Below are positions 1-64,000 of a stretch of 64,000 bases of DNA, piece by piece. Location: assembly GCF_026210795.1 (NCBI RefSeq), contig NC_089433.1, forward strand, positions 4,278,001 to 4,342,000. The letters are read 5' to 3'. How positions within the stretch are numbered: the first letter of the stretch is position 1; each line of letters opens with the position of its first letter. The translations under genes and the position numbers were made by a program. The stretch is from Rhizophagus irregularis (Eukaryota). Below the pieces are notes generated by a model. The model did not search any database and had not been told where the DNA came from. It was given only the letters and a program-made list of their open reading frames with translations.

Positions 1-2399
1 GATTTAAAATTCTTTCCCCAAAAAATCGGTGTATGTATATTACCATAATAATCACACTTAAAATTAGAATACGTCTCTTTATTTGGCTAAAAATTATATA
101 TCCTAAAGTAGAAACACAATATACTTTTTTGTAATAATAGCAAAAAGAAATTGCATTATTAAAAGTGAAGGCGTTAGATATGTTAGATATTACTTAATAA
201 ACCAGTTTTATTCGAGTATAGTGGCATATACACGTGATAATCATTGAATAAAGTTTCTTTACGTAAGCAAAATTATGGGGCAATGGGGATAATGCAATTT
301 GCAATGTGTTTCACACGTTTTTCATGGGAAATTTTTTGAACCAATCATTCAATTTGGGAACTTTTACACCATTCTCCATTTTGAAAATGCTGTGTAATCC
401 GTTACGCTATGCGTGATAATTGCACATGTTTACACCTAGCATCGATTCTATTCATTTACAAAGCTACGATTAAGGAAAATAAGCACTTTGTTTGATGGAT
501 AAACCTTATTCCAGCAGATGATACTTCTCAATAATAGAGTAATGGCTTATGAGAATCATCTTGTTAGAAAAAAAAGGAAGAAATACCAAAACTTTTTTTG
601 TGCTGAATACATTGTTAAATAACCAACGTAATCTAAATCGGAACTGGTGTTCAATATTGTTTGAGCGTTTATAGTAAATTAATACTAAACTAAAACTGTT
701 AGGGAAATATATTTTATAATTATCGATATAGAAGTATCTTAAAAAAAATATTATATTAGACTTATGTATAATTATTTCATTTTATCAAACCACATTTATC
801 GTAGCTAGAAGCAATAAAATCTCTTTTCTCTCTTTTTTGATTAGAATCATCATAAATTCAGATGTTTGATTGGTAAATGGTAAATATTATTGCGATTATC
901 GTGGTTGACAATTCACAATCATCATCATCAACATAAGAACATTATCGGCTATTGTTAATCGTACATTTATCATAGAATATCTTTGATAATTTATTGGAAA
1001 TTACCTCGAGATTCTATAATTATTTTGAGATCACTTCTTAAGCCTGAAAAGCCGATATAGTAATGTTTATAGGAGATATATGAGGGAAATAACGGTTTTA
1101 TTTTCGTTAAATATGAAAGTCAAAAAATAGAACGTGTTTGAATTAATGCATCTGTAAATTAGTTTTCTAGAGATCTTTCAAAGGAAGTAATGTTTATGTT
1201 TGTAGAATGTTAAGGCATGTTTAAGATGAGATGACAAGAAATATAGAGAAAAATTACCAGTAGACCGGCTTCTTAATTTCGATTGGAATCAATCATTTTA
1301 TTAATATAATGGCAGCCCAAATTAAATTCCGAATAATCTTTCATGTTTTATCCACCAAAATTGAATACTTGGAGTACTTAGGTACTACTTACTGTATTCT
1401 ATAAAAAGTACATTATTTTACATATTTAATTAAATCGGTAATGTTGCAAATTTTTGCACTATTGAAAAAAATTTAGGGTTGGTTATAAAATTACGGTATT
1501 TTAAAAATTTTGGCTGTTAATTACAATGTCAGTTATGTAAGTTATATGAGAAAATATATCGGAATAATTCAGAAAGATTAAACTTAATATATTATCTCGT
1601 TTTTGAACCAAGTCGATCCGTTTTTTTCCGTAAAAGGCTCATATTTCCGGAATTAATAACCATATATCACGGAATTTATCGAATTATTTACATTTTCCGT
1701 GAATGGATCCGTGAAAGGCTCATTTTTACGGATATAATTAATAAGATGGCAAAAAAAATTAGTGATGCGACCCAAATTCATCCATGAGTTTTTACAGAAA
1801 TAACGGATAAAATTTTTTATAGGGCTATGTAACATAATTCTCACAACCCTAGTAATATTTGATGTATTTACTCATTGAGTAATGCAAAAATGGAAGACGA
1901 TATTGATTACTTTTTGTTATTAATTTAATTATAACTCTTGTTGAAATATCATGAATAAGAAAAGACATGTACACTTATATGTGCATTTTAGTTCTGATAG
2001 TTAAGATGTTAAGCGAGTGGCCAAATTTTATTTACAATATTATTGATACTACTTTATTAAACCATATCAATGGTGCTCAACATCATAGTATGTGTTTTCA
2101 CAAAACCTATGGTCTAAACCAAAAAATTACACTTCAATGAGCTTGGAAAAATGATATATATAATTGGTATTATTTTTTTTATACTGCAAATACTGCAAAA
2201 TGGAAAGTTTGAGATACTTATAAAATATAGATATGTGTAGTATAACTATCATTATATAGAATCAATCACTTCTTAGTATGTTAAGTAACGTTTATCGTCT
2301 ATTTATGTGATCACACTAAAAAATGTTTGTAAATTATTTATATTAAAAAAACAAATTATAATGATTTTTTTTTTTAAAAAAAAATTAATTTCTAACTAT

Positions 2400-2512
2400 C
2401 ACTGGGGATGATGATCACCGGTGACTGAAATTATGACGATCGACCAGCATTAAAAAATATAGTGCCGGTAAAAATTGATAATTCTGGCCAACGGTAATGA
2501 TCACCCCCGGTG
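2400..2512. mobile_element. Possible ~113-bp MITE with imperfect CAC...GTG terminal inverted repeats
   Basis: Left end CACTGGGGATGATGATCACCG resembles the reverse complement of the right end (CACCGGGGGTGATCATTACCG); AT flanks both sides (possible 2-bp TSD). Confidence 0.4.
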
Positions 2513-2992
2513 ATTTGAAGTAAAAAACTTTTATGAAATTGGTTTTAACTTTTTTTTATTAACAGTAACAAAGATCAGTCATCAAAAATCATATAGCAAT
2601 CTATGAAAAAAGAACAGGGAACATATCTATTGGGCAAGATTATTTTTAAAAAAGTCAAGTATCTCCAATTGATTAATATCAGATTATTCCACTCAAACAT
2701 ATAAAATGAAAATAACTAAACGAATGATTTCTTTCAAAATTAAATAATTTTTTTTTTGAATTAAGTGTTCAATAACCTGAAAAAATCATTGGGAAAAGTT
2801 ATTATAGAACGTCATGTAACAGCTTTCACGTCTTTAATATAAAAGATATTTACTATTAATGTTATTAGTGTATTTAAATTTAAATTAAAAAAAGGATTTT
2901 TATAACTGTATTGTTTATCAGATGTCTTCAACAACAAATTTTCTAAGATATTGCAATATTGAAGTAAATATGTAAACTAGTTGTTTAGATTT

Positions 2993-3167
2993 ATTTATTT
3001 TATTTCAGAGAGGAGTAACCAATGACGAGTACATAATAGAAGTTAACAACTATAACTAGTGAAAAACTATACTATTAGGGGTGCTGTGGTTATAAATCTC
3101 GTAAACAAGACCTCACCCTCTGGGCGGAACTACTCTAACAGTAAAACTACGCTACTGATAAAGTCAG
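2993..3167 (-). mobile_element. Short 5'-truncated non-LTR retroposon/SINE-like insertion
   Basis: 18-bp direct repeat AACTAGTTGTTTAGATTT at 2975-2992 and 3168-3185 flanks 175 bp that begins with a (ATTT)n tract, i.e. an A-rich tail on the minus strand. Confidence 0.6.
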
Positions 3168-3228
3168 AACTAGTTGTTTAGATTTTATTTTTATTTTATT
3201 TTATTTTATTACTAAAAGAGTGGTAGAA

Positions 3229-4351
3229 CAGGACCCCGGAAAATGCTTATATATATAAGGTACCAAGGTGCTTAGCCAACATAGAAAAGTTTTATGATGT
3301 AAGAATTTTATAATGCTTAATTTTGAGAAAATTTTACACTATGTAAGATAATTAAATTGCATATTTTTGGTATTATTTTAAAATACTAAGAGTTTTTAGT
3401 TGCTTATTTTTCATATTTATAACTTTTTAAAATATTATATATTGAATTTATAATTAATTTTTATTTTATTTTCACTAACGGTGAGTGTTAATTTTGTACT
3501 ACATTTCACAATTTTATATAAATACATAAACAAAAATTTTTTTTTGATGAAATTTTTCAATGTTTTATTAATTATCTGTCAATAGTATTTTTTTAATTTT
3601 TATTAAACTCAGTGTATTATTTTTAATATAAAATTACTATATTATACATGTTTATTTTGTTAAATAAAATTACTATAAATATGTTTTACTTTAAAATATA
3701 ATTTCACTACTCACCACTTTGGTTATATCAAATTATCTTTTATGCTTAAGTAAGTTTGTTCAGCAAGTTAAATCTACTTGTATTTTAATTTTCATAAGGC
3801 TAAGTATGATATTTATGTAGAAAAGCATATTTTTTTTAATGGTAATAACTTTTAAATTTTTCACTTTTTCGTTTATAACTTCAGAGCGTAATTACACCTC
3901 TTTGGTCAAATGAAATCGACTTTCTAAATTAATTGAAAGTTGTTCAGTAAGGTCGAAACTACTTATATATTAATTTTCATGAGTGTGGGTATAATACTTA
4001 TGGAGAAATTTACATTTTTTGTAATAGTATTAATTTCGAATTTTTCTTTTACTATTTATTAACTTTATTAATTGAATATTGTTAATCTACTTGTATATTA
4101 TGTTTAGTTTAGCTTCAAAACATATTTAAAATTGGATTTAATAAAATATATTAATTAATAAATATATTTTATAAATTATATGTATTATAATAAAAATTTA
4201 ATTAGGTTAGAAGATTGATTTGCTTATTTTTATATAGTTTTTAAGGTTAGATATCAACAATGCTTAGCGATCATAGTAAAAACCTATGCTTAGAGCTACT
4301 AATAAAAAATATTTTGGGACCTTACCTATATAAGTATTTTCTGGGGTCCTG
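3229..4351. mobile_element. Non-autonomous TIR DNA transposon (1123 bp)
   Basis: TIRs CAGGACCCCGGAAAATGCTTATA / TATAAGTATTTTCTGGGGTCCTG; 5-bp TSD TAGAA at 3224-3228 and 4352-4356; non-coding AT-rich interior. Confidence 0.8.
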
Positions 4352-4980
4352 TAGAACCCAGACTATTACAAATAAAAGAAGAAAGAGTTCGAAAAGACTT
4401 AAAACTAATATATGTGTATAGAACTTTGTTCGTCATCCTCTACGGGACCTCACTCTTCGATCTGTACTATTTGATAAAGTAGGACTATGCTAATGAATCA
4501 AATGGGAACCATAAAAAAACCATCCGAGAGACTAGCAACTATCTACAAAAGAAAATAGAATTTAAAGGGCAAATATATATAGTCTAACTTTATCTACAGT
4601 AAATGATGAGCGAAGAGGTTAAATCAATCAAAATTATAAAAAATTAAGATCCGTATTTTCCTTTTAACCAAGGTTGCCACCTGTGAATACTGTAAGAGGT
4701 GAAATATTTCACACTATTTTAAGTTATGTTATACATATGATAACATAAAAGAACTAAAATGTAGTTTATACTACTAGGATAGGGGTATCGTATTCCAAAT
4801 ATAGAATACTAATATATATAAATATATAAAATTTAAATGATCTTTGAACTTGAAGGTCCTGTAACCAGGGAGTCATCGGTAATAACTGGTGTAGGACAGA
4901 GTCATTTTGTCGTATGATCCTGAAATGAGAAATAATGATTCTCGTTATGAATATTGTCACGTTTATTGGGTCGATATTCA

Positions 4981-5449
4981 GTCATCGGACTGGATGTGGG
5001 AGGTGCTAGCACCACCCACCTCCGGGTCTACGACCTGTCGCAGTACCTATATGGCCCCTACAGGGCTCAGGAATCCCCAATATCTGTCACCATTTGTCAA
5101 TAACATCTGTCATATAACAATATACTAAAAAAGGATAAAATAAGGGAAAAGAGAGGAAAATACGATAGAATCAGAGGGGTATGACAGATATGACGGATAT
5201 GACAGATGTTTTAGAAAAATTGGGAGAGGGATATCTCCAGAAAAAAGTTTTGATTTTACCCTCCAGATCTGTTATTCTGTCATAGTTCTGTCATATGATC
5301 AGGATTCAGTCTATTCATCTGTCGGAAGCAGTGAGATAGCAAACCAGGTAAGTTAGCAGGTAAACCCCTAGAAGGTCTATAAAGCCAGTAAGACCAACCC
5401 CATCCTGCCTCCATCAGAAAAAATAAGTAATTAAACAATGGGTATACCA
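4981..5449 (+). repeat. Left terminal inverted repeat of copy A
   Basis: Homologous to the TIR of copy B (shared GCACCACCCACCTCCGGGTCTA...GCAGTACC and ...AACAATGGGTATACCA), with different internal 9-bp repeats. Confidence 0.85.
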
Positions 5450-5489
5450 AGACGATTCAGATGATAAAGAATACTTTTAGAAGGCAGTA

Positions 5490-5810
5490 CTAATCCGTCT
5501 TCCTCTTTTTTGCCTCCTTAAGGCATTTATCAATACACTGTTTACACGCGTTATCAGAATCTAAGATTTTCTATCCAAGTTTTTTGCATTGCCGATTGTA
5601 AGCCGTCTGATGTCTCTTAGCAGCGGTTTCTTTCTTTTTCTCCTTAGTCTTTTTCTTGATCACCCAGTCTACTCCAATAAAAGTATTCTTATGCATACCA
5701 TAAATTGTGCAGTCACCATGTAGCCGATAATGCCCATTTGTAGTCATATCTTGTATTTCACTAGCCGTCTCAGTTTCCTTCTTGCACTTTAGACAGTAAA
5801 AACGTGTCAT
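5490..5810 (-). pseudogene. Small CxxC...CxxC zinc-ribbon protein (DUF5679-like), premature stop
   Basis: MTRFYCLKCKK...HGDCTIYG; TAG at 5571-5573 where copy B has CAG. Confidence 0.7.
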
Positions 5811-5854
5811 CTTAAGATTTGAAGTCTGAAATCTTTTCTTTAATTTGTCGTAAT

Positions 5855-6946
5855 ATGTCACAATTAGAGAATTACTACAAGTACTACAGTCTATCCAGAA
5901 TACCAGCACGAATTTTAAAAGGTGAAGAGCACTACAACCTATACAAAAAGCCCCTAAAGGAAAAGTCAACAGAACGCCCAAAGGTAATTGTATGGAAACC
6001 AAATGCAACACACCAGGCAGATCTTGCAGAGATGCCAGTTGACCCCAAAGGATTCCACTATTTTCTCGTAGTGGTGAAAGTTGTAGGAAAGAGAGTCGAT
6101 GCAGAACCCCTAAAGGATAAGACTGCAAATAGAGTTCTAAACGGGTTTGTCAAAATCTACAGAAGAAATCGTATCAAGTCTCCAACACACCGACTGGAGA
6201 TAGACTCCAGATCAGAATTCACTAACGAACAGGTACGTGATTTTTTCTTGAACAGCCTAGGGGTAATGATGAGATTCGGAGAGCCAGGAAGGCATAAACA
6301 GCAATCATATGCTGAAAGAGCTATCCAAGCCATCCAAGAACCCCTTCTCAAACGAATGGTGGCACAGGAGTTGAAGACTGGGGTGATATCCGTGGAATGG
6401 TCAGAAGATTTCCATAATATAGTGAGTAAAGTAAATGAACTCTGGCAAAGAAATCCCCCAGACATTCCGACAGGATCACCCAAAGTGTCAAAAAAGACAG
6501 ACCTCCTCTCTGAAGGAACACGTGTCAGAGTCAAGTTAGATGAGCCTATTTCTGTACTTGGTAACAAACTTTACGAAAAATTCCGTACAGGAGATATAAG
6601 ATGGAACCCAAACATTCGTGTAATCAAAAAAATGATACTTTCACCCGAACAGCCTCCTACATATCTTCTTAATGGACCACATGGTCGATTAGGTGTATCC
6701 AGATGTGCATATACCCGAAAGGAATTGCAAGTAGTTCCTATTAATGAACGTCCTCCACCTGACTCTGTGATAAGAGGACAACCTGAAAGATTTGTTCCTG
6801 AGCAGATACTTCGGCATCGCATTAGAAAAGGTCAAGACCAGTATTTGGTTAAGTGGGAGCGCTATCCAGACACTGAGGCTACTTGGGAACCTGCTGACCG
6901 GTTGAAGGAGGATGTCCCTGACTTAATTCGCAAATTTTGGGAATAA
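5855..6946 (+). CDS. rve (DDE) integrase with C-terminal chromodomain, copy A
   Basis: HQADL / IDSRSEF / YAERAI catalytic pattern; chromodomain EQILRHR...YLVKWERYPDTEATWEP; first ATG at 5855. Confidence 0.9.
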   Translation: MSQLENYYKYYSLSRIPARILKGEEHYNLYKKPLKEKSTERPKVIVWKPNATHQADLAEMPVDPKGFHYFLVVVKVVGKRVDAEPLKDKTANRVLNGFVKIYRRNRIKSPTHRLEIDSRSEFTNEQVRDFFLNSLGVMMRFGEPGRHKQQSYAERAIQAIQEPLLKRMVAQELKTGVISVEWSEDFHNIVSKVNELWQRNPPDIPTGSPKVSKKTDLLSEGTRVRVKLDEPISVLGNKLYEKFRTGDIRWNPNIRVIKKMILSPEQPPTYLLNGPHGRLGVSRCAYTRKELQVVPINERPPPDSVIRGQPERFVPEQILRHRIRKGQDQYLVKWERYPDTEATWEPADRLKEDVPDLIRKFWE

Positions 6947-6971
6947 CAAAAAATAGAAGAATTAAAGGACC

Positions 6972-7708
6972 TTATTTTTTGTCTCCTCGATTCACGTCAG
7001 AAACTATTGGGATAAAAACATTCTTCCCATCACAAGTAAGGGCGACATGTTCACGTGATTCATGGACATCATAATTGTAACGTTTTAGACACGTCCGGCT
7101 CAATCCAATTTCCCTATGCTTGTATCCATCTAAAACTGCAAGATCCTCAGTGATAGCATAATCAGGGGTAAGTTTGATTGACACTCCCTTTACCATGCCA
7201 AATGTCCTACCTGTTCCTAGAGCACCAGATATGTTGTATGTAATACTCTTGTCGATATCCAACCCTAATTCCTCAGCAGCTTCTCTCTGAATAAAAGACG
7301 CATTAGCACAAGTGTCTGCTAAACACTGAATTGCTATCCCATTAACCTCCCCATTAAGTGCTAATAGATCTTTAATATTCTCCAAACGAGCTATATCAAT
7401 ATCCATAGGATCGTATTCCCTGATATCCTCTTCTTGTTCCTCCTCAGCTAAGTCATCTGAAATCTCTGTGACTTTTCTAGCAGACATCATCTCCTCCTGA
7501 AGAATCTCACGGAGTAATTTCCTAAAGTCTGCAGACCTTAACAGGCTTAATAAGTCATTCTTAGTAACAGCTTTTGCAGGTGTAGACTTACTACCAGTAA
7601 CTTTCACAGGAATCTTAACAGGAGTTGCTTTGCCTTTTAAGGGCACACTAGAAGAGCTAACTGCTGTCTTATTTAGGAACGACTTAAGAAGTTTTGAGAT
7701 ACTCGAAC
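6972..7708 (-). CDS. Retropepsin-like aspartic protease (-1 frame continuation of Gag), copy A
   Basis: GEVNGIAIQCLADTCANASFI...AAEELGL; frame is open back to the A9 run (7713-7721) at the Gag stop. Confidence 0.75.
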
Positions 7709-9139
7709 CTACTTTTTTTTTGACCCAACATGAACCATATAGACATCACCATCTTTTTCTCTCAATTCTACCTTTTCACCAAAACTCACAGTATCAATGT
7801 CCATAGCATCATCATTAAGATCGAGGTTTCTCATTGCTCGGGCCAAATCCAGATCATCACGTCTATCTTTAGCCTTCTGAAGTTGATTTGTAAATATTTT
7901 AGACGTCCCACGTTTATATCCCATAATAAGATCAATAGCATGTTGATGATCATCCAAAGTCCACTCAGGAGCATCAGGGTCATCACCAACATCAGGTTCT
8001 ATATAACCATCATCCCAATCAGGGTCCTGATGATCCTGAACAACACGTCTCTGTGGTTTTGGTCGAACAGGTTTAATCTGCTGTCTATAGACTGGTGGAT
8101 TACGAACTGGCTGAGCCTGTAATTGTTTAAATTGCACCTGAAAATTCTTGGTAAGTTCTTCAGCCTGAGCCTTAAGCAACTCTTGTAATTATTCTTGAGT
8201 AACCCCAGATGACTTTGATGTCAGTACGACAGGTTTCTGTTTTCCTAACGGAGGTTGAGTTACATCACTGTAATCTGCTTGAAGTCGTCGATTTCTATCT
8301 TATAACCCCAAGCGCATTTCAGCCCTTCTCTGTTCTAAATTTCTCAGATGTTTAACCAAGTCATCAGGATTAAGATTGTGAAACCTTTCTGCTTCAAAAA
8401 TATTATTAGCCGAAAGACCTCTAAAGAACTGGTCAATAATAAGATCATCAGTTAGTCTTAGTAATTTTCCAGCCCTCTTTACAGTTCTATAAAATGCATC
8501 AATTGGCTCATTTTCCTGGTAAAGACTGTTAAAACGGATATGTTTCTTTTCATCTAAAACAGTTGGAAATTGTGTTCTAAGCCTATAAAGCGCCTGGTTA
8601 GGTTTAATACCTGGAAAAACCATAGGATGATTATTATTAACAGCAACACCAGCATCTGCAGTAGCCAGAGCAGCTCTATCTGTAGGACGAGCACCAGCTC
8701 TTTTTCAAGCTTCATCTCCACCCATTAAATCATGAGTAGGAATAAATGCTGCTCTAATAGTTGCTAATGCATTAATTGGATCTCTTGAATAGATTTGTGC
8801 TTCAGATCCATTTACATAGGTACCTGCATTCAGTCCTCCTGCACCTTCTGGTATTACTAATGCTACAAAAGCAGCTAAATTAGCTCCACCAGCTGAAGTA
8901 ATACCAGAAAGTTCCCAATTTTTTCCTGTAATTTCTTGATCAAACCATTCAGCTGCTTCACCGGCCATGCAGCTTCTAAGTATACCCATAGCTCTTTTCC
9001 AAGACTCTGGTGGCCCTCCAGCAGCATATGGGTTAAGATTGATAGTATCAAGATAACCCATATAAAGCCTAACAAATGTATCAATATCATCAGTAGCTTT
9101 ACCCTCAAAAATTGGCAATCCTATCACAGTGGTAGCCAT
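7709..9139 (-). pseudogene. Ty3/gypsy-type Gag (capsid) gene, copy A, with internal stops
   Basis: ORF pieces 8705-9139, 8300-8623 and 7709-8179 lie in one frame; LPIFEGKATDDIDTF, AAEWF, MHR-like QENEPIDAFY and IDQFFRGL motifs. Confidence 0.8.
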
Positions 9140-9917
9140 ATTGTCTCTAGTGGATTGTTTAAAAGAGGTGGAGGAGGGTTCAATTGTCTAATTCGAAACC
9201 ATTGTACCTGAATTCTAAGAGCAGCTATTGTTGGAAAAGTCTATTCCTAAGTCTCCCTAATGTCTGAATCCCAAAATGCACCCTATTATTAGCATGTGCT
9301 AGCTGTGTATTAACCTGTCCAAGTTGCGCATTAGCCAATACAAGTTGTTCTCCAGTCTGAGTAGCCCTCAGCCGCCAATGATTTAGAAGGATATTACCAC
9401 AATTCACAGCATTTTGAGCCTCATTACGATCCATTACTGCTTGAGTATAATCTGCTTGTAATACATTACGTTCATGTCATGCCTGATTACGTTCACCTAT
9501 AGCCCATCGATGAAGCTCTACCATAGTATCATAATCTCTTTGCAGGTTATGGTTTTCTTCTATGAAATTATCATTGGCAGCACGTATAATAACTAATTGA
9601 CGTTCTAAATTAGTAAACGTTTCATCAAATGCATTTATCTTACCTTATGCAAAAACTAACAAATCTTTTGTAATACCAAGTTCTTCATGTTTTGCTTTAC
9701 AGTGATACATTAATATATTAATAATATGTTTGATTTGATTATTTGCCTCCTGTATCTCTGAATCAACAGTTAAACGACCCCTGGTAGTCAATAAATTTGC
9801 ATGAGCCTTTAGTATTCTAACTAATTCATCATCGTCTTCTTCATTAGCCAAGTGTTCAGGAGGCAGTCCAGTAGGTTCTGAAGGAGTATAAACTGGAATT
9901 GGTGTTGATGTCGACAT
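9121..9917 (-). pseudogene. Coiled-coil protein upstream of Gag, copy A
   Basis: Homologous to the intact 35529-36326 ORF; broken by stops and a 1-nt deletion near 9228. Confidence 0.75.
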
Positions 9918-9948
9918 AGTATTTAAACTAAGTAAAAATAAAATTCAA

Positions 9949-11172
9949 ATGGATCTTTATGTATACAATTTGGACGAGTACACGACTGACTCAAGACAAG
10001 GCAATGAGTTTGCTCCATCATGGCCCTTTTGATTAGCCGTAGCAGGTAGCTCAGACTCAGGTAAGACAACTATGATCATTAACTTGTTAATGGGTGACAA
10101 GAAGGCAAAGGAGGATGGTAATCGGTATGTACTATGTGATGCAGTACTTTTAGTTGGCAGATATCTTGACGAGCCGAAGTGGGCAGTTGTACATGATTTT
10201 TTCGAAGAGGAGAAGATCCCATTCACTGCAATAACCCATAGTGAGATTCCAGAGATTGACTCCTTCGACCCTACTCAAGCTACTGTGGTAATCTTCAAGG
10301 ATCTGATGGATGCACCTAAAAAAATCCAGGATCTCATCACTGGTTACTTTACACATGGACGACACAAAAATATTTCATGTATTTATGTAGCTCAAAGATT
10401 CTTTGCCATTCCTAAGGCTATTCAAGAAAATGTTAACTACATCTCACTGCATGGAGGTCATGGGAGCCTTACAGATATTAAGAGAATCATTCGCCTATAT
10501 ACAGAAGAATCAGAGTCATTAGCACCAGTAATTGATGATCTTACTTTGCAACGTGAATTTGTAGTGTTTGATCTTAGACGGTCTAAAAGTGATCCACTGT
10601 CCATTCGAGTAAGATGGGATACTAGTCTCAGTTCGATCACAGAGCAATCTCAGTTCAATCCTAGTTCAATCTCAGTTCAATCTCAGTTTGATCCAAGTTT
10701 GAACCCAGTTCGATCTCAGTCTGAACCCAGTTCAATCACAGTTCGATCCAAGTTTAGTCCCTATGGTTAGAAAGCTGTATCTGAAGCAAAAAAAGGTGGA
10801 CACTTGATTGAATTTGCTCAGGTATTTCCATCCCCTAAAGAGCATCAACATTTACTTGTACCTGGTGTCTTAGCCAAGAATACAGATACCTGGATTAAAT
10901 TTGTCTTTCGGGAAGCTTATGGACTCTCTGGTAAGATCCTAGGAGCTGACTTTCAGGACTTCTTAGCAAAAGTACAGGGTAGGACTGCAAAGACTGAAAC
11001 TCTGAAAATTGAGAATGTGAAGGAGTTATTCTCCCGATATGAAGCCCTGAAGTCTAGTCGCCCTCTGGATAATAAAAAAATAATAGAAGGTATTGAAGTC
11101 CTTCTACAGATCTTTTCTAAGAGCCACATGGACCGTCGAGCATTACAAGTAGGGATTAATAGTATCTTGTGA
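9949..11172 (+). pseudogene. A32/FtsK-like packaging ATPase, copy A
   Basis: GSSDSGKT, FTHGRHKNISCIYVAQ; stops near 10030 (CGA>TGA) and at 10768 (CAG>TAG) relative to copy B. Confidence 0.88.
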
Positions 11173-11716
11173 GAATATCAAGTAATTCGTCTGCAGGAGC
11201 TCTAAGAATCATAGCACTTTTTTTACGGCCTTCAAAGTCAATCCTTAACATCTTAGCCTTCAACCCTATTGCTCCTAAGGCACGAGAAGCAAAGTTCTTA
11301 GTCATTGAATTACTTATATGATTTACATAGTTCTCATAGAATGTATTGAAAGGCTCGTCGATACCATCTGAATATGTATCCCTTAGAAATTGATATAAGG
11401 CAATTTCTCCACTATCACAACCTATGGCTATAAGCTGTTCGAGAAGCCACTTCCTAATATCTTCATATGGCTCTCCATCCATAATTTTCATATCCAGTCT
11501 TTGTGTAAACAATTGTGTAAAGTCCACATTACTTGCCCGACGAATGATCTGAACTAACTTATCCCTAGCAAGTCCCAAGGCTTGTAGAGGGTCATTCTCA
11601 TCACTAATCTTCTTTATAATCTGTCTGTATAATACACTGGATAATCCTCTATGTGCTGTTTTTGGAGTGATTACTCCACAGTTTTGGCACTGGTTTATTA
11701 CGATTGATGTTGACAT
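11156..11716 (-). CDS. Hypothetical 186-aa protein (N-terminal CxxC, possible C-terminal winged helix), copy A
   Basis: Intact ORF conserved in both copies. Confidence 0.7.
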   Translation of the reverse strand: MSTSIVINQCQNCGVITPKTAHRGLSSVLYRQIIKKISDENDPLQALGLARDKLVQIIRRASNVDFTQLFTQRLDMKIMDGEPYEDIRKWLLEQLIAIGCDSGEIALYQFLRDTYSDGIDEPFNTFYENYVNHISNSMTKNFASRALGAIGLKAKMLRIDFEGRKKSAMILRAPADELLDILTRYY

Positions 11717-11761
11717 GGCTATCTTTCTTTATGTAAAAAAGAATTATTCAAAATTAAGTAA

Positions 11762-12343
11762 CTATTCAGAGCAGTCCTTGCACAACTTGTCCGTTAAGTC
11801 ACTTGGACTTACAGGCATGAGACATTCTCTACACAATTCAATATTAAGCTCTGCAAGTCTCGGGGTATGGTCCTCCAAAGTTCGTGGATGACTGGAAGGA
11901 CCAGAGGAAGGTGTCCCGTTAGTCGTATCTTGCTGTAAGATAAAATCATCATATTCATCTTGGTCAGCCTGAATAGCGGCCCTGATTTGTTGTATATCAT
12001 TGAAAGTTAACCGCTGCCCATCAAGATTTTCCTCATTATAGCGTATTTCATTGATGATTTCCTCTATAAGCGTCTCTTCTTCATAATAGACAAGGTAGTA
12101 ATCCTCAACTACCTCATAGTCACTCTCAATCAGTCTATGATATGTTCTAGTACCACGTCGAACATAACGTCCTGTATCTGTATTTAAATATACAGGTTGC
12201 TCTTCAGGTGGAGGTGCAGTTTGTCTACGGACAAGCCTTCCATCAATATAATCATGGGATTCCATAACTATTCGATTAAAGGTATCTCCACCGATAATAA
12301 TTGGACGTCCAGTTATAGGGTTAGCTATATAAGGGTAAGACAT
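11762..12343 (-). CDS. Protein with two NPxTGR (2-cysteine-adaptor-like) repeats and a C-terminal CxxC...CxxC finger, copy A
   Basis: IANPITGRPIIIGGDTFNRI and YLNTDTGRYVRRGTRTYHRL repeats; CREC...CKDC; start MSYPY is shared with copy B. Confidence 0.7.
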   Translation of the reverse strand: MSYPYIANPITGRPIIIGGDTFNRIVMESHDYIDGRLVRRQTAPPPEEQPVYLNTDTGRYVRRGTRTYHRLIESDYEVVEDYYLVYYEEETLIEEIINEIRYNEENLDGQRLTFNDIQQIRAAIQADQDEYDDFILQQDTTNGTPSSGPSSHPRTLEDHTPRLAELNIELCRECLMPVSPSDLTDKLCKDCSE

Positions 12344-12696
12344 GTCTTTTTTTCTGTATGTGTCTACATACCTAATAGTTTTCTTCAATTTATAATAACC
12401 AAGTGACATGGTCATCAGTCCTTATCAAGGCAAACATGGCATAGTAGCCTTTATCTTTATTAAATTTATTAATCGAACTTACAAAAATAAAATAAAAATT
12501 TTCAAAGTACAAAAAAGAAAAATAAAATTAACTAAAAACAAAACTATATAGTCTCCAAAACAGTAATAAAGTTATAAAATTAATTCAAAAGGAAAAAATC
12601 GCATAACACTAAAACTATCCTGATCCCCCGCCTAGATATATTCCAACCTAAGAAGAAGCAACTATGCAAACAAACCAACGAACAATGCGCCCATTA

Positions 12697-15600
12697 TTAA
12701 AATCGACACACCACCCTGCTAAAGCTGTTAGTAAGTTGCACCGTTAGACGACCCATAAAACCCGAATAGTGATTAAACCAAGGCAAACCATATTTCATCG
12801 AGTATTTCAAATAATCAACGTCAGAGTCACGTGCGGCGTCGGAAAGGGTCGGAGGAGGTAAAGTTGAGAAGGGTAAGTACGTAGACTTTGGCAAATTAGG
12901 AGGCCGAGAAAGTTTAAGTTTTTGAGTAATATTCATCACGTCTTCCCATTTAGATTTATCATAGGAGCGTGGTAGCCAAATTCGTTTTCTGATCTTTTGG
13001 ATAAAGTGATTGTGAATGGCAGAGATAACCTTCATCGCAGAGTTACGGGGAATAGAAAGTTCTTCAAAAAATTCGACAAAGGATTTCGGAAGGCAGCCTC
13101 GGACAAGGCTATATGAGGTCCAGTTAGAAGAAGAAAAGGACCAGCAAGGAAGGGATATAAATTTGTTAATAATTAAAGATGGATCTTTTTTAATAGATCA
13201 CCAGCTTCTTGAAGTTTGTTGATAAAATGTCTTTGATAGGAAAATAAAAGTTGTTCCATTGCAGTTCTTCGACATTTGCACATAAAAAGGTGCATAAAAT
13301 CTTCCTTCGATTCGAGGCATGAACGACATGATAAAATGTCGATATACAAGTCTGGGCGAATTCTTTTAAGAAGTTCCAAGGTAGGTAAATCTTCCAAAAA
13401 GAGTTTGAATTTGAAGGTGCGATGAGAAGAAGCATAAGCACGAGTAAAAGAGGCATCATGTTGAGGTTCAAAATTTAACGAGAACCAGGTAAGATCCCAA
13501 TCAACCACAAAATCTGGAATGAAAGATAAAGTAATGATAAAGTTAAAACGCGATAAACGCGTTAATCTTTGCATCCACAGCATCTGCGAATATTGCTTAA
13601 ATAAGCGGCGAGGATTCGATTCGCATAAAATATCATCATATTTTAAAATGAAATCATGAGGAGATACTTGATCCAGATCAGAAAGAAGAATTGCTGAAGA
13701 AGAAGTATGCGCAGAGTTGGCCAAAGAGTCCGCGTAGTCATTGTAAAAATTACCAGAGTGACCTTTCACTTTTACAGCCGTGACGGATAAAGATTTGGAT
13801 GAAATAAGATGTTCAATAAGAGCCCAGAATTCAAAATTGGTGGTCTTGTAATAAAGCCTACTATTGGAATAAGAAGAAGAGGCACATAGACGAAGACCAT
13901 CTATGGCAGATTGAGAGTCAATATAAATAGTGACCTTTGAAGAGGGAGGAGTGACCGTGAGGGCAGCATGTATAGCAGCAATTTCAGCTCTTGTAGAGGA
14001 AGGCCAATTATGGATAATTCCATAAGCATAAGCAGCAATAGATTGGAAAAAACCAGTGCCATCTAGGACTTGAACCCAAGACCAACCCATTGAAATATCA
14101 GGAGTGCCAAGGTTAATTAAAGAACCATCGGTATAAAAACAATAATGGTTATCAGGGGGAGTCGCTAACAGAGAAGCAGCAAAAGCAAGGGAGGTATCCG
14201 AGCCCAAGGGAAAAGAAGTAGGAGAAGGCACAGTATCCACGTCTACTTGTGAAAAATTAGGTTGAAAGTCCAGACGACCAAAGTATGTTCTTACAGTTTC
14301 ATCAAGGTCCGCCCAAGTAAAGGGAGAAGTAATATGGGTAGTATCATGTCTAATACGCTCCTGCGTAGTTGGAAGAATTAAAGATCTAAGAGGAGAGAGT
14401 TTTGGGATGATATATAGGGGAGTAACATCGGATGGTTGATTTTTAGTATGAGAAACCGGTACATGTTTAGAACAACCAGGACAAGGAGTGAGCGTGATAA
14501 CATCATTAGGTCGAGTCACACAATCAGAGGTCCAATGGACAATCTTGCAAGAATATTGTTGTTTGCTGAGCTGTTTTCCAAATAAAGGAGAACCATCTTC
14601 ATCCAAAGTCACGATCCATTTCATGGATTTTCGAGATGAACCAAAAGCTGGAACCAAGTCAATATTTGAAGGAATAGCTTCGGAGGAGAATTGATCCAAA
14701 AGCAGAGAATTGGAATTTGGAACGGTGACACATTGTTGGATGTCGTTGAACCATTTATGTGGGAGGACTCGATGACCTTTCCTACTTGACAGGTTGGATA
14801 AATAAACATTCCAAGTGATCATATGGGTTCCTTGAGGCGTGATGAATTGAGATAGGTAATAAAGTTGCAAACTTCTAAGACATCGGAAGTAAGATATAAA
14901 AATCTTTGGAGTCATAACTTCAAACAAAGGTGTATGACCATTAGATATAGTAAGGTCAGGCAAAGTTGAAATTGGAGAGTGCGACAACTTGAAAGGAGTG
15001 GCGGTCAGGAGAGCAATAGTGCAAGCGATATAATCCTGTTTAAAAGCAAAAAGTTTAGACCATATAGTCCAATCTTTAACTAACAAAGGGGAAACAGGAA
15101 TCAAAAAAGAAAATTGAATTAAACGTAATCTATATAAAAACAAACTTTTCATAAAAGAAGAAGAAGAATTAGCTAATAAAAATAAATTAGTTAAATGTGT
15201 TTGTGATTGGTGAAAAAATAAATTAATCAATCCCAAGCCTTGAGATAAAAACAGAATAGAATCTGGGAGAACACGTGAAAAATTGGCCTTATGTTTAACC
15301 AAGGAACGGATACTGCTGGTTGCCGAGGCACATTCAGGTTCGGAGAGGTGAGTGACTTGCATGCGATATTCCAATTTCGGAATAAGAACGGTATTGTGTA
15401 AGTAAACTACTTGTTTAGCAGATAATTTGGCAGGGCGAACGGTAGCAGCGAAAGAGTTACATTCTCTAGCAACTTGCTTTTTGACAAAATTGCGAGATCC
15501 AGCAACATTGAACCAGACGCCCAAGAAGCGGAAAGAGCTATTCATGGAGATGGGCACAATAGAAATGGAAGGAACTTTGTTCAATCCAGATAATTGCAAG

Positions 15601-18314
15601 TCAAACACGACTGGAAAAATTGAAGAAGCTGAAGTGGGAGGCAACGAATTAGTAATTAAAACATATTTGTTATGATTAGCGAAAGTATTATTGATTTGAT
15701 AAAATTCTTTCGTAATAGAAAGCATCGATTCCATTCCAGATTTGGATGATGAAATTAAAGTAGAATCATCCATAAAGACCAAGTTGTTGATTTGTAATCC
15801 ATCTGAATTTGTCTCAGCCAAGGGATTAGATAAAGAAGAAGCATGAAGCGTATATGGATCTATCATTTCATTCTTAAGAACAGTTAACAAAGGGTCTATA
15901 TATATAACCCAAAGTAAAGGGGAGATAACTTCGCCTTGATCTATACCAATGCGAACACGGTAAGAAGGAGTAGTACCATGAGCAGTATAAACGCGATTAG
16001 AGCGTTTCATGAAGAGAGATAAAATAAATTTTGTAGCAGAAGCAGGAAGTTTAATGCGTTCTAAAGCAAAACGCAATATCTTGAGATCAACTGAGTCGAA
16101 AGCCTTAGAAATATCTTGTGAAAGGATCCAAAGCGGTGATTTGTTGACATGGGCATCATGGATAATGGATTCGAGAATGACAATAGGGTTGCGACAGGAA
16201 CCACCAGGGAGACCGGCGAAGTTACCACCTTTGAGAACTTCATTTGAAGCCAAGATGGAAGCAAGACTATTGTAAAAAAGTTTGACCAAAGATTTCCTAA
16301 TTACTTCAAGTAAAGTAATAGGTCTTGTATTTTTGAGTTGACATTTCCATTCGTGAGGTTTAGGGATAGGGAAAACCATAGCTTGACGCCATAAATCAGG
16401 AATATCTGCAGTACGAAGACATGATTGGACTAAGATTAGAACCAAAGCTGAAGTGTCGGAACCCAAATGTTTAAGCATTTCATAGGTAATCATAGAGGGA
16501 CCAGGAGCTTTGTCATTAGGCATAGAAGAGACCGTAGACAACCATTCTTCCAGAGTAAGAGGATCCAATAAAGAATTATAAATAGAAGAATCTACATCAT
16601 CCATAGGGTGATAAGCAGAAGACCATCGTTCAGGGAGAGTTTGAATGTTATCAGGAGGAGATGATTTTATGGGCACGGAATTCTGGAAGTGGTTAATAAC
16701 AGCGTTGTCAATATCATGTGGATCCATTAATAATTTTGGATGTGTAGGGTGATCAATGAAAACATGATCCAAAGTGATACGACGTCGAGTCCTTGAGAGA
16801 GCAGAATCAATAAAAGAGGAAATATCAGTTTCAAAATTGTTGTCCCTGTCATCCAGTTTGGCACGAATAGAAGTATCTTGAAAATCTTTTTCTTTAAGCA
16901 GAAGGAGGCCGTGGAGGGCACTGGAAATAGTCTTTAAAGATTCTAATAAAAAATTAAAATCGTCTTGCCTACATGTGGATAAAGAAGTAGGTAAAATAGG
17001 GGGAGAAGGAATAACCTTCTTATAAAGATGAAGAATTTTTTGAAGTCGAATGAAATGAGCGGACCAAGTACGTTCATATCTATTATAATATGTAGAAGGA
17101 TATTTTCGCAATAAGTGTATCAAATGCAAGAGACGGCTGAGGAAACGATAATGTTGAGTTAAAGCTTCCAAATCCTTAGGCATCGTAGGTGTATATTGAT
17201 TTCCAACAGTGACAAATGGGAGGGAGGCATTAGCAGCTTTCACAATACGAGAATGTAAATATTCACATTGCTGATTGATGTGCCATGTTGAAAGGGTAGA
17301 AGGAGGAACGTCGCATAAGGAGTCAGTGGAAGCAGAAAAGGATTCCCATTGTTGAGTAGTGACTGAATCAAATTTGAAAATGCGGCGGGTTCATCGTTGA
17401 AGTTGTTTAGCACGAGCAACCTTGACAGACGCAGCCAAGAGTGAGTCGTCAAAATACGTGATAATAGGATTGTGGTCAGAAGAGCAGGTGTCTTGTGCAT
17501 CAAATATGTAGGAAGTGAGAGCAAAGCATTTTAACATCGGGCAAGACCAAACATAGTCTATACGAGTAACTTGGTCATCACGGTGAAATGTGCCTAAAGA
17601 AGTAGAAGCATTAACAGGAATAGTTTCTTCATAACCATGAAATAAAAGATAATATAACAAACGATAGGCTCGTTGAGAAGCGATAGCAGGGCGATTAAAG
17701 TAAATAGGATAATATATGTCTAAGTGTATATTAAAATCGCCACAAAGGGCGTGATAAAAATTTTGTTGTTTGGTTTGCACCAATAATTGTAAAAGAATGT
17801 CAATAGTTTCTGATCGTAATTTAGAATCAGAAATAGAAGGAATATATATAACAAAAATGCGTAATTTAACGTTGCCTTTAAAATATAAATCAACAGATAA
17901 AATACGTGAGGAGTGCGAAACAAAATCTTGTACATGGGAAGCAAGAGACTTTTCAATAAAAAGGGAAACGCCACCAGTAGATTTAACTTGTTTAGTTTTA
18001 TCTATATCAGATGAAAAGACAGTATAATTAGGGAGGCGTTTAGATAAAAAATGAATTTGTTTGGGAGATAAGTGGGTATCTACGATACCACCAAAGGAGA
18101 TATGTTTAAGGTTGAAGAAGTTGGAGATTTGTTCAAATTTAACTTGACTATTATGGCGAAGACCATTAACATTAAAGGATGAGATATTAAAAGAATTAGG
18201 GATAGGGAAAGAATTTGGGGTAGTAAATAGAGATTCATGTTCTGAAAAATTATAAGTATCTACGGGGTTGGGTGGGTTACGAACAAATGTATCATAATTA
18301 AAATTGTCTGACAT
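12697..18314 (-). pseudogene. LINE ORF2: AP endonuclease, reverse transcriptase, RNase H, CCHC finger (one nonsense codon, one frameshift)
   Basis: APE: SFNVNGL, GDFN, RIDYVW, SDH. RT: KAPGP, RPITLL, DISKAFDSV, QGEVISP, FMDD, FLG. RNase H: YTDGS, RAE, DSQ, KVKGH, ADSLA. CRSC...HLFMC. In-frame TGA at 17391 and a 1-nt loss in the A-run near 13190. Confidence 0.92.
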
Positions 18315-18362
18315 TAGAGCACAATGATAATAAGGAACGGGGAAAAGGAATCAAGAAGTCAG

Positions 18363-20480
18363 TTATTGCGAAGGAGCAGAAGCTCGATCGGAGGGAGAAC
18401 CACCAAGAGAAGTGATAAAACCTTGAATAGAACCAGTGAGCGATTGTAAAGTATCTTTAATCGCTTTCTGATCTTGAATAACAGAGTTCAATTCATCTTG
18501 CGGGGAAGGGCTAGAAGTGGATACGGGAGCAGAGTGTGGGGCTTTGTTGGATGTAGATTGAGAAGAGGAGGATGTCATAGGATCAGAAGATAAGGGAGCA
18601 TTGGGATGCTGGATTAAAGTGCCAGTAGTTTCAGGAGGGTCTTCTTCCATTCGATCAGGTACAGAATTAACTGTAGGTGCAGAAGGAGGACTGATGCCTA
18701 AATGGGCTTCTATAGCAGAAAGCCGTTGGTTGTTAAGTTCGAGATTTGAGATGCGGGATTCCACCCGAGCAACATCTTGTTGAAGGTTCTTTAAAACATT
18801 AAGAATGTTGAGAGCGGCTTCAAGTGCACTAGAAGAGGTCGGATCAGGGAGCGGAGCACGAGCATTAGACGAAAAAGAAACAGATCTATCTTTGCCTTTA
18901 CGGTTATTCGAAGGTGCACGTCCATGGGCAGGTGAACCAGAGGAGGGGGGTTTGTTATTGTTATTGTTATTACCATTAGTATTAGAGTTATTGGAATTGG
19001 AATTAGAACGGTGAGCAGAAGCAGAACGATCCCGAGATTTGGACTGAGAACGAGAGCGAGAATTATTGCGTGGCGTTCTTTGTTGGACGGGCCTTTGGCC
19101 AATATTGAAACGTTCTTTAAGAGCAGCCACAGGGTCACGTGTACGTGAGCGACCACGGCGTTGATTAAGCGGGCAAGAGGTAGGAGCACAACCAAGTTTA
19201 CCACAACGATGGCAAAGAGCTTTCGAATCGTTGGATGAACCCCATCGAAGAGTACGACCTTGAAAACCAATAGTTTGCTCTATAGCGGCATCCATTGTCT
19301 CTTGCGAGTTGAAGGTAACATAAGCCCAAGGTTTAGGTTTATAAGAATTCAGGGAAAGGGGAATATTAATAGCTTTTGCTCCATGTTCTTTAACCAGAGG
19401 AGCGAGATGAATATCTTTAGTATTAGCGGGAAGTCCAGAGAGAACAGCCACGAATGCTCTACGAGCGGCTTTTTGATCTAAGGAGTAGTGGTAAGGGGTA
19501 ACACGCAAGCAGGTGGAAAAGCAGTAAACTGCCCATTGAGTAGTGAAACGGGAAATGGCATCGGCATGATCATAGACAATGCGGGCTTGTTGCATCTTAG
19601 CACCTTTTCTCGAGTAAAGATGGATGGTAAGGAGATTGCCAAATTTCTTGAAATAGGATTGGAGTTGCGGTTTAGTAATGAAGAACGGTATATCCGTTAC
19701 TTGAATTGCATGGAGGTCTTCATCGGACCGGAGCTGTTTGGGATCGTACAGATGGAATTGTAGGTCTGGAAAATCAGAATGTGTGCTACCAACACACAAG
19801 TCACGAGCCTCCGCAATATGAAAATGTATGATGAGACGTTTAGCGTCCCCTGAGCCAGTCATACGTGCACGATTGGTATATGATTCATAAGTTTCTAAAA
19901 ATAAGTTGTTGACAGCTTCTATAATTGCCTTATTAGTTTTAAGTTTCTCAAGAGTTTGGGGAGCGGAGTTGGGCGCAGCTGCGGTCAGGAAATCTTGACG
20001 ATTAATGGTAATGGTGGGGAAGGGATCAACATCCTGATCGGGCGATGTGCCATCATTCACGTCCATATTAGGGGATGCGTTAGGGGGTGAATTATTTTCT
20101 TTGTTTCGAGGTGCATGAATAGACGCGTCAGCTCCAGAGGACGCGCCTTGGCCAGGCGCAGTAGGCGCAGCAGAATTATTCGGGGTAGAAGCTTGAGTAT
20201 TTTCTTGGGCAGTGCTGCAGAAATTATTTTGTTGAGGAATAGCGGTCGAAGTTGAACCAACTAAACCACCGTCAGCCGGCGCGTCGGCAACGAAATCTTT
20301 ATAGTCTTCATCCATGGAGTCCTTTGTAAGTATACGGGAACGTTTTTGAGTATTGTTATCACTATCAGAACCAGAATAATCAGAGAGTTGTTTTTTGTTA
20401 TTTTTCTTTTCTTGACGAGCAGCCTTATTACTGTTGGGATTATAGCTGCCGCCACCTCTTCTAGCAAGGTTTCTAGACAT
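18363..20480 (-). CDS. LINE ORF1 (RRM-like domains, zinc knuckle, coiled coil)
   Basis: IQVTDIP...YFKKFG and VLSGLP...WAYVTF RRM-like segments; CHRCGKLGCAPTSC knuckle; RS-rich region; directly upstream of ORF2. Confidence 0.85.
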   Translation of the reverse strand: MSRNLARRGGGSYNPNSNKAARQEKKNNKKQLSDYSGSDSDNNTQKRSRILTKDSMDEDYKDFVADAPADGGLVGSTSTAIPQQNNFCSTAQENTQASTPNNSAAPTAPGQGASSGADASIHAPRNKENNSPPNASPNMDVNDGTSPDQDVDPFPTITINRQDFLTAAAPNSAPQTLEKLKTNKAIIEAVNNLFLETYESYTNRARMTGSGDAKRLIIHFHIAEARDLCVGSTHSDFPDLQFHLYDPKQLRSDEDLHAIQVTDIPFFITKPQLQSYFKKFGNLLTIHLYSRKGAKMQQARIVYDHADAISRFTTQWAVYCFSTCLRVTPYHYSLDQKAARRAFVAVLSGLPANTKDIHLAPLVKEHGAKAINIPLSLNSYKPKPWAYVTFNSQETMDAAIEQTIGFQGRTLRWGSSNDSKALCHRCGKLGCAPTSCPLNQRRGRSRTRDPVAALKERFNIGQRPVQQRTPRNNSRSRSQSKSRDRSASAHRSNSNSNNSNTNGNNNNNNKPPSSGSPAHGRAPSNNRKGKDRSVSFSSNARAPLPDPTSSSALEAALNILNVLKNLQQDVARVESRISNLELNNQRLSAIEAHLGISPPSAPTVNSVPDRMEEDPPETTGTLIQHPNAPLSSDPMTSSSSQSTSNKAPHSAPVSTSSPSPQDELNSVIQDQKAIKDTLQSLTGSIQGFITSLGGSPSDRASAPSQ

Positions 20481-20746
20481 GTTAGAAGGTATGAGTTGGG
20501 TAAAATATAAGAGTTGTTAGTACGAAGATATAAAATTTTCTTTCCAAAAATTTTTGGTCAATAGATCGGCGGTAAGAGATCTATCAGTCCTTATCATCAG
20601 TCCTTATCAAAAAATACAAGAATACCTGATGATGAGGTTACATGGTCATCAGTCCTTATCAAAAATGCAAGAATACCTGATGATAAGGTTACATGGTCAT
20701 CAATCCTTGTCGAAAAAATGCAAGGATACCTGATAAATAAGTTACT

Positions 20747-21053
20747 GGGTTATTGGCCTAGAATGCATTCATGGAAAAACTATGGATTATATTACAGAAA
20801 ATGTGAACGGAGTTCATGTCACATGATACCCTGAACAAATGTGTAGAGTGTCATGTGATTTCACGCAGTATGTAGATTATTTCCTTTTTAGGCGATACCA
20901 TTTCACAAAAATCGATTTTGGTAAAAATGCGTTGGGAATCTTGTGTAACATAAATTTCCTTTTTAGGTAATTCGGGATTACGCGGTAATGCCGGCCGGAT
21001 CTAAAAAATATGACTCTGCAGAGTAATTCCTACAAAAGTCAAGTACAAAATGC
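20747..21053. mobile_element. 307-bp insertion without TIRs, flanked by TTACT direct repeats
   Basis: Absent from copy B; TTACT at 20742-20746 and 21054-21058. Confidence 0.75.
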
Positions 21054-21072
21054 TTACTCCTGTTGAGTCCAT

Positions 21073-21720
21073 TCATACCACCCCCAGTCCCCAAGGATCG
21101 CCTCCCCATCTATGTTCACTTAATGCATGCTCTATGGCAGTGATGTGGCGGGACAGTGTCCCACAAAATTTCGATGTCCTGTCCAAGTCCAATTTCATTT
21201 GTCCCGTCCTGTCCTGTCCAAAATATTGTCCAATTTATTAATATTATATATAAATCATATATATAAATCATATATCCTCTTATAATGAATTTTTGTCCTG
21301 GACATCAACAACATCTTGTTCAAGTCCTGGACTGTTCCGTCCTGTCCCATCCAAGGACATGTTCCAGTCCCAGTCACAACACTGCTTTATGGTTTCCTTC
21401 TCTTGGGGGTCCACGACCATCCCATTCCTAAGCATTTTCTCCATAATATAAAGCTGATCCTCGGTGAGGCAGTCTATCCATCTTTTATAGAAGTCGTTTA
21501 CATCTTCAAATGATATCCAGTCAATATTCCCTTTTTCAAACAGCTTTCCAAGAGCTTGGACATGCCCAATTGTAGTAGCGTAATTTTTCCATCTCTTATA
21601 TGCTTCTTGACGAACCTCCTGCCACTACACACTATCTACTTTACTCGCTGCAATAAGGTCAGTATCTGGGATCTTTGCAACAATGCGTTCGACTATTTCT
21701 ACTGGTAATCAGTCCAACAT
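21073..21720 (-). pseudogene. F-box-like protein 1, copy A (early stop, small deletion, MITE insertion)
   Basis: Homologous to 39041-39439; reads ATG TTG GAC TGA; interrupted at 21138-21384. Confidence 0.75.
21138..21384. mobile_element. hAT-type MITE (247 bp)
   Basis: Termini CAGTGATGTG...CACAACACTG; 8-bp TSD CTCTATGG/CTTTATGG; absent from copy B; internal TGTCC repeats. Confidence 0.85.
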
Positions 21721-21813
21721 GATGTTATGTTACTTATACTATAGCCATCTTCAATTACTGTATGCCCATTACAAATGGATAAAAAATATAAACTAAATTC
21801 GTACAGGAGCCGC

Positions 21814-22283
21814 TTATGCAAGAAGTTCTGCTAAGGTTTTCTCAGCCTCATTCATAGTGACAGCTTGCTTTGGGGACCTGTTAATGAGTCCTTAGTTACA
21901 TTATAATACAACTCGAAGAGGGCCTCAAGTTTGTCTAAAAGAGCTTGTTTATTCTTGTATGATTCACAAATCTTTGCTATCTTAGCAGTATATGCTGCAT
22001 TATCTGGGAAGAGTTTTCTGGCCATGAACTTCACATATGATACAGGAGACTTTGCTGTCTGGATTCTCTTGATATACTTCACATGATCCTGGACAAGGTA
22101 GCTGGTTTTGCTAAACCCAGATACTAATGCGACTACTATAGTGTCTTTTAATGCACGGATAATCTTGAAGACAGTTTCATCAGAGACAATGGTGAACTGA
22201 TTGCATGATGCATCATAAATAACTTCATCACTAATGCTGTCAGTGCAGTTAATAATGCTTGCTAATTCAGTATATGTTGATAT
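21814..22283 (-). pseudogene. Hypothetical 156-aa protein, copy A
   Basis: Homologous to 39533-40003; start codon mutated to ATA and a frameshift near 21865. Confidence 0.7.
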
Positions 22284-22396
22284 GATTCCTTATACTTTTT
22301 TGTACTTTGTAATAAATAGGAATCTTCAAATTGACTTTACATTCAAGCAAGAAAAAATATATATACCTACTGTAAATCCAACTGCATTCTTGGCAA

Positions 22397-24252
22397 TCAT
22401 GTCCAGATAACCTTGTTTGCATTTTTCACATGGCAGTATCCTGCAGTTTCAAACTTGAGAGCTTTCAATGCTTTGGATGCATTTTCTGGACAAGTGATAA
22501 GTGTAGGACTACTCGGCTGTTCCTCTAGAATAAATCCATCTGTATGGATGCGTCGTACTTTATCCTTATATGGTTCTAATAACTCTGAAGTCATCTTCCG
22601 TCCATGTGCTAATAAGAATGGAGCAATCCTAGGATACTCACCCTTGAAGGGACTACCTGGGTTTGTGAATTGGAATCGCCACTGGTCAGATCCTACTGGT
22701 ATGATGGAGTCAAGTGTGTGGCCTTCTGGAAACTTGAATGGATTTGTTTGATCTGTGGTGAGTGTCTTGTAATTGCGTTTCCTCTGGCAGAGTGCTCCCC
22801 ATAATGTATTGAGAACTCTCTTTGCAATACGACCAGCCACGCCACCCTGGTTCTTTATATTGAAGAGAAAGTGAACATACTCACCAAATATTACAGTCCC
22901 AGGAATTCTTGCTTCTCTGTCATATATCAAGGCATTTGGCTTTCCATCCTGGATTAACTGTATATCAAGACCAAGTTTCTTTGCTCGTTGTAAGTCAATG
23001 AATGTATAGACTCCCCTCTTATTCTGTCGGAAGAGAATGTCATTACCACTTACCTTAGCACGAAATAATCCATACAAGGCATAACCTCTGTGGTCTACAA
23101 AGTCTTTGAGTATTTGAAACTTACCTTGTTGGATTGGAAAGTTAGCATTCGATTGCTGAATACTTGGATACAAACTTGTCATGTCGTATTGTCTTCCATA
23201 GCCCTTCCATTCATTATCTGCCCAGATAAGACCTCCCATCATTGCATCACTTATCCACTCTGCTTTGACTGGATCAAGAGGATCATTAGCTGGAACTCCT
23301 ATACTAAACCGTTTAAAAAGCCAGAGAGCAGTTCTCTTGTACAACCAGTTGTGGTAAGATAAGTCGATTCCTAGACCGAACTTCTTTGTAGCCTGTAAAA
23401 AAAATCCCGCTCTTCATAGATCCTCTGGTATGTTTCCTCAAGTATTTCATATATTCCAGTTTTACGATTCTTCTCAATAGGGATGAAGGAGTAACTATCA
23501 GAGTTCTTACCTTTCTGAAACTGTCCAACTGTAAGAGACTTAACTGTCTTACCATTGTATATTGTTACTACATTATTAACCCCATCTTCACGATAAACAA
23601 AGGGAGACTTTTGTTTTCTATCTAATTTACTAGGGTGAAGTCTTCCAGGATTCAGTGCAAGAGAGTAGTGGCCTTCAGACAGGATGAAGGTTGCACGTCT
23701 GTCAGATTTGCTTTTGGAAATTCGAGTGGAATCCCCTACAATATTAAGTGCAAGGCTTCCTGCAAGTTGTTCAATCTTATCCATATATGAGACTAGAACT
23801 GGAGCATCACGATTGAGACCTAATGCCTTTTTGATATATTCAGGCTTTTTTATAGTCTCGGATATTTTAGAGAATATACCATAGATATGCTTCAGGCATT
23901 CATACAGGCAATCATTTAGCTCCCCATTGCATCCCCCTGCAACCGGTGGAGCATCTCTCACATAAATTATGAATCGTTCAAAGTAATCAGGATCTGCATC
24001 ATCTGGTAGTTGTGCTTCATCATAGTGGTCCAAGAGTGAGAAGAGGCTGGCTGGTTGGTTTCCTGATGTCCATCCACCGGGTTTCCAGTTTTCATAGGGA
24101 AGTAGGATCTGGAACTTTCTATCTGGAAATCACGCCTGGAGAGTCTGACCGAGTCTGGCGATAGCTCCTCTGGAAAAGCGGGCACTGGAATACTGAAGTT
24201 CCTTAATGTCAGGTCGTGTTGGTAAAGTGCGGGCGATTCTTGAGTATTGCAT
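22397..24252 (-). pseudogene. Family B DNA polymerase (protein-primed type), copy A
   Basis: AMMGGL, YDMTSLYP, KRVLNTLWG, IHTDG; stop near 24130 and frameshift near 23400. Confidence 0.88.
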
Positions 24253-24336
24253 TTTTATGTATATGATTTGTCTTCAACTATAAATAATATCTTTCTATAT
24301 ATATACGAAAAAAAAAGAAATAATCTCAAATAGCGC

Positions 24337-26918
24337 TTACAATATGTCATTGATAGCGCCCTCAGTATCCTCTTCGTCCCAGTCATCGATGATTCCATTG
24401 GCGGCCTCCCATTCACGTTCCATATCAGTTTTTGGACGTTCCTCTGGGATTTCTCGTGCTTTACCTTTATTCATCTTCATAGTTTCATAACCAGAGGTAG
24501 TAGAGATAATCTTGGCATCACGATCCTCCTTGTATACTCTTATTAGATTTGTGAGTTCTTTACGGCTAGGTGTTTTAGGTGAGTTCCCATTATATTCGAT
24601 CCAGTCCTTGAAGTGGTCTACTACCTCCCTAAAGTAGTACTGGTACTTGTCCTCAATACGCGTTGTGGGACATTCCTCTACTTCAAACGCAAGTATTTCC
24701 CAGTCATACTCGTCTGACGCGTTTTGGTACTTAGCCCATAAATCCTTACCTGTATTGTAGAGATCATTGAACACCTGGTCCTTTGAATTCTTGACCATGG
24801 CTTATGATCCCATCGGTGCCTTTCATGCCAAGCCCAGTGTGCTTGAGTACCTTCCTTTGGTTCAGGGTCCCAGTCAACTTCTAGTTCTGTGTCAGGTTCT
24901 AGGATAGGTTGCTTTTTGAGAGTCAGTTCTACTACAGGTTCTGTAGAAGATTTGGAATCTGCGAGAGATTCAGATTTTGCAGAAGATTCTGCAGGAGACT
25001 CGGGTTGTTGCTCAGGAACTTGGTCTGCAGTTGTAGAATCTGAGTCAGATAGTAAGTTATCTAAAACGTCGTAGTCATCATTAGCTTCAAATGCAGGTTC
25101 CTCAGCAGGCAGCTCATTTTCTTGATCAGGTACCTCATCAGATAGATAACAGTCTGAGAAACTGTCTATAATTTCATTAGTATCTGACTCTATGGGAGCT
25201 GGAGATTCCTCAGGAATAGGATCCTCTTTGATGACAGGTGCAGGTTTTACCTTCAAGCAATCAGGTTTAGGTGGTACTGGTGGAGGAGCCTTTTTGGCAA
25301 CTGGTTGCTTTTCAGTAGGTTTTTCTTCAATAGGAGCAGGTTTTTCCTCAGCAGGTTTCTCAACAACTAGCTCCACTTCCTCTTGATCTACTTGCGATTT
25401 ACTAGCTGGATTATATATATTTGCCAAGAATTTCACCAAGGCATTTGGATCAGATGCGGGCTTCTCAGGAGTTTCTACATCTATTCCTTCTATATTGATT
25501 TCATCTGTTTCATGGATCTATTTTTTGCTGAGGTATTTCTTGTAAAGATCCTCCCTGGATATGCTATATACTTGGGTTAACTTTTTATTTATATAAGTCC
25601 GATTACTATTTATACTCAACTCATTTGATAGAATTCTAGAAGCGTTTATATTTGATAATGGTGAGATGCAATGAGTTTCACAGTATGAAGTATATACCCT
25701 ATAAAATTCTTGAACAGGTAGGTCGGTTATATGATTTTTTACTATGAGGTAAGTGTCCTTTATGAATTGAAATAGGGGTGGAAGAGTCGATATGATGTGA
25801 TCCTGCTTAGATGTTGTCATAGGTGGTGGATTCCCATTGAAGTCTGGGTAAGCATCTGCAATGGCTCTCAAGTAAGCATAGAATGCCTCACTGGTGCCTG
25901 GGTATTTCATAGCGTCACTGAGTTTCTTAAAGTAGTTGAGGTCTCCCTTGCGGGATGGTGACACATCCAAGAACACTGTGTGCCTATCGTCATTCTCCAC
26001 TCTAAGAGCATTTTCATTAGTGAGTACAATGGTGGATATAAAGTTTTTGTAATGTGTTGGCATCTTGTATTTTTCATGGATTTCCATTATGTCACCTGTT
26101 ACCTTATCCTTTAACGATCGATACAGATTATTCCACTGGCTTTTTTCTGTAGGTATTTTCTCGAGGAGGAGAAGAACCTTACCTTGTAATTGCCCATTGA
26201 AACTTCCAAGAATCGTTTGAGGATCGCTAGTCTTATAAACAAGTTGAGTACCTAAGACACTACGTTGAATGAAATCTGTTATAATACTCTTACCCCAACC
26301 CTGTCCAGATTTCAGGTAGAGAATCGAATACATTTTCCTTCCAGCTGCCACACCGGCCAACCACTTTATGATATACTCAGTAAGATTCCAATCGCCTGAA
26401 CACCAAATATCCTGAATGTGAGAGAAGATAAATTTAACCGCGAGGTGGGTTGTAGATTCAAAAGTGGATATCGGACACAGGATATGGAGGAATCCTGGAA
26501 AGATATTGAGATAAAGTTGGCCACCTAGTTTAAAGATACGGGATTTTTGAGGGTCACAGGTAGCTACACATACAGTACTATATTCGATCATAAACCATTT
26601 GTTGATATTAAATTCAACCTTTTGTAAAGGACCCTGTTCAGATTGTGTGTAAAAGACTTTGGTAATTGGACGGATAAGTTTATTAATATTTTTATCAGGG
26701 ATGTGCTTGAGGTTTTTGATTTCTGATCACCACATGAAGACTCCATGCGGGTTGGAGCAGGGGATAAAGTAACTGCAAAGATAACCTTTAGCTTGATTGA
26801 GATCTCTCATATTCTTTGCAGCGTTAATGAGCCGTTTAAGCTCATCAATACTAAAAGCCTTCTTTTGTTCACCGAACTTGGGGATAACTTGAGCTTGAGT
26901 GCTAGTTTGGGCAGTCAT
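24337..26918 (-). pseudogene. SF3/D5-like helicase with winged helix, Pro/Glu-rich linker and C-terminal domain, copy A
   Basis: GQGWGKS Walker A, LLLLE Walker B, LTN motif C; ORF pieces 26727-26933, 25518-26591, 24678-25439 and 24337-24798. Confidence 0.85.
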
Positions 26919-27138
26919 TTTTTGTTCTATCAAATCGAGTACTAATTTATAGTTACCTAATCTTCAATTGCCGAATATTTTTTCCAAAGATCTGCACTCC
27001 TACCAGGTTACCCTCCTGTAGTCCTGTGGTCCTGCGATTCTGCGGTCCTCTGGTTATATCTGGTTATCTTCTAGGGGTAAAAAAAAAACTATAAACCACG
27101 AACCTTTACGACTGCTCTAAATCTTCCCTTCCCCTTTT

Positions 27139-27507
27139 TCAAACTACATATATCTGAAATCCAAACCGCTCAAGAGCTCCTTTTACTATAGTTAGCTCTT
27201 TTCTAGTGTCCGTTAACTCTTTACAAGCCTTTTGATACGCCTTCCATTCAAGTTCATGGAGGTCACGATTTCTATTATCCTCCTCCTCCGATCGACCAAG
27301 AGCATCATTTGCTTTTTCCTTCTTTTCTACTGCCCTGTCGTATGCCTCCTCAGCTTTTTTATGCCACTTCCAGAGTACTTGTTCAGCTTCGGCTTTCCAG
27401 ATTGGGCTGACTTCTAAAAGATGTGGCCCAAAATTGCTACTTGGAATGAGTTCCAGGATATGGCCTACAAGTTCGGGGATTACTGATACTGCGTGCGGGG
27501 TATACAT
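27139..27507 (-). CDS. F-box-like protein 2 with coiled coil, copy A
   Basis: VIPELVGHILELIP...LLEVSPIW pattern; conserved in copy B (57948-58307). Confidence 0.6.
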   Translation of the reverse strand: MYTPHAVSVIPELVGHILELIPSSNFGPHLLEVSPIWKAEAEQVLWKWHKKAEEAYDRAVEKKEKANDALGRSEEEDNRNRDLHELEWKAYQKACKELTDTRKELTIVKGALERFGFQIYVV

Positions 27508-27779
27508 GTTATCTGTCCTTCATCGGGAAATTTTTTAAGATGCAGAACTGCGGAGATCTGTTAAATTAGCAGATCTCCGCATTTTTTTTGTGAATTTATG
27601 CGGAAGTCTGCGATTTTGCAGATTTTCACTTTTTATTTTTTACAAAGTTATGTAATAATCTGCAATTTTGCATATTTCCAATTTTTTATGTATGCATTTC
27701 TGTACGCTAAACCCGGAAAGTTAAAATTAATTCGTTCTTCGATGTTTTCATAAATATTATTAACTCTAACACCATCTAT

Positions 27780-29650
27780 ATATATTATATCCTAGATTTG
27801 AGTTCTTGATTTTAGTTAATAATGGATCATAATAAATAATCCATAAAAGTGGCAAAAACTTGATCAATTTCGCATTGCATATCGAAAGCGTCTGTTAGCA
27901 AACCTTATTCTTCCGTCCAGTCGATAATCCTGTTAATAAGTTAATCAATTCTATTGGAAATTTAATTCTTTTCATCGCTTTTTCCAGCATAAAAATATTA
28001 ATCCGATCATAAGCTTTTGACATGTCGAAGGCAAGAATTCATAATTCTTTATCACGTTCATTGCTATGTTGAATTATCTTATTAATTATTCGTAATGGCT
28101 CGAAAGTTGAGTTTAAAGGTAAACCCGCGTATTGATATCCTTGCAAAATTTGATGTTCTACTATTATCTTCGAGATACGTTTTGTAATTATTTTCATCAT
28201 AACTTTTCTAACTGTTTCCAATAACATGATTGGCCTAGTATTATTTAATCTATACCCCTAAGGTTTCGGTTTTGGGATTAGATATATATTTGCTAATTTC
28301 CAATCTTTGGGCATTATTTGAGTTCGCAAAACTTCATCTATAATATTCCTTAATAATTGATTAAACTCTAACAGAGCTTTCTTAATCTCATCATATGCAA
28401 TTCCTGTGGGTCCCACTGCTTTTTTAATTGGTAAATCCTTAATTACGATATTCCATTCGTCATCTGTAATTGGTTCAAGGCAATTATTATAAATTAATTC
28501 ATTAATTGATCTTATCGGTTCATATTCATCAGACCACTCTTGTAAATCTTCTATTGTACGATTTTTCGAATCAGCTGCATTTTGAAAATAATCTTTAGTT
28601 ATATCTTTGATTTTATTTTCATCAGTAACTAAAATACTATTTCCATATTCATTATCAATTAAAACTCTATCTATAAAAATTTTTTTCATCTCATTTTCAG
28701 TAATATTATCAATCATTCTTCGTTGATTATCTGCTAAATCTGCACAATGTTTATTCTATGGTTTCTTAAATTTTTTCATTTTTTAAATTAAACATTTCTA
28801 ATGAAAATTTTGAGAATAAAACGTCATATATCTCATTTAATTCCTTAACATATTGACCTATCAAGAATCGACTTAATCTATGTTGTAATAAGAGATACGT
28901 TGAATTCACTTCATCTATTGAATGTCTTTTAACAAGATGTTTTAAATAATTATTGTAGTGTTTCCAATTTAGAGCGAGTCTTTCAAAACTCAATTTCTTT
29001 TTAAATTTTCTTCTTAAATATATAATGTATCGTAAATCTTTATATAGTTATGTATGTTGAAATGTTTTGTCATGATCGATATTAACGATAATTTCTTTAG
29101 ATCGAATATGTTGTTGTTTAATTTTCAATAAATTATTTTTAAAAAATGACCACTTTTCTTCTATTGAGCCATTTAAATTAAAAGAAATAGCAACCTTTTT
29201 TAAGTCATCTTGAAAATTTAAAAGATCTTTTTCTTCAGTATTGTCAAAGTCAAAAATTTGTCTAATTAAATTCTTATTAGTCGTATTCATTTTTTTTGTC
29301 TATAAAATCGGATAAATCAAATCTTCATTAATAAAATCAAAAGTTAATAAAGCATGATCCGTTTTAATTATATCTCTTATATTAATAATTTTGCTTTCGA
29401 TATTTTCGTGAAAAGATTTTCTGATATCCATATATAATCAATTCTTGAGTTGAAACGACCAAAATAAGTCATTATTTCTTTTGTATTATCCATATCATAA
29501 GTTTCTTTATGAACATCCCATAAATTAAGATCCTCTAATTTCTGAAAAATTTTCAACATTTTTGGCATAGATTGTTTATTATCTTGTCATTTTTTAAACC
29601 TTCGATATTGTAAATTAAAATCACCACAACAAATAATATCGAAAAAAAAA
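27780..29650 (-). pseudogene. Decayed LINE ORF2 fragment (APE and N-terminal RT), distinct from the LINE at 12429-20593
   Basis: Fragmented ORFs with CGDFN, SRIDYIW, KAVGPTGI, WKLANIYLIPKPK, LLETVRK and DMSKAYD motifs; many stops. Confidence 0.8.
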
Positions 29651-29752
29651 TTTTCTAAGTTTTTCTTTGTAAAAAAAATGAAATGTAGGAACGGGAGAGA
29701 GTTTTCCTCATTCTGATCTGACATTGTCATTGTCATAAAGTTATATAAGATT

Positions 29753-30401
29753 CCCTATAAAAAATAAATGTCCGGAAAATGTCTAAGAAAATGTCCGGAA
29801 ATTGTCCAGAATAAATCTGGCATGTTCAGAAATTGTTTGGAAAATGTCTATTTTTTGCTACAAATTTGATACCTAAAATTTTGACATATCCGGACTTTGT
29901 CCAGAATATATCCAGAATTTGTCCAGTATAAAATTTTGGACAAATTTCAGACAGATAAACCTGGACAAATTTCGGACATAGTAAAAATTCAGATAATTTG
30001 AGCTGGACAAATTCTGGACGCTACTTCCAAAAAAGGATAAATTAATTTTGTAAAAAAATGCAAAAAGCACAAGACTGACATTCATAACCTTCTTTGTCAT
30101 ACTAATTAAATTTGCTGAGCAGGCAAAAATACTATATATCTATGATATAAAACTTTAAGTTAAAAGTAATTATAATGATGGTCACCTGTTGATCATCTTT
30201 TTGTACCAAATTTTATGAAAAAATATTTCAGGTCAATTTCTGAACAAATTCTGGACAAAATGAGTGTTCGGAAATGAGTGTGTTTTCAGAACAATTTCCA
30301 GACACGGTACCTGGCATTTTCTGGATATTTTCCGGACAATTATTTAGACAAATTTTCTGGACAATTTCTGGACAATTTCCAGACACTTATTTTTTATAGG
30401 G
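29753..30401. mobile_element. MITE (649 bp) with CCCTATAAAAAATAA TIRs and subterminal TGTCCGGA/TCTGGACA repeats
   Basis: CCCTATAAAAAATAAATGTCCGGAAA ... TTTCCAGACACTTATTTTTTATAGGG; ATT on both flanks (3-bp TSD). Confidence 0.8.
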
Positions 30402-31393
30402 ATTAATTTGAGAGTTTTTTACCAAAAAGGAAATTTTTTTATAAAAAAAGAAATGATTTTCAATTTCGAGGTAATTCAGCAGGTGTTTTAATAACAAATT
30501 GAAAAATGATTTCCATAGAAAATCTCATGACAAAATTTATAATAAATTTAAAAATAAATGATCAACAAATGATCAACAAAATCGTTATTAGTTTTATAAA
30601 AAACGCCCAATAATATCTTTTTATTGTTTTAAAAAATAAAAAAAAAAACTTCTATATTACACTATATCATAAGCCATTGAAATTCCATGCATTTAAAGTG
30701 AACCAAAAGACTTCAAAAAAAAGAAAGGCCACATCATGCAACTATTCGTTGGTGTTTTCTCTACTAGGAGTAAGCTTTCATTGATAGTGAGATGAATAAT
30801 CTCGTCTTGGCAAATGTTAAAAGGCTTTAAAGACGGTATGATCATTTTGGTTATTTTGCATTCTTGTAGATGGGCAGTCAAGAATATACAGTTTCATTAA
30901 ACCACCATATGATTGCATTTTTAGAATACTAATAATTAGTCAATCCTATCATTCTGTTTGTTGAGACAAGTGAACAATGTCGAATTTAAGTTGAGAGGGA
31001 TGTATCAAACCAAGAGATAAAGAGGTGGATGAGGATGAGCCTAAATTTTTTAGAGTTTTAATGATGTTATATCCTAGGATTGCATTTTTGAAAGTAATAA
31101 AAGTCTGGTCCTGGAAAATTCTGACTTATTATAAGTCACAAAAGGACCTGGAAGAAATACTGTCAAGGCAGCTGAAAAAGGAGATGGCATAAAATGGACT
31201 TTCCAGACTTTCAGGGAAGTAAGAGACCAAGTAGAACAAGAGCAGAAGGAAAGGAGAGGCAATCAACAATGTAAGAAACAAGCACTGTTCAAACTACAAG
31301 AAAGAAATCTTTCATATGGGTCAGTAAATTTAGATAAACTTCAAGGTCACCATTAGGGATGGCAACGGTCACGGTCATTAACCGGTTATGACC

Positions 31394-31866
31394 GTCGTCG
31401 TGCTGGGTGTGGGCACGGTGCAAGCACCACCCACCTCCGGGTCTAACGACCTGTCGCAGTACCTATCTGGTCCCTACGGAACTCAGGAATCCCCATAAAT
31501 CCTCCACAATCCTACACATAGATCCTCCACAAAAATATATAACAAAAAAGGATAAAATAAAAGAAAAGAGAGGAAAATAAGAGGGAATCAGAAGAGTGTG
31601 GAGGATGTGGAGGATGTGGAGGATGTTTTAAAAAAATCAGGAGAGGGATTCCCCCAGAAAAAAGTTTTGATTTTACCCCCCCAGATCCTCCACATCCAGA
31701 ACATCTTCCACACGTACAGGATTCCGTCCGATCATCTGTATAAGCCGATGAGACAGCAAACCAGGTAGATTAACAGGTAAGCCCCTAGAAGGTCTATAGA
31801 GCTGGTAAGACCAACCCCATCCCGCCCCCGTCAGAAAAAATAAGTAATTGAACAATGGGTATACCA
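31394..31866 (+). repeat. Left TIR of copy B (473 bp)
   Basis: GTCGTCGTGCTGGG...GGGTATACCA; reverse complement of 58333-58805 with only a few mismatches. Confidence 0.95.
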
Positions 31867-31897
31867 AGACGATTCAGAATACTTTTAAAAGGCAGTA

Positions 31898-32218
31898 CTA
31901 ATCCGTTTTCCTCTTTTTTGCCTCTTTAAGACATTTATCAATACACTGCTTGCAAGTGTCATCAGCATCTAAAATTTTCTGTCCGAGTTTTTTGCATTGC
32001 CGATTGTAAGCCGTCTGCTGTCTCTTAGCAGCGGTTTCTTTCTTTTTCTCCTTAGTCTTCTTCTTGATCACCCAGTCTACTCCAGTAAAAGTATTCTTAT
32101 GCATACCACAAATTGTGCAGTCACCATGCAGCCGGTAACGCCCATTTGTAGTCATATCTTGTATTTCACTAGCAGTCTCAGTTTCCTTCTTGCACTTTAG
32201 ACAGTAAAATCGTGTCAT
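31898..32218 (-). CDS. Small basic zinc-ribbon protein (DUF5679-like)
   Basis: MTRFYCLKCKK...GDCTICG, Lys-rich tail and a further CxxC; probable ATG at 32218, divergent from the integrase. Confidence 0.75.
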   Translation of the reverse strand: MTRFYCLKCKKETETASEIQDMTTNGRYRLHGDCTICGMHKNTFTGVDWVIKKKTKEKKKETAAKRQQTAYNRQCKKLGQKILDADDTCKQCIDKCLKEAKKRKTD

Positions 32219-32262
32219 CTTGAGATTTGAAGTCTGAAATCTTTCCTTTAATTTGTCATAAT

Positions 32263-33354
32263 ATGTCACAATTAGAGAATTACTACAAGTACTACAGTCT
32301 ATCCAGAGTACCAGCACGAATTTTAAAAGGTGAAGAGCACTACAACCTATACAAAAAGCCCTTAAAGGAAAAGTCAACAGAACGCCCAAAGGTAATTGTA
32401 TGGAAACCAAATGCAACACACCAGGCAGATCTTGCAGAGATGCCAGTTGACCCCAAAGGATTCCACTATTTCTTCGTAGTGGTGGAAGTTGCAGGAAAGA
32501 GAGTCGATGCAGAGCCCTTGAAGGATAAAACTGCAAATAGGGTTCTCAATGGATTTGTCAAAATCTACAGAAGAAATCGTATCAAGCCTCCAACACACCG
32601 ACTGGAAACCGACTCCGGATCAGAATTCACTAATGACCAGGTACGTGATTTTTTCCTGAACAGCCTAGGGGTGATGATTAGGTTTGGAGAGCCGGGAAGA
32701 CATAAACAGCAATCATATGCTGAAAGAGCTATCCAAGCTATCCAAGAACCCCTTCTTAAACGAATGGTAGCACAGGAGTTGAAAACTGGGGTGACATCCG
32801 TGGAATGGTCAGAAGATTTCCATAATATAGTGAGTAAAGTAAATGAACTCTGGCAGAGAAATCCCCCAGACATTCCGACAGGGTCACCCAAAGTGTCAAA
32901 AAAGACAGACCTCCTCTCTGAAGGAACACGTGTCAGAGTCAAGTTAGATGAACCTATTTCTGTACTTGGTAACAAACTTCATGGAAAATTCCGTACAGGA
33001 GACATAAGATGGAACCCAAACATTCGTGTAATCAAAAAAATGATACTCTCACCTGAACAGCCTCCTACATATCTCCTTAATGGACCACATGGTCGATTAG
33101 GTGTATCCAGATGTGCATATACCCGAAAGGAATTGCAAGTAGTTTCTATTAATGAAAAGCCTCCACCTGACTCTGTGATAAGAGGACAACCCAAAAGATT
33201 CATACCTGAGCAGATACTTCGGCATCGCATTAGAAAAGGTCAAGACCAGTATTTGGTTAAGTGGGAGAGATACCCAGATACAGAAGCCACTTGGGAACCT
33301 GCTGACCAGTTGAAGGAAGATGTCCCTGACTTAATTCGCAAATTTTGGGAATAA
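32263..33354 (+). CDS. rve (DDE) integrase with C-terminal chromodomain
   Basis: HQADL, ETDSGSEF, YAERAI; Polinton-like GTRVRV...KFRTG...W segment; chromodomain YLVKWERYPDTEATWEP. Confidence 0.93.
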   Translation: MSQLENYYKYYSLSRVPARILKGEEHYNLYKKPLKEKSTERPKVIVWKPNATHQADLAEMPVDPKGFHYFFVVVEVAGKRVDAEPLKDKTANRVLNGFVKIYRRNRIKPPTHRLETDSGSEFTNDQVRDFFLNSLGVMIRFGEPGRHKQQSYAERAIQAIQEPLLKRMVAQELKTGVTSVEWSEDFHNIVSKVNELWQRNPPDIPTGSPKVSKKTDLLSEGTRVRVKLDEPISVLGNKLHGKFRTGDIRWNPNIRVIKKMILSPEQPPTYLLNGPHGRLGVSRCAYTRKELQVVSINEKPPPDSVIRGQPKRFIPEQILRHRIRKGQDQYLVKWERYPDTEATWEPADQLKEDVPDLIRKFWE

Positions 33355-33379
33355 AAAAAAATAGAAGAATTAAAGGGTC

Positions 33380-34116
33380 TTATTTTTTATCCCCTCGATT
33401 AGCATCAGGAACTATTGGGATAAAAACATTCTTCCCATTACAGGTAAAGGCTATATGTTCACGTGATTCATGGATATCATAATTGTAACGTTTCAGACAC
33501 GTTCGGCTTAACCCAATTTCCCTATGCTTGTAACCACTTAAGACTGCAAGGTCCTCAGTGATAGCATAATCAGGGGTAAGTTTGATTGTCACTCCCTTTA
33601 CCATACCGAATGTCCTACCTGTTCCTGGAGCACCAGATATGTTGTATGTAATACTCTTGTCGATATCCAACCCTAATTCCTCAGCAGCTTCTCTCTGAAT
33701 AAAAGACGCATTAGCACAAGTGTCTGCTAAACACTGAATTGCTATCCCATTAACCTCCCCATCCAGTGCTAAAAGATCTTTAGTATTCTCCAAACGAGCT
33801 ATATCAATATCCATAGGATCGTATTCCCTGATATCCTCTTCTTGTTCCTCCTCAGCTAAGTCATCTGAAATCTCTATGACTTTTCTAGCAGACATCATCT
33901 CCTCCTGAAGAATCTCACGGAGTAATTTCCTAAAGTCTGCAGACCTTAACAGGCTTAATAAGTCATTCTTAGTAACAGCTTTTGCAGGTGTAGACTTACT
34001 ACCAGTAACTTTCACAGGAATCTTAACAGGGGTTGCTTTGCCTTTCAAGGGTACACTAGAAGAGCTAACTGCTGTCTTATTTGGGGACGACTTAAGAAGT
34101 TTTGAGATACTCGAAC
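33380..34116 (-). CDS. Retropepsin-like aspartic protease, probably expressed as a Gag-Pro fusion
   Basis: GEVNGIAIQCLADTCANASFIQREAAEELGL; frame is open up to the A9 run at 34121-34129. Confidence 0.78.
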
Positions 34117-35547
34117 CTACTTTTTTTTTGACCCAACACGAACCATATAGACATCACCAACTTTTTCTCTCAATTCTACCTTTTCACCAAAACTCACAGT
34201 ATCAATGTCCATAGCATCATCGTTAAGATCAAGGTTTCTCATTGCTCGGGCCAAATCCAGATCATCACGTCTATCTTTAGCCTTCTGAAGTTGTTTTGTA
34301 AGTATTTTAGACGTCCCACGTTTATATCCCATAATAAGATCAATAGCATTTTGATGATCATCCAAAGTCCACTCAGGAGCATCAGGATCATCACCAACAT
34401 CATGATCTACATAACCATCATCCCAATCAGGATCCTGAGGATCCTGAATAACACGTCTCTGTGGTTTTGGTCGAACAGGTTTAATCTGCTGTCTATAGAC
34501 TGGTGGATTACGAACTGGCCGAGCCTGTAATTGTTTAAATTGCACCTGAAAATTCTTGGTAAGTTCCTCAGCTTGAGCCTTAAGTAACTCTTGTAATTGT
34601 TCTTGAGTAACCCCAGATGACTTTGATGTCAGTACGACAGGTTCCTGTTTTCCTAACGGAGGTTGAGTTACATCACTGTAATCTGCTTGAAGTCGTCGAT
34701 TTCTATCTTGTAACCCCAAGCGCATTTCAGCCCTTCTCTGTTCTAAATTTCTCAGATGTTTAACCAAGTCATCAGAATTAAGATTGTGAAACCTTTCTGC
34801 TTCAAAAATATTATCAGCCGAAAGACCTCTAAAGAACTGGTCGATAATAAGATCATTAGTTAGTTTTAGTAATTTTCCAGCCCTCTTTACAGTTCTATAA
34901 AATGCATCAACTGGCTCATTTTCCTGATAAAGACTGTTAAAACGGATACGTTTCTTTTCATCTAAAATAGTTGGGAATTGTGTTCTAAGCCAATAAAGCG
35001 CCTGGTTAGGTTTAATACCTGGAAAAACTATAGGCCGATTATCATTAGCAGCAACACCAGCATCTGCAGTAGCCGGAGCAGCTCTATCTGTCGGACGAGC
35101 ACCAGCTCTTCCTCAAGCTTTATCTCCACCTATTAAATCATGAGTAGGAATAAATGCTGCTCTAATAGTTGCTAATGCATTAACTGGATCTGTAGCATAA
35201 GTCTGTGCTTCAGACCCATTTACATAAGTACCTGCATTCGGTCCTCCTGCACCTTCTGGTATTACTAATGCTACAAAAGCAGCTAAATTAGCTCCACCTC
35301 TTGAAGTGATACCAGAAAGTTCCCAATTTTTTCCTGTAATTTCTCGATCAAACCATTCAGCTGCTCCACCGGCCATGCAGCTTCTAAGTATACCCATAGC
35401 TCTTTTCCAAGACTCTGGTGGCCCTCCAGCAGCATATGGGTTAAGATTAATAGTATCAAGATAACCCATATAAAGCCTAACAAATGTATCAATATCATCA
35501 GTAGCTTTACCCTCAAAAATCGGCAATCCTATCGCAGTGGTAGCCAT
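34117..35547 (-). CDS. Ty3/gypsy-type Gag capsid protein (~476 codons, one in-frame TGA at 35113-35115)
   Basis: LPIFEGKATDDIDTFVRLY...ILRSCMAGGAAEWF (CA-NTD) and LYQENEPVDAFYRTV...IIDQFFRGL (MHR/CA-CTD); parallels the gypsy Gag at 51051-51758 in this window. Confidence 0.82.
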
Positions 35548-36326
35548 ATCGTCTCTAGTGGATTGTTTAATATAGGTGGAGGAGGGTTCAATTGTCTAAT
35601 TCGAAACCATTGTACCTGAATTCTAAGAGCAGCTATCTGTTGGAAAAGTTTATTTCTAAGTCTCCCTAATGTCTGAATCCCAAAACGCACCCTATTATTA
35701 GCATGTGCTAGCTGTGCATTAACCTGTCCAAGTTGCGCATTAGCCAATACAAGTTGTCCTCCAGTCCGAGTAGCCCTCAGCCGCCAATGATTTAGAAGGA
35801 TATTACCACGATTCACAGCATTTTGAGCCTCATTACGATCCCTTACTGCTTGAGTATAATCTGCTTGTAATACATTACGTTCATGTCGTGCCTGATTACG
35901 TTCACCTATAGCCCGTCGACGAAACTCTACCATAGTATCATAATCTCTTTGCAGGTTATGGTTTTCTTCTATGAAATTATCATTGGCAGCACGTATAATA
36001 ACTAATTGACGTTCTAAATTAGTAAACGTTTCATCAAATGCATTTATCTTACCTTGTGCAAAAACTAACAAATCTTTTGTAATACCAAGTTCTTCATGTT
36101 TTGCTTTACAGCGATACATTAATATATTAATAATATGTTTGATTTGATTATTTGCCTCCTGTATCTCTGAATCAACAGTTAAACGACCCCTGGTAGTCAA
36201 TAAATTTGCATGAGCCTTTAGTATTCTAACTAATTCATCATCGTCTTTTTCATTGACCAAGTGTGCAGGAGGCGGTCCAGTAGGTTCTGAAGGAGTATAA
36301 ACTGGAATTGGTGTTGATGTCGACAT
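35529..36326 (-). CDS. 265-aa coiled-coil protein overlapping the Gag start
   Basis: Intact ORF with heptad-rich centre and Pro-rich ends; conserved in copy A. Confidence 0.75.
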   Translation of the reverse strand: MSTSTPIPVYTPSEPTGPPPAHLVNEKDDDELVRILKAHANLLTTRGRLTVDSEIQEANNQIKHIINILMYRCKAKHEELGITKDLLVFAQGKINAFDETFTNLERQLVIIRAANDNFIEENHNLQRDYDTMVEFRRRAIGERNQARHERNVLQADYTQAVRDRNEAQNAVNRGNILLNHWRLRATRTGGQLVLANAQLGQVNAQLAHANNRVRFGIQTLGRLRNKLFQQIAALRIQVQWFRIRQLNPPPPILNNPLETIWLPLR

Positions 36327-36357
36327 AGTATTTAAACTAAGTAAGAATAAAATTTAA

Positions 36358-37581
36358 ATGGATCTTTATGTATACAATTTGGACGAGTACACGACTGACT
36401 CAAGACAAGGCAATGAGTTTGCTCCATCATGGCCCTTTCGATTAGCCGTAGCAGGTAGCTCAGACTCAGGTAAGACAACTATGATCATTAACTTGTTAAT
36501 GGGTGACAAGAAGGCAAAGGAGGATGGTAATCGGTATGTACTATGTGATGCAGTACTTTTAGTTGGCAGATATCTTGACGAGCCGAAGTGGGCAGTTGTA
36601 CATGATTTTTTCAAAGAGGAGAAGATCCCATTCACTGCAGTAACCCATAGTGAGATTCCAGAGATTGACTCCTTCGACCCTACTCAAGCTACTGTGGTAA
36701 TCTTCGAGGATCTGATGGATGCACCTAAAAAAATCCAGGATCTCATCACTGGTTACTTTACACATGGACGACACAAAAATATTTCATATATTTATGTAGC
36801 CCAAAGATTCTTTGCCATGCCTAAGGCTATTCGAGAAAATGTTAACTACATCTCACTGCATGGAGGTCATGGGAGCCTTACAGATACTAAGAGAATCATC
36901 CGCCTATATACAGAAGAATCAGAGTCATTAGCACCAGTAATTGATGATCTTACTCTGCAACGTGAATTTGTAGTGTTTGATCTTAGACGGTCTAAAAGTG
37001 ATCCACTGTCCATTCGAGTAAGATGGGATACTAGTCTCAGTTCGATCACAGAGCAATCTCAGTTCAATCCTAGTTCAATCTCAGTTCAATCTCAGTTTGA
37101 TCCAAGTTTGAACCCAGTTCGATCTCAGTCTGAACCCAGTTCAATCACAGTTCGATCCAAGTTTAGTCCCTATGGTCAGAAAGCTGTATCTGAAGCAAAA
37201 AAAGGTGGACACTTGATTGAATTTGCTCGGGTATTTCCATCCCCTAAAGAGCGTCAACATTTACTTGTACCTGGTGTCTTAGCCAAGAATACAGATACCT
37301 GGATTAAATTTGTCTTTCGGGAAGCTTATGGACTTTCTGGTAAGACCCTAGGAGCTGACTTTCAGGACTTCTTAGCAAAAGTACAGGGTAGGACTGCAAA
37401 GACTGAAACTCTGAAAACTGAGAATGTGAAGGAGTTATTCTCCCGATATGAAGCCCTGAAGTCTAGTCGCCCTCTGGATAATAAAAAAATAATAGAAGGT
37501 ATTGAAGATCTTCTACAGATCTTTTCTAAGAGCCACATGGACCGTCGAGCATTACAAGTAGGGATTAATAGTATCTTGTGA
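36358..37581 (+). CDS. A32/FtsK-HerA-like genome-packaging ATPase with C-terminal extension
   Basis: PFRLAVAGSSDSGKTT Walker A, VVIFED Walker B, FTHGRHKNIS.IYVAQ.FF..PKAIRENVNY signature of Polinton/NCLDV packaging ATPases. Confidence 0.92.
   Translation: MDLYVYNLDEYTTDSRQGNEFAPSWPFRLAVAGSSDSGKTTMIINLLMGDKKAKEDGNRYVLCDAVLLVGRYLDEPKWAVVHDFFKEEKIPFTAVTHSEIPEIDSFDPTQATVVIFEDLMDAPKKIQDLITGYFTHGRHKNISYIYVAQRFFAMPKAIRENVNYISLHGGHGSLTDTKRIIRLYTEESESLAPVIDDLTLQREFVVFDLRRSKSDPLSIRVRWDTSLSSITEQSQFNPSSISVQSQFDPSLNPVRSQSEPSSITVRSKFSPYGQKAVSEAKKGGHLIEFARVFPSPKERQHLLVPGVLAKNTDTWIKFVFREAYGLSGKTLGADFQDFLAKVQGRTAKTETLKTENVKELFSRYEALKSSRPLDNKKIIEGIEDLLQIFSKSHMDRRALQVGINSIL
37036..37167 (+). repeat. 12 x 11-bp tandem array inside the ATPase gene (also 10627-10758 in copy A)
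   Basis: Units CTCAGTTCGAT, CACAGAGCAAT, CTCAGTTCAAT, CCTAGTTCAAT ... CCAAGTTTAGT. Confidence 0.85.
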
Positions 37582-38125
37582 GAATATCAAGTAATTCGTC
37601 TGCAGAAGCTCTAAGAATCATAGCACTTTTTTTACGGCCTTCAAAGTCAATCCTTAACATCTTAGCCTTCAACCCTATTGCTCCTAAGGCACGAGAAGCA
37701 AAGTTCTTAGTCATTGAATTACTTATATGATTTACATAGTTCTCATAGAATGTATTGAAAGGCTCGTCGATACCATCTGGATATGTACCCCTTAGAAATT
37801 GATATAAGGCAATTTCTCCACTATCACAACCTATGGCTATAAGCTGTTCGAGAAGCCACTTCCTAATATCTTCATATGGCTCTCCATCCATAATTTTCAT
37901 ATCCAGTCTTTGTGAAAACAATTGTGTAAAGTCCACATTACTTGCCCGACGAATGATCTGAACTAACTTATCCCTAGCAAGTCCCAAGGCTTGTAGAGGG
38001 TCATTCTCATCATTAATCTTCTTTATAATCTGTCTGTATAATACACTGGATAATCCTCTATGTGCTGTTTTTGGAGTGATTACTCCACAGTTTTGGCACT
38101 GGTTTATTACGATTGATGTTGACAT
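37565..38125 (-). CDS. Hypothetical 186-aa protein
   Basis: Intact in both copies; its 3' end overlaps the ATPase convergently. Confidence 0.7.
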   Translation of the reverse strand: MSTSIVINQCQNCGVITPKTAHRGLSSVLYRQIIKKINDENDPLQALGLARDKLVQIIRRASNVDFTQLFSQRLDMKIMDGEPYEDIRKWLLEQLIAIGCDSGEIALYQFLRGTYPDGIDEPFNTFYENYVNHISNSMTKNFASRALGAIGLKAKMLRIDFEGRKKSAMILRASADELLDILTRYY

Positions 38126-38170
38126 GGCTATCTTTCTTTATGTAAAAAAGAATTATTCAAAATTAAGTAA

Positions 38171-38752
38171 CTATTCGGAGCAGTCCTTGCACAACTTGTC
38201 CGTTAAGTCACTTGGGCTTACAGGCATGAGACATTCCTTACACAACTCAATATTAAGCTCTGCAAGTCTCGGGGTATGGTCCTCCAAAGTTCGTGGATGA
38301 CCGGAAGGACCAGAGGAAGGTGTCCCATTAGTCGTATCTTGCTGTAAGATAAAATCATCATATTCATCTTGGTCAGCCTGAATAGCGGCCCTGATTTGTT
38401 GTATATCATTGAAAGTTAACCGCTGCCCATCAAGATTTTCCTCATTATAGCGTGTTTCATTGATGATTTCCTCTATAAGCGCCTCTTTTTCATAATGGAC
38501 AAGGTAGTAATCCTCAACTACCTCATAGTCACTCTCAATCAGTCTATGATATGTTCTAGTACCACGTCAAATATAACGTCCTGTATCTGTATTTAAATAT
38601 ACAGGTTGCTCTTCAGGTGGAGGTGCAGTTTGTCTACGGACAAGCCTTCCATCAATATAATCATGGGATTCCATAACTATTCGATTAAAGGTATCTCCAC
38701 CAACACAGATTGGACGTCCAGTTATAGGATTAGTTATATAAGGGTATGACAT
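38171..38752 (-). pseudogene. NPxTGR-repeat / zinc finger protein, copy B (nonsense at 38567-38569)
   Basis: Homologous to the intact 11762-12343; CGA>TGA. Confidence 0.72.
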
Positions 38753-38809
38753 GTCTTTTTTCTGTACGTGTCTACATACCTAATTGTTATCTTCAATTTA
38801 CAATAACCA

Positions 38810-39020
38810 AGTGACATCGTCATCAGTCGTTATCAAAAAAAATGCAAGAATACCTGATGATGAGGTTACATGGTCATCAGTCCTTATCAAAAATGCAAGG
38901 ATACCTGATGATAAGGTTACATGGTCATCAATCCTTGTCGAAAAAATGCAAGGATACCTGATGATAAGGTTACATGGTCATCAGTCCTTGTCAAGAAATA
39001 TGAGGATACCCGATAAATAA
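38810..39020. repeat. Intergenic ~50-bp tandem repeats (GATACCTGATGATAAGGTTACATGGTCATCAGTCCTT...)
   Basis: About four degenerate units; copy A has one unit fewer and received the LINE here. Confidence 0.8.
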
Positions 39021-39040
39021 GCTACTCCTGTTGAGTCCAT

Positions 39041-39439
39041 TCATTCCACTCCCCAAGGGTCGCCTCCCCATCTTTGTTCACTTAATGCATGCTCTATGGT
39101 TTCCCTTTCCTGGGGGTTCACAACCATCCCATTCCTAAGCATTTTCTCCATAATATAAAGCTGATCCTCGGTGAGGCGGTCTATCCAGTTTTTATAGGAG
39201 TCATTTACATCTTCAAATGTCATCCACTCAATATCCCCCTTTTCAAACCGCTTTCCAAGAGCCTGGATTTCCCAGTACACATCCCCGATCGTAGTAGCGT
39301 AATTTTTCCATCTCTTATATGCTTCTTGACGAACCTCCTGCCACCACACACTATCTACTTTACTCGCTGCAATAAGGTCAGTATCTGGGATCTTTGCAAC
39401 AATGCGTTCGACTATTTCTACTGGTAATCGGTCCAACAT
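39041..39439 (-). CDS. F-box-like protein 1
   Basis: MLDRLPVEIVERIVAKIPDTDLIAASKVDSVW matches the F-box consensus L..LP.E+...I...L...DL.....V...W. Confidence 0.78.
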   Translation of the reverse strand: MLDRLPVEIVERIVAKIPDTDLIAASKVDSVWWQEVRQEAYKRWKNYATTIGDVYWEIQALGKRFEKGDIEWMTFEDVNDSYKNWIDRLTEDQLYIMEKMLRNGMVVNPQERETIEHALSEQRWGGDPWGVE

Positions 39440-39532
39440 GATGTTATGTTACTTATACTATAGCCATCTTCAATTACTGTATGCCCATTACAAATGGATA
39501 AAAAATATAAACTAAATTCGTACAGGAGCCGC

Positions 39533-40003
39533 TTATGCAAGAAGTTCTGCTAAGGTTTTCTCAGCCTCATTCATAGTGACAGCTCGCTTTGGGGGACCTG
39601 TTAATGAGTCCTTAGTTACATTATAATACAACTCGAAGAGGGCCTCAAGTTTGTCTAAAAGAGCTTGTTTATTCTTGTATGATTCACGAATCTTTGCTAT
39701 CTTAGCAGTATATGCTGCATTATCTGGGAAGAGTTTTTTGGCCACGAACTTCACATATGATACAGGAGACTTTGCTGTCTGGATTCTCTTGATATACTTC
39801 ACATGATCCTGGACAAGGTAGCTGGTTTTGCTAAACCCAGATACTAATGTGACTACTATAGTGTCTTTCAATGCACGGATAATCTTGAGGACAGTTTCAT
39901 CAGAGACAATGGTGAACTGATTGCATGATGCATCATAAATAACTTCATCACTAATGCTGTCAGTGCGGTTAATAACGCTTGCTAATTCAGTATATGTTGA
40001 CAT
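39533..40003 (-). CDS. Hypothetical 156-aa protein
   Basis: Intact ORF; homologous region present in copy A. Confidence 0.7.
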   Translation of the reverse strand: MSTYTELASVINRTDSISDEVIYDASCNQFTIVSDETVLKIIRALKDTIVVTLVSGFSKTSYLVQDHVKYIKRIQTAKSPVSYVKFVAKKLFPDNAAYTAKIAKIRESYKNKQALLDKLEALFELYYNVTKDSLTGPPKRAVTMNEAEKTLAELLA

Positions 40004-40116
40004 GATTCCTTATACTTTTTTGTACTTTGTAATAAATAGGAATCTTCAAATTGACTTTACATTCAAGCAAGAAAAAATATATATACCTACTGTAAATCCA
40101 ACTGCATTCTTGGCAA

Positions 40117-41973
40117 TCATGTCCAGATAACCTTGTTTGCATTTTTCACATGGCAGTATCCTGCGGTTTCAAACTTGAGAGCTTTCAATGCTTTGGATGC
40201 ATTTTCTGGACAAGTGATAAGTGTAGGACTACTCGGCTGTTCCTCTAGAATAAATCCATCTGTATGGATGCGTCGTACTTTATCCTTATATAGTTCTAAT
40301 AACTCTGAAGTCGTCTTCTGACCATGTGCTAATAAGAATGGAGCGATCCTAGGATACTCACCCTTGAAGGGACTACCTGGGTTTGTGAACTGGAATCGCC
40401 ACTGGTCAAATCCTACTGGTACGATGGAGTCAAGTGTGTGGCCTTCTGGAAACTTGAATGGATCTGTTTGATCTGTGGTGAGTGTCTTGTAATTGCGTTT
40501 CCTCTGGCAGAGTGCTCCCCATAGTGTATTGAGAACTCTCTTTGCAACACGACCGGCCACGCCACCCTGGTTCTTTATATTGAAGAGAAAGTGAACATAC
40601 TCACCAAATATTACAGTCCCAGGAATTCTTGCTTCTCTGTCATATATCAAGGCATTTGGCTTTCCATCCTGGATTAACTGTATATCGAGACCAAGTTTCT
40701 TTGCTCGTTGTAAGTCAATGAATGTATAGACTCCCCTCTTATTCTGTCAGAAGAGAATGTCATTACCACTTACCTTGGCACGAAATAATCCATACAAGGC
40801 ATAACCTCTGTGGTCTACAAAGTCTTTGAGTATTTGAAACTTACCTTGTCGGATTGGAAAGTTTGCATTTGATTGCTGAATACTTGGATACAAACTTGTC
40901 ATGTCGTATTGTCTTCCATAGCCCTTCCATTCATTATCTGCCCAGATAAGACCTCCCATCATTGCATCACTTATCCACTCTGCTTCGACTGGGTCAAGAG
41001 GATCATTGGCTGGAACCCCTACACTAAACTGTTCAAAAAGCCAGAGTGCAGTTCTCTTGTACGACCAGTTGTGGTAAGATAAGTCGATTCCTAGACCGAA
41101 CTTCTTTGTAGCCTGTAGAAAGGAATCCCGCTCTTCATGGATCCTCTGGTATGTTTCCTCAAGTGTTTCATATATTCCAGTTTTACGATTCTTCTCAATA
41201 GGGATGAAGGAGTAACTATCAGAGTTCTTACCTTTCTGAAACTGTCCAACTGTAAGAGACTTAACTGTCTTACCATTGTATATTGTTACTACATTATTAA
41301 CCCCATCTTCACGATAAACAAAGGGAGACTTTTGTTTTCTATCTAATTTACTAGGGTGAAGTCTTCCGGGATTCAGTGCAAGAGAGTAGTGGCCTTCAGA
41401 CAGGATGAGGGTTGCACGTCTGTCAGATTTGCTCTTGGAAATTCGAGTGGAATCCCCTACAATATTAAGTGCAAGGCTTCCTGCAAGTTGTTCAACCTTA
41501 TCCATATATGAGACTGGAACTGGAGCATCACGATTGAGACCTAATGCCTTTTTGATATATTCAGGCTTTTTTATAGTCTCGGGTATTTTAGAGAATATAC
41601 CATAGATATGCTTCAGGCATTCATACAGGCAATCATTTAGCTTCCCATTGCATCCCCCTGCAACCGGTGGAGCATCTCTCACATAAATTATGAATCGTTC
41701 AAAGTAATCAGGATCTGCATCATCCGGTAGTTGTGCTTCATCATAGTGGTTTAAGAGTGAGAAGAGGCTGGCTGGTTGGTTTCCTGATGTCCATCTACCG
41801 GGTTTCCAGTTTTCATAGGGGAGCAGGATCTGAAATTTATGTGTCGGATACCGGGATTGGAGTCGCTGTCCAAGTCTTGCTATTACTCCTCTGGAAAATC
41901 TTGCGCCTGAATACTGTAATTCTTTGATATCCGGTCTTGTAGGTAAAGCACGGACAATCTCTGAATAAACCAT
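40117..41973 (-). pseudogene. Compact family B DNA polymerase, protein-primed type (618 codons; single CGA>TGA at 40747-40749)
   Basis: Motif A YDMTSLYP, motif B KRVLNTLWG, motif C IHTDG, pre-A AMMGG; the two ORFs are in frame and copy A has Arg at the stop position. Confidence 0.88.
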
Positions 41974-42037
41974 TTGATGTATTTATGAATTGTGTTCAGT
42001 TGTAATATAGGTTTTTTATACAAAAAATATAAGATAA

Positions 42038-44106
42038 CTAAGAAGTGCTTATCTTATTAAAAGGAGTCAATCTTGCTGCATACACGATCAAGATCCTCTT
42101 CATCCCAGTCATCGACGATTCCATTGGCAGCTTCCCATTCACGTTCCATATCAGTTTTTGGACATTCCTCTGGAATTTCTCGTGCTTTACCTTATTCATC
42201 TTCATAGTTTCATAACCAGAGGTGGTAGGGATAATCTCGGCATCACGATCCTCCTTGTATACTCTTATTAGATCTGCAAGCTCTTTACGGCTAGGTGTTT
42301 TAGATAAGTATCCATTATATTCGATCCAGTCCTTGAAGCGGTCTACTACTTCCCTAAGGTAGTACTGGTACTCGTCTTCAATACGTGTTGTGGGACATTC
42401 CTCTACTTCAAACGCGAGTATTTCCAAGTCATACTCGTCTGACGCGTTTTGGTACTTAGCCCATAAATCCTTACCTGTATTGTAGAGATCATTGAAGACC
42501 TGGTCCTTTGAATTCTTGACCCATGGCTTATAATCCCATCGGTGCCTTTCATGCCAAGCCCAGTGTGCTCGAGTACCTTCCTTTGGTTCAGGGTCCCAGT
42601 CAACTTCTAGTTCTGTGTCGGGTTCTGGGATAGGTTGCTCTTCAGGAGCCGGTTCTGGGTCAGGATTAGTGACAGATGCAGAAGATTCTGCGGGAGACTC
42701 GGATTGTTGTTCAGGAGCCAGTTCTGGGTCAGGCTTAGTGACAGATGCAGAAGATTCTGCGGGAGACTCGGGTTGTTGTTCAGGAGCTGGGTTCACAGTT
42801 GTAAAATCTGAGTCAGATAGCAAGTCATCTAAAACGTCATAGTCATCATCAGCTTTAAATGCAGGTTCCTCAGCAGGCGGCTCATTTTCTTGATCAGGTT
42901 CCTCATCAGATAGATAACAGTCCGAGAAGCTATCTATAGGTTCATCAGTATCTGACTCTATAGGAGCTGGAGATTCCTCAGGAATAGGATCCTCATTGAT
43001 GACAGGTGCGGGTTTTACCTTCAAGCAATCGGGCTTAAGTGGTACTGGTGGTGGAGTCTTTTTGGAAACTGGTTTCTCTTCAGTAGGCTTCTTCTCGACA
43101 GGAGCGGGTTTTTCCTCAGCAGGTTTCTCTTGTACGTCTTGTGGATTATTAGCAGGAATGCTATGTATATTTGCCAAGAACTTCTCTAAGGCTTTGGGAT
43201 CAGATGCGGGTTTCTCAGGAGTATCTATATCAATTCCTTCTATATCGATTTCATCTGTTTCATGTATCCAGTTTTTGCCAAGAAACTTCTTGTATAGATC
43301 CTCCCTAGATATACTGTAAACTTGTGGTGTTGTTTTACCTATACGCATTTTTTTACTTTTTATACTTAGCTCATTTGATAGGATTCTGGATGCATTGATC
43401 TTTGATAGGGGTGAAATGCAATGAGTTTCACAGTATGAAGTATATACCCTATAAAATTCTTGAATAGGTAGGTCGGTTATATGATTTTTTACTATGAGGT
43501 AAGTGTCCTTTATGAATTGAAATAGGGGTGGGAGAGTCGATATGATGTGATCCTGCTTAGATGTTATCATAGGTGGTGGATTCCCATTGAAGTCTGGGTA
43601 AGCGTCTGCAATGGCTCTCAAGTAAGCATAGAATGCCTCACTGGCGCCTGGATATTTCATAGCATCACCGAGTTTCTTAAAGTAGTTGAGGTCTCCCTTG
43701 CGGGATGGTGACACATCCAAGAACACTGTGCGCCTATCATCATTCTCCACTCTGAGAGCATTTTCATTGGTGAGTACAATGGTGGATATAAAGTTTTTGT
43801 AATGTGTTGGCGTCTTGTATTTTTCATGGATTTCCATTATGTCACCTGTTAACTTATCCTTCAACGATCGATACAGATTATTCCACTGGCTTTTTTCTGT
43901 AGGCATTTTCTCAAGGAGGAGAAGAACCTTACCTTGTAATTGCCCATTGAAACTTCCAAGAATCGTTTGAGGATCGCTGGTCTTATAAACAAGTTGAGTA
44001 CCTAAGACACTACGTTGAATGAAATCTGTTATAATACTCTTACCCCAACCCTGTCCAGATTTCAGGTAGAGAATCGAATACATTTTCCTTCCAGCTGCCA
44101 CACCGG
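42038..44106 (-). pseudogene. SF3/D5-like helicase, 3' part (interrupted by the LTR element)
   Basis: GQGWGKS, LLLLE, LTNEN, DDRR; winged-helix-like segment and Pro/Glu repeats; 1-nt deletion near 42190. Confidence 0.88.
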
Positions 44107-45484
44107 TGTCACCCCCGTCTGCCACCCGGCGGTAAACAAAGTTCCCTGCTTCTGTTATATGTGCTCTCAGCGAAACATTAACATTCTTGCTTGGTTTAGT
44201 TTTATTACTACTTAACTTTCAAATTGCGATAGCTCTCGCCACGATATTTCATCCATTATCTTCTTTCAAAATACGATAGTTCTCTTTACAAAAGTTTATA
44301 TTTTATTCATTTCATAATTCTTGTTATGACATTAAATTCACCATGAATTTGTCCAATTAAAATTAATTAAGCGAACATTACAGTAAAGTTTAGGGCGAAC
44401 CTATTACCTTTAAAATAACATTACGCTTTACTAACAATTAATTAAACAAAATTACTTTTTCATCATAGGAAAATAGTAACAAAAACAATCGAAACAATTA
44501 ATTTTCATATAAAGGGTATTTTATTTATTCTTCATAAAATTCACAATTTAACTAATTTACTTAAAGTTTTACATCGTATCTGACGACTGTGGAATTCACC
44601 TCCCATTCCGCTCCTATTTAAACCAACTTTCTTATTCTTTCTTTTCTTACTTCTTATTTCTTTCTAATATTTTATATGTTATCTTTTATGCGCTATCTTA
44701 TATGCTATTTATATATTATCTTTTCTAATATGTTATACTATTTTAATACGCTATCTTTTCTTTAAAATAAAATAATCTTTCAAATATTATATCGTAAAGA
44801 TCCATCTTTTGTGGCTATGCTATCTTTTCTTTAAAATAAAATAATCTTTCGAATATTATATCGTAAAGATCCATCTTTTGTGGCTGTGCTATCTTTTCTT
44901 TAAAATAAAATAATCTTTCAAATATTATATCGTAAAGATCCATCTTTTGTGGCTGTGCTATCTTTTCTTTAAAATAAAATAATCTTTCAAATATTATATC
45001 GTAAAGATCCATCTTTTGTGGCTGTGCTATCTTTTCTTTAAAATAAAATAATCTTTCAAATATTATATCGTAAAGATCCATCTTTTGTGGCTGTGCTATC
45101 TTTTCTTCTGCGTCTCGTCAGCTATTCTTCTACTGCGGCTGCAGTTCATCAATATTTTACATGTTCCTATTTTTTTTGTTCCTTTAATTCGCTATCCTTC
45201 CTTTTTATATGATTTATCATTTGTGGCTTATGATTACTCCTCCTAATTGTTCCTATTGTTGAACTTGATAAACTGGTTGCTAAGCCACATCGATCAACTC
45301 CCCACTTGATCTATTGGTTCCCCGTTAATCATTTAATAAACATTACATCATGTAGATCATTCCTTCTCCTAAAAGTTTATCCTTTCCGGTTAGTTTTATC
45401 CAATCATGTGACTTTCTATCGTTTGATCTTTTATTCCATATTATTCCTCCATATTATGCGATTACTTCAGCATCTATGGCTACA
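44107..45484 (-). repeat. 3' LTR (1378 bp)
   Basis: TGTCACCCCC...GGCTACA; no differences seen by eye from 55786-57163. Confidence 0.96.
44750..45107. repeat. Five-plus copies of a 69-bp tandem repeat inside the LTR (also 56429-56786)
   Basis: GCTATCTTTTCTTTAAAATAAAATAATC... unit starts at 44750, 44819, 44888, 44957, 45026 and partially at 45095. Confidence 0.92.
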
Positions 45485-45499
45485 GTTTGCCCCCCACCT
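45485..45499 (-). promoter_or_regulatory. Polypurine tract
   Basis: Minus strand AGGTGGGGGGCAAAC immediately before the 3' LTR. Confidence 0.8.
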
Positions 45500-45514
45500 A
45501 AAATTTGAGTCCCA

Positions 45515-46702
45515 TCAAATTCGAACTATTACTTCAAAATTTGTCCTATCAATATATTCTTTCAGTAATTCGCCATTTACTGGTGTTTTCAATATCTTCC
45601 CTTCCATAGTTTTAATTCTGTATGATCCTTTAGAAATTATCTCATGTACATAATAGGGTCCTTTCCATTTTTCTTCTAACTTTCCAGACCATTGTTTTTC
45701 TTTTGCTGCGTCATAATATAGTACTTTATCTCCGATTTGTAATTTCTGCTTTACTCTATTCTTTTTATCATGGTACGATTTTTGTTTTTCCTGAGATTTC
45801 CTGACATTTTCTTTAGCTTGATTCCTAATGTTTGGTAATCCTTCGATCAACCCATTAACTCTCTCTGCCATGGTAATTTCCTTATCTTCTAAATCTAATA
45901 ATGTCTTCATTTGTCTCCCATATATTAAATATCCTGGTTCCATTTTCGTTGAATCATTCCTTTTAGTTCGATACGCGAACAATACTCCTGGTACTTTCAA
46001 ATCCCAATCTTCGATATTACTTAGCTTTGCTAATGATTCACATAATGTCTTATTAAATCTTTCAATTAACCCATTAGTTTTTGGATGATAAGGCGTTGAA
46101 AAGTTATGTTTTATCTGAAATTCCTCCATTAATGATTTCACTAATTTATTATTGAAATGACTCCCTCTATCACTCAATATCTTCTTTGGACATCCATGCC
46201 TACATATTATATCTTCATAAATAAATCTTGCAATTTCCTTAGCATCTGCTGTTTCCAATGCCTTTGCTTCAGGCCATTTTGTAAAATAATCCATCGCTGT
46301 AACTATATATCTATTATTTCTCTTTGTTACTGGTAATGGTCCCACTACATCAATCCCAATTTGATAAAATGGTTCTATAACTTTGATTACATTCAGTTCA
46401 TGTTTTCCTATTGGTTTTCCTCTTCTCTGACAATTATTACATGATTTGACATAAGCTTCCACATCTTTTCTCATCCCTTTCCAATAATACCCATCCTTGA
46501 TCCTATTATACGTTGCATCTATTCCAAAGTGTCCTGATAATTCATGATCATGAGCTATGTACATTAATCCTTCAAATTCGTATTTTCTTATCACTCTTAG
46601 TCTTTTCTCATCTTTTATTTTGTAAATTAATCCTCCTATAATTTCATATTCCCGTTCGTCGTTGATATTCCTCGCTATCCTATTATATTCTTCCTCTTCC
46701 AT
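45515..46702 (-). CDS. Ty3/gypsy integrase (H2C2 finger, rve core, GPY/SH3-like tail) as a separate ORF
   Basis: HDHELSGHFG...CNNC; GIDVVGP; SDRGSHF; GLIERFN; WKGPY. Confidence 0.95.
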   Translation of the reverse strand: MEEEEYNRIARNINDEREYEIIGGLIYKIKDEKRLRVIRKYEFEGLMYIAHDHELSGHFGIDATYNRIKDGYYWKGMRKDVEAYVKSCNNCQRRGKPIGKHELNVIKVIEPFYQIGIDVVGPLPVTKRNNRYIVTAMDYFTKWPEAKALETADAKEIARFIYEDIICRHGCPKKILSDRGSHFNNKLVKSLMEEFQIKHNFSTPYHPKTNGLIERFNKTLCESLAKLSNIEDWDLKVPGVLFAYRTKRNDSTKMEPGYLIYGRQMKTLLDLEDKEITMAERVNGLIEGLPNIRNQAKENVRKSQEKQKSYHDKKNRVKQKLQIGDKVLYYDAAKEKQWSGKLEEKWKGPYYVHEIISKGSYRIKTMEGKILKTPVNGELLKEYIDRTNFEVIVRI

Positions 46703-46932
46703 GTCTATGTTGTAATTCTAAAAGCTAAAGTGTTGTAAAAGGTTGAAATGTTATAAAAGGTTGAAGTGTTGTAAAAATTAAGGTGTTGTAAAAATTAAGG
46801 TGTTGTAAAAATAAAGCGTCGTGATAACTGTTCCATATATTTTTAATTTTCATCTCTTGATTTATTTTTGATCCTTGGTATTTCTATCCTTCTTATATAT
46901 TTTTCATTCCCTACAATCAATTTAGATCGTAC

Positions 46933-47184
46933 TCATCCTAATCCTTTTTCTATTGGTCTTTCTTCTATTATCATATTGTTTCCATCTTCCATAATTAATT
47001 TCACCTTTTTCTCTTTTAGTCTTATTATAATGTGTACATCTACTAGTATGAAGTCTTCTTCTTCTTCAATCCTTAAATGGATAATTGTTTCGTTCTCTTC
47101 TTCTTTTATGGTCACTTTCCATATCTTATCGACCTTTACTCGATAAGTAAGAAACCAATTCATATAACAATCTCCTAATACCAT
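46933..47184 (-). CDS. Hypothetical 83-aa ORF between the kinase domain and integrase
   Basis: ATG-initiated, same strand and purine-rich codon style as its neighbours; no recognised motif. Confidence 0.4.
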   Translation of the reverse strand: MVLGDCYMNWFLTYRVKVDKIWKVTIKEEENETIIHLRIEEEEDFILVDVHIIIRLKEKKVKLIMEDGNNMIIEERPIEKGLG

Positions 47185-47199
47185 TTTGGAAATATAATT

Positions 47200-49533
47200 T
47201 TAAGCTCTTTGGTGTTTTTCTATCTCCTTATATACTTTTCTCCAACTACTATCGTCATTCCTAACTTCAATTTGACTGTATCTTTTGGTATCTTTGTATA
47301 CATCCTGGTTTTCTTTAAACATTTTAACCATGTCCAAATATTCATTTTTCTTTAATGTTGGGTATGACGATTTCTCCATTTTCTTCGTTTCTCTTCCAAT
47401 ATAATTTTCCCAACATACATCACCATCTTTTTCCAAAAATATCACTATTGATTCATCTATTGTTCCTTTTAATCTGAATATTTCTTTTTCCATCTCATGG
47501 TTCCCATGTGGAGTAATTAATCCTCTGTTGAAACTTTTCGTCTTCTGATAATAATATTCGCAATATGGCGATTTGTCTAGAATTATTATATCCGTATCTT
47601 CATCATATTCTAACATTCTTCTGTTTATTTGTTCTACTACTTCCTTTCTAAATTTCCATTCTGTTTCTAATTTTGATTCGTGAAATTCACCTTTGTCTTT
47701 TCTTCTCCTTTTGAATGTATTAAATCTTACTTTTAATCCTTGCTTTTCCCACTCTTTAATCAAATTTTGTACTATACTTGTTTTTCCTAATCCATCCACT
47801 CCGTCGATTATAATAACTTGTGGCTTATTTTCTCTTCCCAATTTCTTTAATAATTCTTTTTCTGTCCTTTCCTCCAAATTCAAAAGTATTGCTTCTTTAT
47901 CGGTAAAATATTTTTCATCATCCCATCTCCCTTTGAATCTTTTAACATTATACCATTTATTCCTAAATTTGATATATCTCAATTTCCCCTTATTACTTTC
48001 TATTTTTGTTATTTCTTGATTCTCGTTCCTTTCTGTTTCTTTTTCTTTAAATCTCAGTCTTGATAATCCATCTGCATTTTTAATTTTCTTTCCACTTCTA
48101 TGTACTATTTTAAAATCAAATTGTTGTAATTTCATTACCCATCTTGCTCTCCTTCCCGTTTGTTCCTTTCCATCTGTTAATCCTTTTAATGCTGCGTGAT
48201 CTGTTATCACTATAAATTTCCTTCCTACTAAATATTTCTGAAAATGTTGTATTCCCCAAAATACCGCTAAGCATTCCAATTCTGTTGGTGGATAATTCTT
48301 CTCTGCTCCAACTGTACTCCTACTTGCGTAAGCTATTACAACCTCTTTATTTTCTTCATTCATTTGAGCTAACACTGCTCCTAATCCTATCTTAGATCCA
48401 TCAGTTATCAATATAAATTCTCTGCTGAAATCCGGATATACTAAAATTGGATTTTCTGTCAATTTTGTCCTTAATACGTCAAATGCTTCTTGTTGTTCTT
48501 CTTTCCATTCAAACTTTTCATTCTTTCTTGTTAAGTTAAGCAAAGGTTTTGCTATCTTCGAAAAACCTTTTATAAATCTCCTATAATATGAACATAATCC
48601 TGAAAATGATCTTACTTCTGTGACAGTTTTCGGCCTCCTCATATTTTCTATTTTCTCAACTTTCTCTTTATCCGGTCGCAATCCATCTCTTCCTACTATA
48701 TGCCCTAAGAAATTTATATTTCTCAATCCAAACTGACATTTCTTCAATTTCACAATCATATTATTCTCTCTCAATTTACTCAATACTTTATCTACATGTT
48801 CTATATGCTCCTCAAAATCTTCTGAATAAATCATTATATCATCTAAATACACTGTAACAAATTCTCCTATATATTCTTTTAATATTTTATCCATTAATCT
48901 CTGAAATGTTCCTGGTGCATTCTTCAATCCAAATGGCATAACATTGTATTCATATAATCCTTGTGAACAAATGAATGCTGTTTTCTCTTTATCTTCTTCT
49001 GCCATTTCTACTTGATGATATCCTGCTGCTAAGTCCAAACTTGTGAACCAACTTCCCTTTCTAAATTTTTCTAACAATTCGTCTATCCGGGGTAAAGGAT
49101 ATTCATCTGACTTTGTCACATTATTTAGCTTTCTATAATCTATACAAAATCTATAATTTCCAGTTTTCTTTCCTGCTAACGTTACTGGAGATGCCCAATT
49201 ACTCCATGATTCTCTTATCTTCCCCATCTTTAACAATTGTTCAATTTCTTTCTTTATAAACTTTCCTTTTTCATCAGTTTCTTTATATCTCTTTTGTGCT
49301 ATTGGTCCTTGATTTTCTTCAATTATTATTTCATGTTTAACTGTATTTATCCTTCCCAGTTTCTCTTCGTCATATTCGAATATATCTTCATATTCCCTTA
49401 TCAATTTTTCAAATGCTATTCTCTCCTCATCGCTCATTTCTCCCAGATGTGTTTTCTTTTCAAATTTTTCTTCTTTGCTCTCATTTAGCATCTTTACCGT
49501 CTCTCCTTCATTCAGAAAGCCAAGACCATTCAT
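47200..49533 (-). CDS. Reverse transcriptase-RNase H fused to a thymidylate/deoxynucleoside-kinase-like P-loop domain
   Basis: RT: RFCIDYRKLN, DLAAGYHQ, MPFGL, YLDD. RNase H: TDGS, ELE, TDH, NADGLSR. Then VIIIDGVDGLGKTS and IILDKSPYCEYYYQ. Confidence 0.92.
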   Translation of the reverse strand: MNGLGFLNEGETVKMLNESKEEKFEKKTHLGEMSDEERIAFEKLIREYEDIFEYDEEKLGRINTVKHEIIIEENQGPIAQKRYKETDEKGKFIKKEIEQLLKMGKIRESWSNWASPVTLAGKKTGNYRFCIDYRKLNNVTKSDEYPLPRIDELLEKFRKGSWFTSLDLAAGYHQVEMAEEDKEKTAFICSQGLYEYNVMPFGLKNAPGTFQRLMDKILKEYIGEFVTVYLDDIMIYSEDFEEHIEHVDKVLSKLRENNMIVKLKKCQFGLRNINFLGHIVGRDGLRPDKEKVEKIENMRRPKTVTEVRSFSGLCSYYRRFIKGFSKIAKPLLNLTRKNEKFEWKEEQQEAFDVLRTKLTENPILVYPDFSREFILITDGSKIGLGAVLAQMNEENKEVVIAYASRSTVGAEKNYPPTELECLAVFWGIQHFQKYLVGRKFIVITDHAALKGLTDGKEQTGRRARWVMKLQQFDFKIVHRSGKKIKNADGLSRLRFKEKETERNENQEITKIESNKGKLRYIKFRNKWYNVKRFKGRWDDEKYFTDKEAILLNLEERTEKELLKKLGRENKPQVIIIDGVDGLGKTSIVQNLIKEWEKQGLKVRFNTFKRRRKDKGEFHESKLETEWKFRKEVVEQINRRMLEYDEDTDIIILDKSPYCEYYYQKTKSFNRGLITPHGNHEMEKEIFRLKGTIDESIVIFLEKDGDVCWENYIGRETKKMEKSSYPTLKKNEYLDMVKMFKENQDVYKDTKRYSQIEVRNDDSSWRKVYKEIEKHQRA

Positions 49534-50135
49534 TTTTCCTCATCCCTCTTTTCTCTATCAGTTTTTACAATCGATAACAACTCTTCTTTTTCCATCTCCT
49601 CATATTCATCTTCACCCCCTGACTCTTCACTAGAATTGCCATCTATATCATCTATATTCTTTGGATCTCCATTAAATTCACCCCTATTCCCTGACTTCTC
49701 AAATTCAACATTTTTCTTTCCTCTAAAATCAATTGGTATTTCATATATTCCATTATCCCATTCTATTGTTAATAGACCTTCTTTCATATTTATTATCCCA
49801 TATCTTAATAAATCAGTTCCTAATATTAAATCTCTTCTTCTCGAGTCGATTACTTCGAACTCCAAAGGTATTTCTAAATTTTCATCAATTTCTATTCTAA
49901 TTTCCACTCTTCCTAATGAAGCTATGTTATTTCCATCTGCTATTGTTAATACGACATTACTTTCCTTCGTTATTGGTATATTTAATTCTTTTCTCAGTTC
50001 ATTCGTTATTACTGAAGGTCCTGCTCCTGTATCAACTAATGCTCTAATCATTTTTCCCTCAATTATTATATTACATCTTGTTGCTTGTGATTTTTCTTCT
50101 TTCTGATTAATATTCTTTAATTCCCCCGAGTGTAG
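49530..50135 (-). CDS. Gypsy aspartic protease, in frame with Gag behind a TGA-CTA stop
   Basis: IRALVDTGAGPSVI...LILGTDLL; open and in frame up to the Gag stop at 50136-50138. Confidence 0.88.
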   Translation of the reverse strand, partial: LHSGELKNINQKEEKSQATRCNIIIEGKMIRALVDTGAGPSVITNELRKELNIPITKESNVVLTIADGNNIASLGRVEIRIEIDENLEIPLEFEVIDSRRRDLILGTDLLRYGIINMKEGLLTIEWDNGIYEIPIDFRGKKNVEFEKSGNRGEFNGDPKNIDDIDGNSSEESGGEDEYEEMEKEELLSIVKTDREKRDEEK

Positions 50136-51050
50136 TCAATATCTCAAACCATTTAATAATTTCTTCCTTACTTCTGGTCTTTCATTCATCATTTGTCCCC
50201 AATTAATTGGTACGCTTGAATTTACAAATTGTTCAAATGGATCAAAATCTCCAACATTTGGTATATTTCGATTTAACTTCACTTTCTCGTTTGTACATTC
50301 TCTAGCAAAATGTCCTTGTTGTCCACAATTGTGACACCTATTATTATTCTTTCTAGTTTCATATCCTTTCTGTAATTGTTCTTTTGTAAAACCCCTCTTA
50401 TTATTCTCCTGTGCTTTTTGCTGTTGTCCTTGCCATTGTGCATTTCTTCTTCTATCTCTTTCATCGTTCATAACCTTGTCTTTATTTCTTTCACTCTTTC
50501 TAGGTGGTACTGGAAACATATCATATCTCTCCTCATCTTCATAGTTATTCACTTCGTATCCATCGAATCCATTATTATAGTTATCATATCCACCACCCTC
50601 ATTATATCCATCATATTCATCATTATATTCCACATTATACACATTATATCCTTCACCATAATATTCTTCATCAAGGTAATTAACTTGATTATTTTGGCTA
50701 TATGACCCTTTATTATTTCCTCCATATGATCTTCTTTGACCTTCCCTACAAACTCTAGAAGTATGTCCTTTTCTTCCACATGTATAGCAAGTCATTCTAT
50801 CCCAGTTCATATTATTTCTTTGGACATTATTATTTCCGATCGGTCTCCTATCATTCCCATTCCTTTGCATTACATATGCTTCATTTCTCTGCATTACATG
50901 TGCTTCCAACCTTTTTATTCCATTAATTAACTCATCCCATTCATCACTTTTAACTTCTTTATTTTGTAATTCTTTCGCAATTGGATTCATTCCTTTATAC
51001 TTATTTGTCTCTTCTTTCAAAATTTCTTCCATGTTTTTCTCTTGTCCTAC
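50136..51050 (-). CDS. Gypsy Gag C-terminal part with two CCHC zinc knuckles
   Basis: CYTCGRKGHTSRVC and CHNCGQQGHFAREC; in frame with the upstream ORF across a TGA at 51051-51053. Confidence 0.88.
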   Translation of the reverse strand, partial: VGQEKNMEEILKEETNKYKGMNPIAKELQNKEVKSDEWDELINGIKRLEAHVMQRNEAYVMQRNGNDRRPIGNNNVQRNNMNWDRMTCYTCGRKGHTSRVCREGQRRSYGGNNKGSYSQNNQVNYLDEEYYGEGYNVYNVEYNDEYDGYNEGGGYDNYNNGFDGYEVNNYEDEERYDMFPVPPRKSERNKDKVMNDERDRRRNAQWQGQQQKAQENNKRGFTKEQLQKGYETRKNNNRCHNCGQQGHFARECTNEKVKLNRNIPNVGDFDPFEQFVNSSVPINWGQMMNERPEVRKKLLNGLRY

Positions 51051-54000
51051 TCATTTCATATCCAACCCTGTTGTTTTCATTAACAATTCATCTTTTGCTT
51101 CCTCTTCTCTTTTTGCTTCGTTAACTGCATCATTCAGATTCGTCGGATTACTTCTCCTAACATGATAACCTAGCATGGCATCTAACCCTTGAATAAAATA
51201 ATTCACTTGGTATAAATCATCTAACGCATGACCTCTAGTTGCAACTCTTAATATTGACCTAAATCTTCTAATATATTCTTCAACACTTTCATTTGTTCCC
51301 TGTTTAATTCTTGTTAATTCTAACATTTTTCTTCTTTGAACATCATTCCTAGTAAATCTGTCGATTAATCCTCTTTTTAAATTCCTGTCCTCATTATGGT
51401 CACACCAATTCACTAAATTAGCTGCTACCCTTTCTTTTTCCTCATTATACCATTGTAATGCAATTCCTCTTAAACAAGTTATAGCTATGTTTGCCTTATT
51501 TTGTCTACATACACCTCCTCCAACATTTCCTTCTGGTCGTCCACTTACTGTAAATGCTATCTCAAATTGTCTAATCCAATCATTAATATCTTCATCCTCT
51601 TTTCCACTAAAAGTTGGCATACCTACTATTCCCCCCATTCCTGCAGTCTGAATCCTATCCGCCAAAGTCTGTCCTGCTCCTAACGCATTATCTAATGCAT
51701 TTGGTGCCAATCCCATAGCATTCTCCATTATTCTTCTTATTTGTGCTTCATTTGCCATATTTACTATATTCTCTTGAAATAATTCTTGTAAATTGTAATC
51801 AGATATTTCACTTTCTGTGTCAGAATTTTTAAAATTTAATGAACTATTCGAATCTGAATTTTGATTCAGACCAAAACCTCCTGTATTTATAACATTTTCG
51901 ATTTCATTTTCAGATTCTTCTTCTTCAAAATCTTCATCACTTCCGTCCCATATTTCATCCGGACTTAATATTTCTCCAATCTTTTCTGAATTATCCGTAT
52001 TGTCTTCTTCTGATTCTTCATTATCACTCTTTTCACCACTTTCTTCACTATCCATTACTCCTGCTTGTTCTTTCAACAACTTATCTAACTTTTTCTTCAA
52101 TTCTTTTTCCGACTCATTCTTATTTTCTTGAAAGATTTCAATGAATTCTTTATCTAAAATTTCTCCATCTGTATATCCCATACTAGTTAATCTTAACAAT
52201 TCTTCTTCAGTTATCATTGTTCCAATATCTTCAAAAATCTTTTGCAATCTTTTTACCCGATCATCAATTTCATCAATATCTTCTTCCTCACAATCTTTGC
52301 ATATAGTTCCTTCTAATCTAAACATATCATTCATCCATCTTATTTCGCATCTTTCGCACCAGGTTGTGTTCTCATTTAACCATTTGTGCACCTCTTTTCT
52401 TAACTCTCTATCTTCTAATTCTATTATCCCCATATACCTTTCTATGAATCCTTCTGTTACTATTATTCGATTATTAACTCCAAAATTTTTTATTCTTTGA
52501 ATTTCCGATACATCTATTTCGTATCCTAATTTTTCTAAGTTGTTTTTTAGTTCTATTAATTCATCTTGTTCATCTTCCCGTATTTCCCGATTACATTCTT
52601 CACATCTGCCGTCTTCTTCCGATATCACATAATCTAATTTCTGTTTATTGCATCTACCACATATTTTTGTACTCAAATCTATCCACTCCTTTATGTCTTC
52701 AGACTTATCAAATTTCCCCTCCTGAAAAATATAATATCTTATAAAATCATATGTCAACAGTACTCCCGTCTCTATCTTTTCTTTTATTCCAAATTTCATT
52801 ATTTCTCTGATGAATTCTTCTTTTGGATTTACCATCAGTTGTCTTAATCCTGTCCTTATTTCACTTAACTTCCACGTTTTATCTTCTACTATTATTTCTA
52901 TTTCTTCTTCAGAATCATACATTTCATTATCTTCTTCTTGCTTTATCTCCACTAACTTGAATTTTTGTGTTCTTTCCATTGTTTCTTTTAAATCTGTTAC
53001 AACCCATTCTATTACACCATCATCTATTCTCAATATGATAGGATTTCTTGTATATATATCTTCGCTATCTTTAAATGTCATACTATCCATTAGTTTTCTT
53101 ACAGTATCTTCTTGCAAATTTTCTCCCTCAGATAACATCTTCTCGAACCATTCTGGTGAATCATTTTCATGATATGTATGTATTTGTTTACCTTCATATT
53201 TGTCATTCCACCAGTACCTAAATCTTTCAAATCTAAGATATAAACTCGTGTTAAAATTCTTTTTCATTTCGTAACTTTCTAAACTATCTTCGCTTTCTGA
53301 ATCTTCTGGTTCTTTTATAAAGCCCCTAGTATCTATAAATATTCTTATTATCTTTTGTACCATATTCCTGTGATATTCGTGAACATTTTCTATGTCTATA
53401 TTCCCATATTCCATATTGGACATTAATTCTTTTACTTTCTCCTCATTCGTAGCTATTCCTTCTTCTTCATAAAGTAATTCCCTGAAGGTCTTTATTGCTC
53501 CCATCTTTACCCGTAATGGTTTAACTTCTTTCGATGTGATCTTGTACCATTGCCAAAATTTTTTAAACCTTCTTTCAACATCCCAATCTTCCAAAATATA
53601 TTTGTGTTCTATTAATTCAGGATTCCCAATTAATCTATCAAATACTTCATTCTCTAAATCTCCTTCAATACAATCTCTTACAATTACTAATATAATTGTT
53701 CGTAATCCTTTTTCTTTCATTTTTGGTTGTATTCTATATCTTATTGATTCTGTTATTCTATCCATTATGTCTCTACATTTTCCCTTGTGTATTGTATCTT
53801 CTCTTTCTGAATTATCCATACTTAATAAATCTATTACTCCCTTGATCGTTACATTATTATATATTATTATTGTATCTTCGAACTTAAATAATGCATCCCA
53901 AAATTTCTTGAATACCATTGGTTCATTTCCTATCGGATGACATAATTCACAATTTAAACATTCATCTAATTCTCCCATTCTTAACTCATGTTCTTCTTTA

Positions 54001-54053
54001 TGTATCCTATATTCACTTTCCCATTGATGGTACCATTCCATCGTATACTCCAA
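51051..54053 (-). CDS. Gypsy Gag: ~765-aa acidic, Cys-motif N-terminal extension plus capsid domain
   Basis: MPTFSGKEDEDINDWIRQF, CLRGIALQWY, KQGTNESVEEYIRRF, FIQGL at the C-terminus; paired CxxC motifs upstream. Confidence 0.88.
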   Translation of the reverse strand: MEYTMEWYHQWESEYRIHKEEHELRMGELDECLNCELCHPIGNEPMVFKKFWDALFKFEDTIIIYNNVTIKGVIDLLSMDNSEREDTIHKGKCRDIMDRITESIRYRIQPKMKEKGLRTIILVIVRDCIEGDLENEVFDRLIGNPELIEHKYILEDWDVERRFKKFWQWYKITSKEVKPLRVKMGAIKTFRELLYEEEGIATNEEKVKELMSNMEYGNIDIENVHEYHRNMVQKIIRIFIDTRGFIKEPEDSESEDSLESYEMKKNFNTSLYLRFERFRYWWNDKYEGKQIHTYHENDSPEWFEKMLSEGENLQEDTVRKLMDSMTFKDSEDIYTRNPIILRIDDGVIEWVVTDLKETMERTQKFKLVEIKQEEDNEMYDSEEEIEIIVEDKTWKLSEIRTGLRQLMVNPKEEFIREIMKFGIKEKIETGVLLTYDFIRYYIFQEGKFDKSEDIKEWIDLSTKICGRCNKQKLDYVISEEDGRCEECNREIREDEQDELIELKNNLEKLGYEIDVSEIQRIKNFGVNNRIIVTEGFIERYMGIIELEDRELRKEVHKWLNENTTWCERCEIRWMNDMFRLEGTICKDCEEEDIDEIDDRVKRLQKIFEDIGTMITEEELLRLTSMGYTDGEILDKEFIEIFQENKNESEKELKKKLDKLLKEQAGVMDSEESGEKSDNEESEEDNTDNSEKIGEILSPDEIWDGSDEDFEEEESENEIENVINTGGFGLNQNSDSNSSLNFKNSDTESEISDYNLQELFQENIVNMANEAQIRRIMENAMGLAPNALDNALGAGQTLADRIQTAGMGGIVGMPTFSGKEDEDINDWIRQFEIAFTVSGRPEGNVGGGVCRQNKANIAITCLRGIALQWYNEEKERVAANLVNWCDHNEDRNLKRGLIDRFTRNDVQRRKMLELTRIKQGTNESVEEYIRRFRSILRVATRGHALDDLYQVNYFIQGLDAMLGYHVRRSNPTNLNDAVNEAKREEEAKDELLMKTTGLDMK

Positions 54054-55768
54054 TTAAATTATTATAAATATTCATCCAGAATTCAAATTGAAATTCCACT
54101 CTCTTATATATCATTTTTATCGCTTCTATTTTGATCTTCTAACCATCCTTTACTATATTGTCCTTTCCTATTACCTATATTGAATGTATAATCTTTCTTT
54201 CATTATGAATATTCATTTAACAACTTATTTTTTTTTCTAAATCTTTTACTTATTCATAATATTCTTATATTAATCTTTCAATCTTTAAATCCTCTTTTTT
54301 TTTTTGATTTTCACAAGTTTCTTCTGCTATTCTTATCTTTCATAATTTCATGTATATATTTTACTGCGCCATTAATTCAAAAATTATTCTAAGTCCACAA
54401 TCTCCTCAGACTGCGGAGGTTTTTATTGCGCATTCTAAAAATTCCAAAAATTTTCTAAGTTTTTACTGCGCCTCAAAATTTTCTTTTATCATCAAAATTT
54501 GTAATTTTCGCATTTCACGAACTTCAAAATTCTCATAACTTCTAAAGTTTGTGAATTTTTAGTTCTTTTTCATTATATATGTAATCTTTACATCTATATA
54601 TTCAATATTACGCAAAATATCTTCTTTGTTTAATCTTGTACTAATTCTTATTATCACCATTATGTCGACACACAACATATTATACTTTATGCGACACACG
54701 CATTTACACTTATGCGACACACGCATTTACACTTATGCGACACACGCATTTATACTTATTTAACGGTGTTTCTTCTTATTTATTATCTTTTACAATTTAA
54801 TAACCTATACTCGGCTTGCCTTTACCTTCACAATGAAGTATAGTAGTTTCGAGGTTTGCTATTCACATTTTATCATTTGACCAGCAAATATTCCTAAATT
54901 TCGCATTATTCCATAACGTTCATCTTCTTTTCGTGAGTTCAATTGCGCATTTCCCTAAATGCTTTCAGTTTTATCTGAAGAAGTTATACTCACGATGGTT
55001 TCTCTTTTTGCCTTGTGAATTCAATTACGCATTTTCAAAATGCTTTCAGTAGGGAGATGTTCCACTCACGTCTGAGTCCAATTATTTCAATTCCCATCTG
55101 AAGAAGTTATATTCACAGCCGGTGTTTTTGTAATAGGTTCCCACGTAACCCTTGTGTTTTAAATAGGTTCCCACGCAACCCTTGTGTTTTGGTAACAGGT
55201 TCCCACGTAACCCTTGAGTTTATAGCTTACTCGTCAACTTTTCGTTACAACATTGTATCCCCAGGAACTTCTGGCATCTGCAAAATACAATGGTGCCCCT
55301 CCCAGAATACCACATCTTACGAGGGCTTCCTTAATTTCTCGGTTTTACAATTATTAGCGTGAAAACTTCAAAGATGACAACTTTTGTGACTTACTACAAT
55401 ACTTTCCGGATTTTCCTGTAATAAATCTATTATTTTGAAACGAGTTCATTATATTCCATCATATCACCGCATCCTTCTTTTTATAATTCCTAAGGTAGGT
55501 GTACAATATCGCTATTTTGCCCGTTCCCATTTTAAAGTTTTTCAGGTACTTACAACCTTTTTCCCAAATATTATATTTTAATTCTAACACCTCTTTTTCT
55601 GAGTTCAGATTCTTCGGAATACCACGTCGGTACCATGATCGGAACGATCCTTCCCTTCGCGAGTGATCAATTCACTTAGTTGTTAACCGTTTCCTTCTTA
55701 ATACCGCATAGGTACTTGACTATAAGAAGATAGTCAAAATGTCAACGCAAAGTCAACATTTCCTTTCT

Positions 55769-55782
55769 CGGAGCATGCACCA
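55769..55782 (-). promoter_or_regulatory. Primer-binding site (possibly tRNA-Gly)
   Basis: Minus strand TGGTGCATGCTCCG begins 3 nt after the 5' LTR; the tRNA identity is an inference from the ...UGCACCA 3' end. Confidence 0.65.
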
Positions 55783-55785
55783 AAT

Positions 55786-57163
55786 TGTCACCCCCGTCTG
55801 CCACCCGGCGGTAAACAAAGTTCCCTGCTTCTGTTATATGTGCTCTCAGCGAAACATTAACATTCTTGCTTGGTTTAGTTTTATTACTACTTAACTTTCA
55901 AATTGCGATAGCTCTCGCCACGATATTTCATCCATTATCTTCTTTCAAAATACGATAGTTCTCTTTACAAAAGTTTATATTTTATTCATTTCATAATTCT
56001 TGTTATGACATTAAATTCACCATGAATTTGTCCAATTAAAATTAATTAAGCGAACATTACAGTAAAGTTTAGGGCGAACCTATTACCTTTAAAATAACAT
56101 TACGCTTTACTAACAATTAATTAAACAAAATTACTTTTTCATCATAGGAAAATAGTAACAAAAACAATCGAAACAATTAATTTTCATATAAAGGGTATTT
56201 TATTTATTCTTCATAAAATTCACAATTTAACTAATTTACTTAAAGTTTTACATCGTATCTGACGACTGTGGAATTCACCTCCCATTCCGCTCCTATTTAA
56301 ACCAACTTTCTTATTCTTTCTTTTCTTACTTCTTATTTCTTTCTAATATTTTATATGTTATCTTTTATGCGCTATCTTATATGCTATTTATATATTATCT
56401 TTTCTAATATGTTATACTATTTTAATACGCTATCTTTTCTTTAAAATAAAATAATCTTTCAAATATTATATCGTAAAGATCCATCTTTTGTGGCTATGCT
56501 ATCTTTTCTTTAAAATAAAATAATCTTTCGAATATTATATCGTAAAGATCCATCTTTTGTGGCTGTGCTATCTTTTCTTTAAAATAAAATAATCTTTCAA
56601 ATATTATATCGTAAAGATCCATCTTTTGTGGCTGTGCTATCTTTTCTTTAAAATAAAATAATCTTTCAAATATTATATCGTAAAGATCCATCTTTTGTGG
56701 CTGTGCTATCTTTTCTTTAAAATAAAATAATCTTTCAAATATTATATCGTAAAGATCCATCTTTTGTGGCTGTGCTATCTTTTCTTCTGCGTCTCGTCAG
56801 CTATTCTTCTACTGCGGCTGCAGTTCATCAATATTTTACATGTTCCTATTTTTTTTGTTCCTTTAATTCGCTATCCTTCCTTTTTATATGATTTATCATT
56901 TGTGGCTTATGATTACTCCTCCTAATTGTTCCTATTGTTGAACTTGATAAACTGGTTGCTAAGCCACATCGATCAACTCCCCACTTGATCTATTGGTTCC
57001 CCGTTAATCATTTAATAAACATTACATCATGTAGATCATTCCTTCTCCTAAAAGTTTATCCTTTCCGGTTAGTTTTATCCAATCATGTGACTTTCTATCG
57101 TTTGATCTTTTATTCCATATTATTCCTCCATATTATGCGATTACTTCAGCATCTATGGCTACA
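55786..57163 (-). repeat. 5' LTR (1378 bp)
   Basis: Direct repeat of 44107-45484 at a constant offset of 11679. Confidence 0.96.
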
Positions 57164-57167
57164 GCGG

Positions 57168-57729
57168 CCAACCACTTTATGATATACTCAGTAAGATTCC
57201 AATCGCCTGAACACCAGATATCCTGAATGTGGGAGAAGATAAATTTAACCGCGAGGTGGGTTGTAGATTCAAAAGTGGATATCGGACGCAGGATATGGAG
57301 GAATCCTGGAAAGATATTGAGATAAAGTTGGCCACCTAGTTTAAAGATACGGGATTTTTGAGGGTCACAGGTAGCTACACATACAGTACTATATTCGATC
57401 ATAAACCATTTGTTGATATTAAATTCAACCTTTTGTGAAGGACCCTGTTCAGATTGTGTGTAAAAGACTTTGGTAATTGGACGGATAAGTTTATTAATAT
57501 TTTTATCAGGGATGTGCTCGAGGTTTTTGATTTCTGATCGCCACATGAAGACTCCATGTGGGTTGGAGCAGGGGATAAAGTAACTGCAAAGATAACCTTT
57601 AACTTGATTGAGATCCCTCATATTCTTTGCAGCGTTAATGAGCCGTTTAAGCTCATCAATACTAAAAGCCTTCTTCTGTTCACCGAACTTGGGGATAATT
57701 TGAGGTTGAGTGCTAGTTTGGGCAGTCAT
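57168..57729 (-). pseudogene. SF3/D5-like helicase, 5' part (copy B)
   Basis: MTAQTSTQ...YIIKWLA matches copy A and resumes as GVAAGRK at 44106. Confidence 0.88.
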
Positions 57730-57947
57730 TTTTTGTTCTATCAAATCGAGTACTAATTTATAGTTACCTAATCTTCAATTGCCGAATATTTTTTCCAAAG
57801 ATCTGCACTCCTACCAGGTTACCCTCCTGTAGTCCTGTGGTCCTGCGATTCTGCGATCCTCTGGTTATATCTGGTTATCTTTTAGGGGTAAAAAAAACTA
57901 TAAACCACGAACCTTTATGACTGCTCTAAATCTTCCCTTCTCCTTTT

Positions 57948-58307
57948 TCAAACTACATATATCTGAAATCCAAATCGCTCAAGAGCTCCTTTTACTATAG
58001 TTAGCTCTTTTCTAGTGTCCGTTAACTCTTTACAAGCCTTTTGATATGCCTCCCATTCAAGTTCACGGAGGATACCCTCCTCCTCCAATGATTGGCCAAG
58101 AGCATCATTTGCTTTTTCCTTCTTTTCTACTGCCCTGTCGTATGCCTCCTCGGCTTTTTTATGCCGCTTCCAGAGTACTCGTTCAGCTTCGGCTCTCCAG
58201 ATTGGGCTGACTTCTAGAAGATGTGGCCCAAAATTGCTATTTGGAATGCGTTCCAGGATATGGCCTACAAGTTCAGGGATTACTGATACTGCGTGCGGGG
58301 TATACAT
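57948..58307 (-). CDS. F-box-like protein 2 with coiled coil
   Basis: VIPELVGHILERIP...LLEVSPIW; starts 26 bp inside the right TIR boundary. Confidence 0.6.
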   Translation of the reverse strand: MYTPHAVSVIPELVGHILERIPNSNFGPHLLEVSPIWRAEAERVLWKRHKKAEEAYDRAVEKKEKANDALGQSLEEEGILRELEWEAYQKACKELTDTRKELTIVKGALERFGFQIYVV

Positions 58308-58332
58308 GTTATCTGTCCTTATAGATTACTTA

Positions 58333-58805
58333 TGGTATACCCATTGTTCAATTACTTATTTTTTCTGACGGGGGTGGGACGGAGTTGGTCTTACTGGCTC
58401 TATAGACCTTCTAGGGGCTTACCTGTTAATCTACCTGGTTTGCTGTCTCATCGGCTTATACAGATGATCGGACGGAATCCTGTACGTGTAGAAGATGTTC
58501 TGGATGTGGAGGATCTGGGGGGGTAAAATCAAAACTTTTTTCTGGGGGAATCCCTCTCCTGATTTTTTTAAAACATCCTCCACATTCTCCACATCCTCCA
58601 CACTCTTCTGATTCCCTCTTATTTTCCTCTCTTTTCTTTTATTTTATCCTTTTTTGTTATATATTTTTGTGGAGGATCTATGTGGAGGATTGTGGAGGAT
58701 TTATGGGGATTCCTGAGTTCCGTAGGGACCAGATAGGTACTGCGACGGGTCGTTAGACCCGGAGGTGGGTGGTGCTTGCACCGTGCCCACACCCAGCACG
58801 ACGAC
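58333..58805 (-). repeat. Right TIR of copy B (473 bp)
   Basis: TGGTATACCC...CCCAGCACGACGAC, inverted copy of 31394-31866. Confidence 0.95.
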
Positions 58806-61614
58806 TGACCGGTCATGACCGTGACCGATATCGGTCGGTCAAAGACCTCTGACCGACCATTTGACTGACCGTTTAACCGATCCTGAAAATGTTTGCGAAA
58901 CGTAATTTAATAAAAAAAATGTTTCACAAACGTTTTTTTAATTATTTTAATAGAAAACGTTGCGAAAACGTTTTTTATTAAGTATTTCAATTAAATTACG
59001 TTTCGCAAACATTTTCAGGACTGGTTAACCAGTCGGTCAAACGGTCGGTTAACCGGTCGGTCAGACCGGTCAGTCAAATGGTCGGTCGGTCGGTCAAAGG
59101 TTCTTGATCGGTTATGACCGACCGATGACCGACCATAACCGACCGTTACCATCCCTAGTCACCATAGATGGAATTTGGACAAGCTCTTAGAAAAGGAGGA
59201 GAATATGAGCAAAGAAGTGATACATCCTTTGGTTGAGCCTGAGGATAACTCTTGAGGAGATATTCAACCACGCAATTAAAAAGAGGGTGAGAAAAAAAAA
59301 GAACAGTGCATTGAACGCTTCGCACAAAAGAGGTAGTAACTAAGGAAGACATGGTTGATTTCATTAATGAGTATAGAGATGTTCAATACAAGGGTGTGAT
59401 GGAAATGGATGAAATTGCGACCGCTACTTTTGGAAACAAGTTACGCATCATTTTGTGATTAATGACAAAACGTGATCCTGCAGTTCATGCCATACAATTC
59501 TAATCAGGTTCCAAGTAAAGCAGAGGTCGCAAAGTTTGATGCTAACAATGAGAAGATGAAGATTGTCTTGTGAAAGAAGATAGGGTAAGTACTTTAGGAT
59601 AGTCTAATGTGGTTTTTTGCTGGATATCGTAGTTAGTAAATATTTTACAAAAAATGTACATAAATGCCACAATGTCAAATTTAACTAACAAAATAACCAT
59701 TTCAATTTGATACGCCATTTTTCTTTGTTGGAGTTAATTTAAGTTCATAGTTCAACAGTGTAAAGGGTAACTGTTAGTAAATTTAATAGCCAAACTAAAG
59801 GTGTAGGTCAGTAACTTTGTTCGTAGTTAGGAAGAGTAACAAAGATGTTGTATGGCAGGAGTAATATCTATTCGATATGCATAAATGTAGGTTATTCAAG
59901 TTTTGCTGTGTAAGTTTACACATGATTTAGGTTGCGTAAGTTGCATAACAATCGATAGATATATAAAATAAAATAAATTTTCACATGTACAAAAAATTAA
60001 TTATTACATGAATTGATTAAATTGATATAAATATAACCTTGAAAATCAAATTCTTGTATTTTTGTTTTATTCCTGTCTTATATTTCTCTTCTAATTTAAT
60101 AGAATCTGCATTTTATACAATAAAATTTGGTAATAAATACCATTTTGAGAACAAAAAAAAAATTTAAGTTAAGAGTATTCTTTGTACTGTACCATTTACT
60201 CTCTGAAACTACGAAATTGCCTTTCTTTTTTTGAGTAGTCATAACCAACTAACCAAGTCCAAGGTGATTAGAGTGAACTGTTTTGGTAAGGTTGTAATTA
60301 AGTGTTGCCATATGAGTATTGGGCTTGATTTTTTTGTTTCCCTTAAAAAGTGTGGGTTGTTGGCTGTAGAAGTGCTATCGTGAGAAAAGGTTGTGAGAAA
60401 ATGTTCTTTAGATCTGTACACTATCTACAAATTCTTTTTTGTTGCCGTCCCTTCCAATTCATGTGATCTTGTAGTATTGCTGCGGTTATTCAGTTGAGAC
60501 AAAGAATTATCTTCAAGGAATTGTGGTGAATTTTTCTTCAAGATATGTGTACTCCACCTTATTATAAAAAATTTAATATTCATTGTTTGGTTTGAGAATG
60601 GCCTATGTGCATATATCTTGTAAAAATATTTCTGGTATTACAGTATATTCCAGGTGCCTGTCTTTTTGGTAAACTCTTGAAACTCCTTTGTCTTCAGCAT
60701 ATCGTAGTATATTGCAAATACCTCTTCTCAAAATCCAAATTGTTAAACTCTTGATAGAACTCTATTATAAATTGTTTTTCTGACATTATATCTGTGTTTT
60801 TTGATATGTTTATATATTAGCTTGTATATAATAATTGTACTTTTGTTGAATATTTTTCTGCTAAAAAATTGGTACGAAAGATCATCAGAAAAACCATAAA
60901 ACTTTCGTTATTTTGATCAAATAAAAATCTTAACATTATTAACAATAATGATGTAAATGGCTTCAATCAATGTAACCATAAAGGCGTAAGGACGAAGGCT
61001 TTATTTTAACCAATAGTATATTAGTTGACATCAAATTATGTGAAAGAAATTTGAAAAATGTATTTATTCTTGAACAATATCATTCAGGTTTTATTTATTA
61101 ACAATAATTTTTCCCGATCTGAAAATTTTTTTCTTATTAACAATAATAATTTTATATTAAAGTAAATTATATATAAAAGTTTATTTATTAATTATACATA
61201 AAAGTTTTTTGTTAAGTATACATAAAAGTCTAAATTATTCATCTAATAAGCTTAAATAGACTTTTCTTATAACCTTATTTCTTATCTAAACTTCTATATG
61301 CAATAACTGAATAGATTAGTACGATAAAATAAAAAACTTTCGTGCTAGTTTTATTTCATAATTTCATAATTTTAAATATTTTTAAGCATTTTAAACTTTA
61401 TATATTTAAATATTTATTAAAATGATATGAAAATCTTAACAAAATACTGCGCCAAATGAAACAGAAGCTGCAAGCAAGTATTAAATTACAGAATTACACT
61501 ATATTATGATATTTTATTTATATTTTTCATTATTGCAATTAGGAGAACATGAAAGAGGTCATGGCCATGGTCGTGGCCATAGCAGAATGAATCAACTAAT
61601 TGAATTAGTAGAAT

Positions 61615-63140
61615 TAAAGCTCCGAACGGTTCGGGCTAAACTGGGAAACCGATCTGAAACTGGCTCAAAATTCGGTTCAGTTCGGTTCAGGTATTAGAAC
61701 TGAAAAACCGGCGGTTCAGTTCGGTTTAATCCGATTTTTTATAAAAATGCGAAAAACGAATAGCCGGCCATCTAGTGATCGTACAAAGTCGAGCCATATA
61801 TCATTGGATTCGTCTCGACGAGACGCGTCGAATGGTGGTATGTCCATGTCTCTAGCATCGATAGATCACACGTTAACCCACGCTAAATGATTTATAAATA
61901 ATTGGAATTAGCAAGCTATCTATCGGTCCTAGAGACATGATCTTAGCACCATTCGACGCGTCTCAGTGAGACGAATCCAATGAATATAAATTTGTTCGTG
62001 TACGACCACTGGATGGCGAATAATATCAAGTTTCGCATTTTTTTAAAATTTTCGAGCGTTAAAAATTAAAAATTCCGATACATGAATTTATTCGTCGTCC
62101 AATGGTCATACAAATATGAATTAGGACTCATTGGATTTGTATCAATGAGACGAGTCGAATGGTGGTAAGATCACGTCTCTAGCATCAATAGATAGCTTGC
62201 TAATGCCAATTTTTTATAAATCATTTAGTGTGAATTAACTTACGATCTATTGATGCTAGAGACATGGAACTCACCACCAATCGACTCGTCTCATTGATAC
62301 GAATCCAATGAGTCCTAATTCATATTTGTACGACCATTGGACGACGAATAAATTCATGTATCAGAATTTTTAATTTTTAACGCTCGAAAATTTTAAAAAA
62401 ATGCGAAACTTGATATTATTCGCAATCCAGTGGTCATACACGAACGAATTTATATTCATTGGATTTGTCTCACTGAGACGTGTCAAATGGTGCTAAGATC
62501 ATATCTCTAGCACCGATAGATAGCTTGCTAATTCAAATTATTGATAAATCATTTAGCGTGGGTTAACATGTGATCAATCGATGCTAGAGACATGATCTTA
62601 GCACCATTCGACGTGTCTCGTCGAGAGAAATCCAATGAATATAAATTCGTTCGTGTATGACCACTGGATGGCGAATAATATCAAGTTTCGTATTTTTTTA
62701 AAAATTTTGAGCGTTAAAAATTAAAAATTCCGATACATGAATTTATTCGTCGTCCAATGGTCGTACAAATATGAATTAGGACTCATTGGATTCGTCTCGA
62801 TGAGACGAGTCGAATGGTGGTGAGATCATATCTCTAGCACCGATAGATAGCTTGCTAATTCCAATTATTTATAAATCATTTAGTGTGGGTTAACGTGTGA
62901 TCTATCGATGTTAGAGACATGATCTTACCACTATTCGACGCGTCTCGTCGAGACGAATCCAATGATATATGGCTCGAATTTATACGATCACTAAATGGCT
63001 GGCTATTCGATTTTTCGCATTTTTATAAAAATCGGATTAAACCGAACCGAATCGCTGGTTTTTCAGTTCAGTTCTTACGGATTTCGGCTCTAATCTGAAC
63101 CGTCTATAATCTGGACCAAACCGACCCATTCGGAGCTTTA
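61615..63140. mobile_element. Non-autonomous hAT-type element (1526 bp) built from internal direct and inverted modules
   Basis: TIR TAAAGCTCCGAA / TTCGGAGCTTTA; perfect 8-bp TSD AGTAGAAT at 61607-61614 and 63141-63148; repeated CATTGGATTCGTCTC...GAGACG.GTCGAATGGTG units. Confidence 0.88.
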
Positions 63141-64000
63141 AGTAGAATCTTCTGTAAATATTATCAGAAAGTAAAAACTAAAGGTAGTAATCTTAAATGT
63201 TTTTTATCAATTAATCTTTAAAATTTGTAATGTTGTTCTGATTATACTATTTGATGGTTTCTTCTGGTTTCTTTATAGAGAATTTTTGGTTCTTTTAATA
63301 GTATTGACATCTAAATCAAAAAGACGAAAAACAATGAAAGAGAAATGAACACTTATGGGGATGCAAAGTAATTGACGAAAAAAGGAAAAAATTTGACTAA
63401 AGAAAGAGAGAAGAGTGTGTATAGACATTTAAATGAGAATAGAAGATGATTGAGTAATGCAAATAAATCTTCTGGTAAACAAAATTGATAGTAAAATCGA
63501 ACTGGAAGAATGGCTGGAAAGAAGTAATAAGAGGGAGAAAATAGGTGATATAGTTTTTACAGGAAGCAAGTTTATTTACTGAGAATACAATTAATAGAGA
63601 CGTGTCTAAAAATTCAGTTATAGTTGTGTCACAAGGGGCGCTATGTCAACGGAAATTTAGTACATTGATCACTTAAAAATCTGCAGCTATCCAATTATAA
63701 CGAATTTGTAATGAACTGTATTTTATGTTAAATTTACAATATATTTATTTTACAATATATTTTACAATAATTGTTATAATTTATTAAATATACATGTTAA
63801 TAAATTGTATAATGTAATGCTTTTTTAAATATATATTTGGATACTAAGTATTTGTACATATAATAAATTTCCAATAATTCTGGCGCCATCATCTTGATAT
63901 TTATTTCACTAATTTCACTATTACTGCAATTTCATACCTAAGTGGCCTAATTTTAACCTTTTTACTTGATATATTAATTTTAATAATTAATAAAATTTAT

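Follow-up and report, generated by a model that had tools for sequence, protein, structure and literature searches.

The locus described here raises the question of whether a Polinton-type DNA element can do without jelly-roll capsid genes and rely on a retroviral-type Gag instead. It lies in a 64,000-nt stretch of Rhizophagus irregularis DNA (hereafter the window), to which all coordinates refer. On balance, we favor the reading of a Glomeromycotina Polinton-type element in which a conserved coiled-coil/Gag/protease block replaces the jelly-roll capsid genes and a Gag shell likely packages the linear DNA.

A Polinton-type element in the window

The element is bounded by terminal inverted repeats (TIRs) of 473 nt (31394–31866, plus strand, and 58333–58805, minus strand), which are 98% complementary in a self-comparison of the window, and by a target site duplication (TSD) of 5 bp, TGACC (31389–31393 and 58806–58810), at the single site examined. 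Typical Polinton TSDs are 6 bp long, and the one found here departs from that. The X19-run contig departs from the window at 31394 and resumes exactly with the right flank, as an empty site with one TGACC. The flank around this empty site is itself repetitive, so that the site may be paralogous. A nested Ty3/gypsy retrotransposon with identical 1.38-kb LTRs (44107–57164, minus strand) does not belong to the Polinton; without it, the element measures 14,354 bp. A reading made from the sequence alone (the sequence-only reading) had described a TIR-bounded element of ~14.35 kb in two copies. The length agrees, but only copy 2, the one described above, has both TIRs. In copy 1 (4981–27520, plus strand), the match ends at the equivalent of 58320 and the right TIR is gone. 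The Gag-Pro block is present in copy 1 too; this copy is interrupted by a LINE-like insert (~12429–20593), has 92–96% identity to copy 2 and is more decayed. Both window copies are broken and dead.

The integrase, packaging ATPase, PolB and SF3 helicase assigned by the sequence-only reading all have Pfam matches (rve and chromo, Pox_A32, DNA_pol_B_2 and DUF5906, respectively). The left TIR is followed by a small Cys-rich ORF of 106 aa (31898–32218, minus strand; DUF5679, E-value = 1e−16), with a homologous ORF in the equivalent place in L002, one of 15 metagenomic loci (L numbers) used for comparison. Next comes an intact rve integrase with a C-terminal chromodomain (32263–33354, plus strand; rve E-value = 3e−9, Chromo E-value = 2e−17). 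Protease and Gag are encoded on the opposite, minus strand and, as had been noted, the coiled-coil/Gag/protease block fits between integrase and ATPase with gaps of 25 bp (integrase–protease) and 31 bp (coiled coil–ATPase). The intact A32/FtsK-type ATPase (36358–37581, plus strand; Pox_A32 E-value = 9e−9) is oriented head-to-head with the coiled-coil/Gag unit. Beyond it, on the minus strand, are a 186-aa ORF of conserved position (37565–38125; homologs in L002, L003 and L007), an ORF of ~219 aa with 2-Cys adaptor and Zn-finger motifs (38171–38830; 2C_adapt E-value = 0.001), broken here and open in copy 1, an F-box-like ORF of 133 aa (39041–39439; weak Pfam F-box match, E-value = 0.008), a 156-aa ORF (39533–40003), PolB (40117–41973), the 3′ part of a D5-like SF3 helicase (42038–44106; DUF5906 E-value = 3e−15, PHROG DNA primase E-value = 8e−17), its 5′ part (57165–57729) and a 119-aa ORF (57948–58307). 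The helicase gene is split by the nested gypsy, and in copy 1 the 5′ part runs on into the 3′ part. The C-terminus of the 186-aa ORF may be a D5-like winged helix, which we offer as a lead (Atlas score of 0.87 to Pox_D5-like clusters, under the 0.9 mark).

PolB (618 codons, premature TGA at 40747–40749) is of the protein-primed type. It matches DNA_pol_B_2 with E-value = 7e−5, below the Pfam cut-off, and the PolB of L003 does so with E-value = 2e−6. Motifs A, B and C are present and coincide with near-invariant columns across 32 homologs, and no exonuclease motifs were recognized in the window PolB. Judging by sequence, priming would be by protein. An N-terminal Cys/His pair resembles the vOTU domain at the level of the motif. 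The element thus shares a protein-primed PolB (pPolB), an rve integrase with chromodomain, long TIRs, an A32/FtsK-type ATPase and the presence of a TSD with Polintons/Mavericks, including those reported in Rhizophagus (Glomus) intraradices. It differs from them in having Gag-Pro, a 5-bp rather than 6-bp TSD and a D5 helicase, and in lacking a double jelly-roll (DJR) capsid; neither a penton nor an Ulp1/adenain protease was recognized.

Predicted capsid fold of Gag

The Gag gene (34117–35547, minus strand; 476 codons) has a premature TGA at 35113–35115 in both copies and two further stops in copy 1. Intact homologs have Trp at the site of this TGA, invariantly (15/15 rows). Gag is predicted (AlphaFold2, pLDDT 84.9) to comprise a CA-NTD with an inserted domain (~residues 70–180; 34987–35349, minus strand), a CA-CTD (~192–275), a coiled coil and a charged tail. 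The inserted domain is predicted to fold on its own (pLDDT 86.6, pTM 0.81). In a VIA fold search with the Gag model, ranks 1–33 of 48,161 chains were retroviral, retrotransposon or domesticated CA proteins. The best was PEG10 (Z-score 10.1, rmsd 2.4, 84 residues aligned), and HERV-K Gag aligned over residues 1–282 (Z-score 10.0, rmsd 7.4, 169 residues aligned). Z-scores of ~10 are modest for a helical protein, and the firm match of the model is to the CTD. Foldseek searches with Gag gave no match at E-value 0.001; the best match, above that value, was again PEG10 CA-CTD, which also produced a profile match with E-value = 0.004. Atlas features gave Retrotrans_gag with a score of 0.94 for the Gag homolog P0019. 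Pfam yields no Gag match for either half of the window Gag, and its assignment rests on the fold. Model and fold searches agree with the retroviral CA fold expected by the sequence-only reading, and the N-terminus of the element Gag aligns with the true gypsy Gag of the window, with which that reading had lined up its motifs (pairwise BLASTP, E-value = 2e−6, 27% identity over 64 aa).

The preceding ORF (35529–36326, minus strand; 265 aa) encodes a coiled coil with a Pro-rich linker at its end and shares 19 nt with the start of Gag, read in a different frame. In 16/16 junctions the frame offset is the same and the stop lies just past the Gag ATG (one codon earlier in copy 1).

Protease and a putative frameshift site

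The region 33380–34116 had been expected to encode a retropepsin, and this is borne out by a match to Asp_protease_2 (E-value = 7e−8) and the active-site motif DTCA (DSGS in L002 and L004). A feature missed in that reading is the frame of the protease, which is shifted by −1 from that of Gag after a run of nine adenines: its open frame of 249 codons (33380–34129, minus strand) starts at an A9G sequence (34120–34129, minus strand) directly 5′ of the Gag stop, a predicted site of −1 ribosomal frameshifting. The A9 run and the protease in the −1 frame recur at 8/8 gag-pro junctions. Among ORFs of at least 150 aa (n = 84), an A run of at least 8 precedes the stop in seven, all of them Gags, and in 0/77 others. 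No strong RNA structure was found in the 93 nt 3′ of A9G (about −10 to −15 kcal/mol). Stoichiometry control by frameshifting is typical of particle-forming Gag-Pro, and the conserved site suggests that control of the Gag:Gag-Pro ratio is kept in the element.

Linkage and selection in related loci

The 15 loci were all found by Gag, and family members lacking Gag fall outside the count. The ATPase is head-to-head with coiled coil–Gag in 11 of them, at 40–93% identity, and the remaining four have <700 nt upstream. The protease follows Gag in L002, L004 and L007, and an opposite-strand integrase follows the protease in L002 and L004. L003 has the order helicase–PolB–ATPase–coiled coil–Gag, with PolB and Gag both open and at 46% identity. 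L002 and L003 are 99% identical in their overlap and share an inverted end, indicating a second element of ~12.5 kb; apart from the coiled coil, it has no unassigned ORF of >200 aa. In L012, the ATPase–coiled coil–Gag unit follows a PolB of another class (motifs KLMNNSVFGK and YTDTDS; E-value = 0.07 with the profile of the window-type PolB), a class represented by L012 alone, which, like L010 and L011, is a truncated or decayed copy.

The dN/dS ratio (omega) of Gag CA is <0.6 in 84/90 informative pairs (e.g. 0.29 for window–L001 and 0.19 for L005–L009), where pairs are non-independent and distant ones, near saturation, give 0.2–0.6. Omega of the ATPase is 0.03–0.21 in diverged pairs. The integrase, with its D, D and E motifs present in the window copy, has an omega of 0.13 between the window copies. 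Near-identical pairs give high values for Gag (0.66 for the window copies, 0.82, 0.76 and 2.0). In these comparisons, Gag, protease and ATPase are under purifying selection. The sequence-only reading had named conserved linkage and dN/dS below 1 among family members as points to check.

Origin of the Gag-Pro block

Closest to the element Gag are Gag-Pro proteins with a zinc knuckle that the same fungi encode (e.g. GBC46968.2 and CAB4418762.1). In the phylogenetic tree, the Gags without a knuckle (n = 25) group together (SH-aLRT 93) amid 19 sister Gags, nine of which have a CCHC knuckle; the root is one long branch, the key fork has support <95 and the group labels partly follow search rank. 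Sister Gags have the coiled coil fused in frame to CA and contain the inserted CA domain. Searches for the DNA context of the nearest zinc-knuckle Gags returned no loci. With Ty3/gypsy elements and these sisters the window element shares the two-domain CA, a retropepsin downstream of Gag, a poly-Lys/A-run junction, an upstream coiled coil with Pro-rich linker and the CA insertion. It differs in having the coiled coil as a separate ORF and an integrase arranged as in Polintons, on the opposite strand, and it lacks RT, RNase H, LTRs and the knuckle. The latter absences, already noted in the sequence-only reading, were seen in Pfam searches of the element's own ORFs (RT and RNase H), in the self-comparison of the window (no long direct repeat around gag-pro) and among full-length Gag homologs (CCHC in 0/17). 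The donor of the block was probably a Gag-Pro retroelement with a zinc knuckle in these fungi; on this indirect evidence, an origin in Metaviridae is likely.

A possible virion module and alternative explanations

In the scenario we propose, the element would leave its site by excision and be replicated by PolB, primed by protein, together with the D5 helicase, in line with the model for Polintons. Translation of Gag would begin at its own ATG, and −1 slippage at A9G in a minority of ribosomes would yield Gag-Pro. The protease would mature Gag, CA would form a non-enveloped shell and the retained ATPase would pump DNA into it; the RNA-binding knuckle might have been lost because the cargo became DNA. 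The particle would bring the DNA into nuclei of the same hypha or of one fused with it, and there the integrase would insert it with a 5-bp duplication. We are not aware of a retroviral-fold shell that has an ATPase portal. Polintons without MCP are described as tending to lose the protease and ATPase too (Krupovic 2014, PMC4028283), and here the ATPase is kept.

The alternative that survives best, unlikely in our estimate, is that the Gag shell or lattice is not filled by the ATPase: it would co-assemble around protein-capped DNA or shelter intracellular replication or integration intermediates, and the ATPase would have another job. Shells of the retroviral fold as a rule form around the genome, the charged tail of Gag could take the place of a knuckle in binding nucleic acid, and no protein of the element was identified as a vertex or portal. 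Against this, the A32 motifs (Walker A, GRHxN and Q) are kept in 7/7 ATPase copies, the start-to-start distance between ATPase and coiled coil is 31–76 nt in 11/11 loci, and the ATPase stays with Gag beside two PolB classes. Still less likely, Gag-Pro could be non-virion cargo, serving in dominant-negative interference with inserting gypsy elements or in protease supply, with the element capsid-less or housed in a helper capsid. Retroelements do hit the element (gypsy in copy 2, the LINE-like insert in copy 1), and Gag-derived restriction factors exist, two of which, Ty1 p22 and Drt2, are among the Foldseek matches. However, these are CTD fragments, whereas here the two-domain CA, the protease active site and the frameshift site are all kept, and the ATPase would be left without a client.

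It is very improbable that Gag is an accessory and a jelly-roll capsid hides among the small ORFs. DJR capsid proteins are longer than ~300 aa, whereas features are at most 218 nt apart and no unassigned ORF exceeds the 265 aa of the coiled coil, leaving no room for one, as the sequence-only reading had argued; the L002/L003 element is no different in this. The 156-aa and 119-aa ORFs have neither a significant match nor a tblastn match in any locus, the L002/L003 element included. On the other hand, the ORFs of 106–219 aa were assessed by sequence comparison, and profile searches often miss the capsids of Polintons (PMC8502044, section 3.4). Profile scans recognized no penton, which they cannot exclude, and no ORF had a Pfam match to an Ulp1/adenain-type protease, small ORFs being compared by profile only. 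Finally, gag-pro as a fossil LTR retrotransposon inserted in a Polinton, to which the broken Gag of both window copies and their omega might point, has next to no probability: it is refuted by the intact, syntenic and diverged copies L002, L003, L004 and L007, with Gag open at the same position, purifying selection and a kept frameshift site, and a gypsy RT query had no match in the 15 loci, of which L002, L004 and L007 reach past the protease. Within what was testable, none of the three findings that the sequence-only reading had named as contrary to it was made: a decaying or mostly absent gag-pro, a Gag that does not fold as CA, or a DJR capsid.

Returning to the Gag shell filled by the ATPase, we give about even chances to the broader proposition of a fungal dsDNA virus lineage, in which a Polinton replicon and motor (Varidnaviria) are joined to an Ortervirales capsid and protease without reverse transcription, DNA fills a retroviral-fold shell with an inserted domain by means of the ATPase, and the ATPase–Gag–Pro unit moves between replicases as a virion module. 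Intact natural copies (L002, L003, L004 and P0019) make this idea open to direct testing.

Known systems and prior notice

Mavirus has an rve integrase and differs from the window element in its DJR capsid genes and dependence on a giant virus. The two are alike in a pPolB with at most remnants of the exonuclease and in a separate SF3 helicase (10.1101/2024.03.18.585575), a likeness that is no claim of kinship. Bidnaviridae and Caulimoviridae are conceptual precedents, the former combining a polinton pPolB with an unrelated capsid that replaces DJR (10.1101/2024.03.18.585575). Caulimovirid coat proteins are among the weak fold matches of Gag. The genome of bidnavirids is ssDNA and their coat is of the jelly-roll type. 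Caulimovirids, whose DNA is packaged in a coat related to Gag, replicate by reverse transcription and lack a packaging ATPase.

The sequence-only reading held the architecture to be undescribed, which is probably wrong. In Starrett et al. 2021 (PMC8502044), the legend of Fig. 5, on elements with adintovirus-like PolB, includes the labels Matrix/Capsid/NC/Pro (retroviral Gag, retropepsin) and S3H, and the legend of Fig. 3 mentions a PolB from Rhizophagus. 'Rhizophagus glomeromycete fungus MELD virus' has taxid 2707321 and is '6100' in bioRxiv 10.1101/2022.05.25.493380. Comparison by legend text makes it likely that the MELD virus/Fig. 5 element belongs to the family of the window element or to a sister family with another PolB. 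For 6100, a fragment from Exo I to motif C was aligned (10.1101/2022.05.25.493380), whereas the window PolB has no recognizable exonuclease motifs. In the main text of PMC8502044, 'Gag' occurs once, in the Fig. 5 legend, and section 3.4 and the Discussion are silent on it. The layout was thus probably recorded in a 2021 figure but left unexamined, and we found no study of it in the literature.

If particles form, the capsid has been swapped across two virus realms defined largely by capsids, and the capsid fold of HIV and Ty3 can serve a motor-filled DNA virus. Mavericks, which are expanded in Glomerales (PMC11952901) and recently active (PMC8647823), would then have a virion module in an agriculturally important plant symbiont. 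Even without particles, there is a capsid gene family now hidden under 'hypothetical protein' in many Rhizophagus gene models, often spliced to its neighbors.

Element anatomy and the two window copies

Two copies of a Polinton-type element carrying Gag and protease genes lie in the window, and the element proteins are up to 96% identical to Rhizophagus irregularis gene models, which points to this species or a near relative as host. Copy 2 (31394-58805) sits between 473-nt inverted repeats with TGACC on either flank, and one contig of sequencing run X19 can be read as the empty site, possibly a paralogous one given the repetitive flank. Its helicase gene is interrupted by a nested gypsy element with identical LTRs (44107-57164, minus strand), and copy 2 measures 14,354 bp once this insert is subtracted. 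It encodes, in order, a small Cys-rich ORF, an rve-chromo integrase, an aspartic protease, Gag, a coiled-coil protein and an A32 ATPase; four small ORFs, PolB, a D5-like helicase and one further small ORF follow, and the largest gap is at most 218 nt. A 186-aa ORF gave no significant alignment with the helicase. Copy 1 (4981-27520), 92-96% identical to copy 2, has lost its right TIR and is split by a LINE-like element (12429-20593, minus strand) sitting at its 51-53-nt repeat array. The sequence-only reading of two TIR-bounded copies thus holds for copy 2 and fails for the right end of copy 1. Both Gag and PolB contain a premature stop in each copy, and PolB of copy 1 is also frame-changed; judging from these lesions, both window copies are dead.

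Fold of the Gag protein

Pfam searches left the window Gag unnamed, and its homologs gave weak Retrotrans_gag matches (4 of 15 at E-values up to 0.1; 18 of 29 at up to 0.01). Residues 1-286 of the window Gag were modelled from an alignment of 83 rows, with the Trp of the homologs put in place of the premature stop (pLDDT 84.9, pTM 0.71). When the model was compared with 48,161 solved chains, ranks 1-33 were all occupied by retroviral, retrotransposon or domesticated capsid proteins. The best match was the PEG10 CTD (Z 10.1, rmsd 2.4, 84 residues), and the match to HERV-K Gag spanned both domains (Z 10.0, rmsd 7.4, 169 residues); MLV, EIAV, dArc and copia were further top matches. The Foldseek ranking agrees, with none at E 0.001, whereas a sequence profile reached PEG10 at E 0.004, and language-model features of the homologous protein P0019 gave Retrotrans_gag 0.94. 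By its predicted fold, then, the element Gag is a capsid protein, and the proposal of a Polinton-type element with Gag-Pro proved real.

The N-terminal domain of the capsid region (CA) contains an insertion of ~110 residues (34987-35349, minus strand), which is also present in zinc-knuckle Gags of the same fungi. Modelled alone, it forms a compact unit (pLDDT 86.6) with no match of Z >= 2 among the 48,161 PDB chains and none in BFVD, neither absence being proof of a new fold. One might guess that it protrudes from the shell. A three-copy CA complex prediction (P0019 residues 1-283), run without an alignment, scored 0.00, which weighs neither for nor against a CA assembly.

Linkage across loci

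One metagenome scan yielded 15 loci of the family, every one collected by its Gag, so that the counts cover Gag-bearing members. In 11 of the 15 the ATPase stands head-to-head with a coiled coil-Gag unit, as in the window, the remaining four having <700 nt upstream, and the start-to-start gap between ATPase and coiled coil is 31-76 nt (window and 10 loci measured). The protease comes next after Gag in L002, L004 and L007, followed by the opposite-strand integrase in L002 and L004. L003 encodes helicase, PolB, ATPase (with one frameshift), coiled coil and Gag, its PolB and Gag being 46% identical to their window counterparts. The overlap between L002 and L003 is 99% identical and they have a common inverted end, so that taken together they delineate a second element, ~12.5 kb long and laid out alike. 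None of the 15 loci was matched at E 0.001 by the gypsy RT, integrase, protease or Gag.

Three loci are truncated or decayed (L010, L011, L012). In L012, the ATPase-coiled coil-Gag module is preceded by a decayed PolB (positions 1-901, plus strand) that belongs to the canonical Polinton type (KLMNNSVFGK, YTDTDS); the module is therefore seen with two PolB classes, the second from this one contig. The adjacency to a different PolB class suggests, on the strength of a single contig, that the module moves as a unit. Outside Glomerales, Entrophospora candida has an annotated Gag that belongs to this group and comes with a protease. No loci were found in GTDB, nor in IMG/VR when Gag, PolB, the ATPase and the sister Gags (the longer Gag-Pro proteins of the same fungi) served as queries.

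Expression signals

In all eight gag-pro junctions nine A's stand directly ahead of the Gag stop, and the -1 frame is open from there; in L002, L003 and L004 a stop codon closes this frame just ahead of the A run. Among 84 long ORFs of the loci and window, an A run precedes the stop in seven, all of them Gags. The A run is conserved and the -1 frame open, while the protease frame has its first Met at scattered, unrelated places (codons 20-96); from this a -1 frameshift from Gag to protease is predicted; no strong RNA structure was found downstream of the slippery site.

The 17 full-length stand-alone Gags examined begin with a Met of their own and carry clustered Lys residues at their end or close to it; the CCHC knuckle is absent from all of them. 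The coiled-coil ORF runs over the Gag ATG in a different frame at 16 of 16 junctions, and the context of this ATG is purine at -3, G at +4. Fusion of the coiled coil to Gag, whether by frameshifting or by splicing, was rejected: a slippery site is lacking, and every one of the 16 junctions has in-frame stops ahead of the ATG of Gag.

Forty upstream regions yielded no common promoter motif, just general AT richness. Four RNA-labelled runs covered 30, 30, 28 and 19 of 30 bins with contigs of uncertain type. In one contig of run X17 a stretch of 74 nt with GT..AG ends is missing (34557-34632, plus strand, opposite to gag), possibly a spliced antisense transcript.

Replication genes, selection and proposed working

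PolB retains motifs A, B and C and has no recognisable exonuclease motifs. Its N-terminal region (41370-41640, minus strand) contains a conserved NDC...GHY Cys/His pair like that of viral OTU proteases, resembling the vOTU domain that such polymerases are reported to carry. PolB is paired with a separate SF3 helicase, as is reported for mavirus (10.1101/2024.03.18.585575). In sequence, the replication genes resemble the Polinton set.

Selection was estimated by Nei-Gojobori. CA omega was <0.6 in 84 of 90 informative pairs, which are non-independent, with typical values of 0.2-0.4. Of the six pairs outside this limit, five are close, among them the two window copies (0.66) and L006-L012 (2.0); the sixth sets copy 1 against the decayed L010 (0.63). 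In diverged pairs ATPase omega was 0.03-0.21, and the Walker A, GRHxN and Q motifs are retained in 7 of 7 ATPase copies. The dN/dS below 1 proposed as a check in the sequence-only reading is found for CA in most pairs and for the ATPase in the diverged ones.

Polintons without a capsid are reported also to tend to lose the protease and ATPase (PMC4028283), whereas the element retains its ATPase under strong selection and next to a capsid-fold protein. The simplest reading, in our view probable, is that a retroelement virion module replaced the usual one and would package the element's own DNA; it rests on the kept ATPase, the capsid-fold Gag, the element's own protease with its frameshift site and the loss of the knuckle. 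That Gag shells form without dependence on this conserved, adjacent ATPase is rather unlikely, and a non-virion role for a Gag that keeps both capsid fold and protease is slightly less likely still. A jelly-roll capsid hidden among the small ORFs is very improbable, and gag-pro as a fossil insertion, given the low CA omega, even more so. On its gene content, the element would work as a Polinton does, equipped with a virion module of retroelement type. Membership among DJR-capsid (double-jelly-roll) polintoviruses and among LTR retrotransposons was rejected in each case.

Origin of the Gag

A profile search of 1.84 billion proteins gave 344 matches at E 0.001. In the longer ones, the sister Gags, a single frame joins a coiled coil and Pro-rich linker to the same CA, insertion included, and a CCHC knuckle and protease often come after it; some are R. 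irregularis proteins. In four sister Gag-Pro proteins (P0273, P0278, P0289, P0291) an additional helical domain separates knuckle from protease, and the conserved 'IDLKK' with which they end may be the sign of a further frameshift, leading into a pol gene. A maximum-likelihood tree was computed quickly from 45 rows, rooted on a single long branch and with group labels that partly track search rank; in it the 25 knuckle-less Gags fall on the same side of one branch among the sisters (SH-aLRT 93). The sister Gags look like retrotransposon Gag-Pro, and from sequence we infer a Metaviridae donor for the element's Gag.

Relation to earlier work

Mavericks have been reported from Glomerales, where they are expanded (PMC11952901, PMC8647823, PMC11075540, PMC11296320), and the sections of these papers available to us do not mention Gag. 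The sequence-only reading knew of no description of the architecture; it was probably noticed once before, as a figure label. In the accessible text of Starrett et al. 2021 (PMC8502044; preprint 10.1101/697771), the Fig. 3 legend includes Rhizophagus, the Fig. 5 legend gives Gag and retropepsin among the labels for elements whose PolB is adintovirus-like, and the element's gene layout was likely drawn in a figure of that paper; the supplement text ahead of Table S1 gave no match. In the openly available full-text literature, we found no paper analysing a Gag-bearing Polinton, the Starrett legend being the sole trace; two recent surveys on these viruses use no word starting with 'gag', and the part seen of a survey of fungal transposon transfer mentions no such element. 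Added here are the Gag fold, family-wide linkage, selection and frameshift site, together with the CA inserted domain, the sister Gags and the second PolB class.

Nested and neighbouring repeats

The insertion-site flanks of copy 2 (31340-31393 and 58806-58870) are short palindromic, repetitive sequences (GGTCATGACC units), possibly another mobile element. The LTRs of the nested gypsy element are 1.38 kb long, 100% identical (very recent) and each contain 69-nt tandem repeats. Its RT-RNase H ORF runs on, between RNase H and integrase, into a P-loop domain (~47203-47810) with a weak thymidylate-kinase match (Pfam E 0.013), and an acidic stretch of ~760 aa extends its Gag ORF at the N-terminus, the gag, knuckle and protease parts being divided by stops. 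The LINE-like element encodes an ORF1 of 717 aa and an ORF2 that appears, by eye, endonuclease-like, RT-like and RNase H-like. Outside the element, palindromic repeats of ~327 bp are arrayed in alternating orientation at 61697-63069.

Follow-up and report, generated by a model that had tools for sequence, protein, structure and literature searches.

Candidate iteron arrays in the terminal repeats of Rhizophagus irregularis Maverick/Polinton elements and a multi-allelic predicted helicase wing

Two Maverick/Polinton copies in one window

The window (the whole 64-kb stretch of Rhizophagus irregularis DNA that was analysed) contains two copies of one large element, denoted A and B, each interrupted by a retroelement, as delineated by self-comparison and family scans (Table 1). 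The terminal inverted repeats (TIRs), the integrase, the protein-primed DNA polymerase B (pPolB) and the A32-like ATPase identify the element as a Maverick/Polinton. TIRs of these elements start with 5'-AG as a rule, and this start is seen at the left TIR of A and the right TIR of B. The junction that ends copy A, at 27520, also occurs in a contig of run X1. When examined for a 6-bp target-site duplication, copy B was found to be flanked by GACCGG on the right and GACCG on the left, where the junction lacks about 3 bp. By sequence reading, the hAT-type host of copy B occupies about 31353–31393 and 58807–59160, has TAGGGATG ends and is bordered by the 8-bp duplication gtcaccat. An expansion of Mavericks in Glomerales has been reported (PMC11952901; bioRxiv 10.64898/2026.06.19.733378).

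The rve integrase match (E 9.6e-7, 29.4 bits) falls slightly below the cut-off of 32.6, and a chromodomain is also present; the DNA_pol_B_2 match (E 5.7e-7) is over its cut-off, and pPolB is broken in both A and B. The SF3 helicase matches DUF5906 (E 2e-15), with Walker A, Walker B and motif C visible in the sequence. Its closest relatives come from R. irregularis, R. clarus and R. diaphanus, and neither viral contigs nor prokaryote genomes yielded a relative when scanned with the helicase. Pfam recognised no primase family on the helicase or among the open reading frames (ORFs) scanned, and neither a jelly-roll capsid protein nor a cysteine protease in 32 ORFs. Capsid-less Polintons have been described (PMC4028283). 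Opposite the chromodomain integrase lie gag-like and aspartyl-protease frames (33380–36353 and 6972–9139, both on the − strand), possibly a retroelement-derived module replacing the capsid module.

Several further repeats were observed. The coding region of the A32-like ATPase contains 11-bp tandem repeats (10593–10787 and 37002–37196), and a unit of 51–53 bp is present in three to four copies in both elements (20594–20753 and 38811–39026), in A at the point of LINE insertion. At 61697–63069 lies an array built from ~327-bp units, and every unit contains inverted repeats. The RT–RNase H frame of the LTR retrotransposon (47200–49533, − strand) runs on into a C-terminal P-loop, nucleotide-kinase-like region with weak NB-ARC/NACHT matches.

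Table 1 Features of the two element copies, numbered from the first letter of the window
Feature	Position	Strand	Remarks
Maverick/Polinton copy A	4980..27520	.	Left TIR present; right end missing
Left TIR, copy A	4980..5449	+	5'-AGTC start
A repeat cluster 1, ATCTGTCA-type	5082..5113	+	Offsets 0, +10, +23
A repeat cluster 2	5181..5207	-	Inverted, period 9
A repeat cluster 3	5267..5294	+	
LINE-type insertion in copy A	about 12430-20590		
SF3 helicase, copy A (D5/NrS-1-like, DUF5906)	25518..26591	-	ATPase and winged helix; premature stop at end
A wing allele INSNRTYINKKLTQVY	25566..25613	-	
Maverick/Polinton copy B	31394..58806	.	Sits within small hAT-type element
Left TIR, copy B	31394..31866	+	473 bp, 98% to right TIR
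B repeat cluster 1, ATCCTCCAC	31499..31530	+	Offsets 0, +10, +23
B spacer 1	31531..31597	.	76% A+T, 85% purine on + strand; candidate melting site
B repeat cluster 2	31598..31624	-	Inverted, period 9
B repeat cluster 3	31685..31711	+	Middle unit degenerate
rve integrase with chromodomain, copy B	32263..33354	+	Pfam run on A copy 5855-6946
A32-like ATPase, copy B	36358..37581	+	Pox_A32 E 9.2e-9
186-aa protein, likely second RFX/D5-type winged helix at end	37565..38125 (B), 11156-11716 (A)	-	
Protein-primed DNA polymerase B (pPolB), copy B	40117..41973	-	Stop-broken; Pfam on A copy
B helicase: ATPase, winged helix, acidic tail	42038..44106	-	
B wing allele IKSKKMRIGKTTPQVY	43316..43363	-	Predicted β-hairpin
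LTR retrotransposon, splits B helicase gene	44107..57163	-	
B helicase N-terminal part	57164..57729	-	No Pfam family match
Right TIR, copy B	58333..58806	-	Carries identical 3 × 3 array layout

Repeat arrays in the terminal inverted repeats

Each TIR array is composed of three clusters of three 9-mers, oriented +, − and +, and the arrays of A and B are in register. Copy A has the repeat word ATCTGTCAT, and copy B has ATCCTCCAC. With at most two mismatches allowed, A has nine ATCTGTCAT matches, at 5082, 5092 and 5105 (+), 5181, 5190 and 5199 (−) and 5267, 5275 and 5286 (+), and a tenth, weak match lies at 5317. In B, ATCCTCCAC is found at 31499, 31509 and 31522 (+), 31598, 31607 and 31616 (−) and 31685 and 31703 (+); the cluster 3 unit between these last two sites, at 31694, is degenerate with three mismatches. 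A sequence-only reading of the window had described about nine in-register short repeats in three alternating clusters with the word swapped between copies, and the arrays are present as described. The same reading had the TIRs of both copies aligning well outside the repeats. The units do stand out, with A/B differences at 39 of 86 positions within the nine units, compared with 56 of 356 positions in the rest of the TIR (Fisher p 2e-8, for units picked after inspection); however, the sequence outside them is itself 16% diverged, against about 5% in the element body, and whereas B has two TIRs, A offers the left one only, its homology to B ending at 27520.

Exact ATCCTCCA sites number 12 in the whole window, and every one of them falls within B's TIRs. 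Best-8-mer counts of 10 in A, 8 in B left and 8 in B right were matched by none of 200 dinucleotide shuffles each; in a stricter version of the test, which required all four bases, B reached only 6, while the shuffles peaked at 5 and 6. In 45-bp windows, the highest peaks of A/B difference are the three clusters, the helicase region that encodes the predicted wing, a patch at the helicase end and pPolB start, and low-complexity tail stretches.

The same array shape recurs in distant relatives. Among seven metagenome helicase loci, three (L004, L006 and L007, with best protein segment identities of 80%, 48% and 46%, respectively) include enough sequence upstream of the helicase gene, and all three carry three clusters there in the orientation pattern of A and B. 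Across A, B and these three loci, cluster 1 has offsets of 0, +10 to 12 and +22 to 24, cluster 2 has a period of 8–9, the cluster starts are 88–101 and 81–87 bp apart, and spacer 1 has an A+T content of 70–76%. The words differ, being ATCTGTTCC in L004, ATCTGTCCC in L006 and ATCTGT(T/A)CC in L007. Five of the six arrays scored above all 200 shuffles; that of L006 was reached by 17 of 200. Judged from sequence, constant geometry combined with changing words is the pattern that would be expected for the sites of a multimeric, evolving binder.

The helicase wing and its alleles

Between A and B, the non-synonymous divergence (pN) of the helicase is 0.34 in the divergent patch and 0.015 in the 220 codons upstream. 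An AlphaFold2 model of the C-terminal domain (pLDDT 89.8) has strands at residues 62–77 that span this patch, the divergent residues forming the β-hairpin that follows helix 3; in a model of the full 357 residues, the ATPase was poorly predicted (pLDDT 55). Structural matches to the domain are RFX5 (Z 6.5, rmsd 3.1, 69 aligned), RFX1 (Z 6.2), the origin-binding domain of phage P4 (Z 5.1) and several Orc/Cdc6 winged helices, middling scores (<8) of a kind common for winged helices. Its neighbours in a language-model atlas are Pox_D5 clusters (0.94–0.96), neither model had a Foldseek match at E ≤ 0.001, and the sole match in a PDB sequence search was RFX5 (E 0.19). The model and the fold matches thus place the divergent patch on the predicted wing of an RFX/D5-type winged helix, where the sequence-only reading had put it. 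That reading also held the helicases to be nearly identical in the ATPase core. The wing is divergent, but it is not the sole divergent coding patch, further peaks lying at 24098–24342 and in the low-complexity tail near 24900 and at 25350–25390. The first of these, aligned with about 41820–42060 in B, is a mosaic patch that covers the last helicase codons, a spacer and the first ~55 pPolB codons. Helicase ends are of at least three types.

Among 60 close helicases, two wing blocks have entropies of 1.28 and 0.83 bits, against 0–0.37 in the ATPase. The wing was readable in 94 of 126 sequences. Many of the database proteins are gene models of decayed copies. In R. irregularis the wings fall into six classes, labelled by the analyst: SRKIRVGKATPR, SKKMRIGKTTPQ (the class of B), SKVVRKGGKTPR, SKLVRKDKKPTR, SNRTYINKKLTR (the class of A), and SDRVYIDKKRTR with its kin. 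At least six discrete wing alleles occur on helicases that are otherwise ~90–98% identical. When wing class is mapped on a tree of the core without the wing (57 rows of at least 230 residues each, with a classified wing), eight classes require 20 changes, compared with a minimum of 7 and a shuffled mean of 39, so that wing classes show clustering but do not come near monophyly. Copies A and B lie side by side on this tree and have different wings. With the long-branch row P0061 omitted, AU tests rejected a single clade for all four classes tested (p-AU for K3, 8e-43; K4, 8e-5; B type, 2e-4; A type, 6e-11), and wings like K3 and K4 recur in distant clades with 99% support (L001 beside P0039, and P0107 beside P0037). 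Wing class also mixes with both N-terminal types and with all three C-terminal end types.

Silent divergence (pS) between A and B is 0.63–0.70 over the 56 codons round the wing, compared with 0.07 in the 220 codons upstream, a peak that suggests alleles long kept in balance within a recombining gene. The wing pN/pS of this pair is about 0.5 and hence makes no pairwise case for positive selection.

The 186-residue protein supplies an internal control. Its winged helix is likely paralogous to that of the helicase (hhalign E 6e-5, probability 66%), and its wing is identical in A and B. With 0.15–0.17 bits, this wing is among the least variable blocks of the protein (19 of 37 close sequences) and is still recognisable at 50–60% overall identity. 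Wings are thus not simply labile in the element, and the protein is probably a regulator of constant specificity.

Word and wing could be read on one element only in A and B, and their apparent covariation rests on these two. Since A lacks the right TIR, its wing is linked to the left TIR only; moreover, because wings mix with N- and C-terminal types across the family, two copies would often differ at both sites by chance. No metagenome locus has both array and wing: three of the seven have the array only, three the full wing only and one neither. Contigs from four runs on the right arm of B, with listed pieces of at most about 600 bases, contain none that phases word and wing; among the loose contig ends there, A-type words appear in X15 and X4, and X15 also gives a hint of a third word, TCTGTTACT. 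Among 122 database proteins, no gene model runs into a TIR. The winged proteins nearest to L004 (P0038, 82%) and L007 (P0043, P0045 and P0048, 53–58%) have Y-type wings like that of A, and the words at the two loci are of the ATCTGT kind also seen in A, which gives weak agreement of wing and word at the level of class. The nearest match to L006 offers no wing sequence, so this locus adds nothing on the pairing.

Candidate iteron origins and competing explanations

To our knowledge, little is known of how Mavericks/Polintons begin replication, which is commonly depicted as starting by priming at the extreme terminus. From the observed anatomy and allele pattern we infer, with moderate confidence, that the TIRs contain iteron origins read by the predicted helicase wing, and that word and wing together define specificity groups. 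The nine repeats would form an iteron-type loading origin in which each wing allele pairs with its own word. Neighbouring winged-helix domains of one hexamer could occupy the three repeats of a cluster, about one helical turn apart, and the inverted clusters would orient the helicase round A+T-rich spacers, about 100–320 bp from the end. The duplex would then be melted and the terminus opened by the helicase, giving access to pPolB for protein-primed synthesis; pPolB may stand in for the primase that was not recognised. If the helicase loads on the arrays through its wings, wing and word would have to change together. Copies with a rare wing/word pair would face less competition from non-cognate or defective copies, and it is this insulation from defective copies that, as proposed here, would preserve rare pairs; old alleles would stay in balance while recombination homogenises the remainder. 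A bolder form of the proposal, for which our expectation falls a little short of even, is that glomeralean Mavericks load their own SF3 helicase on iterons in both TIRs, and that one species hosts at least six mutually insulated groups, each set apart by a wing cassette of 16 residues with its 9-bp word and balanced over the long term across fungal lineages, like self-incompatibility alleles. Such groups would constitute a natural wing-to-DNA code.

The idea of an origin-binding domain and its iterons as a specificity system had been raised in the sequence-only reading. Parts of it hold, namely the predicted wing fold, the discrete old alleles and the conserved geometry with changing words; its geminivirus and plasmid Rep model was dropped, since the protein combines an SF3 helicase with a winged helix and is not an HUH or RepA initiator. 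By analogy, the apt precedent is the SF3 helicase-initiators of Staphylococcus aureus pathogenicity islands (SaPIs) and phage P4. SaPI Rep1 and PriRep5 share with the Maverick protein an SF3 ATPase followed by a C-terminal winged helix, and share with its arrays opposed short iterons round A+T-rich DNA (bioRxiv 10.64898/2026.10.17.759575; PMC9371898). The cryo-EM study of PriRep5 describes a wing that sits in the major groove and reads the bases of the iterons there, with iterons of 7 bp set 2 bp apart (bioRxiv 10.64898/2026.10.17.759575), a 9-bp period close to that of cluster 2. SaPIs differ in being bacterial satellites with a primase and a single internal origin downstream of rep, whereas the Maverick is eukaryotic, has arrays in both TIRs, a protein-primed polymerase, no recognised primase and many alleles in one host species. 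Such domains are not always specific, given that SaPI Rep1 is reported to discriminate poorly (PMC9371898) and that the pRN1 domain is reported to give no footprint (PMC2777425).

In the α protein of phage P4, too, an SF3 helicase is followed by a C-terminal winged helix (PMC2777425). The fold likeness of P4 and RFX domains to the Maverick domain amounts to Z 5–6.5 only. P4 α includes a primase, and its replicon is circular. In the Vibrio cholerae PLE, a RepA_N domain and an iteron origin are reported to covary and to be swapped as a module on a conserved backbone, with cognate pairing demonstrated experimentally (PMC8263062). PLE differs in its unrelated initiator fold, its two types and its driver, the phage nuclease Odn; the Maverick unit would be a 16-residue hairpin with six or more types. 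The principle is already known from SaPI, P4 and PLE. In the openly accessible literature searched, at the level of titles and the starts of abstracts, no account of Maverick iterons or origin specificity was found. If the reading is correct, a TIR iteron origin read by the element's own helicase would provide a concrete initiation step and a link to replicons of the SaPI and P4 type, balanced wing/word pairs in one genome would point to competition between copies as a force shaping a eukaryotic mobile element, and the alleles would offer a natural variant set for learning how RFX-type wings read DNA.

Other readers of the repeats have to be weighed. The words may be bound by another factor, such as the N-terminus of pPolB or a terminal protein, the integrase or a host protein, with wing alleles maintained separately and the A/B match a by-product of mosaicism. 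The second divergent patch of A and B, at the pPolB start, makes the pPolB N-terminus a further candidate reader of the ends, and the free mixing of modules and the number of linked pairs, two, also favour such a by-product. Against this, the integrase differs little between the copies (pN 0.023), the wing of the second winged helix is the same in both, and no other target is at hand for at least six old alleles confined to the predicted DNA-reading hairpin; we regard binding by another factor as unlikely. It is less probable still that the wing reads the repeats for a purpose other than starting replication, either to regulate transcription from promoters of the helicase and integrase at the TIR inner ends or to pair the ends for excision. 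Protein-primed replicons are able to start without an internal origin, and in B and the metagenome loci the arrays lie about 250–850 bp upstream of the helicase start, beside a conserved AAAAAT-N-AATT(G/A)AA motif, as an operator might; the opposed clusters round A+T-rich spacers, however, match SaPI origins.

We give least credence, and very little, to the suggestion that the word itself is irrelevant, the repeats forming a stem in the displaced DNA strand or being homogenised by slippage and hairpin-templated conversion, and the wing being a labile loop. Clusters 2 and 3 do pair in every one of the five predicted array folds (z −0.8 to −4.3), and hairpin pairing could be a route by which nine units change together. 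Yet the fold of the A array is no better than those of shuffles (z −0.8 and −1.0), a stem requires neither internal periodicity nor a matching word in cluster 1, and the spacing is conserved in distant relatives. A labile loop also fits poorly with the near-invariant paralogous wing and with helicase wings that form discrete alleles and no continuum. Iteron origins read by the helicase wing thus remain the preferred explanation.

The motif AAAAAT-N(0–4)-AATT(G/A)AA occurs within the window only at the TIR inner ends, at 5419, 31836 and 58363. It is also present upstream of the helicase in three distant loci, at 78 and 152 in L001, 640 and 679 in L004, and 516 and 560 in L006, and is a candidate promoter or a candidate site for the second winged helix.

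Follow-up and report, generated by a model that had tools for sequence, protein, structure and literature searches.

We analysed a 64,000-nt stretch of the Rhizophagus irregularis genome (contig NC_089433.1, positions 4,278,001 to 4,342,000; hereafter the window), which holds two copies of a 14.4-kb Polinton/Maverick-like element with a DNA polymerase B of the protein-primed type (pPolB), an SF3 helicase, an A32 ATPase, an rve integrase, terminal inverted repeats (TIRs) and a 5-bp target-site duplication (TSD). Copy 2 spans 31394-58805 and measures 14,354 bp once an LTR retrotransposon at 44107-57164 is subtracted; its TIRs are 473 nt long and flanked by a 5-bp TGACC duplication. Its near protein relatives are named Rhizophagus irregularis, and two are 100% identical to the query. 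The features are as follows, with the evidence for each in brackets.

4981..27520, no strand assigned: element copy 1 with its left TIR at 4981, a LINE at ~12429-20590 and the right TIR missing (sequence comparison)
6972..7721, minus strand: -1 frame linker and protease of copy 1 (ORF reading)
7709..9139, minus strand: Gag of copy 1, stops at 8705-8707, 8300-8302 and 8189-8191 (ORF reading)
7713..7721, minus strand: A9 putative slip run of copy 1 (sequence)
31394..31866, plus strand: left TIR of copy 2, TGACC target duplication just before it (sequence comparison)
31898..32236, minus strand: small DUF5679 ORF (profile match)
32263..33354, plus strand: rve integrase, chromodomain at its C-terminus, in convergent orientation to the protease (profile match)
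33380..34129, minus strand: -1 frame with basic linker and retropepsin domain, D-T-C-A motif, Asp codon at 33722-33724 (Pfam; dN/dS)
34117..35547, minus strand: Gag, predicted retro-type capsid with N- and C-terminal domains, coiled coils and an acidic tail ending KKK, no zinc knuckle, TGA at 35113-35115 (profile and structure comparison)
34121..34129, minus strand: A9 putative slip run of copy 2, TCA AAA AAA AAG TAG (sequence; no indel listed in 4/4 sequencing runs; A9-A11 in 23/23 in-register relatives)
35529..36326, minus strand: coiled-coil ORF, its end overlapping the Gag ATG in a -1 arrangement (no family match)
36358..37581, plus strand: A32-type packaging ATPase, also in relatives L006 and L018 (Pfam Pox_A32, E 9e-9)
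40117..41982, minus strand: pPolB, TGA at 40747-40749 (Pfam DNA_pol_B_2, E 7e-5, below the curated cut-off)
42038..57774, minus strand: SF3/D5-like helicase gene (DUF5906), LTR retrotransposon inside at 44107-57164 (profile match, sequence comparison)
58333..58805, minus strand: right TIR of copy 2, 98% complementary to the left, then TGACC (sequence comparison)

The element is a Polinton/Maverick by its combination of pPolB and rve integrase with TIRs, a target duplication and an A32 ATPase, the pPolB match lying below the curated cut-off and the TSD being 5 bp. Polintons/Mavericks typically have a 6-bp TSD and ends in AG, whereas the ends here begin GTC. The only ORFs of at least 300 aa in copy 2 are the integrase, Gag, ATPase, pPolB and helicase, and no Pfam or PHROG match to a double jelly-roll capsid or an adenain-like cysteine protease was found. 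Family searches with the coiled-coil ORF gave no match above lead level. Between the two gene blocks of the element lie 3-4 tandem units of 51-53 nt, in each of which an inverted repeat encloses an A tract (38811-39026 and 20594-20753), and this region is also the point of the LINE insertion in copy 1. Two small F-box-like ORFs were seen at 39041-39448 (weak Pfam match) and 57948-58325 (by eye).

On the minus strand, Gag ends GGG TCA AAA AAA AAG TAG in both copies. Re-reading the sequence, we confirmed what an earlier note on this DNA had described: nine A's at 34121-34129 and 7713-7721, the Gag stop codon directly 3' of each run, the protease in the -1 frame, and the heptamers A_AAA_AAA and A_AAA_AAG both correctly phased in the window copies. 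From the A tract the -1 frame reads KKK-V-G-S-S-I-S-K-L-L (KKKVGSSISKLL) and continues stop-free into the retropepsin domain, with its earliest in-frame Met 75 codons past the run, in agreement with the note's open protease frame that has no ATG near its 5' end. The concern that the run length might be a homopolymer sequencing error was ruled out by the absence of any listed indel at the run in 4/4 sequencing runs from four studies and by gap-free contigs that span it in runs X1, X4 and X6. With 95% identity between them over the first 7.4 kb, the window copies prove little about conservation by themselves.

A metagenome scan returned 26 loci, of which 24 span the Gag-protease junction; L025 and L026 stop short of it and were left out of the junction counts. 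Element genes (integrase, DUF5679 or ATPase) adjoin the protease in 21/26 loci; in 19/26 the protease ORF is closed by a stop opposite a convergent integrase or DUF5679; and no reverse transcriptase (RT) match, as an LTR retrotransposon would have downstream of the protease, occurred at the 26 loci. Scans of IMG/VR by protease, protease alignment or ATPase gave no relatives, which is no evidence against particles. Comparing run length and frame offset across these loci, along the lines of a check proposed with the earlier note, upheld the -1 offset of the protease in 23/24 loci, with runs of A9 (19 loci), A10 (3) and A11 (1). The exception, L008, is out of register with a run of A8, whereas A9 is present in its sister L012. 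The offsets of L004 and L019, which have little upstream DNA, were assigned by hand as -1. Five loci (L004, L012, L016, L023, L024) are decayed, and the offset of L012 is local only. Together with the two window copies, the junction loci form 14 clusters at 80% protease identity, with a minimum identity of 46%, and the loci with A10 and A11 retain the -1 offset. Direct fusion of the frames in other copies, which the earlier note had set against its own reading, was found in 0/24 loci and, among 83 predicted proteins that contain both domains, in P0039 alone, whose fusion may be a mutant or an assembly slip.

We then characterized the two products on either side of the junction. A profile of 32 Gag relatives matched the C-terminal domain of the PEG10 capsid (CA) with E 8e-5. 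A structure model built from relative L018 (mean pLDDT 72) gave 37 top structural rows, all of them retroviral, retrotransposon or Arc-type capsids, over residues 1-290 with Z up to 8.5, a value that is modest singly but uniform across rows. Foldseek with Gag returned nothing at E 0.001 or better, and its best rows were PEG10 CA. On the profile and the model, Gag is predicted to have the two-domain helical CA fold of retroviral type, which bears out its reading as a true retro-type Gag. None of the 32 relatives contains a CCHC zinc-knuckle nucleocapsid. The C-terminus is KKK or KKR in 27/32 relatives, three of the remaining five being truncated, and in 20/23 more distant Gags hand-picked as reaching the C-terminal region; two distant CCHC-bearing Gags, P0323 and P0335, also end near VKK(K). 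Among the more distant Gags, CCHC is present in 6/16 long matches examined and two show a D-T-G-S protease motif in frame, which points to capture of gag-pro from an LTR retrotransposon. Given the VKK(K) ends of P0323 and P0335, the donor LTR family may already have carried the A-run signal.

In all six sequences that reach the 5' end of Gag (35529-35620; 9120-9210; L006, L008, L018, L021), the coiled-coil ORF overlaps it in a -1 arrangement and stops 17-20 nt beyond its ATG. A perfect in-phase T_TTA_AAC at this overlap was seen in copy 1 only (1/6), and an ATG with G at +4 is kept in 6/6. Passage from the coiled-coil ORF to Gag may involve reinitiation, a splice acceptor or a second frameshift.

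The protease domain scores 33.5 bits with Pfam Asp_protease_2, where the cut-off is 24.3; its profile gave no match, by sequence, to solved structures. In 29/30 proteases the catalytic motif is D-[TS]-C-A and not D-[TS]-G, with the Asp kept and Gly replaced by Cys, so that protease activity is not certain. The distance from run to catalytic Asp is 115-150 codons, with the frame kept throughout. In the protease frame, 25/26 sequences have no stop within the initial 30 codons past the run, against 5/26 and 0/26 in the other frames, and the earliest Met in the protease frame wanders from codon 10 to 105 across relatives. The linker has a dN/dS of 0.38 and the domain one of 0.17, both pooled over eight pairs; the value for the Gag tail (0.55 pooled) was set aside because several tails were misaligned. 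Repeated (P/A)-M-D-(I/T) motifs are conserved in Gag tail and linker alike. Judged from these comparisons, the second frame is open and under purifying selection from the slip site on, with no conserved start codon nearby. Since the linker after the run is both open and under such selection, we read the frame change as programmed. Taken with the offset in 23/24 loci and the linker dN/dS of 0.38, this supports a programmed, deeply conserved -1 frame change that would join a retro-type Gag to a retropepsin in a Polinton-like family, much as the earlier note had claimed for a DNA element.

The window copies themselves are broken. Upstream of the slip site, one shared capsid codon is TGA in each (35113-35115 and 8705-8707), an in-frame stop absent from the earlier note; this codon is TGG throughout in runs X3, X4 and X6, and Trp in many predicted relatives. 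Copy 2 has further stops at 40747 (pPolB) and 38567 (another ORF) and a helicase split by the LTR element, and copy 1 has three Gag stops in all, a LINE insertion and no right TIR. Both copies are dead. Because the capsid stop lies upstream in both, ribosomes would not reach the slip site, and the note's inference of functional particle assembly rather than a dead insertion fails for these insertions; selection is seen at the family level only. The change from TGG to TGA sits on different local haplotypes (DKA*GR and DEA*KR), each known with Trp elsewhere, and either parallel mutation or gene conversion could account for the shared TGA.

Next, we examined what kind of signal is kept at the run. 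The heptamer A_AAA_AAA is in phase in 23/23 in-register loci and A_AAA_AAG in 14/23, being absent in 9/23. The run starts at codon position 3 in 17 loci, position 2 in five and position 1 in one, and never has fewer than nine A's when in register; a branch with 99/99 support has the position-2 form on either side (L006/L007 versus L010 and L014/L018). A heptamer takes only seven A's, yet in-register runs have at least nine, so something selects length. The Gag stop falls 1-2 nt past the run in 21/23 loci, and both exceptions have A10, which fits a translation-coupled effect. Gag ends in KKR are always preceded by Q or K, preserving nine A's, and lysines at the run are coded by AAA only, compared with 58% of Lys codons elsewhere. 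A tracts elsewhere in the coding strands comprise A7 (30 times) and A8 (six times), with A9 or longer found zero times where 1-2 were expected. The kept feature is at least nine A's in any codon phase, and the slip may therefore be ribosomal or transcriptional.

The explanation we prefer, to which we give about an even chance of being right, is structure-free ribosomal -1 slipping on a run of at least nine A's, with Gag-protease as the minority product and most ribosomes stopping at the Gag stop. Ribosomes would slip back one base on the run through tandem tRNA-Lys slippage on A_AAA_AAA, with help from the additional A's and from slow termination at the stop next to the run; the Gag-protease would likely be a small share, the majority terminating at the Gag stop. 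The fused protease would dimerise in assembling Gag shells and cut at the (P/A)-M-D-(I/T) motifs, a role suggested by their conservation in Gag tail and linker, and the gag-pro cassette would have come from an LTR retrotransposon, displacing the jelly-roll capsid and cysteine protease. Speaking for ribosomal slipping are the -1 offset in 23/24 loci, the open, selected linker, A_AAA_AAA in all 23 loci and the near-fixed stop distance. In the cited reports, human-cell reporters yield more -1 product with longer A tracts (PMC4552401), and ribosome sliding tracks the number of A's, not lysines (PMC4363877). Counting against it are the sliding results of that study in the E. coli PURE system, robust at A11 alone and weak with nine or ten A's, the D-[TS]-C-A motif in 29/30 proteases, the direct fusion in P0039 (1/83) and the phase-free threshold of nine, which is a prediction of polymerase slippage.

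That prediction belongs to the main rival, transcriptional slippage by Pol II, in which one A is added (or two are dropped) on the T9 template and ordinary translation yields Gag-protease; we regard it as a genuine but rather unlikely possibility. It accommodates a length of at least nine kept whatever the codon phase, with the phase-2 form on both sides of the 99/99 branch, as well as the Q or K before KKR ends that keeps nine A's, the lack of any 3' structure found and, weakly given the 1-2 expected, the zero count of A9 or longer elsewhere in the coding strands. Slippage data in the cited passages were also counted in its favour: bacterial RNAP slips efficiently at 9 A/T, which is the hybrid length (PMC5009743), and yeast Pol II makes more insertions than deletions, rising with tract length (PMC5650487). 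However, no +1 A variant appeared among the matches listed for four possible RNA runs (contigs only, the RNA status being guessed for three), no transcribing polymerase is encoded by the element itself, Pol II may slip too rarely at A9, and the model has no need of the adjacent stop. Run X14 shows a -1 variant at 87.6 and a -2 variant, which would fuse the frames, at 96.1 of 1915.6 depth, but the same is seen at a non-coding A9 at 33353 (211 and 161 of 2229 for -1 and -2), and these run-length variants were not used for that reason; X14 has deletions at all homopolymers. X17 and X18 contigs cross the junction unspliced with the run unaltered, and X19 has no contig over it. The unspliced contigs also bear on a proposed intron, starting at the GT-R after the run, that would remove the stop and join the frames. 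A GT does lie within 3 nt of the run in 22/26 sequences, and gene predictors bridge the frames by introns, but the GT is missing in 4/26 and elsewhere follows from AAG/AGG plus stop, the supposed intron is open in the protease frame in 25/26, and the predicted introns are mutually inconsistent. The contigs weigh little here, as their spliced joints point to antisense transcripts, and we consider splicing highly improbable. In X17 contigs, GT..AG joints on the plus strand at 34297-34368 and 34557-34632 mark spliced transcripts antisense to gag from some copy.

The model of the earlier note, a classical retroviral -1 frameshift with a heptamer and a downstream hairpin or pseudoknot, is very unlikely. 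Retroviruses and LTR retrotransposons likewise have a capsid gene overlapping a -1 frame retropepsin at an A-rich X_XXY_YYZ site, the gag-pro site of MMTV being A_AAA_AAC with a pseudoknot, and the gene layout here resembles betaretroviral gag-pro. Unlike retroviral Gag-Pro(-Pol), the cassette here is followed by no RT/RNase H, sits with a DNA replication module, shows no predicted stimulator and keeps to a length rule of at least nine A's. Of the retroviral-type slippage, then, the in-phase A_AAA_AAA stood in 23/23 loci, whereas A_AAA_AAG (14/23) did not hold throughout and no stimulator was found. Folding of the 3' sequence, also suggested with the note, gave mean z values of +0.18 (60-nt windows) and +0.27 (90-nt windows), with 0/26 below -2; consensus folds 3' of the run reach only -1.5 and -0.4 kcal/mol, and a crude, heuristic pseudoknot scan put 2/26 at a shuffle fraction of 0.04 or less (median 0.4), which is no excess. 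A 12-nt indel directly past the Gag stop among close relatives likewise speaks against a fixed stimulator. Equally slight in our estimate is the chance of independent protease synthesis, off an internal AUG or a dedicated promoter, with the A run merely coding the basic Gag tail: the (P/A)MDID motif, ~30 residues ahead of the catalytic Asp, has a well-conserved Met that would yield the whole domain, but the first Met of the frame wanders, and 115-150 open, selected codons, the fixed -1 offset and the AAA-only lysines are left unexplained. We give hardly any weight to switching at the DNA level, by which replication slippage would make A10 fused copies that supply protease in trans. Run lengths of 8-11 occur and P0039 is directly fused, but such fusion is confined to 1/83 proteins and 0/24 loci, and loci with A10 or A11 still show the -1 offset.

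For a slip on a bare A run, ribosomal or transcriptional, the closest parallels are Thermus dnaX and IS elements, whose programmed slippage on 9 A/T is transcriptional, and the sliding of ribosomes on poly(A), which are likewise dependent on run length, with a threshold near nine and no RNA structure; these are bacterial cases or reporter constructs, whereas the present case is a eukaryotic element. In the literature searched, we found no eukaryotic case of a Gag:protease ratio set by slippage on an A run, nor any earlier description of this Gag/protease recoding site, most subscription papers lying outside the scope of that search. Predicted slippery sites are reported in adintovirus Penton and Hexon, not Gag (PMC11071296, cited part).

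The element itself belongs to a known group. Polintons/Mavericks of Glomus intraradices (Rhizophagus irregularis), as described in the cited texts, likewise have pPolB, rve integrase, A32 ATPase and long TIRs over ~14 kb; they are reported without a detectable major capsid protein and cited as living as transposons (PMC7805220). Cited passages further describe Mavericks as expanded in Glomerales (PMC11952901) and recently expanded in R. irregularis (PMC8647823), and fungal A32 ATPases as grouping with Maverick-Polintons (10.64898/2026.06.19.733378, preprint). Those texts, in the parts cited, mention no Gag capsid, retropepsin or recoding site, whereas the present element has all three. Fig. 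5 of Starrett et al. 2021 (PMC8502044) labels a MELD-type element 'Matrix/Capsid/NC/Pro', its legend noting a likeness to retroviral Gag and retropepsin and an adintovirus-like PolB, and the Fig. 3 legend names a Rhizophagus PolB. Judged from these legends, the MELD-type element is probably the present Gag-bearing family, with the difference that its label includes NC whereas the Gags here have no CCHC nucleocapsid (0/32). Section 3.4 of that paper is silent on the MELD-type element, and the sole 'frameshift' in the cited text concerns a human relic. Rhizophagus Mavericks and -1 gag-pro recoding are known; the recoding site of a Gag-bearing Polinton-like family is a variant of such known kinds without a description in the literature searched.

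A selected gag-pro module and recoding site kept down to 46% identity suggest a family invested in its Gag:protease ratio, as is typical of particle assembly. Tentatively, these elements may be dsDNA viruses of mycorrhizal fungi with a retrotransposon Gag and retropepsin swapped in for jelly-roll capsid and cysteine protease, in which the retained A32 ATPase would load protein-primed DNA genomes into Gag shells, and slippage on nine A's with no RNA structure involved, perhaps that of Pol II itself, would set the Gag:protease ratio; we hold this doubtful rather than likely. If true, it would supply the 'missing capsid' of Glomus Polintons. The selected gag-pro module also raises the questions whether a retro-type shell can serve a DNA-replicating element with an A32 ATPase, and whether a bare nine-A run is a programmed eukaryotic recoding signal, read by the ribosome or by Pol II. 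Current gene models of the Gag-bearing family bridge the junction with inconsistent predicted introns.

Several further features surround or interrupt copy 2. It is nested within another inverted-repeat element (31366-31393 and 58806-59050), and a palindromic satellite with a 327-bp period lies at 61697-63069. The LTR retrotransposon at 44107-57164 is Ty3-like, and its insertion is very recent, as its 1,379-bp LTRs are 100% identical. Its gag-pol has a TGA at 51051, a TGA-CTA at 50136, which we take to be a read-through-like context, and a -1 offset of protease versus RT at G_GAA_AAA near 49535; at the end of its RT ORF lies a P-loop domain resembling thymidylate kinase (weak Pfam match).
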